The position numbers and the translations under genes were made by a program. Shown piece after piece: positions 1 to 64,000 of a DNA stretch of 64,000 bases. The stretch is from Chrysomallon squamiferum (Eukaryota; Animalia; Mollusca), in assembly GCA_012295275.1 (NCBI GenBank), contig CM022666.1, forward strand, positions 6,696,001 through 6,760,000, given 5' to 3'. How positions within the stretch are numbered: position 1 is the first letter of the stretch; the number at the start of each line of letters is the position of its first letter. The notes under the pieces are model-generated. The model saw nothing but the letters and a program-made list of their open reading frames with translations, ran no database searches and was not told the DNA's origin.

Positions 1-483
1 AAATAAATACGTAAATAAATAAATAAACAAATAAATAAATAAATACGTAAATACATAAATAAATAAATAAATAAATAAATACATACATAAATAAAATAAT
101 AATAGTAATAATACTAATACTAATACTAATACTAATACTAATAATAATATTTATAATTATAATAATAATAATAAACAATCATAATTTAAATTAAAAGTAA
201 ATAATAAAATATTCATTTTTATAATTGATCATTTGGCTTTATATGTTAGTTGGTTTAATACAGATTTTTAAAGAAATATTAAAATAAATAAATGAACAAA
301 TTAAATCAATTAAAATAAAATAAGTCTAAATAAATAGTAAGTAAGTAAATAAATAATGCATAAATATATACACATATATAAACCTTTGAAAATACCGAAA
401 ATACATGCAAAAAAGAAAATAAAACATTTTCAAAATATAGTTAGGCTAATTTTTTGTAATGGAATAAAATTTCAACAAAATTC

Positions 484-813
484 AGAATTTCTAGGATACT
501 AAATATCAATGTATGATGGTATCAGGTAGAATTTCTAGGATACTAAATAACAATGTATGATGGTATCAGGTAGAATTTCTAGGATACTAAATAACAATGT
601 ATGATGGTATCAGGTAGAATTTCTAGGATACTAAATAACAATGTATGATGGTATCAGGTAGAATTTCTAGGATACTAAATAACAATGTATGATGGTATCA
701 GGTAGAATTTCTAGGATATTAAATAACAATGTATGATGGTATCATGGTATCAAATAACAAAGTATGAACTTCTAGGATTTCTAAATACTAAACAATGTAT
801 GATGGTATCAGGT
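484..813. repeat. 44-bp minisatellite, about 7 copies
   Basis: Unit gaatttctaggatactaaataacaatgtatgatggtatcaggta, starting at 485, 529, 573 and so on. Confidence 0.92.
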
Positions 814-828
814 AATTTTTTAACTCAC

Positions 829-931
829 CTAACGAAAAGAGTTCGTTTCTGCGTCGTTTTCAAACTTCCTGTGCTTGTATTCATCATCTGTTCCCTCAAA
901 TCTTGAATTTTTGCTTCAAATCTGTTATACT
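829..931 (-). CDS. dlg1: Discs large exon: PDZ3 alpha3 extension to SH3 start, [34 protein letters not shown](R)
   Basis: ttttcag acceptor, TAG|gtgagt donor. 103 nt, phase 1 to 2. Matches Dlg [18 protein letters not shown]...GSLRTSQKRSLYVR. Confidence 0.96.
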
Positions 932-938
932 CTGAAAA

Positions 939-981
<43 letters not shown>

Positions 982-1865
982 ACAAACAAACAAATAGGAA
1001 AATAAATAAGTAAATAAATAAATAAACAAATAAATAAATAAATAAATAAATATGTAAATAAATAAATAAGTAAATAAATAAGTAAATAAATATGTAAATG
1101 AGTGAACAAATAACAAAAATGAATGAGTAAATATAAATATAAAAAAATTAAGAAAATAAATAAATGAACAAATGAACAAATAAATAAATAAATAAGTAAA
1201 CTAAATGAGTGGATAAACAAAACAAAAAAATATGATAAATTAAAGTTATTTACTAACAAAAACAAACAAACAAACAAACAGTTTAAACTAACTAACTAAC
1301 TAAATAAACAAATAAATAAATAAGTAAAAAAATAAATCTCCATGTTTACTAATTTTCATTTCTGACTCTCAGTTAGAGTTTTCACAAAAACATTGTAAAA
1401 AAAAACAACATCCCAGTTCTTCAAACTTTTATCACCACAGATAACACTTATCACTTGAAACATTCTTCCAATTTAGAGTTAATCCAGTATTTAAACATCC
1501 AAGCTGATAGCAGATAAATATGCCATAGGAAGAGAAGAGAATTATTTACAAAATAAATACAGATAGCAACAGAATCGCCATGGCAACAAACCACTGCATT
1601 TCTTGTGAGTGTTCAGTCATGTTACTGTTGGTGGATACTCGTGTTCAAGCAAGTATTTGACTGACTAATATTAATGAGATAATTACACACAAGTGTGTGG
1701 TCAGTAAATTGCATGTGAATGTTTATTCATTAACGTTGTGAGCAAGAACGTTAATATGTACTAACCACAGTAAATAATAAATACAGATATATGAAATCTT
1801 TATGCATTTGTATACATCTTACCCATCACCTAACCTTCATTCTTTCATTTTTCTCTCCTTCCCCG

Positions 1866-1935
<70 letters not shown>

Positions 1936-2872
1936 CTCTTCTCTGTCCTCTTTTCTTTTTCTCTCTCACCCAAAATCCCACTGTCTGTCAGTTAGCAAGT
2001 CTATCTAAACCTTACTAAACTTATATTACTGTTATTACTAATTTAGTTTTTCAAGTAATCCATTTACATAGATATCCATAACATATATAATTAGCCAATT
2101 TCTGTCAATAAGCAGTCAATCAGCCACCATATGCTACATAATTTGTTATAAAATTACATACACACTGTAACATCATACAAAAATTGACCAAATTTAGCCT
2201 TACTTAATAGAGAACAAATATTCTCAACAAAACCCATCTGAAAAAAACCAACACAAAAAAACAAAAAAAAAAAAAAAAACGACAGACAATTTTACTAGAA
2301 ATGATTATATAAAATAAATAAAATTAGATAACTTTACCACTGTTGATCCTTCTCTTTATTTTCTGCATGGTCATTAAATTTAGCCAACTGACATTTAGCA
2401 AAACTGGCAACAGGATGTAGCAAACTAAATACACTCCAGAAACACAAAAATGTTGTCTTCTTTTGAATAACTCAGTTCCTTGCTCAATCACTGTTGACTC
2501 AACTAAGTTAGTTAACTGAGAAGACTTCTCAATCAATGTCAGTGACCACAAAGAACCCCAAATGACCACAAAGGTAAAAAGAAAAACTCAATTAACATCT
2601 GGTCACTTTTATCTTGTTAAGAGCAAGGGGTCATGGGATTACTTTAATCATCTGCTGACAATTGTTTTCAGTGAGATTAACTCACAGAATAAAAGCAGAG
2701 TTTGAGTTTTGTAATTGTGAATGTTAAAGGCATCTGTAAATAATACTTAGAAATAAAAACTGAACAAGTTACTATAGAGTATACAAATAAAAAAAAAAAA
2801 TAAATAAATAAATAAATAAATAAATAAAAAAATAAAAAAAAAATAATAATAAGTAAAAAAAATATATTAATC

Positions 2873-2913
<41 letters not shown>

Positions 2914-3058
2914 TAAATAAATAAATAAATAAAAAAGTTTTCCTTATTGTATATTATTCTGTAAACTCTGATGTACTTCAATCATTTTTACTATATTTAC
3001 AATTAGGAAAAAACTCACAACTTCAATGTAATGTAGTCTAATATAATGTAATAAATAA

Positions 3059-3097
<39 letters not shown>

Positions 3098-3251
3098 TTT
3101 TAATTTGTCTTGAATCTTAATTGTTCATTTCCTTTGCTTGAGAATATCTTAAATGTACAAACTTCCTTAGATATTATTTATATAACAGGTCCTTAACAGA
3201 AATATTTTTGGCCACATCAAGTATCTAAACATTTTTTTTTTTTTAATTTAG

Positions 3252-3291
<40 letters not shown>

Positions 3292-3324
3292 AAGAAAGAA
3301 AAAGAAAAGAAACTAAAAACATTA

Positions 3325-3363
<39 letters not shown>

Positions 3364-3804
3364 AAATTAATAAATAAAAATTAATAAAACAAAGATGAAT
3401 AAAAATCTGTAATTTCAACGTGCTAATATAAACTATATATCCCAGTCCACGACAAACTGACATGAATTTAGAAAAAAAAAAAATAAACCAACAATGCCCA
3501 TGAAAGGCAAACCTGGACCTTCAGAAAAATATCAGAGACAACAAAAGACACTTTTAAATTTCAGCAATAAATATTTAAACCCTCAACACCGAAACTTTAA
3601 CCTCAAACAAAACAGCAGTGCTTTAAAATTAAATCAACCTTGACATCAAAACAAAATTTACTTACTTGATGTAAAAAAACCACCTATTAAATCCACCACT
3701 TGCCAATTAAAAATATAAAATAAATGATAAGACACATAGACACAGATAAGCACATCTGTTTCTCCCCTGGTTTGGCCCCCCCCGGTGCTAGACCAGACTC
3801 TCAC

Positions 3805-3907
3805 CTTCTGGTTTATACTGAGCTACAATTTCTACGGTTTCCCCGGCTCCTTTCAGGGCCACTGCGGCCTCCTCGTGTGTGGCCCGCAATAAGTCTGTGT
3901 GAGGCAT
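3805..3907 (-). CDS. dlg1: Discs large exon: PDZ3 second part, [34 protein letters not shown](E)
   Basis: ttttttctcctatag acceptor, AAG|gtgaga donor. 103 nt, phase 0 to 1. Matches DL..A.HE.AA.ALK.AG.TV.I.AQYKPEE of Dlg PDZ3. Confidence 0.94.
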
Positions 3908-4625
3908 CTATAGGAGAAAAAACAACAACAACAATTAATTTTAAAATAAGAAGAACAACAACACCAGCTACAATAATAATAATAACAACGACAACAACAA
4001 GAATAAGAAGAATAAGAAGAAAAAAATGAAAAAGAAGAAGAACAACAACATAGGCAACAACAACAATAATAAGAAAAAGATGAAGAAAAACAACAACAAC
4101 AAGTATAAGAATAAGAATAACAGTAACAATAAGAATATTCAGTGGCCATTACATAAGGTAACAATATTCATTAAATGTCATAATATTTATTGTGTTGTTG
4201 CTGTTGTTGTTAATTATGGTGTTTTTATTGTTATTATTACTATTAATGTTGTCATTGCTACTTAATTTGTTGATGATATTAATATTATTGCTGTTAATGT
4301 TGTTATCATTGTTTATGTCATTAATATTATCATCACTTTAATTACCATTATATTTTATCACAATCCGAAGTTGTTATTCTCATTTTTTTTAATTATTATT
4401 ATTACTTTTGTAGTAGTTTTATTATTATCATTACTATTAAAATATTTAAAACTTTCCTATCACAAGATAATTTAAAAAAAAAAAACAAAAAAAAAAATTA
4501 AAATAAAAAAACAACATTTAGAAATTACATAACAAACATAAAGCATTTTCTTATTTACATCACACATACACACACACACCACCCCTTGAAACCACCCTAC
4601 ATACACCATCTCCATGACAACTCAC

Positions 4626-4797
4626 CCCTTGTGCTCCCACTGACAGAATCTGGTCTCCCCTCCTCAGTTCCCCACTCAGGTCAGCGGGCCCACCCGCCAG
4701 AATGAAGGACACGAAGATGCCCTCCCCATCTTCTCCACCCACAATGTTAAAACCCAGCCCAGTGGATCCTTTCTTTAGGGTTATTTTCCTCGGTTCC
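4626..4797 (-). CDS. dlg1: Discs large exon: PDZ3 first part, (R)[52 protein letters not shown][VGAQG]
   Basis: Nearly identical to Dlg1/PSD-95 PDZ3. tttcaacag acceptor, phase 2. There are two possible phase-0 donors: TCA|gtggga (exon end 4641) or the consensus GGG|gtgagt (exon end 4626). Confidence 0.95.
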
Positions 4798-4984
4798 CTG
4801 TTGAAATAGAAACAAGATTATTGTTAATAAACAGTTTCCGGTGTTGTTACTATTACAGTTTATTGTTGCTGTGGTTCTGTAGAATCTGTTGAAAAAAAGA
4901 TATTTCAGAATTTAGATGTGAAAACATGCATGAATGTAAAATTCATATATACATATGCACATACAAAGATAAATGCATAAATAT

Positions 4985-5015
<31 letters not shown>

Positions 5016-5203
5016 GATAGATGTATGCATACATATGCATATACACAGATATACATAATTATATGCATACATGCACAAATATAAACACATGAGAAATTAA
5101 GAAAGAAAGAGGGGCAATGTCAAATAAAAAAAATATATTAAAAAATTACATAATTTTCAAAAATTACTGTATTAACATTTATCACATACACACACAGACA
5201 CAA

Positions 5204-5234
<31 letters not shown>

Positions 5235-5585
5235 TAAACACACATAAATATATATATATACACAGACACAAATATATGTACACACACATACACAAATATA
5301 CACACACAAGACACAAATATACACACACAGACACAAATATACACGCACAGACACAAATATACACACACATACACACACAAAAATATATAAGCACACAGAC
5401 ACAAACATATACAAATATATTGGCTTTGAAGTCTTCTCAAATTTTAAAATATAATTACTTGATTAATAATGATGATATCAGAAGGAAATAACAACAACAA
5501 CCACAACAACAAAACATGTTTATTAAAGAGAAAAAAAAACACAAACTTTTTAAACTCATTTTTTACCTAAAACGCCATTAATCAC

Positions 5586-5669
5586 TTCACACATGCATTC
5601 TTTCAGTCAGTTCACACATGCATTCTTTCAGTCAGTTCACACATGCATTCTTTCAGTCAGTTCACACAT
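5586..5669. repeat. 25-bp tandem repeat, about 3.3 copies
   Basis: ttcacacatgcattctttcagtcag at 5586, 5611 and 5636. Confidence 0.9.
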
Positions 5670-5924
5670 CTACACATTCAATTACACTGCCAATTACAGC
5701 AGCACAGACACCTTAACAATCAGGACACCTCTCTCTCTAACAAACACATTACAAAAAAAAAGACAGGTTCTAAGCTTACAACATGTATGTCGTCTTAATT
5801 TTATTCCAACGCAGACACCAGACTGGGAAATCAATGCAGGAGACAATGGAAAGAACAGAGTAGAATAATACACTGCAGAAATGTCATGCACACACACACA
5901 ATAAAATAACAATTCTTTCATCAG

Positions 5925-5990
5925 AGCCGCGCGGCAGCCATTACCATGGCAACAAATGACCGTCTGAATGCCGGCAGTGGCATGCAGTCA
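5925..5990. promoter_or_regulatory. GC/CpG-rich element with an RFX X-box (ATTACCATGGCAAC, 5940-5953)
   Basis: GCCGCGCGGC next to an X-box in an otherwise very AT-rich intron. Confidence 0.4.
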
Positions 5991-6825
5991 CAAAAAGGTG
6001 ACAGTATTAAATAATCACATAATTGATGGGTGTGATGTGAAAGTAATGATACGGCAATCAGTCTGGGATCACGGGTAAGTGGGATCAATTCTCGGAGGTG
6101 GCAGATGGAAAATATTTTTAATTTTTAAATTTTTACTTGCTTATTTAATTATTTATTGACTTATTTACTAATTATTAATTCATTAATTAATTTTTTTTGT
6201 TTATATTTAATTACATTGAAGTATAAAAAGAAAAGGAAAAATATAAGGAAGGTAAGATGGAGAAAAAAGGAAAAAAAGAAAGATAGTGGAGGGAGAGTTA
6301 GGACGAGAAAGGGAAAGAAAAGAAAGAGAGAGGGAAGGAAACTAAAAGGGAGAGAGAGAGAGAGGTAAACAAATGAGTAAGGAAAGGGGAAACAAATGAG
6401 CAAAACAGCTGACAAGAAACAAAGAGACAATAAAAAAAGGGTGACTTATACGTACCCACTTAACAATATATAAACATACTGCCATTCAAAAAAGCACAAA
6501 TATATAAATACACTACCATTCAAAAAAACACAGACAGATAAACACACATATCTACATCAACACAGGAACAACACATAAACATACCACAATGACATGTATA
6601 CCAACACATAAACACACTAGCACGCATACAGATACACACATACATCCTCATACATCTGTCTTATAAAACAAATACATAAAAAGTAATGTGGCTTGGCCAC
6701 ATTATGTAAGTAAATGCATAAATATGTGAACACCTCTGTTTACACACACATCTCTACGGCAGTAAATGTGACAGGTTTAGTTCTCTGTAAATCAGGAGAA
6801 AGATCTCTTGTGTTGGTTGAAATAT

Positions 6826-7490
6826 TTGTCATGCAATAAACTTAATATCTACATACTTGTAACATAATTTAGATAGCTAGTGATATAGTATAGTTTTAAT
6901 AGTTGTCACGCAATAAATGTAATATCTATATACTTGTAACATAATTTAGATAGCTAGTGATATAATATAGTTTTAATAGTTGTCACGCAATAAAGGTAAT
7001 ATCTATATACTTGTAACATAATTTAGATAGCTACTGATATAATATAGTTTTAATAGTTGTAATGCAATAAATGTAATATTTACATACTTGTAACATAAAT
7101 TAGGTAGCTAGTGATATAATATAGTTTTAATAGTTGTAATGCAATAAATGTAATATCTACATACTTGTAACATAAATTACATAGCTAGTGATATAATACA
7201 GTTTTAATAGTTGTCATGCAATAAATGTAATATCTACATACTTGTAACATAATTTAAATAGCTAGTGATATAATAGTTTTAATAGTTGTCATGCAATAAA
7301 TGTAATATCTACATACTTGTAATATATTTTAGATAGCTAGCGATATATTATAGTTTTAATAGTTGTCATGCAATAAACTTAATATCTACATACTTGTAAC
7401 ATAATTCAGATACATAGTAATATAATATAGTTTTAATAGTTGTTATGCAATAAACATAGTGTCTACATACTTGTAACATAATTTAAATAT
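6826..7490. repeat. 77-bp minisatellite, about 8-9 copies
   Basis: gcaataaa anchor recurs at 6833, 6910, 6987 and onward. Confidence 0.9.
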
Positions 7491-7736
7491 CTGTTGAATG
7501 TTCAAAGCAATATAATGTAATTTATGTGAGGTGTATGTCTGCCTGTCTATATATGAGACAGACATTTTTGAGTATGGAAATTAGGCATCTACATACTCTG
7601 ATCTGTCTGTCTCTCTGTCTGTAAGTATGAGAGATATTTGACTAAGGAAGGTAGACTTTGCCAGACAGATATCTACTAATATCAGATAAAATTCTTTGAG
7701 TGCTTATTACCGTAGAGATTACAAATCTATCAATAA

Positions 7737-7779
<43 letters not shown>

Positions 7780-9077
7780 TGTATTTCACATATCAAGAAC
7801 TAACTAACTGTAAAAAATAATTAACCTGCTTCAGTTCAATAAAAATAAAAGTAATAATACTATTAACATCTTTAATTATAATAAAATTAACAAGAGCAAT
7901 AATAACCAAAAAAAAAAAAAAAAAAAAAAATGTAATAAAAGTAACAATGATAGCAAAAACAGTAGGAATAATAGTAGCAGTATAGTAATAGTAGTAAAAG
8001 TATTAGTGTAAGTATCAGTATCAGTAATAGTAGTAGTAGTAGTAGTAGTAGCAGCAGCAGTAGTAGTGGTGGGAGAAGAACTCTAGTAATAATAGTATAA
8101 ACAATGGTAACAGTAGTAAAAATAATAATAGTAATAACAATAATAAGTGTAATAGTAATAATAACAGCTGCATTAGTAACAACAGCAGTAATAATAATGA
8201 TGATGATGATGATGATAGCATTAATAACAAGAAGAAGAAGAAGAAGAAGAAGAAGAAGAAAAAACTTTAAAAAATATTTCAATAAGCCTGACGTTGCTCA
8301 AGAACAGTTTCAGACTTAAGGAAATTCATGTTACATCAGCACATTCAGTGAAGCATAAAAAGTGAAATGTGATGTCATGGTTACAGCTATTTGGTCACAC
8401 ATCTGTGACTCATGCAGTTATTTGTGTGTTGAGGGAAAGTGTCAAGACAAAGTCAGTGAGAAACTCTTCTGTTTCAATTTCCCAATAGAAACAGAAAAGA
8501 AAGAGAAACGAAACATTTTATTTAATAAAATGCACATTAAGATGTTGATGTGTTGCATTATGCATATCACTAAAAGCCATGCAGACAAAAAGAGAAGAAA
8601 CATGATCTTCTTCTATTTTTTTTATTTTTTTTTATTTTTTGCAGAAAGAAATCTTTCATGAACACCAACCCATCGATGGGAAAATGTTTACTACAGAATT
8701 TTATAAATTAATCAGACATTACTGCCTTGATAGGGAAACAGTCTGGATCCAAATAATATTTTTTTTTATTTTGAGAAAAATAAAATAAAATAAAATAAAA
8801 TAAAATAAAATAAAATAAATAAACAAAATAAAATAGCTCAGTTTTAAACATTTTCCTTATAGTTTTGAGAAAAACCCCATCTGATTACTGAGACGACCCC
8901 CTGACAAAACCATTGATCAGTATGTTAATATTAAATTTATACAGACACAATGAATAGTTTACACAGTGAGTCACATACTTAATGTTACCTGAGCTGAGGT
9001 TAATGACAGGTATGCTGTCACCAACACATGTGACATTTGTAATATTCTAGCTCTGTGTATATGATCCCTCATAATAC

Positions 9078-9131
<54 letters not shown>

Positions 9132-9801
9132 CTCTGTGTGTTTGTATAATCTGTAAGTGTGTATATATATGTATGTATTGGTGTATGTATTATATAAATG
9201 TGTATGTATGTATGTATGTAAGTATTCATATATTAACGCATGTATTATTCTGTTGATGTATTAATATCTTATATGTATGAGTGTGTGTATTTTATTATAT
9301 ATATCAGTAGCTATGTGTATGCTTATGTCTATATGTATTTATGTGTGCTCATGTGTATCTTTATGCATATATTTGTACATAAAGCAGAATATTTACACAC
9401 ACACAGACACATACACACACACAAATACATGTATTATTGATTTTCTTACAACAATTCCTGTGGTATGTAATTATTACTCCAAAGCTTAATTTACCTACTG
9501 CTATACCAATAATCAGCTGAACTATTTATAGACATTGTTATAAAAATAACCACTCACTGTGGTAACTGGAGAAATATTAATTTCATTTACTTATTTTAAG
9601 GACTATTAAAATGTTGTTCAGTCAAATGTATCTAAATACATTGTATATATATTTCTAAGTCTGGGGTGTGCAAACCAAGGCTTGTGAGGGATTTTAGTCC
9701 TGCCCACCAAATGAACTCTTGGATAGTAATTATTATATTAACTCCAGAGCAAAGCAGCTTCTCTTCCTAGCACCCCTTTTTGGTGCTCAATATTGAAGAC
9801 A

Positions 9802-9898
<97 letters not shown>

Positions 9899-11654
9899 AT
9901 CTATCTATCTACCTGTCTGTCTGTCTGTCTATATATACAATATATTTGATATCTTGGCCCTCCTCCAAAACACTGTACAGCTGTCTGGTCCCCCCCCCCC
10001 TCCCCCAGAAGGTTGCTGACCCCTATTCTAAGTTATTACTTTTTTTGGTTTCTTGTTAAATGGTTAAATACTGTGCTTATTTGTAAATTATGTAACTATA
10101 TATGCATATATTTATATATATATATATATCTTTTAAAATTATTATTATTATTTTTTTTTTAAATATGTTTATGGTTATAAATTATCTAAATGTTTTTTGT
10201 TCATTTAGATGTAATTTTGGGGGATATTTTTATTTTTATTTTATTTTTTTTTTGTCAAAATATCTCTTCTGGCATTTTAACAAATGGTTTCACGTAACCT
10301 CTGTTAGATAAATATATTTTTTAAAATTTTAAAAGCTAACTAAATAAATAAACAAAAATTTATATATCGCAGTTTATTTTCTACTGGTTTGACTTTCTCA
10401 AAAGAAATTTTATACGAAGAAAAACATTTTCGAAATTTTAATTGAAAAAGACAAAAAATATGTTGTATGAGATTATTTGGTTTGCTTTCAAAAAAGACTA
10501 AAACAAGAAATAAACACAGAAAACAAATATTTTCAAAAAGTGGAAAAAGAAAATTTAAATTAAAAAAAAAAAAAATCTGTTGCCTGACACCATTAACTTT
10601 GGTTACAAATCAGTGCATTGAGAGCAGCCATCTTGAAAAAGTCATGAATATGAAATACAGAGGAAACTATTTCAAGTTATTCAAATTCAATCAATACAGC
10701 TGAAAATGAGTGGGTTTTTTATTCCACTCTCAGGAACAAAAAAAAGAAGAAGAAAGTTTTCTTTTGATCTGGAAAGGAAAACAATATTTGAAAGGAACTG
10801 AGGCAGAAATAGCTTTGATTAAATGAGAAAGAGAGAGACAGACACAGACAGAGAGAGAGAGAGACAGAGAGAGAGCATTTATAAATATCAGAATATATTT
10901 ATTCAGTACATTCAGCAATGTTTTCCTTTTAACATCCATCATTCATCTATACAAATTATTGCAAAAAAAACACACAAACACACAAAAGAAAAAAAAATAA
11001 GAAATAATATCAAGAAGAAGAAGAAAAACAATAACAGCAATGTAAAAGTCCATCCATATTTTGACTGTTCGCCAGACTGTCTAGCAACCAATCCAATGAT
11101 CCATCCATGATCCATTTATTGACCTATCCATCCATTCACCCAAAAAACCTGTCCGTTCATCCATAAAAATCCATATACCTATCTGCTCATTAAAGCTAAC
11201 ACTTTCCGAAAGTCCTATAATTGTATTGGTTTCATTGATCATGTATGAAAACAAAGTCTGCAAAAAGTATTGATGGAACTGTCAAAAAGGATGTGGATAA
11301 GGAAAAAAAAAAAACTTCTTTGCCTAAGCAAGGTCATGTGTCTTGGCAACAAAGTCACAGAAGTCAAAGATAAAAAAAATAAAAATTGTCACTTTATGAA
11401 TGAGTGAGTGAGTGAGTGAGGAGTGAGTGAATTATTTTATCCTGATCAAAGAGTGGAGACATCAAGGAATGAAATGTTGAAGGTCATGTCAAGAATCTGT
11501 GGACTCATGGGAAATGAACTCATGCAGCAGAACTAAAGGAAACTGAAGCCTTGGGTGACATGAAAGAATTAAATATTCAGTCTCAAAAAATAAAAAAATG
11601 AAGAGAAGAAATATAGAAAGAAATGATCAGGAGTAAAAAAAATTGTGGAAACAT

Positions 11655-12660
11655 GCAAAATGAAGTACTGAAACGACAGAAGAATGAAGTACTGAAAAGA
11701 CAGAAGAATGAAGTACTGAAGAGAAAGAAGAATGAAGTAATGAAGAGACAGAAGAATGAAGTACTGAAAAGACAGAAGAATGAAGTACTGAAGAGACAGA
11801 AGAATGAAGTAATGAAGAGACACAAGAATGAAGATAAAAGACAGAAGAATGAAGTAATGAAGAGACAGAAGAATGAAGTAATGAAGAGACAGAAGAATGA
11901 AGTAATGAAGAGACAGAAGAATGAAGCTCTGAAGAGAAGAAGAATGAAGTAATGAAGAAAAAAAGAGAAATGAAGAACAGGAGACAGAAATGAAGTACTG
12001 AAACAGACAGGAATGAAGTACTGAAACAGACAGAGGAATGAAGTACTGAAGGAGAAGGAAGAATGAAGTACTGAAAGAGACAGAAGAATGAAGTACTGAA
12101 GGAGAAGGAAGAATGAAGTACTAAAGAGACAGAAGAATGAAATGCTGAAACAGACAGAGGAATGAAGCATGAAACAGACAGAGAATGAAGATAAGGAGGA
12201 ATGCTGAAAGAGAAAAGAATGAAGTCAAAGAGAAGAAGAATAAGTACATGTTTATTTTCAACAATAATAAGTCTTGGAAAGGAAGTGGATGTGACAAGAA
12301 TGAAGTGGAGAAGGAAGAATGAAGTTGAAAGCAGGAATGAAATGCTGAAGTGCATGAGAAGTGATGAAGAATGAATGTTCTGTTATGTGAAAAATAATTC
12401 TTGAAGTGCTGGATGTGACAAGAATGATGGAAGTTCAAGAATGATGTTCTGTATGTGAAAATAATGAAGTTCTGTATGTAACAAGAATAAAGTTCTCTAT
12501 GTGAAAATAATGAAGTTGTGTATGTGACAAGACCAAAGTACTCTCTGTGACAAGAATGAAGTTCTGAATGTGACAAGACCAAAGTACTCTCTGTGACAAG
12601 AATGAAGTTCTGAATGTGACAAGAATGAAGTGCTGGAAGTGACAGGAATGAAGTGCCGAA
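11655..12660. repeat. Degenerate ~24-bp purine-rich minisatellite (gaatgaagtactgaagagacagaa) grading into a gtgacaagaatgaagttct variant
   Basis: Produces the QKNEVLKR repeat ORF and the F/S/L-rich antisense ORFs in the track. Confidence 0.88.
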
Positions 12661-13518
12661 GCAGTAACCCCTGTGACACCCACACTGAAACACAGTGATC
12701 ATTTTGTGAATGTTGTTCTGTTAAATTCAATTAAGCTGTGACGTGGTTAGAAATAAATCAATAACATCCCGTCAATCTGTGTGTCTTCCTTTTTACATTC
12801 TCTTTGATTTCTGTCGTGCTTTACTATCATTTTGTTACCATGGTAATTTTAATTTTCAGTTTTAAAATGATCCACATTAATTCTGCACACAGAAAATGTT
12901 TGATGATTTAAACATTTTTAAATAAAAAATTAAAAAGACAAAAATTTTGAATTATAAAAATTAAGATCCCATAATTTAAATGTATTGGAAAGTCTAGCAT
13001 TAAGTCTAGTTTAAATGATAATAAATTATAACTGCAAACTATGTTATAGAATGGTACTATTTAACAATTTTAAAATATTAATAAAGGCTTTCAGTAAGTC
13101 TAGTTAAAATGATTTATAAATGTATTAAAAAGACTAGCAGTAAGTCTAAGTCTGTGATTTATTTACTATGACCTTAGTAGATCACCATGACAAAAGTTTA
13201 TCAAGTGTGAGTTAGACTTGCCCCCAGGCAAAAACAAATCTCTCTAAGTAGACAAAATAAGCCCATTAATAACTGGACTAAGACAAAGAAAGAAAGAAAA
13301 CAGAAAAGATAAAACAAAAACAGATCATGAAAATAAAACATTAAAGGGTAGATTTTGTTCAAGATTAAATATTAATGTTATAACTATTTTATAGTTAATG
13401 AACAAAATAAAAGAAAGAAAATTAATTTCTTGATTTGTAAATTTGCATTTCGCCAAGCAAGCACCAAATTGTAGTTGAAATGGAATTTTTTAAAAATTAA
13501 ACAAAGCAATAACTAATA

Positions 13519-13572
<54 letters not shown>

Positions 13573-13841
13573 AATAAATAAAAGTACTTTCTATATTACT
13601 ACTACTACTAGTAATATATATATATATATATATACAAAGAAATTAATAATAAAATAATACCAAAACAATAAAAATGAACAAACTAATAAACAAATAAATA
13701 AACCTCTAGTTACTGAAATGATCTGTTTTGTGTGTAAACTATCAAGTGTTCTCTCTCTGTACTTAACTTTCTGCTTGATTGCCTGTTTCTCTAATGAACC
13801 ATTCACCATGCCTCTTACAACTGGGCTATTTCAAGCACACA

Positions 13842-13876
<35 letters not shown>

Positions 13877-15022
13877 CATGATTTAATGTGTTAACAACAT
13901 AAACACAAAACACAAACACATCATTAAAACACACCATGGACGCCAGTGTTCAGTGTATGAACAAATCAGGACAGAGTTTGAACATAATATTATAGACTGA
14001 CACAGGAAATATGAACATGACCTTAAAATATGAATGTAACATTAACATATTAAAACAGAATAATTATCAACATAATATTAGCACATAAAAATAGGAATGC
14101 AACATTAGAACACAGTTTAATGCATTAAAAAACAGTGTGAACAAAACATTAAAATGTGTTAAAACACATAAATAGAATTTAAATACATTAAATATAAACA
14201 TAATATTAACACATTAAAATACAATGTAAACATAACAAACACAGAATGTAAATATTAAATATAACATAAAATACACTATATTAACAACATTCTGACACAA
14301 AATACACAGTTTCTAAAAATCACTTCATGAAAGTTTGAGAAATGTATAAATGTCTGAAAAAAAAAATTAAAGCACTGAAAGTCTGAAAAGAAACATAACT
14401 TTGAAAAAGTCTGAAAAATCAAAACTTCACAAAAAGTCTGAAACCCCATCCCCATAACATCACAAAGTCTGAAAAATCATAACTTCATAATCACAAAGAA
14501 CAAACATCACCAACATTCTGTTCAAAAACCTTGAATATTCTTAGCCAAGTTTATAAACACAACAACCCCACCCCCACCCCAAAAAACCCATCCATCACCT
14601 CAATGTGTCAAGCTTTCATTTCATCACATTTTAATCTTTAAAGAGTTTTGAATCTGATACCAGGGAGGGGAGGCAGTTTAATGAAGTAAGGGAATATTTC
14701 AGCTAAAGCATAAACCATCCCATCTTAAGATCTTAGTGCGTGTGTTCTTAGCTAGGCTGCAGTTGAAGAGAAAAACGTGTTTGTTCAATGTTAGTGTACT
14801 TCACCCAGACAGGTGAAAATTACTTATTAAGCATTCTGAAGTGCTGCGGCGAACTGTATACTGACATGTGGAATGAGAAAATGTGCGAGGATTTACCAAT
14901 TCACACATGTGTATGAATATATAAATATATATTCACAGGTATGTGTGAATCTGCATAGATACCTATACACATATACGTTTGTAAAGTTTATAAACATATA
15001 TATATATACACATACACACCTA

Positions 15023-15068
<46 letters not shown>

Positions 15069-15590
15069 TACATACACATACATACATACATAAACATACA
15101 TACACACACATAATCTGCATATATTCAAAATACTCAAATATATGCATGTTGTGTCTGTGTCTCAGTTTGTGTGTGTGTGTGTGTGTGTGAGTTTGAATGT
15201 GTGTGTATATTTTGTGTGTCTGTTTGTGTGTGAGTGTGTCTGTGTGTGTGAGTGTATGTGTGTGTGTGTGAACAGACAACTAATCAACATATGGAAAGGT
15301 TTTGGAAATAATCAAATGTATCAGCACAAACAACTCACGTAAGAATGTAAGTAATTGACATAACGAGGTAACATTTACTGTGCATAATGAAAACAAAATG
15401 TCATTTCAAAATGTGGAACTGCACTGCATGTAAGTCATTTGCTTCCTGTGGAAATATTATATAAAATAATGTAATAATGATGACAAAAATCCTAGAGTTA
15501 ATATTCTATATGCTAAGTGTTTTTACACACACACACACACATACATATTAAGTGCTTATATATATACATATACATACTATATGTCATGTA

Positions 15591-15642
<52 letters not shown>

Positions 15643-15771
15643 TACAAATGCCACATTAATATAGGATGGAAATGTTTTTGTGTTAAAATTTAGCATAATA
15701 GAATGAAGCAGTATTATCAAATTGAAGTAAGAATAAATTATTGAATACTGGAGCCATATAACAACAACAAA

Positions 15772-15804
<33 letters not shown>

Positions 15805-15988
15805 TATAATAATAATAATAATAACAGTAATACAATAGCAATACAACTAGTAAATAAATAGCAGTAATATAGAAATTGCAGAAGAAGAAACAGGAAAAAT
15901 GATGATGATAATTATAATTATGATGATAATACAATTAATGGTAATAATAAAAATGATAAAGACAACCTAATAACAATTTTAATTAAAT

Positions 15989-16033
<45 letters not shown>

Positions 16034-16621
16034 CAACAAACTAAAAAAATAAATAAATACCAACACAACAGAAATAGCAATATATATCAATAATTACTGA
16101 AGTACAATATTTATACTGTCTTGATACAAGCACCCCAAATGTGCCTCACAGTCAGCCATTTTCTTGACACCACTATCTGAATGATGTTGCATGATGTCAT
16201 GTAAGAACATGCATTAGTCACCGCCATGTTTAAATATTCATGCCCAGACTGATTTATGACAAACTCTTTTTACTTGTTAATTTAATTCAGGAACAAAGGT
16301 TCATTTATTTTATTATTTTTGGGTTTTTTACTTTTTTTTCCCCTAGTCATCAAATTTCCTTTAAATATTTTATTACCAAATTTCATTAAATATAAATATA
16401 AATCAAACACATGCACACACATGGTAATATACCAGTAATAATTTTTGTGCTGTATTTGGCAAGTACAATTCTTATGTTACTTACAAAATTATAAATTTAT
16501 TTTGTTATATTTTAACACATCAGTTCAATCCTTAATTTCATTATAATAAGCAAATTTAATTTGATGAAATTCATTGATATTTATAAATAATTGTGTTTGT
16601 GTGTGTGTGTATATATATGCA

Positions 16622-16674
<53 letters not shown>

Positions 16675-17499
16675 GAAACTATGTTCATTTATAAAATTTA
16701 CCCATTCACATAAACAAGCCATTAATTTTTACACTTTACAGGAATTACGCCCAACAAAATGAATGAACCAATCACAAAGTAGCTTTTTAATGTAAGCCAA
16801 TCAAAATGTGTCAAGGTCTCACACTACACTTTACATTAAACTAATGTTAAAATAGTCTATCTTGTCAGTTGTAATAGGATATGTTTCTGCACTGATGCTG
16901 AAGATTAAAACCAAGTAGAAATCAAACTATTGATAATACTTGTTATTATTATTATTAGTCTGTGTGTTTGTTTATACAAACCACACACATATATGTACAC
17001 ACACATAAACGTAAATACATACACATACAAACTTAGACACGTTAATTCTCATTTCTCACATATTCAAATATGTTCATATGAAATGTGTATTCACAGGTAC
17101 TTGTACATTCAACCATGTATATTTATGACAGATCTAACACACACATACACACTGTATGAACACACACATACACATGGATGGACACACACACACACACTCA
17201 TAAAAAATCTTTACATATCAATTGCTTCTTTTAATTTTGTTACAATTCATGTCTTGGTTATTTTTTTTTCTCAGTTTTTGCTCTGTTTTCTTTGTTAGTG
17301 ATGTTAAAAATATTTTACATATTAATGAAAAGAAAAAAAAATATATATAATAAAACATACTTTTCATGATCAAAGTCTACCATGAAAATCAACAAATAAA
17401 CAAAGTAAAAAGCAATGAAAAACATTACACAGTCTAGCATAACTTTCAAAGGGAAACAATTAATATAAAATAACTGAAAATTCCTTAGAGTTATCTCAC

Positions 17500-17528
17500 C
17501 TTGTTATCCTTCGATTAGGCAAAGTCAT
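17500..17528 (-). CDS. dlg1: Candidate alternative first coding exon, MTLPNRRIT(R), in frame with the PDZ3 exon
   Basis: caagATG with an in-frame upstream TAG. AAG|gtgaga donor in phase 2. The junction reads ITR-EPRK, identical to the vertebrate DLG1 pre-PDZ3 residues. Confidence 0.6.
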
Positions 17529-17673
17529 CTTGGAAGCTGTCAGGAGCTACGGTTCAAATCCTGCTAGAACTGGTAAAAACCCCACGACACACACAAACAC
17601 ACAAAAAACAACACAAAAATCGACTCCGGAACAAGTATGTGCATATGCAGATGTTTGTCTAGTCTTGTCAAAT

Positions 17674-17688
17674 ATCTCCCATGGCAAC
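17674..17688. promoter_or_regulatory. RFX X-box-like element upstream of the candidate first exon at 17528
   Basis: ATCTCCCATGGCAAC, about 150 nt upstream of the ATG. Confidence 0.45.
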
Positions 17689-17932
17689 CGTGTTTCTTAC
17701 AGATCCATTAGGAAGAGCACATTGAAAACACTGATGATTATTGCAATCAGTCGTTTTTTTAACCTGCACGATTTGATCATTCACGTATATATATATATAT
17801 ATACAAGAGATTTATTCAAAAAATCAAAAAAATCTTTAAAAAGGTCACAGAAAAGGTCAAACTGTTTATCCCAGAAGTGCACATAAAGCAAACAGTGAAT
17901 GAACTAGAATTAAATCCTTGGAGAAAAAAAAT

Positions 17933-17996
17933 CTATACACTCAAGCGTATCTCTCCCTCGTTCAAAACCTCCAGCCTCGAAGTCTCGTGACAGAAT
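17933..17996 (-). CDS. dlg1: Candidate alternative terminal exon, (R)FCHETSRLEVLNEGEIRLSV*
   Basis: cttttctaacatatag acceptor in phase 2, compatible with the 31076 donor. A CpG-rich 64-nt block beside AT microsatellite, ending in TAG, with minus-strand AATAAA at 17816-17811. Confidence 0.4.
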
Positions 17997-18639
17997 CTAT
18001 ATGTTAGAAAAGATTTATTTATATTCCACATACATACACAATCTATACATATATATATATATATATGGTGTGTAAAAATACATGTATTTATATTCCACAC
18101 AAACATATATATATATATATATAGGTATGTAAAAATAGTTATATTCTGCACACATATGTAAAGCATTTATATATGTGTGTAAAATAGATGTATTTATATT
18201 CGACAAATAATTATGTGTGTACATGTGTGTACGTGTGTGTGTGTGTGTGTGTGTGTGTAATCTGTATGTGAGTGTGTTTGTATAAAAATTCAACACATAT
18301 TTTGTGCTTGTTTTCTGTGAATACAAATTTAAACAAGAGAAGCTAATTAATTTCTGCATTAACTCCGAGATGAAAACATTTTTGACAAAACAGTCCACAC
18401 ACAAAACTTGAAATGAATGAATCGGTAACCTCAATGTGAAAGATTTCTCAGCTAACAGCCAAACAATTCACTGTTTACTGGTATTTTATCTATAGCTTTA
18501 CTGTTCTTGTAACTTAACCTGAAGTTTTCAGTCTTTAAGGCAGTTAGACAGAAGAAGTTTTTTGTTTGTGAGAGTGAGAAAGAGAGGCACAGAGAAAAAA
18601 ATACAGAATGAAACAGAGACAGACACAGAAAAACATGAG

Positions 18640-18945
18640 TAACATAACCTATCAGATAAACAGAAGAATGAATAAATAAAATATCACAAAGACAAAAAAA
18701 TAAATAAACCATCTAAAAGCCAGAAGAATGAATGAACAAACATGACCTATCAGATAGACAGAAGAAAGAATAAATAAACTTTCATAAAGACAAAAGAACT
18801 ATCAGATAGACAGAAGAAGAAATAAACTATCAAAAGACCGAAGAATGAGTAACATAAACTATCTGATAGACAGAAGAATAAATAAACTATCAAAAGACCG
18901 AAGAATGACTAACATAAACTATCAGACAGACAGAAGAAGAAATAA
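18640..18945. repeat. Degenerate ~60-bp tandem repeat (aactatcagatagacagaagaa core)
   Basis: The core recurs about 5 times. Confidence 0.7.
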
Positions 18946-19153
18946 TTATAGTTTCAGTCTGGGAAATAAATAAACAAACAGATTTTCAGACAAAACAGAA
19001 AAAAAAAAAAAAAAAAAAAAAACTGCTGATCTGTGAATGAAACACTGGGACCTGATGGCGATACTTAATTACAACTGCCGATGCAGAACCCAGCAGCCAT
19101 GACGATGTACACACATGATAGTTTAACCTTCTCTGCTGTATTTATCTACTCAC

Positions 19154-19200
19154 CACAGTTTTAGTAACGAATACAATCCAGCACGAAAGAAAAAACACAT
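19154..19200 (-). CDS. dlg1: Candidate alternative first coding exon, MCFFFRAGLYSLLKL(W), in frame with the PDZ3 exon
   Basis: ATG after in-frame stops. Consensus GTG|gtgagt donor in phase 2. Lies in a non-repetitive island. Confidence 0.42.
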
Positions 19201-19925
19201 CCACACACTAACTAACTGAATGTTAAACTTCCCATCAGTTCACTACAGAATGCACATTCATCAGCCTACTTACATGACTGCACCGAACACATCAACACCA
19301 CCATTATTATCACCACCAGCAGCAACAACAACAGCAACAACAACGACAACTACAAAGGTCCTCCGGTTATAAATCTTATGTATCGTATTCCATTGTGATT
19401 TCGAATGAGAACACCAGAACGTTTGTACAGTCAAGCCATGTGTGTGCGTATGTGCCTCTCTCTCTCTCCCTCTCTCTCTTTCTCTATCCTGATTCTCCAG
19501 TTTGGTAAACTCATCTATTACCAAGCCCCAATGAGAAGGTCTGGGAGATTCTATTTCGCTGAACCTGCGTCACAGCCAAACTGTTGGTTAGCTGTGCAGT
19601 TAGAAAGAGCTGGATGAGAGCTGGCCACACTGTGTGTTGTGTTGTGTATGTGTGTGAAACTGCTGTACTTCTCTTCCAGTTCAGGCTGTGAGAGCCCTCC
19701 TATCTCTCTCTATCTCTCTCTGTATGTGTGTGTGTGTGTGTTTTATAGTTTGGTAGTAGGTCACAACAGCTTGCCTATTTTTCTTTGTTGTGGATTATAT
19801 ATATTTAAACACGAATATATATACATATATATTCAGGAATGAGGAAGAACTGACATAGGTGGAAAGACAGATGTATATATATATATATGTATATATTTTT
19901 AAATATATATACAGAGAGAGAGTTT

Positions 19926-20018
<93 letters not shown>

Positions 20019-20565
20019 GACAGAAGAAGAAATATAGAGAATGAAAGACAAATTTAAAAAGTTTGGAATAAAAACTAAAGTGTCTGATTGCAACTCTGCA
20101 GAATAAGAAGGAGAAATTAAATAAATAAATAAACATAAATTAAAAAAGGAAGAAGAGAAGAGAAATATGGAGTGACAGAAGAGTAAATAGATAGACCCCC
20201 CACACACACAGACACACAGACACACAGAGAGTTCAAGTATTCCAACAGAAGAAATGAACGCTGTTGTTTCTATTCCCACTTCCATCTGGATGTGAAGTAT
20301 CTGTTCCTCTGTAACAACATTATAATTAATCAATGCTAAATCCTTCCTAGGCTGTTTTTATTTTTTTATTTTATTTTTTTTTTTCTCTTCCTATCCAAGA
20401 CTTCGCTGTTTGGTTAATAATTCAAATCAATGGGAGTCTCCAATTCAGCAGAACACAATTACAACGTAACCGAAACATATCTTTTCTGTGTAAGCATAAT
20501 TCAAACCAGGCTTGCAGTCAAAGTCTGTGTTAGTTGTCAAGTGAGTAGTATATCATCTATCTATT

Positions 20566-20596
<31 letters not shown>

Positions 20597-20719
20597 CTAT
20601 ATATATATATATATTTTAAAAAAATTTCAGTTTATTATTTATTTGTTTATTAGTAATTTATTTATCTGGTTATTTTATTTATTTTCTTTTTTTTGTTAAG
20701 CTCTATGAAATTTCATTAT

Positions 20720-21060
20720 ATTATTGTATTAAATTATATATTATTATACTGTATTATATTATACTATAATAAATTTATATTATTTATTTTATTTATACTA
20801 TAAGTATATAATATTATACTGTATTATATTATACTATAATTATATAATATTATACTGTATTATATTATACTATAATAAATTATATATTATTATACTGTAT
20901 TATATTATACTATAATAAACTATATAATATTATACTGTATTATATTATACTATAATAAATTATATAATATTATACTGTATTATATTATACTATAATAAAC
21001 TATATATTATTATACTGTATTATATTATACTATAATAAATTATATAATATTATACTGTAT
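20720..21060. repeat. 40-bp AT-rich minisatellite
   Basis: tatactgtattatattatactataataaattatataatat repeated. Confidence 0.85.
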
Positions 21061-22859
21061 TTTTTTCAGCTGTACAGTATCACATTATTTAACAAAGTAC
21101 AGTATTACATTACATTATTTAATATCCTATATTGCACAACAGAATATTGTATCATATTTCATTAGGTACTCCACATAACTATATTATATATCATGACAAT
21201 CTCATATTACTTTGCATTATCAAATTTAGTTATATATTTAATTTTTAATTTATTTATTTTTATTTATTATTACTTGTTGATATATTTTCCTTTATATCAT
21301 TTACTTCATGAAATTAATCATATATATTCATGATCATAATATGAAGTTAATTCACGTAAACAAATAAATTTATTTCAGGAAAAATATATTTAGATTTAAT
21401 TAAATAAAACCAGATTTCATTTATTAAAAATGACTAATTGATTTCATAAAAATGATCACATAAAGAAAAAAATCTGATTCAAATTTCATTAATAAAAATG
21501 AATGTTTTAAAAAAAAATTATGAAACTAAATCATTAATTTAATTCTAGAACTAAATCTACTTATTTTCAAAAAACTGAATCTCAAATCGATAATAAATAC
21601 ATTTTTTTTTTCTTCAATTCTGCACAATGTTTATATTTACTCTAAAAATTAACTCCTTGACTTAATTCACCAAAAACAAAAACAAAAAAAAAAACAAAAA
21701 TAAATTTAAAAAAAAAATACCCCAGCAACAAAACAACCACACTAAATAATATTTATTCTAAAAATTAACTCATTAACTTAATTCAAACAAAAAAAAACAA
21801 AACAAAAAAAAAAAAAAAAAAAAAACTCCCTCCAGCAACAACAAAACAAAACAACTGACACTAAATAAACCAGATTAAGAAAAGACAATAACAACTTAAT
21901 CACCAACAAACAAAAGAAAGAAAGAGGTGGTGGTTTTTTTTCCAATTAAACCAGTCTGTGGAGATTATTTGCTGTTAAACTAGTAATTACAGTAAGTTTT
22001 CTTCCAGCTATCAAACACTGCATATCCTCTCAGGCTCTCTCTGTTCACACTGGTATAAGCTGTCCAGAAAACGCTATCTTCTCGTGGCCATGGAAACACA
22101 TTCATTCTACAGTCTATGGCTGGAACATTCTTTCTCTGTGTGTGAGAGTGTGTGTGTGTGTGTGTGTTTGCAGATTTTGGTGGGTGTAATGGAGGGGGAG
22201 AGATATATTTGTTAGGGAGGTGTTTGTGTTTTTAGCAAAGGGATCTGTGATTGTAACAAAGGGGTTTTGTATTATAATAAGGTTTATATTTGTGTGACTA
22301 GGGTTTGTGGCTTTGTATTTGTATGTGGTTTAAGAGGTTTAATTAAGAGGTTTAGTAGGAGTGTGTGTGTCTGTAGTTATGTGTAAATTAATAATCATAC
22401 AAATACACATACACATACACATTAATGTATATGCAGAATAATATTTATACACCCCCCTCTTCAATATGGACACCTTCTATATAATTATATTTAGTGATTA
22501 AATTATCATACCAATACATATTTAAAAGATAAATATTTATTGGTATATTTCAATTGCAAAATTTTCAATAATGTTTTTTTAAAAATGACTTAAACATGGA
22601 TCCCAGCCCCATTCACTATGTTACATTCTGGAATCTTAAATCATATAATATTATCTCTATATATATGTTTCTATGTATGTGGGTTTAGAGGTCTGTATAC
22701 CTGTATGCATGTAAATATATTTATATGTATGTATGTGTGTGTATGTACACACACACACACACACAAACACACATATTTTAAATCTATATACTATATATAT
22801 ATTCATAACAATCATTTAACTGTAACAAAAATGTACAACAAATAAAACAGTATCAACCC

Positions 22860-23480
22860 AGTTACCTAGCCAGCAACAGCGAAATAAATCCTGTATTCCA
22901 TGAAAACAAAAACTCACAAACAATCCAGAAAACCGGGCGAAACAAGAACAAAAGTATCCTGGATCAGCAACAACAACCTAATCAAGGCCACACCTTCACA
23001 ATCAAAATTAAACCTGAGCAACTAAAACTCAACCGGTAACTTAACAGATCAACCAGTGTATCTTTCTTTTCTTCTTTTTTCTTCTCTTTTTTTTTAACTA
23101 ACCTTTCCCAGCAAACCTGAGGCTTGGCTGTTTTTTTTTTTTTGGTTATTATTTTCTTCCAATTATCACCTTTCCAAATGAAGAAACAGTTAATCCTTCA
23201 ATCGATGAAGTATGCAGCAAAAGTTCAAAAATACCTGTTTATCGCACACAGGTAAGAGAAACATGGACAGGTTAACGAGCGAAAAAAGAAAGTACGTGCT
23301 GAGACCCAGTCTACTGCTTGTCTACGAATACCGGTTGACCTAGATTTTCAAACGGGTGGTCAAGACGATATAATGTCACCTGAAGCCCTCTGATAGGCTA
23401 CCTGCCTACCTGGCAGGTAAACATTTTTTTTTTTACCTGTGTGTTACCTGATTGAACAGAGTGTTGTGTAACGTGACATA
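22860..23480. promoter_or_regulatory. CpG-enriched island with clustered CAGGTR (ZEB/Snail-type) and Grainyhead-like motifs; candidate internal promoter or enhancer
   Basis: Eight CAGGTA/CAGGTG sites (either strand) in 23232-23450. AACCGGTA at 23031 and TACCGGTT at 23329. Confidence 0.4.
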
Positions 23481-23780
23481 AATTTACCTTTAACAATTCA
23501 CAATGCATTAAGGTTAGGTAACAGTTACAGTAAGCCCAGGATGGTTTTAATAAGGCAGAAGTACTTTAAAAGAACAAAAGAACAGACAGGGGTTGTATCA
23601 AAATGGTTATAATCTCTTAATCTGCTAGATAAGAGGATAAAGAATTTAAAAAAAAGTTAGCGAGAATAACGAAAACCAAAAATAAAATAAAATGAAATGA
23701 AAAGACTTTGAGGTCAAACAACAACATTTATTCCTTATCTTTAAGTCATAAGCAAAAAATAAAAATAAATAAATTAAAAA

Positions 23781-23822
<42 letters not shown>

Positions 23823-24011
23823 AATAATAATAAAAACAAGATAAAGTAAATAATATAATAACAATAAATAAATAAATAAATAAATAAATAATAAAGTAAA
23901 AAAAAAACAAAAAAAATAAAGTAAAAATGACATAAAATAAAACAGATTTTAAAAATAAACTTTTTTTACAATTTTAATCTAATATTCTCTTCTTTTTTTT
24001 TTTTACTTCAA

Positions 24012-24025
24012 GTTGCCATAGTAAC
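24012..24025. promoter_or_regulatory. RFX X-box
   Basis: GTTGCCATAGTAAC, a near-perfect palindromic X-box. Confidence 0.45.
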
Positions 24026-25228
24026 AGTGGAAGACAATAAAGAAATGAAAACAACTTTAATTAACTTCCAGAGGTTTATATTTCCTGGCCTACGGGGTTT
24101 CAGGATCAATACTGCATTAAGGAAAGAGATTATTTTCTATTCTGCTCTGTGTTATTATTTATTTATTTAAATTCAAGAGGAAGCAGACGAAACATAATTG
24201 AAGAAATTATTGTTATTACTGTTGCTGTTGTCGTTGTTGTTGATATTTTTGTAACTGATGGTATAATCATCATCATCATTATCACTATCATTATTATTAT
24301 CACTAACATTATTATTATTTTTATTATTTATGCTATGTATATATATATAGACACACAGACATGCACACATGGTTTTACACATAAAATTTAAAACATTATT
24401 TCTTATTCTAAAATCAAGAAAACATATTAGTGTTGACCTATTTAAAACCATGTTATATTATTGTTATTTACCAGCTAGTTGTAACATACAAGTGATGTAG
24501 TAGTAGTAGTTGTTGTTGTTGTTGTTGTAGCAGTAATAGTAGTAAAAGATACTGAGTTTAAGGTAACACATTAATGTTACACTATTTCAATCACAAACGT
24601 TATGTTGTTGTTATTTACAAGCCAGTCGTAACACACAAGTGATGTAGTGGTAGCAGTTGTTGTTGTAGTGGTAGCAGCAGTAGTAAAACACACCAAATTT
24701 AAGGAAACACAAACAAGTTACACTGTATTTATTTAGTAATACACAAATGAGGTTGTAGTTGTTGTTGCTGTTGAAGTAGTAGTGGTAGTAAGACACACTG
24801 ATTTATATTAACTTCAGACAAACAAAATCTGTTATTGTCTTCATCAACCATTACTAAAAAGCTAAAACAATAAGTAAACTGTTTATTGTTTTTATACACT
24901 AAATGTATTTAACAAAAAAATATTTTAAGAACTTGTCTACTAATGATACACCAGTGAAAATCTGATATGAAAATGTCAGTTGTGTTAAAAATATTTATAA
25001 ACCTTTTCTATGTTTCATTCAATTCATCTTTCAGTGTCTTAAGGCAATACATTCTATGCAAAAAAACAACAACTCTTTATATCATAAACCTACTTACATT
25101 AGTATTTCAGAAAAACAGATTTTTATTTTTATTTTAAATAAATTTAGATGATTTCCAAGTCTAACCAGTGCCCTAGAGGTATAACATACTATATAATAAA
25201 AAAAAAAAAAAAAAAATCATTTTATTAC

Positions 25229-25280
25229 TCTCCTGTCTGTGAGAGGGTGTGTATAAAAGATTACTTATTGCTATGATTAA
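25229..25280 (+). mobile_element. Short fragment of the same SINE core
   Basis: tcctgtctgtgagagggtgtgtataaaagattacttattgcta. Confidence 0.35.
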
Positions 25281-25664
25281 TCCGTATGTTCACAGATGTC
25301 TATTTATGACTGACTCACTCATCTACTCATGACTCACATTCACTCACTGACTTCAGGTACGTTGTCCTTGACATTTATTTCAATAAGTAGCCATGCATGG
25401 CAACACATCACTTAGTCACTTGTTCTCTCTCTCACTGCTTGGTTTAATCTATTTGTCCACCTTGACATTTATTTCATTATTACTCACTAACCTAGTGTAA
25501 CAGAGCATTAAACTAAAGCAGTTATCTGCCTACAGCTACTCACTCACTTACCTACTCACTCAGAGTTTTAAACTGAAGATCAAAGTGCTCACTTAATATT
25601 TTAAAAGATAATTGATATTTATTTAAATACAAATAGTTAATACTCTATGACATTGTACTATAAG

Positions 25665-26370
25665 CGGATATTAAAAAGTAACATATAATAAATACTTCAG
25701 GTATCTATCTCAGTTATTATTAAAAAGTAACGTAATAACTGAAGTATCTATCTCTCAGTGATTATTAAAAAGTGACATGTAATAACTGAAGTATCTATCT
25801 CTCAGTGATTATTAAAAAAATGACATGTAATAACTGAAGTATCTATCTCTTGTTGATTATTAAAAACTGACATGTAATAACTGAAGTATCTATCTCTCAG
25901 TGATTACTAAAAAATGACATGTAATAACTGAAGTATTTATCTCTCAGTGATTATTAAAAAGTGACATATAATAACTGAAGTATTTATCTCTCAGTGATTA
26001 TTAAAAAGTGACATGTAATAACTGAAGTATCTATCTCTCAGTGATTATTAAAAAGTGACATGTAATAACTGAAGTATCTATCTCTCAGTGATTATTAAAA
26101 ACTGACATGTAATAACTGAAGTATCTATCTCTCAGTGATTATTAAAAAGTGACATGTAATAACTGAAGTATCTGTATCTCAGTGATTATTAAAAAGTGAC
26201 ATGTAATAACTGAAGTATCTATCTCTCATTAATTATTAAAAACTGACATGTAATAACTGAAGTATCTATCTCTCAGTGATTATTAAAAACTGACATGTTA
26301 TAACTGAAGTATCTATCTCTCAATGATTATTAAAACTATACCTGTAATAACGAAGGATCTTTCTCAGTAT
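25665..26370. repeat. 47-bp minisatellite, about 14 copies
   Basis: Unit aagtgacatgtaataactgaagtatctatctctcagtgattattaaa. Confidence 0.92.
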
Positions 26371-27596
26371 GAATTAATTTTGTGTATGTATGTATTTGTG
26401 TGTCTGTCTGTCTCTCTGTCTGTGTGCATGCTGATAACAGTGATTACTTCTGAATCCATTAACAAAAAAAAAGATCCAACTGTTTTTTGAATTTTTTTTT
26501 TTTTTTTTTTTTTTGGTGGCAGGATCTTTTTCTTATTTTAATTTATTTTATCTTAGATACTTTTCACCATGCTCTGAACAAAAAAGAAGAAGATCCAATG
26601 CTACTGGTTTCAATATCATGAAGCTGACTTGAACATCAGAACGTCTTTATGGTTTAATGTACACTGTGTTCAAAAATAATTACTGGAGATCACATAACAA
26701 AAACTAATCTGTAAGTGGCAGCTGTCACTTTAAAAGCTGTAACTATTTTTAATTATTACACACACTTTAAATTTATACGTGATGCCATATGAACAAATAT
26801 ATATATATATATATGCATTAATAGTTTTATTTGTGCAAAGAAGAAAAGATAGGGAAAAGAATAATGACAAAAATTAAAAGAAAAAAATTAACAACAACAA
26901 CAACTACTACAGCAACAATAATAATAATAGGAAGAAGACGAAAGAGAAATAAAGAATAAAATAAATGAAAATATCAAAAGTGTGTTAAAAGGCAAAAGAT
27001 TATTTAAAATCTATTTAAATTCCTTTTTACCCTTCACTGTCATTATAATTTCATTTTACATATTTGTTTATTTATTTATTTATTCAAAACTGGAATTCAG
27101 TATTTACTGTACATAATATTACATCATTTGATAAATTAAAACAAAATATTATTATTATTATTATTATTATCACTAATTTTTTATTTTTTTATTTTAAATA
27201 TAATACTCAGTTTATGAAAATAACTGACTGTACTTTTAACGTCAGGTTTTATAACACCTATATATCACCTTAATTGATAAAGATCTACATTAAAATGTCA
27301 CTTATTTTATTTATTAATTTATTATCATCATTATTATTTTACGTTTTTTATTTTTTATCTTTTGCATTTTTTAAAATTTTCAATATTTTTGGTTTCTTTA
27401 TAGATACAATAAATGATGAAATGAAATATATGAATAAATATTTACCCAAATCATTCATATACATGCTTTTATCTATTTGTGTGTGTGAATATATGTTTAT
27501 TTAAATGTGTGTATGTATTTTTGTGCATATGTATTTATGTTTGTGTGTGTATGTATGTAATGTATGTATTTGTGCATGTGTATCTATGTCTATGTC

Positions 27597-27643
<47 letters not shown>

Positions 27644-27842
27644 GTGTCTGTTTTTGTGTATAAGTGTCTGTATCACAAAACAGAGACTCAGAAGTCAATA
27701 CATCTATTTCAAGAAACAGTTCAGGTTAAGTTGTTCATGTCATAATGAACGTGTCATATGTCATCATGCACATTGGCCATATTGCAGACATTTTTTAAAA
27801 AGCTACACTGTTTTACAAGTTCAATATGTCTAGCCAATAATA

Positions 27843-27877
<35 letters not shown>

Positions 27878-28136
27878 TACATTATAAATACAACTTAAAA
27901 TGCTGACATTTCTAAACATAATGCAACATAGAACAGAATTAAATTAACAAACACATTATTAATTTTTGGTTTCTTGTATTTCTTTATTTTTAATTTTTAA
28001 ATTAATTATTTCATTTTTTATGTTACTTGAACCACAGATACTGAAATGCAGGCATATTTAATATTTAATGATACATATGTATGAGTATGTGTGTGTGTAT
28101 GTATGTTCATGCATGTATGTTTTTGTGTGTGTGTGT

Positions 28137-28215
<79 letters not shown>

Positions 28216-29035
28216 ATACGTATGCCTGTGTGTCTGTGAATATGTATGTAGTATGTATCTATGTATATCTGTGTGTATGTATGTGTATACATTCATGTAT
28301 ATCTATCTGCACATTGTATATGTATGTACATATGTATGTACAAACACATACATAAATAAGCAGCATGTGGTTAACTGCCATTCTTTCACGTAACACACTA
28401 AGTATCAAATTACAAGATAAAAGAGAGAAATGTGATTTTCAGCAGAAATAAAAACATTGGTGTGGCAGGACCACAGTAATCTGGTTTACATGTTGCAAGG
28501 TTGACCTAGCAGCACAGGTCAATCACAGGTAAACAGGCAGGCCACATACCTCAACGCTTTGAGCTCTTACCTGTGTTACCTGTGTTATTAAATATCCACA
28601 TTAGTGCCTTTAATGTGTGAACAGATGTACAGATATACAGACAAGACACCCATATGGTTGTACATAAAGATGAACATATCTATATTAACTCAAAATATAC
28701 ATTCCATAAACACAGAATTACACATACACAAGGTCATACAGACAAAATATATATAAATATGTACATCTTAAGATAGAAAGTCAGACATACACACACATAC
28801 ACGGACAAACACACAGTGAGACATTCAGACACAAATACACATGAACACACACACAGAGACAGACACAAACATGCACAAAAATAAAGACAGACACATACAT
28901 ATTCACAAAGACAAAAATCACACACAAATATACACATACAAAGTAAGACATATTCACAGACATCAGACACACAAATACACATAAACAGACAGACAAACAG
29001 ACAGACAGACACTCACAAAAATGAAGCAGACCTAC

Positions 29036-29094
29036 CTTCGAACACGAGGATCAAAAAAATACGGCTCTTTTTTCTTGTGATTCGAATTCAGCAT
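29036..29094 (-). CDS. dlg1: Candidate alternative first coding exon, MLNSNHKKKEPYFFDPRVR(R), in frame with the PDZ3 exon
   Basis: ATG with A at -3 and an in-frame upstream stop. AAG|gtaggt donor in phase 2. Lies in a CpG-rich island with an upstream CCAAT box. Confidence 0.65.
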
Positions 29095-29363
29095 TCTGTT
29101 TTGTGTAGTCCACAGAACAACATAATGGTATAAAAACCCAAACCCCTAACACTTTATAGACGCAAAACACAAACACACAAACACGCGGTGGAGAAATCAC
29201 TTTTTCTAAAAATAAAAAAACCGACAACAACAACCACCACAACACACTCCAATATGCTCCTCGCTTATAGCCGAAGAACAGAAAATTGTCACAACTGTCA
29301 CTGCGACATGTTCAGTGACAGGATTAACAGACCCGGCAGTGTCAGATATTCACGTCTGCCTTT

Positions 29364-29373
29364 CTGATTGGCT
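29364..29373 (-). promoter_or_regulatory. CCAAT (NF-Y) box upstream of the candidate internal first exon
   Basis: AGCCAATCAG on the minus strand within the CpG-rich stretch 29040-29410, about 270 nt upstream of the ATG at 29094. Confidence 0.5.
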
Positions 29374-29415
29374 GCCGGCAGAGCGGGTTTTGGGAATTTA
29401 CCTATGCGCTTTTAG

Positions 29416-29446
<31 letters not shown>

Positions 29447-29509
29447 AAATAATCAATAAGGAGATAATAAGAGAGGAGGCAGCCTGCTTCACACACAAAT
29501 ACAACACAC

Positions 29510-30175
29510 AGTTAGCAGGGGGGGACCGTGTCAAAAGTCAACAAAGTCTGAATTAGAGATGTTGCCATATGGTGGACTGGCTGCAGTGTAATAGGGAGAG
29601 AGGGTTTTATGAGATGTTGTTTTTTTGTTGTAAATTTGTGTTTGCAGAACTCGATATTCATCTAGTTAGCAGGGGTCGTGTCAAAAGTTAATAATGCCTA
29701 AATGAGAGATAATGTTACGTGGTGGTATATAATAGGTGATTTTTATGAGGTATTTTTATAATGATGTTTTGTAAATATATATATATATATATATATTTAA
29801 CATAAATTAGCAGGGGCTGTGTCAAGAGTTAATAAATTTATCTAGAGATCATTCCATTCGGTGGATTATATTACAGGGCAGTTAAATAAATGAATTACAT
29901 TTAAAAGGATGTTCTGTACATTAGTATGAACAATTCTACACACATGTAACAACATATGGTTAGCAGGGGCTGTGTCAAAAGTTAATCAATTCTAAATTTA
30001 GCTATAGATAATTCCCTAAACAGGGACATTTTGTTTAGAAGGATGTTTCTGTGCATTTATGTGAACAACTATATATACATGTAACAATGTATGATTAACT
30101 GGGGCTATGTCAAAAGTTAACAGAAATAAATTTACCTAGAGATAATTCCATAACAATGACAGTTTTATAAGGATA
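29510..30175. repeat. Old degenerate tandem repeat with a ~140-155-bp period, 5 copies
   Basis: ttagcagggg(c)tgtgtcaaaagtta...agagat core at about 29512, 29667, 29807, 29959 and 30096. Confidence 0.75.
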
Positions 30176-30327
30176 TCCTGTTTATTTATTCTGAACATTT
30201 AAGGATAAATATGTATATTTGAGTGAGTGTCCATAATATATCAAGCACTCTGATAAAGAAACAAGAACATCAGACAGTAATAATAATATAACATTTGTCA
30301 ACATTCACACACATATGCATGTACAAA

Positions 30328-30372
<45 letters not shown>

Positions 30373-30907
30373 ACACACACACACAACATACATACACAGA
30401 ACATACACATATACAAATTTGAATTTCATAATAATAAAAGAAAAACAACAAAACACATCATACATAAGCAAATATGAAAATAAAAAAAATCATTTAAAAA
30501 AATACATTCCACCTGAAAAATAAACTATTAACTATTGACCGTGTTTTTTAACTTAATATTATTTTGATACTACAATACTGTACAATACTAGATCATATCA
30601 GACAACTACAGTTACATACATATATTATTATACATAATACATACATACATATACTCAAACCTGTGTACCCTGCATAATACATAATATATACAATTAAAAA
30701 ATGTGCATAAATTCAACAACAAATATGTCATGGTAATACATATAAATACAAACATGTATATAAATTTGTAGATACATGTATACATATATACAGAAACATA
30801 CATACGTATTATAGATATACTGAAAACATTTGTAATACACACATATATACATTGATATACATTTAAATATACAGCTTACATCTTATACCCCCCATAGTCA
30901 CATACAT

Positions 30908-30999
<92 letters not shown>

Positions 31000-31075
31000 T
31001 CTCTCTGTATTTATCTAAATAAATATCACACACACCACATGACACACTAAGTCAAACAGACTTATTTCCCCTTAC

Positions 31076-31280
31076 CTTGTTGGTTCTTCTTCGACTTTTA
31101 CTTCTGCTGGGCTCTGATCTGTTTTATCTGTCACAGGAATTGGCGTTGGTGCAACCACTGTTGTCGACGACGTTGTTGTCATGGTTGCTGCTGATATGGG
31201 CTGTATTGGCGGTGTTGCTGCCTGGGGATATGGTGATGCTGTTCCACTTGTGATAGAAATAGGTTCTGTGGAATGTCCAG
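31076..31280 (-). CDS. dlg1: Discs large exon: Pro/Ser/Thr-rich PDZ2-PDZ3 linker, AGHSTEPISITSG...VKVEEEPT(R)
   Basis: ttttttccag acceptor, AAG|gtaagg donor. 205 nt, phase 1 to 2. Joins both flanking exons in frame and gives ...PTR-EPRK, like Dlg ITREPRK. Confidence 0.88.
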
Positions 31281-31304
31281 CTGGAAAAAAAACAAAATAC
31301 AAAA

Positions 31305-31375
<71 letters not shown>

Positions 31376-32317
31376 AATAATTAATAAATAAAAGAATATA
31401 TGAACAAATTAAGTAAGACAGATGGCAAGACTGACTGACACATTGATAAAAGTAAGTAAATAAATATTTACGTAAAATGTAATATAATATCAATTTCATT
31501 TTTTTTTCCCAAAGAAAAAACAGTCTATTTACAAATTATTTTGAAATATCACAAGCACAAAATAATATTAGTAATATAATAAAAATAATAAAATAATACT
31601 ATAATAATAATGATGATGATTATTATTATTATACAAATAAGATATACATTTAAAGACATTATTTTATAAATGACATTAATCATTAATTAAAAATGTTCTA
31701 TGTATGCTATATATGCTATATAGTGCTATTTATGTATGTATTTAAGTATTTATGTATGTATATATGTATGTCTGCACATACTATAAATGTTACGTATGTA
31801 TGTATATATCATATGTGCATATATATGTTTGCATCAATGAATGCACAAATTTATTTACTTATGCATGTATGTATGTATGTAGAAATGTCTGTAAGTATGT
31901 GTGTATCTCAGTTTTTTGCCTGACTCATAATTAACTATAAAATCTTTATACCTGTTTCACAGCAACAGATATTATTACTGGTAACTGTTCACCATTGATT
32001 ACATATAACCCATTAATCTGTATCTGGCCATGCAATATCAGATTTTAATAACATCTTTGGATGTAATAATTTGTTACCAATTTTTCTTTTCATTATTACA
32101 ATTTATGATGCAGAAAATTGACAGTCATAATAGGGACATATTTATAGCTAAAACACCAAAATTTATATCTTCAGTTATCTTTTACAAGGATATTAAGGAA
32201 TAAAAAAAAATAATTTAAAAATTATTTCTAATAATTAATTATTAATAACATTTTCTTAAAAACTTTATTGAACAGTGCAGTAAACTAATATGATTTTTTG
32301 TTAAAAATAAAAATAAA

Positions 32318-32366
<49 letters not shown>

Positions 32367-32659
32367 TTTCATTAATATTACATCTATATTAAATATTACT
32401 ATTATAGAGATATATTAGTATTGGTTAAAGTGTAATACAAGCTATATTTTACTACATATATTATTATCCAGTACATTATATGACAAAGTTATAAATTTCT
32501 AGTGAGAACTATAGTACCATATAATATCCAACATGCTTATATATATAAACTTTCTTTCTCTTTCTCTCTCACAACATCATGTATTCTTTCAGCTACACAC
32601 ACATATACATACACACAGACACACAAACACACAACTATACACACAAAACACATATACAA

Positions 32660-32692
<33 letters not shown>

Positions 32693-33624
32693 ACTCTTAC
32701 CTTAGCATAGTATCTGAAATACACCTCACTATGTTAAGTCTGTACAGGTTTAGAGACTAAGTTTTAATTACATGCGTATGTGTTAGTTAGTGTGTGCTAT
32801 TAATTATGTATGATGAATGACAGTGTGACGTATAAACACCATAACCTACACTGTGTGAAACCATTAACCACATAACATCATTACTGTACATACCTGCTGT
32901 GACTTACTTGTATATATTACACATTATATTATTCTTACAATGTACAAAATAAATAAATACACATTCATACCTATGTACATACACAAAATTCACACATATT
33001 TTACATACTTACATAGTTACATAGACACATACATACATACAAAAATACATCTTACATTAAATACATATATATATCACACACACATATACACAAACACAAA
33101 CACAGACACATAAATACAGACATGAGTACACATGATACAAGACAGTGAATATCCAGTCAGATATATGGTGACAGAAAATTAGGATTTACAATTCACAAAA
33201 AAAAAAAAAAAAAAAAAAAGATACAATAAAATAAAAAAAAAAAAAAATATTTATAATAAAATTTACACAATATATACTGTTGCAACACTTTAAAAAAAAA
33301 AAAATATTATTTCTTTTTTTAAATAAACATTAAAACTGTAGAACAGATCAATGCATTTTGTAACCAATTGAAATACAATACTGGTTTTAAAAGTTTACAG
33401 TATAAATACCTTGTTACCTAGCAACACATCTGAACACTTATTCTATTACATCACAGGGCAAATACATCGACATTTAGCAAAACCTGTGACATCATTCTTT
33501 TTATAGCCACCTCAAAGAGAGGTAACTGAAGCATATTCTTTATTTTACCACTTGCAGATTCAAAATTTTGACCAGGGCATAAACTTTAATGTGTGTGGGG
33601 CCATTGGTTAGAATACTCGCTAGA

Positions 33625-33792
33625 GTATCAGCTATCCTGTCTATGGGATGGTTCATATAAAAAAATTCCTTTTTGCTAATCAGAAAGAGTAATCCACAAA
33701 TTGGCAATGATGGGTTTCCTTTTTCATTATCTGAATGGTCCTTAAACAGAAAACAAATGTGTTTTGTCACTAAATAAACATTTCTCTCCTTC
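33625..33792 (+). mobile_element. Degenerate SINE remnant (central and 3' part), resembling mollusc MetaSINE/MESC-type elements
   Basis: gctatcctgtctatgggatggttcatataaaa...ttttgctaatcagaaagagta...taaataaacattt resembles the recalled core TATCCTGTCTGTGGGATGGTGCATATAAAAGATCCCTTGCTGCTAATC. Related decayed copies occur elsewhere in the window. The family name is from memory and unverified. Confidence 0.55.
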
Positions 33793-34024
33793 ATCCAGCC
33801 TGACCCCTCCTGCCCACCCTGAACCTTCCCTGAAAAGTGTCAGTGCCAGCTGTGATAGAAATATTTCATTCATCTTCTGAATGAATTACCTGGCTGTCCA
33901 TAAAGTGAGGCTCTGCATGGATGGTCATTTATGTTTAGTAAATGCCAATTTTTAAAAATGGATACAAAAAAATGTTTTATGGGCCATTATCATGAAAAAT
34001 ACATGGAGTTACTTTGTTTAGATT

Positions 34025-34296
<272 letters not shown>

Positions 34297-35306
34297 AGGG
34301 AACATAACATAGCAGTTAATAAAACCATCAGTTCATCATTTAACTGAATAAATAAGTAACAGTTACCACAGTAACATAACATTAATTCAGCAGACTCTGG
34401 CTAATTACTTCTCTGGGGAGTGGTTAGTCAAGAGTTCAATTCTTCCTCCCTAACCCCCCCACTGGGCTATTTCCCATCCAGCATGAATATTCAACTACGT
34501 ACATTAGTAACTTTAACTCAGAAATAATTCAATCAATGACCAGTTCTCACCCCTCTAGAGCCTCATTCATTATACCTGATGGAGTAAATTTGTAAACGTA
34601 ATTTCTTAATAATCCTTTTACACAAAGCCTGAGCAACAACTATCATAGAACTTACCCATATACTTATTTTCTTATGCAAGAAAATAACAGAAATACAAAC
34701 TGACTGAAGAGAAAAGTTAACATCATGTACCACTGGTATAGAGTGCCTCATATTAATATTATTAAAAAAAAACAGTAACTGTCTGCGAACTTATCTAAAT
34801 ACTGACCTACTGTCAGAAATTACAATGAATATAAACTGTGAATGCTATTTAATACCCCCCCTACAGACCCTCACATTAATGTTACAAGTGTCTCGGTCAG
34901 TGTTACGGTTGACTGAAAGAGGTCACTCATGTGGAGCCTCAATGACAAAGACTTGACTGACATTGTCATATCAAAATTTTATTATTTGATTTATGTGCCA
35001 ATTTATTATTTATATATACACTGTGAATGTATTTCATTGACTGCATTTTCAAATCTTCGGTTTTACGTACGATTCTTTCACAGGTAGGTACAGAGGTAGA
35101 AGATAATATTACGGAGATAGGTAGATAGGTTAAATAGACAGGTAGGTTAAATAGGCAGGTAGGTAGGTGTAGGTAGGTAGGTAGATAGACAAGAACACAT
35201 ATATACATGAAACTAACTTTGTCTGTGATTTCAGGGTACATAATTCATTTTATCATTTTATTATTAATAAAAAAATACAAAAAGAAAAAATAAATAAAGA
35301 ATAACC

Positions 35307-35343
<37 letters not shown>

Positions 35344-38300
35344 CAAGTAAACAAACAAACAAACAAACAAACAATACAACAACAACAACAACAACAAAAA
35401 TAAACAACAGTAAAAAGAAAACAGAAAACTAAATAAAATTAAGAAAGCAGAAATTGCTGCCATTTCATAGGGTGTTCTGATTTGTAGCAAGGAATTTTTT
35501 CTGTGGATTTTCTCATAAACATTACACCACATTCCATGGACTTTAATAAACACACACACACATGCACGCACACACACACACTTGCATGCACATATGTGCA
35601 TATGTCTACACGCACACACACACACACACAAACTTTGAAAATTATAGAGCAGGGATTTGCAAGTTTTTCTGCAAATGGGCCTCATGTCTTTAAATGGATG
35701 GGTAGCCACATTAATATATAGCTAATAATAATAATAAAATAATAATAATAATAATAGTAGTAGTAGTAGAAGTAGTAGTAGTAATAGTAGTAGTAGTAGT
35801 AGTAGTAAGGTAATAAGGAATTGTCAGTAAGTATTATTAAATGTTTTTGACCTGGGTTATTTTATGTTAGACATTCAACCCTTTATTATCTAAACATTAT
35901 CTGGGATTAGACCTCCTATCAGTATCTATCATTTTATTATCTAAACCTATTTCTTATTTTGCTTGGATTTAGACCTTCTGGTTGTTAGCATTTCGTGTAT
36001 GTTTGAATCATTCAGATAATTAGGTATATAGCTTGATCAACTGCCAGCCCACTGTGTTGAGGGTATGACTGATGTATTTTCAAATCAATTAGTTTATAAT
36101 TACACAATTGTCTTAAATATCTTAAAATTAATGAACAAAATATTTTAATCATAACAGTTATTAGCTAACAGAATTTTAGAGAAGAAACTCAATATTTCTG
36201 CAGCTAGGAATCTTTTATGTGAAATTTATGAACAGTATCAAAATCAGTTTAACTTCTGATAAAATAATTTTTCCCATTATTATTATTATTATTATTTTTT
36301 TTTTTTTTTATTATTATTATTTACTTTTATTATATTTTTTTTTATATATATTTTTTTATTTATAATTATTTACTTTTATTTTTATTTCATTTTATTACAT
36401 AAATTTTAAATTAATTTTAATTTTATTATTATTATATAAATTTTAAATTATAATTTTTATTTACTTTATTTTTACTTTTATTTATCCAGATATTTCTCAG
36501 TTCCAACAAGTTTTATTATAATTATCATTTTTTTTAAAAATATTTTTACAAATGTATGTTTGTTTGAATGTGTGCATGCAGGTGTAATTTAAACATTTTT
36601 TTATTTTTTTTTAGACATATTCATGCATATGCAAGTAGATGAACATATGCACATTCTTCTGCAAAATCGGCTTAATTTATTTATTTATTTATTTTTTGTT
36701 TATTAATCAAAATCTTGACTCTGTTGATTAAAATAAACAACATACAGAGAAACTTCTCAAAACTGAACAAGTAAAAACTTGAGCTTGGAGAGATTTTGGG
36801 TTTTTAGATTTAGGTAACTTGTACATTACAGGACTATGGAGACTGTTCACAGATCAATGCAATTCTGATTTATTGATCTGATTTTGAGAAGTTTCAGTGC
36901 AGCTCAGTGTGACAATGTCTCATTCAAAGTGAACATGCTCATGCAAAAAAAATAATAATAATAATACAAAAAAATTAGTAATAAAAATAAAATAAAATAA
37001 AAAAAATAAAAATAAAATAAAATAAAATAAAAAAATAAAAAAAATAAAATAAAAAAAAAAAAACTAAAAATAACCAATAAAGAAATAATAAAAACAAAAT
37101 AAATAAATAAATAAATAATGAAATAAATAAATGTTAAATAAATAAATAAATAATTAAATAATTAAACAAAGTATAATAAAATAATTAAAATAAAATAATT
37201 TTAAAAAATTATAATGAAAATAATGAAATTATAAAAAAAAATGAAAAATATAAAATAAAAATTTACTTCAAAAGGTTACTGTAACATGCAAAACTCAAAG
37301 AAAAAAGATTTATATTTTTATATACTAATAGCCAGCAAATACCCATGTTCATTGTAAATGGACATTGTCACTAACAACAAAATTTGTGTTAATATGATAA
37401 TAAAGATTAAATATGTTTTACGAGTATAAAAATGTTTTTTTGATTATTTTACAATAAAATCTATTAAATTTCAATGAACAACTGAAATTATATTAACAAA
37501 TAATTAAATTTATATATTAATAAATAATAAATATATATAAGTAATAATAATAATAATAATAATAATATCAAACTAATTTATAAATTAGAAAAATAAATAA
37601 CATTTTTTTGTTTACATATTTTTTTTGATTTTCATAAATAATAAAACAATAAACAAATTTTATACTCGCATAGATCAATCAAAGTAAGAATTATCAGTAA
37701 AACAAAAATATATAATTATTAAATGTATTTATTTGCTTTTTTAATGTTCTGATACAGATATGATATGGAGAATACACTGGTTATAATAAATCTACAAAAA
37801 AACGAAAAAATAAAAAAACTGAAATGAAAACATGGAGGGATGCAGAGAGAATAAGGGAGACAACTCTAGTTCTTTTTAAGACACTTATATTGGATTATAA
37901 TAACTGGTTTTATCATTACAAAAAGTATTTTGTTCTTTGGATTGGAAAATAATAATAAAAGATAAGAGTATTTGTGATTATTTTTAAATGATGAATTAAT
38001 TAATGTTTATAACTAAAAATTAATGCACAACATTTATTGCCTTTATTTGAACATACAAAATGTTTTTAGGTTTCTGGTTTTTTTTTTTCTGTCTGTAAAT
38101 GAGAAAATGTCTAATATTTGTATCCATACATATTATCTGAATATTAAAAAAAAAAAACATGAAATCTTGAACTATGGATGTTATCTTGTAATTGTATTAT
38201 ATTTATTTGTTTATTATTTTGGTTTGTTATTTATTTTTTTATTTACTTTATTTTTTATTTTTTTTTTTTTTTTTTTTGTATTTATTTATTTATTTATTTA

Positions 38301-39723
38301 AATTATTTAATTTTTTTGGTACTTTTATTTTTATTTTTTCCATTTTGCAACCTTAGAAATTTTAATAATAATAATAATAATCATCAAAAAAAAAAAAAAA
38401 AAAAATAAGAAGAAGAAATAAAATTAAAAAATAAAATAAACAGTAATTTAAGTCTATAAATTGTGAATTCTACAAGATTGTCACACAGTATTCTCTCTGT
38501 ATAACATACGATGTTTTATTACACACAAAATATAAAAACATGGGCAAATGCTGGCTGTGTGTACAACAAACAAATTAATCACAAACATCAAAATGCAAAA
38601 TCAATTATAAAGGTACAAAAATACTTTTTAAACATTTTTGAAAATTTTGAAGTAAAAAAACAGAAATGTGCAGGAGAAAATGAGAAAAATGCAGCAACAA
38701 CGAGCATTCATAGCTGATATTAAAAAATAAAACCAAAAATAAAACAAATAAGAAAACAAATGAAAAATAAAAAAATAAAATAAATAAACAACAAAAAAAC
38801 ACTTAAAGCACAACCAGCAAATGATAAGTAATAATCTTTGTTATAAATAATGAAAATAAGAAAAAAGATTAGCAATGTTAAAATTTAGTAAACTGAGTAC
38901 CAATATTATATTAATGCTTTAAAAAAAAATTATTAAATATAAAGTTGATTTTCAATTTACCAAAAAAAATGCTGCTTTTTTTTTTTTTTTACATGAATTT
39001 GATTTTGTTTTTTTAAATAAAAAAAGTTTATTATTATTTTTATTATTTCTGATACCATGAAAAAAAAACAAAAAAACAAAAAAAAAATGAAAATGATTAT
39101 ACAGAGTTGGGAACAAAGAAACTTTATACTGAAAATAAAATGCAGAACTGTGTTTACAAAGAACCTTTATGTTGATCAATAGCAATAGATTTTAGGTCAT
39201 AAATATTTATTTCAAGACTTTTAATCTGTCACATTTTTATTTATTTATTTATTTTTTTTATAGTTATCAGTTTATAGTTTTATACTGCTCGGCCAAATTT
39301 GCTAAAAGTTTATGCTCGCCAATTTTTTCTGATTAATTAAGCAAAATAACATAAAATGTATTTTTATGGAAACTTTATAAAATTGTTTTTAAGATTTATT
39401 TCATTTTTCCTCTTCTTGGGTTTATTGTTATCTTTAAAAAAGTTTATTTTGGGGTTATGTAAAAGTTAATTCAAAAAAAAAAAAAAAAAAAAAAAAAAAA
39501 GTGTATTTTTTATATTTATCTCCTAAGGCACAACCATTGTTATTATATAAATATATTTTTAAAAACATTTTTTTGAGATAGAATAAATGTAATATTTATG
39601 ATAATCATTTTTATATATTTTAAAAATAAATTTTGATTTGGAATTAAAAAAAAAAAAAAAAAAAATTCATTTCACACTTTTAAAACTATTTATACCTCAA
39701 AAAAAAAAACACAAAAAAAAACA

Positions 39724-39762
<39 letters not shown>

Positions 39763-40229
39763 ATAAAACAACTAAAAATAATAAAATAAATAAATAATAA
39801 TAATAATTTAAAAATAATCAAAATTAAAATTTTCATCAAAACTGATGTGTGCATTAATCAATGTAAAGTTATTTAATATTGCAATACATATCTTTTTAAG
39901 ACTTAAAACTAAACAATATTTTTGTTGTCAGATAAATTTCATTAACAAATAAAAATCACAAAAAGCAAAAGCAAGCCACATACAGAAAAAGCACCAGATT
40001 TTCCCAAACATCAATGCAGACAAAAAAAAAGAAGAAAATAATAACAACAATAATAACAATAATAATAAAATAAAAAATAAAGCCCATCTTGCACACTTTC
40101 CTTAACACTTCTCCCTGTTTTACCGAATTCCTATATAATTATTAACTTAAATTTCTGTTCATAACTTAATGGTCCTTCTTTATGATATAGCACCAATCAA
40201 AGCATGATAACATATTATTTTAATGCCAA

Positions 40230-40288
<59 letters not shown>

Positions 40289-41270
40289 TAAATAAATAAA
40301 AAAATAAATAAAATAAAAAATAATAATAAAAAAATAATTTATCCAAAAAAGAGAATAAAAAGAAAAAAAAATTAGCTGACATAAAGTCTACAAAACTACC
40401 ATAGATATTTTTATATATATATTTTTTTTAATGTCTCTGAAACATGAATTTAAAAAGGTGATTAACTCCACACTAATGGTTATCTCCCCTGTAAGACAGA
40501 GGTTAAACTAAAAAAACAACCTATAAATATCTACATATACTAACTAGTTTTAACTACTTTTTCTCTTGGTTACTGTTTCAATCATCTACATAATCAGAAA
40601 AACAGAACTACACACTTAACTAGAATTAATTAAACAAAAATTTAATTTATTTTATTTATATATATATTTTTTTTTTTTTTTTTTTTTGACCTTGATATTT
40701 TGTTTGACTGATTACTGAAACTATACCACAAACATTTTATCATTTATTAAAGTTTGGTTGAAGCTCTGCATTTTTATTTATTTTCAGTTGTGTATGGGTT
40801 TTTAAACAACTTAAATCTATTTAACATTCAGACTGATATATGTCTTTTTTAATATTAAGGTTATTCTAAAGATTGCCTTTATTATTATATTATTTATTAT
40901 TACTAAAATTTAGTTTTAAAGATTATTACCTTTATTATTTATCATATTTTATTATTATTATTAATCTAGTGTCCAGTTTTAATGAAAATGGTTTTGACTT
41001 TGAAATATCAAACAAAATGAAGTTTATAATAAAAATTATAAATGTGGAAATATTAATGAAAGTATTACATTATAAACACTGCAGTATATCAAACATATAT
41101 ATAGAACTATGTATGTTTGTATGTATATAGAAAAATTATATTAAAAAACTGATGCTTTATCCAATGAGAAATACACAACCTAAATGCTGGCCAAAAAAGT
41201 CCAAAATACTTTTAAAAAAAAAAAAAAAAAAAAAAATCACAGTAATGAAATAAATTTAAATAATAATAAC

Positions 41271-41307
<37 letters not shown>

Positions 41308-41483
41308 AGTTACAACATTAAACATCCTTCACCACCAACATATGGGAAGATTAAAAAAAAAAAATTAATAATAATTAAAAAAATAAATAAATAAAAATAA
41401 ATAAAAAACAATGGTCACAACACAAAAAACACTTAAGACATATTTTTTTTTTTTTTTTTCCTCATTTGTTTTTACAACACTCA

Positions 41484-41517
<34 letters not shown>

Positions 41518-41531
41518 CCACCAGGGGGCAC
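41518..41531 (+). promoter_or_regulatory. CTCF consensus motif
   Basis: CCACCAGGGGGCAC matches the CTCF core CCASYAGRKGGCRS. Confidence 0.5.
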
Positions 41532-41564
41532 ATGCACCTGTGACGAGGTAGAATTAGGTCGAAC

Positions 41565-41700
41565 CTGTGAGTGACTGCTGGTCTTGCGAGTTGTTGCGAT
41601 GCGTCAGTTTGCCGATGGTGAGGTGGACAACGTCCTGCGTGGACTTGAGTGCGGCAACAGCTTGCTCGTGTGTGACGTGCTCCAAGCTGATGTCATTTAC
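41565..41700 (-). CDS. dlg1: Discs large exon: PDZ2 second part, VNDISLEHVTHEQAVAALKSTQDVVHLTIGKLTHRNNSQDQQSLT(A)
   Basis: tttcag acceptor and PDZ alphaB motif VTHEQAVAALK. Donor CAG|gttcga is phase 1 and matches the next exon. An in-frame TAA follows shortly, which constrains this donor. Confidence 0.9.
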
Positions 41701-41719
41701 CTGAAATACAAACACGTTA

Positions 41720-42930
41720 CACAGCTTTTATATTAGTATTTATTAGTTAGACAGTCTTTATATTAGTATTTATTAGTTAGACAGCTTTTATATAAGTGTT
41801 TACTATTAGTTAGACAGCTTTTATATAAGTGTTTACTATTAGTTAGACAGCTTTTATATTAGTATTTATTAGTTAGACAGTCTTTATATTAGTATTTATT
41901 AGTTAGACAGCTTTTATATAAGTGTTTACTATTAGTTAGACAGCTTTTATATAAGTGTTTACTATTAGTTAGACAGCTTTTATATAAGTATTTATTAGTT
42001 AGACAGTCTTTATATTAGTATTTATTAGTTAGACAGCTTTTATATAAGTGTTTACTATTAGTTAGACAGCTTTTATATAAGTGTTTACTATTAGTTAGAC
42101 AGTCTTTATATAAGTGTTTATTAGTTAGACAGCTTTTATATAAGTATTTATTAGTTAGACAGCTTTTATATAAGTCTTTATTAGTTAGACAGCTTTTATA
42201 TAAGTGTTTACTATTAGTTAGACAGTCTTTATATAAGTGTTTATTAGTTAGACAGCTTTTATATAAGTATTTATTAGTTAGACAGCTTTTATATTAGTAT
42301 TTATTAGTTAGACAGCTTTTATATTAGTATTTATTAGTTAGACAGCTTTTATATAAGTATTTATTAGACAGTCTTTATATTAGTATTTATTAGTTAGACA
42401 GCTTTTATATAAGTCTTTATTAGTTAGACAGCTTTTATATAAGTATTTATTAGTTAGACAGCTTTTATATAAGTGTTTACTATTAGCTTTTATATAAATA
42501 TTTACTATTAGTTAGACAGTCTATATAAATAGTTATTATTAGTTAGACACTCTTTATATAAAGTTATTAGACAGTTTTTATATAGTTATTATTAGTTAGA
42601 TAGTTTTTTATATAAATATTTATTATTAATTAGACAGTTTTTATATAAATATTTATTATTAGTTTTTTATATAAATATTTATTATTAGTTAGGTAGCTTT
42701 CAAATAAAATATTTATTATTAGATGGACAGTTTTATATAAATATTTATTATTAGTTAGGTAGCTTTCATATAAAATATTTATTAGTTAGTTTTTATATAA
42801 ATATTTATTAGTTTTTTATACAAATATTTATTATTAGATGGACAGTTTTATATAAATATTTATTATTAGTTAGATAGTTTTTTATATAAATATTTATTAG
42901 TTAGACAGTTTTAAATAAATATTTATTGTT
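41720..42930. repeat. ~30-33-bp minisatellite (ttagttagacagcttttatataagtgtttacta), degenerating towards higher coordinates
   Basis: Direct inspection. It begins about 20 nt from the PDZ2 exon acceptor. Confidence 0.9.
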
Positions 42931-43075
42931 AGTTTAACATACAACTGTCTGGTAAATTAATGAATATATAAATATATAAATTTTATTAGTTTAATTAAGC
43001 TGCTAATGAACACACAAAAAACTACATAGAGATGCATATTATTTAAATATTTTAAATTAAACTTTAAAACAAAAA

Positions 43076-43123
<48 letters not shown>

Positions 43124-43690
43124 GTAATAACAAAGATATATGATAACCTTTAAAGGATTTTGTTATTTTTCTTAAATCAAATATAATCTATTTAATATAA
43201 ATTAATTCACCAAGATATTGCTTATGAAATTTTTTGTTTAGTAAATATAAAAACATTCAAGAAAGAAACAACAACATTAGTTGAACAAAATATATAAAAT
43301 AATATATATATATATATTTTTAAAAACTAAAATATTATCAAAATAAAAATTAAAATAAATTTGATATTTTTTAAATATATATATATATATATATAAATTT
43401 ATTTATTTTTATATATATATATATATACTGCCAGCAAAGAATCCCCACAAAAATTAATAATCTTTGCATAAATGTAAAGCCTTTCTTTTTATTATTATTA
43501 CTGCAACTCCTACTACTACAACATAATCTGTATCTCAGGCAACATTATCATCATTAATGGTTTTGCAATGATCAGCTGTTATATCCAATAATAAGGATAA
43601 ATTATTCAATTTAGATGTCTGGACAACCTATTACACAAAGTCCCAACAGACTGAGTGCGGAAGATGGGGGAGGTAAATTTGTTAACGTAC

Positions 43691-43827
43691 AGCAATAAGT
43701 CTGTCCCCTGTTTCCAGTCGGCCATCTTGTTCAGCAGCGCCACCTGGGATTATTTTTGTGACAAATATCCCATCATCCCCAGTTCTGTGTTCATTATCAG
43801 TGCCACCTGCAATGCTGAACCCAAGAC
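43691..43827 (-). CDS. dlg1: Discs large exon: PDZ2 first part, [46 protein letters not shown]
   Basis: GLGF carboxylate-binding loop. ttttttccacag acceptor, GCT|gtacgt donor. 137 nt, phase 1 to 0. Confidence 0.96.
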
Positions 43828-43940
43828 CTGTGGAAAAAAAGCCAAAGAAATTAGTTAAAAAAGACTGTCCAAGGTTTTTGGTTTTTATATATATTTTAAA
43901 ATTATATATAATGGAAAAAAACAAATATATATATATATAT

Positions 43941-44005
<65 letters not shown>

Positions 44006-44070
44006 GAGACAGACTTATAGTAATATAACTTAAACTGAAAAATTCCAATATATATGAATGTGTGTGTGTC

Positions 44071-44138
<68 letters not shown>

Positions 44139-44569
44139 AAATTAATTAACTAATTAAAATGATAAAAATAAAAAAAAAAAAGAAATAAAAAGGAAAAATT
44201 AAAAATTATGAACAATCTCAATGAAATAAAAAAAAATAATAAAAAAATAACAAATTACAAAAAGTAGTAAGTCTGAAGAAAATCAAAATCTTCAACAATT
44301 TCAATAAAATAAATAGAAAAATAATATAAAAATAAAAATTAATGAATAGAAGAAATCCAAAGAAACAAAAAATTAACAATCAGATGAATAGGTAACAAAC
44401 TCATATTAATAAAAGAAAAGAAATAGTTAATTTCAAAACAATAAAAAGTCTTTATTTAAAATGAATAAATAAATATAAAATAAAAGTAAAATACCCACAA
44501 GAAACAAAACAAAAATTTAAATTAAAAAAAAAAAAAAAATAAATAAAACAAAATAAATAATGACAACAA

Positions 44570-45080
44570 CTCCAAAAAAAAAAAAAAAAAAAAAAAACAA
44601 TAAAAATAAATAAATAATTAAATAAATAAATTTTTAAAATTTATAAAATACAGACTATCAGTCATAATCTTAAGAAATTGAAGATTTAAAAAAATAAAAT
44701 AAAAAATAACAACACCTCCAAAAAAAAAAAAAAAAAAAAAAAAAATAAATAAATAAATAAATAAACTGAAAAAATTTATAAAATACAGACTATCAGTCAT
44801 AATCATAAGAAACTGAAGATTTAAAAAAATAAAATAAAAATAATAACACCTCAAAAAAAAAAAAAAAAAAAAAATAAATATATAAATAAATTGAAAGAAT
44901 TTATAAAATACAGACTATCAATCATAATCATAAGAAGCTGAAGATTTAAGAAAAAAAAAAACAAATAACATATATAAAAATAAATAAATAAATAATAAAT
45001 AAACTGAAAGAATTTATAAAATACTGACTATCAATCATAATCATAAGAAACTGATGATTTAAAAAAAAAAAAAAAAAAAA
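44570..45080. repeat. ~115-140-bp tandem repeat with poly-A spacers, 4 copies
   Basis: atttataaaatacagactatcagtcataatc...ctgaagattt core repeated. Confidence 0.8.
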
Positions 45081-45940
45081 GTTGACAGAATACTCTTATG
45101 GGAATTGAACTGCTGTCATCAGCTTGTTAAAGCCGTAGGGAGTACTTAAAATTCATTGCACTGAATAACGTATTTGATATGAGAAGGTTGGCTGTGAATT
45201 TTGTGACCAGGAGGAACTGTCAGTCTAATGACATGAAATGATCAATATCATGTGAAACAATGGCAAACTGTTAGACAAAGCTTCAAAATATTCAGACAGA
45301 TTTGTCATATTTTATACAGTTTATTGTTAAAAAAAAAAAAGGTGTTTTTTTTCTTAATTTTAAAAAATACAGTTAAATGCTAAGAGAAATTTTATTTTTT
45401 CATTTTTTACTGTCTAAAGTTTTCGTTTTTAATTTTTTTTAAAAACAATTAAATGTTAAAACTGAGTTCATAATTAATGTTTAAGACAGCCTTTTATGAT
45501 TAAAATTTTACTGTTTAAATTTTTTAATTTCTTTTTATAAACACAATTAAATACTGAGATAGACTTGTTAAATTTTACTGCTTAAATGTTTTTATTGTAT
45601 TTTAATAGACACAATTAAATATTACAGTGCACTTTTATAATTACATTTTATATTTTATAATTTTTTTTTTTTAATAAATAAAATTACAAATGAAAACAGT
45701 TTTATTATTTTTTTTACTGTTTAAATTTGTTATTTATATTTATAAGTAGAATTAAATATTAAGACACACTTTCATAATTAGTTTACTGCTTAAAATGTTT
45801 TAAATATTCTTATAAAATAAATAAATAAATATTAAGGTAAATATAATTAAACATTTCTTCCAGAAACACTTTTCTATAACAGGGCCAATATACAAAAATA
45901 AAAAAATAATTCTTCTTATTAACAATTCTGTTATACTAAC

Positions 45941-46001
45941 CTTTGTCTCCTTTCACCAAATCCAACTCTAATCTGTTTTCACATTTCAGTCTTTTAACAT
46001 G
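45941..46001 (-). CDS. dlg1: Discs large exon: PDZ1-PDZ2 linker and PDZ2 betaA, HVKRLKCENRLELDLVKGDK(G)
   Basis: Poly-T tract plus gcag acceptor, AAG|gttagt donor. 61 nt, phase 0 to 1, which fits both neighbours. Resembles Dlg1 YVKRRK...EIKLIKGPKG. Not in the ORF track. Confidence 0.92.
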
Positions 46002-46473
46002 CTGCAAAAAAAAAAAAAAAATAAATAAAAAATTTGAAAAGTTTATTACAAAGTTCATTCTGATTTCAAAAAATTATCAATAAAATAATAATAATAAAAA
46101 TAATACAATACTATAGAATAATATACAATACAATATAAAATAAAATGAAACAAAAATACTCAATCACCAATAAAATTAACAAATTTATTTTTAAATAATA
46201 ATAAGAAGAAGAAGAAAAATAAATAAATAAATAAACAAATAATTAAGAATAACTTTATATTCTTAAAAGAAAACATACGACTTTTGTAATTATTGAGAAT
46301 TATTTATAATAATATATCTAAAAATAAATTAATTATCGCACAATTTAAGAAAAAATTAATAATAATAAAAAAAATAAATAAATAAATCTATAGATAAAAA
46401 AGCAGCCATAATAAATAAATAACAAAACAAAAGATAAAATAAAATAAAATAAAAATAAACCAACCACACACAA

Positions 46474-46506
<33 letters not shown>

Positions 46507-46561
46507 CACTAAATAAACAAACAAGTAAACAGCTATTTAAAACAAAGAAAGCAATACACAC

Positions 46562-46664
46562 CAGTATGACTTTCTGCTTTGCCTGTTTCAAAGCTTCAAC
46601 AGCAGTGGCATGGGTGCAGTTGGAGACGTCAACATCGTTCACTTTGACTATTATATCATCAACC
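46562..46664 (-). CDS. dlg1: Discs large exon: second half of PDZ1, (R)VDDIIVKVNDVDVSNCTHATAVEALKQAKQKVIL
   Basis: ttttcag acceptor and CTG|gtgtgt donor. 103 nt, phase 2 to 0. Matches Dlg PDZ1 (VND.I..VN.VDV..VTH..AVEALK.A). Confidence 0.93.
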
Positions 46665-46689
46665 CTGAAAACAACAACAACAACATTCT

Positions 46690-47420
46690 CGTTTTAATAT
46701 TTTCAATATTAATACTGCTAATTTTTAATATTGTATCAATGATTTTAACATATTCAGTATCAATATTGCTAAATTTTAATATATCAATAATTTTAACATA
46801 TTCAGTATCAATACTGTTAAATTTTAATATTATGTTAATACTTTTAATATATTCAGTATGAATACTACTAAATATTAATATTATTTTAATGTGTTTAACA
46901 TATTCAATATCAATACTGCTAGTTTTTAATATTTTGTTAATAATCTTAACATATTCAGTATCAATACTGCTGAATTTGAATATTATATCAATAATTTCAA
47001 CATATTCATTATCAACACCGTCAATTTAATTATATCAATTATTTTAACATATTCAATATCAACAGATATTTTTTAATATTATATCAATAATTTAATATTT
47101 TCAATATCAATACTGCTAAATTTTAATATTACATCAATAATATATTCAATATTAACACTGTTCATTTTATTATTATATCAACAATTTAGTAGTCAATATC
47201 AAAACTGCTAATTTTTAAAAGTATATCAATTATTTAGTATTTTCTCTATCAACACTGCTCAATTTTAGTATTATATCAATAATTTTTAAATATTCAGTAT
47301 CAACACTTAATTTTAGTATCAGTAATTTTAACATATTCATTTTCAACACTGCTAATTTTTAATATTATATCAATAATTTTAAGATATTCAATATCACACT
47401 GCTAATTATGTCAGTAACAC
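46690..47420. repeat. Degenerate ~50-bp AT-rich minisatellite
   Basis: tattcagtatcaatactgctaaattttaat recurs many times next to the PDZ1 exon acceptor. Confidence 0.75.
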
Positions 47421-47602
47421 TGACAAAAAAAAAAAACCAAGTGTCAACATTAAAAAAGAAAAATACTAAAATTAAGTAATAAAACAAATTAATAATAATA
47501 ATAATAATAATTATTATTATTATATATAAAAACCCCAAAATAAATAAATAACACAAAAACAACAATTACTGTTATTATTATTATTATTATTATTTTTATT
47601 AC

Positions 47603-47641
<39 letters not shown>

Positions 47642-47792
47642 CAGAAACATCTGTATTCAGTAAACAAAAAAAAAAAAAAAAAAGAAAACACTGATATTGA
47701 TTATCTCCCATTTCTAACAGCCAATATTTTTTGCAAAGAAAAATTGCAAAGAAAAGGAACCATCTCTTCTCTGTCTGACATTTATCCGGAAT

Positions 47793-47841
<49 letters not shown>

Positions 47842-48653
47842 AAAAAAAAACACTCCCTAAAAACCAGTAAGAATACTTGAGTTGAATCTATTTTTAAATA
47901 CAAATGTAAAAGTTTTATGAGAGGGGAAAATTACCAGGTCAAGATTACACACATCAGATGAAGTGTGGCTGGGATTGAAGGTTAGTTAAATTTAAAAGTT
48001 TCTTTTTGTTTTTCAAAATATATTTAACAAACTGTCATTTTTTGGAGGGGGTGGAGGGTAATAGTACTTTATTAAATTTATTTTATTTAAAACAAAAAAA
48101 AAAAAAAGAAAAGAAAGAAAATTATAACTACATTTGTAAGTAGATTTTTTCATAAGATTTAAAAAAAAAATGTTTTAACAATAGCAATTATAAATAAATA
48201 AACAAACAAACAAACAAACGAACAAATAAATAAACAATCAAGAAACAAACAAACAAAATAAATAAACAATCAAGCAAATGACAAACAAACAAAATAAAAT
48301 ATACACAAATAAAAATAAAAATATATTTTCTTTCATATATATATATATATATATACATCCGTGATCAATATATCTACCAAACTAATTTAATAAAAAAAAA
48401 AAAATTTCATTTCCAGACATACAGACTTCAGATTGTTATAATAATCCTAACAAAAAGGTCTAGCAATCTTGTATCATGCTACTTTAAAAATGCTGCTTCA
48501 TTAGAGACATCTGTGGTGTTGTATCAAAAAACATCTATTACTGAAGATGACTCATTGTGAAAGAATTAAACCCAGGGTCCAATTTCAATTTTAAAACCAA
48601 TTTTTCTTTTAATCAGTGACAAAATTTTATTATTGTTGTTGTTGTTGTTGCTG

Positions 48654-48690
<37 letters not shown>

Positions 48691-48764
48691 TGTTGTTGTT
48701 AGTGGTTTTATTGTTGTTGATATTGTTGTTATTTTGATTCAGGTTCACCAAATGTAATTTTTGT

Positions 48765-50290
48765 TTTCAATGTGTTCTAATGATGTCATTAAGCAAATGT
48801 TTGACACACAATAACTGGTGATAGAAAATTAGTCAATGTGTTCTAATGATGTCATTAAGCAAATGTTTGACACACAGTAACTGGTGATAGAAAATTAATC
48901 AATGTGTTCTAGTGATTCATCAAACAAATGTTTGACATACAATAACTGATCATAGAAAATTAGTCAATGTGTTCTAGTGATTCATCAAACAAATGTTTGA
49001 CATACAATAACTGATGATAGAAAATTAATCATTGTGTTCTAGTGATTCATCAAACAAATATTTGACATACAGTAACTGATCATAGAAAATTAATCAATCT
49101 GTTCTAATGGTGATATTAAACAAATGTTTGACATACAATAACTGATGATAGAAAATTAGTCAATGTGTTCTAGTGATTCATCAAACAAATGTTTGACATA
49201 CAATAACTGATGATAGAAAATTAATCATTGTGTTCTAGTGATTCATCAAACAAATATTCAAGATGAAACAAATGATTGACATACAATAACTGATGATAGA
49301 AAATTAATCATTGTGTTCTAGTGATTCATCAAACAAATATTTGACATACAGTAACTGATCATAGAAAATTAATCAATCTGTTCTAATGGTGATATTAAAC
49401 AAATGTTTGACATACAATAACTGAAGATAGAAAATTAATCAATATGATGATTCATCAAACAAATGTTTGACATACAATAACTGAAGACAGAAAATTAATC
49501 AATCTGTTCTAGTGATTCATCAAACAAATGTTTGACATACAATAACTGAAGACAGAAAATTAATGAATGTGTTCTTGTGATGGCATTAAACAAATATTTG
49601 ACATAAAATAACTGAAGATAGAAAATTAATCAAGGTGTTCTAGTGATGGCATTAAATAAATGTTTGACATAAAATAACTGAAGATAGAAAATTAATCAAT
49701 CTGTATGACATCAAGCAAATGTCTGACATACAATAACTGAAGATAGAAAATTAATCAATCTGTTCTAGGGATGTCATTAAGCAAATGTTTGACATACAAT
49801 AACTGAAGATAGAAAATTAATCAATCTGTTCTAGTAATGTCATCAAGCAAATGTTTGACATACAAACTGATGACAGAAAATGATAGAAAATTAATTCATC
49901 TGTTTTGACATACATGTCATTAAGAAAAAATGTAAATGTTTGATTCATAAACAAATGTTTGAAGAACTGAAGATATTAATCAATCTGTTCTAGTGATTCA
50001 TCAAACAAATGTTTGACATACAATAACTGAAGATAGAAAATTAATCAATCTGTTCTAGTAATGTCATCAAGCAAATGTCTGACATACAATGACTGAAGAT
50101 AGAAAATTAATCAATCTGTTCTAGGGATGTCATTAAGCAAATGTTTGACATACAATAACTGAAGATAGAAAATTAATAAATGTGTTCTAGTGATGGCATT
50201 AAACAAATGTTTGACATACAATAACTGGTGATAGAAAATTAATCAATGTGTTCTAGGATGTCATTAAACAAATATTTGACATACAGTAAC
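48765..50290. repeat. 65-66-bp minisatellite, more than 20 copies
   Basis: aatgtgttctagtgattcatcaaacaaatgtttgacatacaataactgatgatagaaaattaatc. Anchors at 48768, 48834, 48900 and 48965. Confidence 0.92.
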
Positions 50291-51181
50291 TCACAAGTGA
50301 AAAATAACAAATGTGCTTTTGAAAAAACTCATTAGGTTTTCGAATAAAGTCTCTTTGTTTTCAAATTAACAAACTAATTCACTTTTTAATTACCTGTATA
50401 TTTTCACCTCGTAAAGAATTGGGTGCCACATTTTGATTTGCAAACAAAAGTTCCACGTCACCAAGTCTTAGTATAAACAATAATTTGTCCCAAGTGTTTC
50501 TGAACCAATATTTAATAGAGCAAAATGAAAACCAATTTCAGTTGAGGAAAATCCAAATAAGGATCCAATTTAAAAAAAGAAAAATTCCAGCAGACAAAAC
50601 CAGTTAGCTGAGTAGAGAAAACCAATTTAAGTTCCAAATGAGAAATACTACTTTTAAACTCCGGTAGAAAAGAATTAATTAAAGTTCTAATAGAGAAAAC
50701 CAGTTTCAGTACCAGCTGAGAAAACTGCTCTTAAATTCCTGTAGATAACATAAGCTCCAGAAGAAAAAAAAGATTAAAAAAAACAACAAAACAATTTATA
50801 TTTCAAGAGAAACAATCCCCAAACTTTTAAACTCCAGTTGAAAATTCACCAATTAACATTCTAAATTAAATTCCCTGCAACAGAAATGTTGATTACATTC
50901 CAGTGCAGAAAGCAGTTTGCAAGTCACCAGTCTAGAAACCAGTTTCAGTTTGAATAGAGAAAAGCTATTTGAATTCCCACAGAGAAAACTATTGACACTG
51001 TTCTAGAGTAAAGCTTTTCACAGTTGAGATTGCAGCCTTTCGCTGGACTTTCAGCTAATTGCGAGATCAACCTTTCCAGTTGAGTCCAACTAACTCTTGT
51101 TGCGCGCCATAAAAATTAAATCAATCAAGCGGCTAAAACTCTTGTTTTCACAACTTTTCTCCGCAGTACTGCGATGTGAAA

Positions 51182-51195
51182 GCGCCCCCTGGAGG
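51182..51195 (-). promoter_or_regulatory. CTCF consensus motif in a CpG-rich island
   Basis: Minus strand reads CCTCCAGGGGGCGC, inside the CpG-enriched stretch 51040-51500. Confidence 0.5.
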
Positions 51196-54100
51196 CATCT
51201 GGCAAAAACTCATCAAGAAGAAGACAAAAAAATATATAATATAAAAACCTGGACAGCAATCACATTTCTGTTTTCTTTTATTTTTTTTTTTTTTTTTTTT
51301 TACTGTTTCTTTATTTAATAAAAAAAATGAAAAATCTTGACTGTAACAGTTATCGCTATACAGCCTGTTCCGACTAAATGCAACTGAGATGGTTGCGGAG
51401 AAAAATGTTTTAAACATGGACGATTATTTTTCATTTCAAGATCAATAACAATTAACACCAATGCAAATATACGACAGAGGTTACATCGGCGCAGGGCGGT
51501 AGATTTCTATAGCTGATTTGCCTGCTGTTGTAGTTGTTGCTGCTGCTTCATGTGGAAATTACAAAAACAATCTGCAGATATTGTGTGGTGTACAATGTGA
51601 GAGTGATTATGTTGAGAGTAATCAGCCAATTGCAGAGATCTCTGGAACTCATTCTTTCTTTCTGTAGCCAACAGAATTATCTCCTGTATGCAGAACCTCT
51701 GGGTTGGGGAAATAGCCAATTGTTTAGTAAAAACATGGAGCATAAAAGGAGAGAAAGAAAAAAAATAAATAAATAAATAAAAAACAGTAACTTTAATTTC
51801 CTTTTCTTTTAAAAAAGAAATCATAAAAAAAATTGTTCATGACTATCTTTTTTTTAATTTTTTTTTATATAAACTATTATTATTAATAGTATTTATTTAT
51901 TTATTAAATGTGTGTTTTTATGTATGTATGTATGTATGTTTCATTCATTTACTTAGTACTCATCACTTACAAAATTTTAATCTTTTTTTTATAGGTTAAT
52001 ATTCTAAATTTCTTCATTTAAATATTTAACATTTTTAAATTCTCTTTGTGTATGTATTTCCAAACAGAAGAAGAAAAAAAACAACAAATTTTTTCAATTT
52101 AAATTCTTATTTTCTAAAACGATTTCTGCCACCATTTCTAAAACATGTGTTTGTCATTTTCCATCTTTAAAATTTATTTCCTTCTAAAATTGTTTTTTTA
52201 CAAATTTTTTTATTTTTAAATGTTTCACACAAATTTCATTTTTTAAAATTCCTTTTTCAATTCTAATTCATTTCCTATTTTACATTCTTTGACATTATTC
52301 TTTCTTCATATATTACATTGTTTGACATTATAAATTTTTTCCTGTTTCTTTCTTATATTTAAAATCCTTTTGTTTATTATTTTTTTTTTTTTTTTCATCT
52401 GTGTGTTTTCTAATTTGTGTAATTTTGTCAGTTTTATGAATACAATAATTCTTTAATCAGTTTTGAAAAACAATACATTAAAATTAAAAAAGACCAAGAA
52501 TCTCTTATTAGTACTAGTAGTAGTATTTTAGTAGTAGTCATAGTAGTAGTTGCAGTAGTTAAAACAGTACTACCGTTATTATTACTGCTATTGCTGCTTC
52601 TAATACTATTAGAATTACTACAACCGCTATTAGTACTTAATTTACTTCTACTACTACTTCTATTATTACTGCTGCTACTACTACTACAACTTCAACTACT
52701 GCTGCTGTTGCTGTTGCTACTACTGCTGCTACTACTTTCTTCTTTGTTAGAAACAGACGCAAATCTGTGACATTTATATAAAGATGTAACATTTATGAAA
52801 TGAAGACAAACTGTAAAGTAATTTAATTTAAAACTGAACAGTAATTGTTTCTGTTTCATACTTAACGCAAATAAAAAGCTTGTAAACTGATTGATCTTGA
52901 AAATGAATCTCAACTACGACAGTTAAAAGTTTTTTCTTCTTTCTTTGAGTTTCTTAATTTTTAATTTTTAAATTTTAAAATTTTTTTCTTCCCAAGCCAG
53001 CAATCATTCACTCATTTAAAAAGAAAGAAAAAAAAAAAAAGAAAGAAAGAAAAATAAAATTAAAGAAAGAAAGAAAGAACAAAAGAATTGGTATTAATTT
53101 ATTTTATTATATTTTATTCCACACAGTTTTTTAACTTTACTTTTTTGACAGGTAATTATTTAATGTTGAAACTGAAGAAAAACGATTATTTATTAATTTA
53201 TTTTGTTTAATTGTTTGTTTGTATATTGTTTATGTTATTTTATTTTATTTTATTTTATGCACGACTCAGTACTTCTAAAACAAATAATTTTATTAACTAA
53301 TGTCACAATAATTTTTGTTACTGTTACAATGTTAGAGTCATTGTTTTAATATTATATTTTCATTATATTATCATCTTTACTGTATTTGTTTTTATTTTAT
53401 TATTATTATTATTATTGTTGTTGTTGTTGTTGTTGTTGTTACTGTCCTTCTTCTTTTGGTTATAATTATATTATTATCATTATTTATATTATTATTAATA
53501 TTAGTATTACTTATTTTATTATTATTATTAGTAGTAGTAGTAGTGGTAGTATTATATTATTATTTTTCATAATATTATTGTTATTGTTATTAACTATTTA
53601 TTATAATTATATATATAATTATTATTTGTATTATTTTATCATCATCATCATCATCATGACTATTATTATCTTAATCACTATTTCTTTTATCTCTATTTAA
53701 TTATAACTGTTACACTCAAATGACCACAGACTACTTACAAAAAAATAAAGACGAGAATTCTTCAAAGGACATAAAATTAGCGATTATCGAATTTTGCGGT
53801 CATTCCAGTGTTTTTCCCATGTAACACACAAAACCACAAAGAACAAGACCTTGCAATAAAAACAACTCTCCTAATCACATCAATAAAAAATTAGGATCAG
53901 ATCTCTTTATTGTTTTGGACTCTGAACAAAGGAAACTGCATATAAAAAAAAAATTACATAAAAACTAAACAGTATGAATACTGGAAGGAATAAATGACTG
54001 AATACAATTTTTTTTTACTTCCAAGCTATTATTTTAATTTTTGGGGATCATATGTAAAGACTAATAATAGTAATAATAATAATGTTTTTAAACATCTGAA

Positions 54101-55449
54101 AGCTGCCATTTTAAGCTTTTGCAGCTGTTTTTGAGATGTCACTGAAGCTGTTGGTGATGGAAAGCTGTATTTCCCCCTCATAACACTAGAATAAACTTAA
54201 CAGCAGTATATTAATCAGTTCTGTATGCAGTGATGTTGAAAAATAACAGTAATGAATTTTTTTTTTAAATAATACATTTTTATTGTTATGTTTACTTATA
54301 TGTTATGACATCAAAAGCATAAAAAGAGGAGAGTCCAGACATTTTAAAACTAACCTGTTATTTTTATTTATTTATTTTTCTATACTTTATAATTATTTAA
54401 GATTTTACAGGCAAACCATAACCCCACACCAATGAATATATACATTATTTTACTAGCTTAATTATTCCCAAAGCTTGCTGGTTATAACTGGGGAGATAAG
54501 TCCATTACTGTTACTAGTAGAAAACATGATTACAGATGACTCAGCTGTGATCTGTGTATTTACAAGGTGTGTGACAAATGGGATGTGTAAAAAGAAGGAG
54601 AATACTGTGTGCTTGAACGATTTCTTTGGAAGTAAAAATATTAACATTATATTAATAGGTATCATACTGTAAGACAGGAACATCTGAAATAATTATATAC
54701 TTAAACTGATTTGTTTTGTTACCACACATTTTAAATAAACAAACAAAAACAACAACAATATATAAATAAATAAATAAATAAAAATTGAAATAAAATGATG
54801 ATGATGTCAAACAATGATGATGATAACTACAACAACAACAATTTTACTAAATAAAAATATAAAATGTAAGAAGTAATATTGGATTTTGGGTTTTTAAAAA
54901 AAAAATAATACTAAATTTTGTTTTTTTTAAATTAGTAACAATACTAATAAACAAAAAATACAAAAACAAAATTCAAATAAATAAAAAACAAATCACAACA
55001 AAAAAACCCCAAAAACAATTAATATACAAATCAAACAAACATCATACTCCATCTTAAAATCTCAAAAACATAAATGAACTTTTATGTTATCGTCTCTTTA
55101 CCAGCTATTCCAGAACAATAATTCTAATCTACATTTCACATTGTTAACCCAATTCATACTGCAGATCTTGTCTAATTATAAAAACTCAGAGAACAAATAG
55201 TCTCCCTTTCCAGTTAAACATACAAAATTAGAACTGTGTATGAGTGGACGTTATTTCATATACGTTCTCCTGGGACAGGCTTTTATCTATCATTAAACAC
55301 ACTAGACCCAGTTTTCTCAACTCTGCACTTTATATTCATAAAACATGTTAAAGAGGTTATAACTAGAAGTATTGACAGTTCTTGAGAGTTCAGAATAAAG
55401 CTAGCTAAACACTGGTATCAAGTTCTGACACTTAAAAAATTAATAAATA

Positions 55450-55668
55450 TATTATTTAACAAAGACACTCAACTTATTTTTTAATGATTCTCTCAAAACA
55501 TTTCTAAATCTGTGGCTACACAACGTGTAACATATGATTAAGAATCACACAAATAAAGACTTACAAAAACATGGCCTCCATTGAATAGGCTATTCTTTTT
55601 ATATTAGCAGTAAGTTATCTTCTGCACGTGCCCTCCCAAAGACAGGAAAATATGTATGACAGCCTCGG
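55450..55668 (-). mobile_element. Decayed reverse-orientation copy of the same SINE family
   Basis: ttatttaacaaagacactcaac...attagcagtaagttatctt...cccaaagacagga is a reverse-complement match to the 33625-33792 element. Confidence 0.45.
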
Positions 55669-55907
55669 TAAATTAACTGGGAAATAAGCTAGAACGAGCA
55701 CTAAGGAATAATCGATCTTGTGTTGTCTGAACAGTGACATACTCTCTGTAGCATTAAATAGTTTTTATATTGTCTGATACATCCCCATTTTCTGTTTAAA
55801 TATTTTCATTAAGTATGTTTCTTACAAAAATTAATAAATAAATTAATAAAATAAAATAAATAAATAAACTAATCAAACAACCAAAATAAAAAAAAATTAA
55901 AATTAAA

Positions 55908-55948
<41 letters not shown>

Positions 55949-57229
55949 TGATATACAAATAAATTAATTAAATAAATAAAAACAATCAATTTACAAACAG
56001 ATAAAAAATTCAAATCCACCGAGGGTTATTATTCTCTGTAGCAGGCCCACAAAATGACACCATCTTTAATCAGACAGAATTATTCAGAATAGATTTTTTT
56101 TCTTTTCCTTTATTTCACCATGGTTAAAAAAAAACAAAAACAACATCAACAACTGCTGATTGAAGAGTCAGTTCTTTGCTACAGAAAAACTAACTGGTCA
56201 TTTAGTTCAGGGAGAGAAAATACTTAAGTATAATGAAATTATAACTAATGGTACTGCCTATGTTATTATTCCTGGAAAAAAATAGAGGGGTTGGTGTCTT
56301 TAACTGAAGATAATGGATCTATTCCTGAGAGATTTAAATGCACCACATCCACTTTCATATGCATATGAGTTGTATTATATATTTGCAAAATGAAAATAAA
56401 ATAGTTATAATATAGAAGAAAAAAAAAGGAAAGAATAACATTTTAATATTAAAAGTTAAAAAGGAAAAAAAAAAAAAAAAAATGTTACATTAAAACTTGA
56501 AAAAAAGGGAAATAAATATATTCACATTATAAAAATATGAAAAAAGTGGAATGTAAAATATTCATGACATAAAAATGTGAAAAAAGGAAAATAAAATATT
56601 TTTAATACAAAAATGTGTAAAAAAAAAAAAAAAAACCATAAATTATCCATAACAAAAATGTGTTGAAAGAAAACATTCATAACACAGAAATAAAAATGAG
56701 AAAATAAATACGAAAATAATATAATCTTGTACAAACAGAACTAAAAGTTAGGATGAACATGTACAGTTTTTAAAAGGGATCATTCATTTTATTCTGCTGT
56801 ACAGTAACATTACCTTTGAATAATGGTTTCACTCCCAGAAGGATTAATGACGTTATAACCACAAATGTGCATTTATTTGTTTAAGGAAAACTGAAAGCTA
56901 GAAATAAGAGATGCACTTTCCAAATGTGTTGTTTTAATCCATTATGCTATCTTTTTAATTAGATTTAATGGTTTTAACTTCCTGCTAAATAAAAGATGCC
57001 ATATCCAGCCTTATGTAATGTAATTTCAAATGCGAAAGGAAAATAAAAATGTTTGTGCATAAAACTAAAAGCTATGAATAAAAAAATGTAGCCATTTTTT
57101 TTCTTAAAATTCATTTCAATTTATTATTGTATCCGTAATTACAAATACTGCAATCATCTCAAAGTATAATTAAAGCCATTCCATCCATTTCTATGCATAT
57201 GTGCACTCACTATGCATATACACATATTT

Positions 57230-57330
57230 GACACACACACACACACACACTATATACACATATTTATCAAAAGGAAACAATTTTCTGGTCTTGTTAAATG
57301 GTAGGAATGAGAAAAGACAATGTTTCTAAA

Positions 57331-57384
<54 letters not shown>

Positions 57385-57449
57385 CATATCAAAAGGAAAC
57401 AATGTTCTGGTCTTGTTAAATGCTAGGAATGAGAAAAGACAATGTTTCT

Positions 57450-57500
<51 letters not shown>

Positions 57501-57568
57501 GAAACAATTTTCTAGTCATGCTAAAAGCTAGGAATGAGAAAAGACAATGTTTCTAAAACACACACACA

Positions 57569-57607
<39 letters not shown>

Positions 57608-57663
57608 GAAACAATTTTCTAGTCATGCTAAAAGCTAGGAATGAGAAAAGACAATGTTTCTAA

Positions 57664-57744
<81 letters not shown>

Positions 57745-57800
57745 GAAACAATTTTCTAGTCATGTTAAAAGCTAGGAATGAGAAAAGACAATGTTTCTAA

Positions 57801-57855
<55 letters not shown>

Positions 57856-57910
57856 GAAACGATTTTCTAGTCATGTTAAAAGCTAGGAATGAGAAAAGAT
57901 AATGTTTTCA
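57230..57910. repeat. Composite repeat: ~60-bp constant unit alternating with variable-length (CA)n, 6 copies
   Basis: aggaaacaattttctagtcatg(c/t)taaaagctaggaatgagaaaagacaatgtttctaa at about 57272, 57394, 57498, 57605, 57742 and 57853. Confidence 0.9.
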
Positions 57911-58125
57911 GATCTAATACACTGTGTTGTACTGTCCCTGGGGTTGGGCATGTGATAATGTACAAGACTGTTACTGGCCGACAAACACTCCATAAATAAA
58001 GTAACTCGGTGGTTACATGTGAGAAAAACTCTCTTGTTTGTCACTGATTTCATTCATGAATGAATTCTCAAGATAGTTGGAGCCTGTTAAAAGCCTTACA
58101 TCACTTTTTTTTTCTTCACTCTGAA

Positions 58126-58208
<83 letters not shown>

Positions 58209-58232
58209 GTAAGTGAGTGAATGAGTAAGAGC

Positions 58233-58305
<73 letters not shown>

Positions 58306-58852
58306 TGTGAATGTTAATCAAAAATGCTTTTCTTTATATTTGTTATATTTAATTATTTTTGGGGGTTTTTTGTATTCATTTTATTTTTATTTAATAATAA
58401 TAATAATAATAAAAAGACTATATCAACATGCATGGAAAGTTAATTTAATACAGCCACATGGAACAGTTAATAAATTTCACGACAGATAAAAATAAATAAA
58501 AAATTGAAATATTACAAATTTATAACCATGGGAATTGATGCAATTTAAAATTTAGATGCCAAACTGAAGACATTTGAAACAGTATCTCACTTTAGAATTT
58601 TGAATTTATGATTTTGGAATAAATTCATTTCTCAGGTTTTTGAAATTCACAGCTGGAAATGTATTTTGTTTACAATTAATAAACTTTACAATTTGGCACA
58701 TTTTTTGTTATTTCAGTTAAAAAGTACATATGATATAAATTACAAAACCTGGTACAGATTCCATTCTAAACTTTACGACATTTATAAAATTATTTTATTT
58801 ATTATTTATATTGGAAAGAAAAAAAATGTATATATATCTGTATGTGTAGGTG

Positions 58853-58895
<43 letters not shown>

Positions 58896-60982
58896 ACAGA
58901 GAGAGACAGAGACAGACAGACAGACACACACACACACAGACACACACACAAAAAGGAAAAATAATGGACAATATGCTTTTCAGAGACTGCAGCTATTTTT
59001 AAGATTTTTAATTACCATTGTTAAAATAATGTTCTTTCTTTTCTATACTAAAATAAATTAAATAGAGTTGCTAAAGGTATGTTTTAATGCATGAAATATT
59101 TTCAAAAAATTGCCCAAACACATGCCAGAATAAACTCCATGGAAAAATGTCACATTTATAATTATTACATTTTCATACTTCCTTTTAAAATGTGTTATTA
59201 GTTTCATTTTTCAAAATTTATTCTAATAAACTGTATTTTTCCTTTAAATATCCATTTTTTTATTCAAGTATATAACTGTGTGAAATACAGTAATTTTTTC
59301 TTCATCTTAAAATCAAAACTAAAAAAAGAAAAAAGAAAAAAAGAAGAAAAAAGAAAAAATAAAAAAAGAAAAGAAAAAGAAAAAAAATAAAAAAAGAAAA
59401 GAAAAAAGATGTGAAAAAGAAATAAGAAATAAAGAAATAAGCAAAGAAAAAACAAAAGAATAATTAGAAAAATAATAACCTATTTTTTTTTCTTTGAAAG
59501 TAAAGAAGTCAAAAAAAAAAAAATAATAATAAAAAGTGCAATTTATAACATTATTTATGGTGAAACTGATGATTATTTTGGGAAAAAGCATAAAAAAAAA
59601 AAAAAAAAAAAAAAAAATTTACTGGAATAAACCATACATTTTTTTTATGACATAAGACATTTTTTTTTTTAAATCATTAAATAATAATAATAGCAATAAT
59701 AATAATAATAATAATATAATAATAATAATCTTTTAAGGTAAATAAATAGAAACTAACATATTTAATAAATTCATAAATAAATAAAATTAAATAAAATGAT
59801 ATAAAGAAGACAGTATTATAAAACAACAAAATAATAATAATAATTTATTTATTTATTAATTTTTTACATATATAAAAAAAAAATTTAAAAAAATAAAAAA
59901 ACAGAAAAAAAAGTTATAACAATATAAAATAAAACAGCATTACACAAATTTAACTGGAAGTCTAGTTTCTTCCTTTTAAGCCTAAAATATTCTAGGATCT
60001 GTTTCAGGTGCTAAAGAGTTAAATAAAAAATTTTAATTTTTAAAAAATCAGTTATTAGTAAAAGGGTTAAAACAGAGTTAGAGCAACAATGTCTTGGAAT
60101 CTCCATCTTGGAACTAAACATTAAAAATTACGTTTTTAGCTGTCAAAGGGTTAAATACATTAATAACACAAGCACACCTTAAGTCAACATCAGGATCTAT
60201 GATGGCATCCTAAGGGTTAAAAATAATAACATATTTCAAAGTATCTTGCATTTCTTTTCTTACAAATGAAAATAAACAGCGGTACTGCAGAATCTACTGT
60301 GGTGGTCAAAGGGTTAAAGACCTGACACTAATGTTACTCAGCAGTAAAAAAAAAATCATGAAAAATTAATGTCATGAATTTAAGCAAACAAACAGAACTG
60401 CACAACTGGCCACAGTTAATACTCAGCAGGGAAAAGGGTTAACAAAAATTAATATTACAAGTATTCTTCTTTTTTTTTAATTTTTTTTTTTATTTATTTA
60501 TTTAATTTTTTTTTTTTTTTTTTTACAAATTTAAATAAACCACAGAACTGCAGAACTGGCCTCAATGTTCAAAGGGTTAAAAGTAAGAGTATTAACCTGA
60601 CCTTAACACTCAATCAGCAGCGAAAGAGTTAAGGGATTCCATGTCAGAATATCTACTTTCTCCTCCGAAATACCATCAACTATCAAACAACAGCCAATTA
60701 TTACAGGCATGACCTCTGGCCTATTCACCACCGAGGTCAAGGACACAACCTTTGAACTTTCACAGAACATCAACATTATCAATGCTGTCCCTGTAAAGAC
60801 TTCATAAACTATTCATACAGTCTGTAATGAGTTTTCCAAGAAAACCCCTCCCTCTACAATTCTGCATGTTTCTTTACGAAATGTTAAAGTATGTATGTTC
60901 AGACATCTTGTGTAGATTCGGTCATCTTTGAAAATAATAATAATAACAAAAATAATAATAATAATAATAGTAATAATAATAA

Positions 60983-61023
<41 letters not shown>

Positions 61024-61339
61024 TATATCAGATTTGTTTTAAATTCTTCAATTTAAAAAAAAGTAAAAAATTGTTCCTGTAGGGCATTGTAACTGACCTG
61101 TCCCAACTCTCTTTAAACCAAACAAAAACAAAAAATGGTTATCTGAATTACTGAGTTCATGGTCTCTGACCAATTTAAACATGACCATGATTACACTTTT
61201 CACAAAATCATGTTGAAATATTTTCAAAAAATTGTCCGAACAGTACATAAGTAATGTCTTTTCTAAAAGAAAGAAGTGTCCTTTTTCTTAATTACTAATC
61301 TCAATTTTGATTTTTTTTATTTATTATATCCCAAATAAT

Positions 61340-61650
61340 TTAAAGACCGTCTTTTAACAGTGAAAGCTTCCCATTTCCAAAACATCCTGAAACTACCGAA
61401 AAAACAATCCACTGAGGACATGTGTGACCTTTGGCCCTTTTGTGCGCACCCCCCACACACACACAACTGCTGTTTCCATGACAACCGTGACAGGTAAAAT
61501 CTCTGCTGGGGGAATGATGATGGAAGATGGAGATAAAAGCCTCAACAAGACACAGGTGTGCATGTGATCTCCACAAACTGTCTCTGCCCACGAAGAGGAT
61601 CAAGCGAGTACACTCCCTAGCGATTCCCTAGTGACTCCCTAGCAACGAGT
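61340..61650. promoter_or_regulatory. GC-richer intronic island with an X-box (GTTTCCATGACAAC, 61472-61485) and three YTCCCTAG copies
   Basis: Motifs read directly from the sequence. No splice-compatible Dlg coding frame was found. Confidence 0.35.
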
Positions 61651-61764
61651 AATTTTAATTGTCATTCAAGAAACAGAATTAATATTTTTTTTTTTTAAAC
61701 TTAATTAATTGATTAATTTGAAATCATTTAATTAATTTTTATTCATGTCTTTAATTAATTCCTT

Positions 61765-61801
<37 letters not shown>

Positions 61802-63231
61802 ATTTGTTGTGTTAGTTAACAGTAATGTTTCATATAAAGTTATTCAGCACAATGTATGATTTATGAAGAATGTGTATTTTTACTGTCTTTTTTTTTTTAA
61901 ATGTTTTACTTCAGATCAGTTTCTGTCAAGTTTTATATTAAAATTATTCTGCTGTATATGTGAGTACATGTGTATGTATGTATGTGTTTAGAAGTTACTG
62001 TCTATTTTAAAAATTTCTTATATCTAATATTGTCATTTTTGATTTATATATAAAAATTATTCGCCAATGAATGTCAGTATAAATGTGTATGTTTATATTT
62101 GTGGGGTTTTTTTTCAATTTGTTAGTTTATTTCAATTATTGTCATTTTTTTTTATACAAAATTTATTCAGGAATGTATTGAATATGTTTATGTTTATTGT
62201 CTTGTTTTAAAATTGGTTTGTTAATATCAGTCATTGTCATTTTTATATACAAAGTATTCAGCAGTGTATGTAAGTATGTGTGTGTATGTTTAGAATTTCA
62301 CTTTTTTCTTCTTTGAAATGTCTTAGTTAAAGAAAAATAAATTAAATAACTGAGAAGAAAATAAAGAAAGAAAGAAAGAAAAAAGAAATAATTCCTGATT
62401 ATAAATTTTGTAATTATTATTTTTTCAAGGTGATTTTCTTATTTAAAATATTATGATTATTATTATTATTTTATTTATTTATTTTTTTTATTTTATTATT
62501 ATTTAAAAAAAAGAAAAATCTTTTTGATATGTCACTGTGAGACAGTATTTAAAAGAAAAATCGGAAAACAAATTGTAATGGAAAGCAGCTGTTTTGTATT
62601 TGAAATTATTTTTTGTTTAATTTCTTTTTAAACCTTTTTTCTTTTACAATTAGAAATTACAACTAGAATTGCAAGAAGTCATTTCTTTTTACCAAAAAGT
62701 GCTGAAGAAAAACAAATACAAAAATAAAATAAAAATTGGGATCTATTTTACAAATAACTTAGAATACTGAATTGAATAAAAAATAAAAAATATGCTTGAG
62801 TAAAAAATTGCTTTATCAGAAAACATTAAAGAATCAAAGAACAAAAAGAAAAAAGGACAATAAAAGAAAGAAAAAAACACAAAAAAAGAATAAATGAAAG
62901 TAGAGAAAGGAAATAAAAGAGAAAAATAAAAGGAAAAAAAAATCAAATAACACACAAACTCACACACACACACACACGTGTGTGCAGTCATCACATGCTT
63001 TGAATCAATTTTTTTTTTTTTTAAAGTTTAAAATAAAAACCAAAATATGTTAATAAGAATTATCCAAATAAACTTTTTTAATATACAACATAGTTAATAA
63101 ATTCAAATAAAACTACTGATAAAAAAACACAATAAAATAAAATAAAATGAAATAGAAGCGTTAACAAAATACTAATAAAATAAAATCTATCAGATTTAAA
63201 ATAATATATATATATATATATATAAATAAAC

Positions 63232-63274
<43 letters not shown>

Positions 63275-63741
63275 CGTAATCGTAATCGTAATAGTAATAA
63301 TAATAACAACACAAAAACAACAGTAAGAACAACAATAATAAAACTCCAACACAAAAAACCAACTAACAAATCCACAAACTCTGTCGCAAATCTAACGTTA
63401 CTGAATCAACATAAAACATTTTCCCCACTTCATTATTCAGTTATGTAACCATTACACTTATTGATTTTGTAATCAAAGTCTTTCACCACTGTTTAAAAAG
63501 AAAAAGAAAAAAAGAAAGAAAACTTCTCTTCATGCATACTTAACTACGGAAGCTAAAAGCCCAGAAAAAAATATTTTATCATTATTCTGTCCTCAACAGT
63601 TGCCAACAAGCTTCCTTAACCTAGTATTATAACAGCTTAATACTGCTTCTAATGTCTGTTGATTTTTTTCTTGCATTTGCATAAATCTCCGATTGTTGTC
63701 TTTACTCACTTGGAGAATGTCTTAGACAATGTATTATAGCC

Positions 63742-63773
<32 letters not shown>

Positions 63774-64000
63774 TCGAATGGTTTGGATTAAGTATCTACA
63801 AACCAGAACAATTAAACTGATTTTAAACTTTACTGTCCAATTAGACAGCATAAGAATTGATGGTAAAGATTACATAGCAGCAGAACTGAATAATTAAATT
63901 TAGTTAAAATTATATTTTCCTGCATAAGATATTTAAAAACTGAAATGTTTGGATTATGTGTTCGTAAACTCAAGCAATCAAATTTACCTAAAACTACACT

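What the first reader, a model, noticed from the sequence alone, without database searches (positions are those of the whole stretch)
4798..31075. Array of phase-2 internal first exons plus a terminal exon: a Dlg locus that may be expressed as separate N-half and C-half scaffolds
Seen in sequence: the 26-kb intron before the PDZ3 exon (phase-2 acceptor, G|GAA CCG AGG) contains discrete non-repetitive, CpG-richer islands at about 29.1, 23.2, 19.3 and 17.6 kb. Three islands hold an ATG preceded by an in-frame stop and followed by a good donor in phase 2, giving MLNSNHKKKEPYFFDPRVRR-, MCFFFRAGLYSLLKLW- and [18 protein letters not shown] fourth donor builds the ATG across the splice. A stop-containing phase-2 exon with AATAAA lies at 17996-17933. 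Established: Dlg-family genes use alternative N-termini (L27 beta versus palmitoylated alpha forms), and PDZ3-SH3-GK forms a structural supramodule. Inference: this locus makes PDZ3-SH3-GK-only proteins with interchangeable leaders from different promoters, plus a PDZ1-2-only protein. Any one short exon could be chance (about 1 in 3 for phase); the joint pattern is the evidence.
Basis: partly seen in the sequence, partly recalled or inferred. Interest (0 to 1): 0.85.

Follow-up and report, generated by a model that had tools for sequence, protein, structure and literature searches.

The report
Internal promoters make half-length mollusc Dlg
A mollusc discs-large gene holds, inside one long intron, two short start exons conserved in snails and octopus (one also in clams) that likely yield a half-length scaffold lacking its first two PDZ domains, as known for mouse Dlg2, whereas the proposed stop exon for the other half is an untranslated exon of one short form.

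Summary
The C-half idea holds; the N-half idea fails where tested. The window is part of a mollusc Dlg gene, closest to Gigantopelta. All listed islands, ATGs and donors are present. The 29094 leader has homologues at the N-terminus of PDZ3-SH3-GK-only records from nine named molluscs of three classes. The 17528 leader has homologues in limpet and octopus. RNA contigs from one study show that acceptor 17996 is used. In 3 of 3 runs with a spliced contig its partner is an island donor (23103, 22866 or 19154), not 31076. Contigs run through the AATAAA, which is altered in two runs. So 17996-17500 is an internal 5'UTR-plus-leader exon, and the MCFFF frame becomes an upstream ORF on that splice. 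No junction into 4797 was observed in this species. Mouse Dlg2-zeta has the same plan: a non-coding exon and a coding exon spliced to the PDZ3 exon. What is new is the mollusc case and a strongly conserved, undescribed leader motif. Verdict: new member of a known kind, interest 0.4.

The parts
31076..31280 (-). PDZ2-PDZ3 linker exon of full-length Dlg; phase-2 donor at 31076
   Evidence: tblastn with Gigantopelta Dlg P0004, about 70% identity; sequence
29036..29480 (-). Alternative first exon A (5' end unknown, island about 29.0-29.5 kb): ATG 29094, leader MLNSNHKKKEPYFFDPRVR, phase-2 donor 29036
   Evidence: Homologous N-termini in 9 named molluscs; best of 127,924 positions; CpG-richest window of the intron. 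No RNA laid here.
23103..23132 (-). Non-coding upstream exon (part seen), donor 23103, spliced to acceptor 17996
   Evidence: Loose end of a contig of run X1 maps here
22866..23077 (-). Second donor (22866) of the 23 kb island, spliced to acceptor 17996; a short upstream ORF stops at the donor
   Evidence: Loose end of a contig of run X4, 209 nt of which 30 were shown
19154..19344 (-). Upstream exon of the 19.3 kb island, donor 19154, spliced to 17996; the frame from ATG 19200 (MCFFFRAGLYSLLKL) stops at that joint, so it is an upstream ORF there. The donor at 19274 lies inside it and is untested.
   Evidence: Loose end of a contig of run X3, 190 nt of which 30 were shown
17500..17996 (-). Internal exon B of 497 nt: 5'UTR with six upstream ATGs that all close, then ATG 17528, leader MTLPNRRIT, phase-2 donor 17500.
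   Evidence: Acceptor use and read-through of the AATAAA; upstream ATGs; homologous leaders in Patella and Octopus
4626..4797 (-). First PDZ3 exon; phase-2 acceptor 4797, the inferred common target of donors 31076, 29036 and 17500
   Evidence: 98% identity to Gigantopelta Dlg
3806..3907 (-). Second PDZ3 exon (coding part matched)
   Evidence: tblastn
828..932 (-). PDZ3-SH3 connecting helix exon (coding part matched); SH3 and GK lie beyond the window
   Evidence: tblastn

Best explanation
The intron before PDZ3 in this mollusc Dlg gene likely holds internal promoters that make PDZ3-SH3-GK-only proteins of about 480 residues with either of two conserved leaders. Form A would start in the 29 kb island and splice its 20-residue leader to PDZ3 (junction inferred from homologues). 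Form B uses one of at least three upstream donors (23103, 22866, 19154; shown in RNA contigs) spliced to exon 17996-17500, whose last 29 bases encode a 10-residue leader (onward junction inferred from homologues). The many upstream ATGs likely damp or gate translation of form B. Lacking L27 and PDZ1-2, the short proteins would keep PDZ3, SH3 and GK ligand binding but lose PDZ1-2 channel clustering, so they likely act as a one-PDZ scaffold that competes with or complements full-length Dlg. The conserved motif of leader A is predicted to be unstructured and is most likely a short binding or targeting motif (inferred).
For: In the search not seeded with a leader, 11 records had PDZ3 within the first 60 residues; 8 carried leader A homologues and 3 leader B homologues. 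Over all three searches, 30 of 390 stored proteins start this way: 25 type A, 4 type B, 1 other (two searches were seeded with leader A). Elysia crispata has the full-length (857 aa) and short (485 aa) forms under one locus tag. Homologue leaders find the window's two exons as clear best hits. Four RNA runs hold 39-61% of the words of 17400-19900, and three show canonical splices into 17996. A mouse precedent was amplified from brain (PMC6389146). The model of the Patella short form folds PDZ3, SH3 and GK (mean pLDDT 70.8) and gives the leader no secondary structure.
Against: No junction into 4797 was seen in this species; the one contig that crosses 17500 runs on into the intron. The RNA is contigs of one study, which cannot show starts or levels. 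The Gigantopelta cluster (12 of 12 members) and the Haliotis cluster (15 of 35 listed) showed no short isoform. Several short records come from annotations that split the gene in two (Patella caerulea and Dreissena, neighbouring locus tags). Leader B rests on two species. Two gene models (Biomphalaria, Plakobranchus) place leader A internally. No protein-level or functional data exist.
Confidence: 0.85

Rival explanations
1. One reading: 31076 also splices to 17996, the RNA is cleaved at the AATAAA, and a PDZ1-2-only protein is made.
For: The acceptor is real and in phase with 31076, with a stop 64 nt in. N-half records exist elsewhere: Patella P0151 and an unnamed scallop-like record P0203 with a 7-residue tail. 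Mouse Dlg2 lists a retained-intron stop form before PDZ3. Contigs drop rare variants.
Against: 3 of 3 runs with a spliced contig at 17996 use island donors; the fourth run has no cover there. Contigs of X3 and X4 cross the AATAAA and carry a changed base in it. The 20-residue tail has no homologue among 390 stored proteins (best 28 of self 102). P0151 reads like donor read-through in a split model.
Confidence: 0.07
2. The island exons also serve as internal cassettes of the full-length RNA: exon B as a stop-containing exon that triggers decay, or exon A as an in-frame insert through a weak acceptor just before ATG 29094.
For: Exon B has a working acceptor and a strong donor. Cryptic decay exons control mouse Dlg3 (PMC3552424, passages). 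An AG lies directly before the A-ATG at 29094 in phase 2. Two gene models carry leader A internally.
Against: No 31076 partner was seen at 17996. 25 of the 27 records with leader A have it at the N-terminus, all keep the Met, and the two internal cases share no upstream residues. The AG before 29094 has a purine-rich upstream tract.
Confidence: 0.1
3. The 19.3 kb island also splices straight to 4797, giving a third, cysteine-bearing leader (MCFFF) or a leaderless start built at donor 19274.
For: Donor 19154 is used in RNA and is in phase with 4797; donor 19274 has a consensus intron start. Skipping exon B would need no new signal.
Against: The only observed partner of 19154 is 17996. No homologue of the peptide among 390 stored proteins (best 22 of self 79), though no database search was seeded with it. 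Phase 2 arises by chance often.
Confidence: 0.15
4. The short records are artefacts of split gene models and the islands are enhancers or spurious transcription.
For: Some short records come from split annotations. RefSeq clusters of the closest relatives show none.
Against: Independent artefacts would not share one peptide motif across three classes at the same splice position. One locus tag holds both forms in Elysia crispata. Canonical splices link the islands.
Confidence: 0.03

Closest known systems
Mouse Dlg2-zeta (NM_001243046; PMC6389146, results section, discussion and supplement 3 parts 1-2 read)
   Same: A non-coding exon and a start-codon exon lie in the intron before the first PDZ3 exon and splice onto it, giving PDZ3-SH3-GK; amplified from brain by RT-PCR.
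   Different: One of several vertebrate paralogues, with one described leader; here a mollusc Dlg gene with two conserved leaders and at least three upstream donors. Homology of the zeta leader to the mollusc leaders was not tested.
Mouse Dlg2-eta (same paper)
   Same: Internal promoters make a C-terminal-only protein that survives upstream deletions.
   Different: Eta starts after PDZ3 and has only SH3 and GK.
Alpha and beta N-terminal isoforms of DLG1, DLG2, DLG4 (PMC7962242, passages)
   Same: Alternative first exons swap a short N-terminal targeting segment.
   Different: These keep all three PDZ domains; leaders A and B here have no cysteine and no L27.
PSG supramodule of PSD-95 (PMC9490041, abstract) and the PDZ1+2 versus PDZ3 modules of hDlg (PMC2121072, abstract)
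   Same: The internal start falls exactly at the boundary between the two modules.
   Different: These are studied as engineered or proteolytic fragments, not as natural isoforms.
Human DLG3 short transcript starting before PDZ3 (recalled, not verified in any call)
   Same: Recalled as an alternative first exon joined to the PDZ3 exon. DLG3 heads a table of promoter-switching genes in PMC5470264 (one passage), without domain detail.
   Different: Different leader; could not be checked.

Membership tests
Dlg-subfamily MAGUK gene | Three PDZ domains in order with Dlg-type sequence | tested here: met
   Second half of PDZ1, PDZ2 and PDZ3 exons map in order with 89-98% identity to Gigantopelta Dlg; the first PDZ1 exon was not found in the window.
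Dlg-subfamily MAGUK gene | SH3 and GK downstream of PDZ3 | not testable with these tools
   The window ends after the connecting helix exon; no genome is held. Homologous short records have them.
Dlg2-zeta-type PDZ3-start isoform | Start-codon exon in the intron before PDZ3, in frame with it | tested here: met
   ATG 29094 and ATG 17528, phase-2 donors, conserved.
Dlg2-zeta-type PDZ3-start isoform | Non-coding upstream exon spliced onto the start-codon exon | tested here: met
   Donors 23103, 22866 and 19154 join acceptor 17996 in RNA contigs.
Dlg2-zeta-type PDZ3-start isoform | Observed splice of the leader exon to the PDZ3 exon in this species | tested here: inconclusive
   No loose end at 17500 in 4 runs; one contig runs into the intron; a filter leaves some records out.
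Dlg2-zeta-type PDZ3-start isoform | Capped transcription starts inside the intron | not testable with these tools
   Only contigs were offered.
Alternative terminal exon | Receives the upstream coding donor and ends at a used poly(A) signal | tested here: not met
   Partners are island donors in 3 of 3 informative runs; contigs cross the hexamer, which is altered in X3 and X4.
Palmitoylated alpha-type leader | N-terminal cysteines in a used coding leader | tested here: not met
   Leaders A and B have no cysteine; the only cysteine-bearing frame (19200) closes on its observed splice.

The most novel reading that the evidence does not exclude
Starting Dlg at PDZ3 is an old, general feature of bilaterian Dlg genes, and molluscs have kept for the whole age of the phylum a dedicated one-PDZ scaffold whose leader motif (K-E-P-Y-aromatic-aromatic-D) is a new targeting or binding signal. 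A single invertebrate Dlg gene would then reach by promoter choice and upstream-ORF control the scaffold diversity that vertebrates reach with paralogues, possibly under RFX control. Leads beyond molluscs: a recurring Met-initiated extension before DLG2-type PDZ3 exons and Atlas clusters of 472-583 aa PDZ-SH3-GK proteins in chordates and arthropods.
Probability: 0.3. Interest if true: 0.65.

Novelty: new member of a known kind. Interest (0 to 1): 0.4.

Why it matters
[quoted passage not shown] This locus gives a concrete, testable case: two short isoforms with leaders kept across gastropods and cephalopods (one also in bivalves). Knock-downs, probes or antibodies aimed at the N-terminal half would miss them. 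The internal promoters may also explain why some mollusc annotations split Dlg in two (inference). The conserved leader motif is a defined target for a binding assay. It is not a new kind of system.

Tried and rejected
No whole genome was held. Junctions into 4797, and donor 29036, were not examined in RNA: only 17420-18020 was laid. Run X2 had no cover at the 17996 acceptor, which is no evidence. A profile of leader A plus the PDZ3 start found the leader only in mollusc-named or unnamed records (top 120 of 7595; only 7997 candidates were scored). In the 50%-identity library none of the 102 new hits of 106 carried either leader motif; short forms may hide inside clusters, so absence outside molluscs is weak. 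No solved structure covers the leader. The first fold, on 14 sequences, failed (mean pLDDT 44.7); the second worked for the domains but says little about the leader. The DLG2-type extension looks like leader A in register but scores only 0.8-5.5 against 47-57 for mollusc leaders, and unrelated stretches reach 14; homology was rejected as unshown. A likeness of the 'terminal' peptide to a clam linker exon (28 of 102) was taken as chance. The MCFFF comparison used the wrong frame and was redone. The donor matrix is a rough recalled one and scores two RNA-used donors below 4. Ten paper searches found no description of these mollusc isoforms and no confirmation of the recalled human DLG3 short form; the library lacks most subscription papers, and the supplement of PMC9282427 with its DLG figure was not read. 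No earlier scan findings were returned. No complex prediction was run.
Full report
What the locus is. The window is AT-rich, microsatellite-rich animal DNA. The minus strand carries a Dlg gene. The PDZ3 exon at 4797 matches mollusc Dlg proteins, best Gigantopelta aegis at 98% over the whole query. tblastn with that protein maps exons at 46663, 46001, 43828, 41700, 31281, 4799, 3907 and 932 in order. The linker exon at 31 kb, a poorly conserved part, is about 70% identical, so the species is probably a related gastropod (inference). No genome was held, so SH3 and GK lie outside what I could read.

Observation. The CpG-richest 400-nt windows of the intron lie at 29.0, 23.1, 19.1, 17.6 and 5.7 kb, with 10-15 CpG against a mean of 2.3. 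The phase argument is weak on its own. With a rough recalled donor matrix, 19 of 1773 GT sites score 4 or more and 7 of these have an ATG-open phase-2 frame; at 5 or more it is 5 of 11, two outside any island.

Two leaders are conserved. Listing the clusters of ten mollusc Dlg hits, a step not seeded with any leader, gave 11 records with PDZ3 in the first 60 residues. Eight begin with a homologue of the 29094 leader (Patella caerulea, Octopus bimaculoides, Dreissena, one unnamed record) and three with a homologue of the 17528 leader (Patella, Octopus). Two searches seeded with leader A added Bradybaena, Arion, Nucella, Potamilus, Elysia marginata, Elysia crispata and six more unnamed records. 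In all, 30 of 390 stored proteins start at PDZ3: 25 type A, 4 type B and one that looks like acceptor read-through. In the seed alignment the Met and K-E-P-Y-x-x-D are invariant in 8 of 8 rows. Scanned against both strands of the window, the homologues rank 29073 first of 127,924 positions (56.25, next 25.5) and 17528 first of 127,942 (31.5, next 19.5). Elysia crispata has both the 857-aa and the 485-aa form under one locus tag. Against this: the Gigantopelta cluster (12 of 12 members) and the Haliotis cluster (15 of 35 listed) show no short form, and some short records come from split gene models.

RNA overturns the terminal exon. Four RNA runs of one study hold 39-61% of the sampled words of 17400-19900. 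Laid on 17420-18020, three runs have a contig that stops fitting at the 17996 acceptor and goes on in other sequence. Those letters map to donor 23103 (X1), donor 19154 (X3) and donor 22866 (X4), each followed by GT. None maps to 31076; X2 has no cover at the acceptor. The X3 contig spans 17997 to 17420 and beyond, and two X4 contigs together cover 17999 to 17563, so both cross the AATAAA at 17816-17811. Both carry a different base at 17814, inside that hexamer. The simplest reading is that 17996-17500 is one 497-nt internal exon that ends in leader B. It holds six upstream ATGs whose frames all close before the donor. On the 19154-17996 splice the MCFFF frame meets a stop at the joint, so it is an upstream ORF there. 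Limits: these are contigs of one study from libraries that may hold DNA, although spliced joints at GT-AG ends argue for RNA; rare variants are dropped; the 17500-4797 junction was not seen, the X3 contig running on into the intron.

Mechanism. Shown: the island exons splice into exon B; leaders A and B are conserved N-termini of PDZ3-SH3-GK records elsewhere. Inferred: promoters in the islands, the junctions into 4797, translation of the short forms, and damping by upstream ORFs. The start point falls at the boundary between the PDZ1+2 module, which binds Shaker-type channels, and PDZ3 (PMC2121072, abstract); PDZ3-SH3-GK behaves as a supramodule with its own specificity (PMC9490041, abstract). 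The short protein would therefore keep PDZ3, SH3 and GK partners and lose L27 and PDZ1-2 functions. A model of the Patella short form folds the three domains (mean pLDDT 70.8, pTM 0.55) and gives the leader no secondary structure, with pLDDT under 50 for residues 1-13. A conserved but unstructured stretch is most likely a short binding or targeting motif; its partner is unknown.

What is known. Mouse Dlg2-zeta has a non-coding exon and a start-codon exon spliced onto exon 15, annotated as PDZ3, and was amplified from brain (PMC6389146; results section, discussion and supplement 3 parts 1-2 of 3). That is the plan of form B. A similar human DLG3 transcript is recalled but was not verified. Other papers were seen as passages only (PMC7962242, PMC10620527, PMC5470264, PMC8295539, PMC3552424, PMC9282427). 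Ten searches found no account of the mollusc isoforms; the library is incomplete and the supplement of PMC9282427 was not read.

Beyond molluscs. The leader profile found no non-mollusc named carrier and none among 102 new representatives. Those hits did include 15 of 60 scored short records with a recurring Met-initiated extension before a DLG2-type PDZ3 start, but it scores no better against leader A than some unrelated stretches. The Atlas lists clusters of 472 aa (180 members, mostly chordate) and 583 aa (152 members, mostly arthropod) as nearest to the Patella short form. These are leads only.

Verdict. The C-half isoforms are very likely real (0.85), with two leaders rather than four. 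The N-half from 17996 is unlikely (0.07). It is a new member of a known kind, with an undescribed conserved motif. Interest 0.4.

Noticed in passing
It may be another promoter or an enhancer; mouse Dlg2 has a start just before its PDZ3 exon.
   Followed up: partly
window 1574, 4248, 5940, 12834, 17675, 22084, 24012, 61472: Eight matches within 3 mismatches to a recalled RFX X-box palindrome, against 0.90 expected; 0 of 100 shuffles reached 8. I chose the motif after seeing some of these sites. One lies inside exon B and one in the 5.8 kb island.
   Followed up: partly
window 51000-51500 and 61300-61700: Non-repetitive islands in the intron before the second PDZ1 exon (46663); the first has 16 CpG in 500 nt. 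Scallop isoforms P0177 and P0180 begin with a leader joined to that exon, so more internal promoters may lie here.
   Followed up: partly
window 31076-31072: Reading through donor 31076 meets a stop at once, so intron retention alone would give an N-half protein. Patella record P0151 looks like such a read-through; unnamed record P0203 ends in a 7-residue tail after the linker.
   Followed up: partly
proteins P0398, P0406, P0408, P0409, P0411-P0414, P0416, P0418, P0427, P0447, P0460, P0472, P0478: A recurring Met-initiated extension of about 19 residues directly before a DLG2-type PDZ3 start in unnamed records; one (P0409) continues into the next exon. It may be an unannotated vertebrate PDZ3-start isoform. 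Homology to the mollusc leader is not shown.
   Followed up: partly
window 17638, 17741, 17753, 17786, 17814, 17963: Sequence differences in exon B in runs X3 and X4; alleles or editing cannot be told apart without DNA of the same animals.
   Followed up: no
window 28580-28550 and 23448-23380: Clusters of strong donor-like sites, two scoring above 8, with no role assigned; the second cluster lies in the 23 kb island.
   Followed up: no
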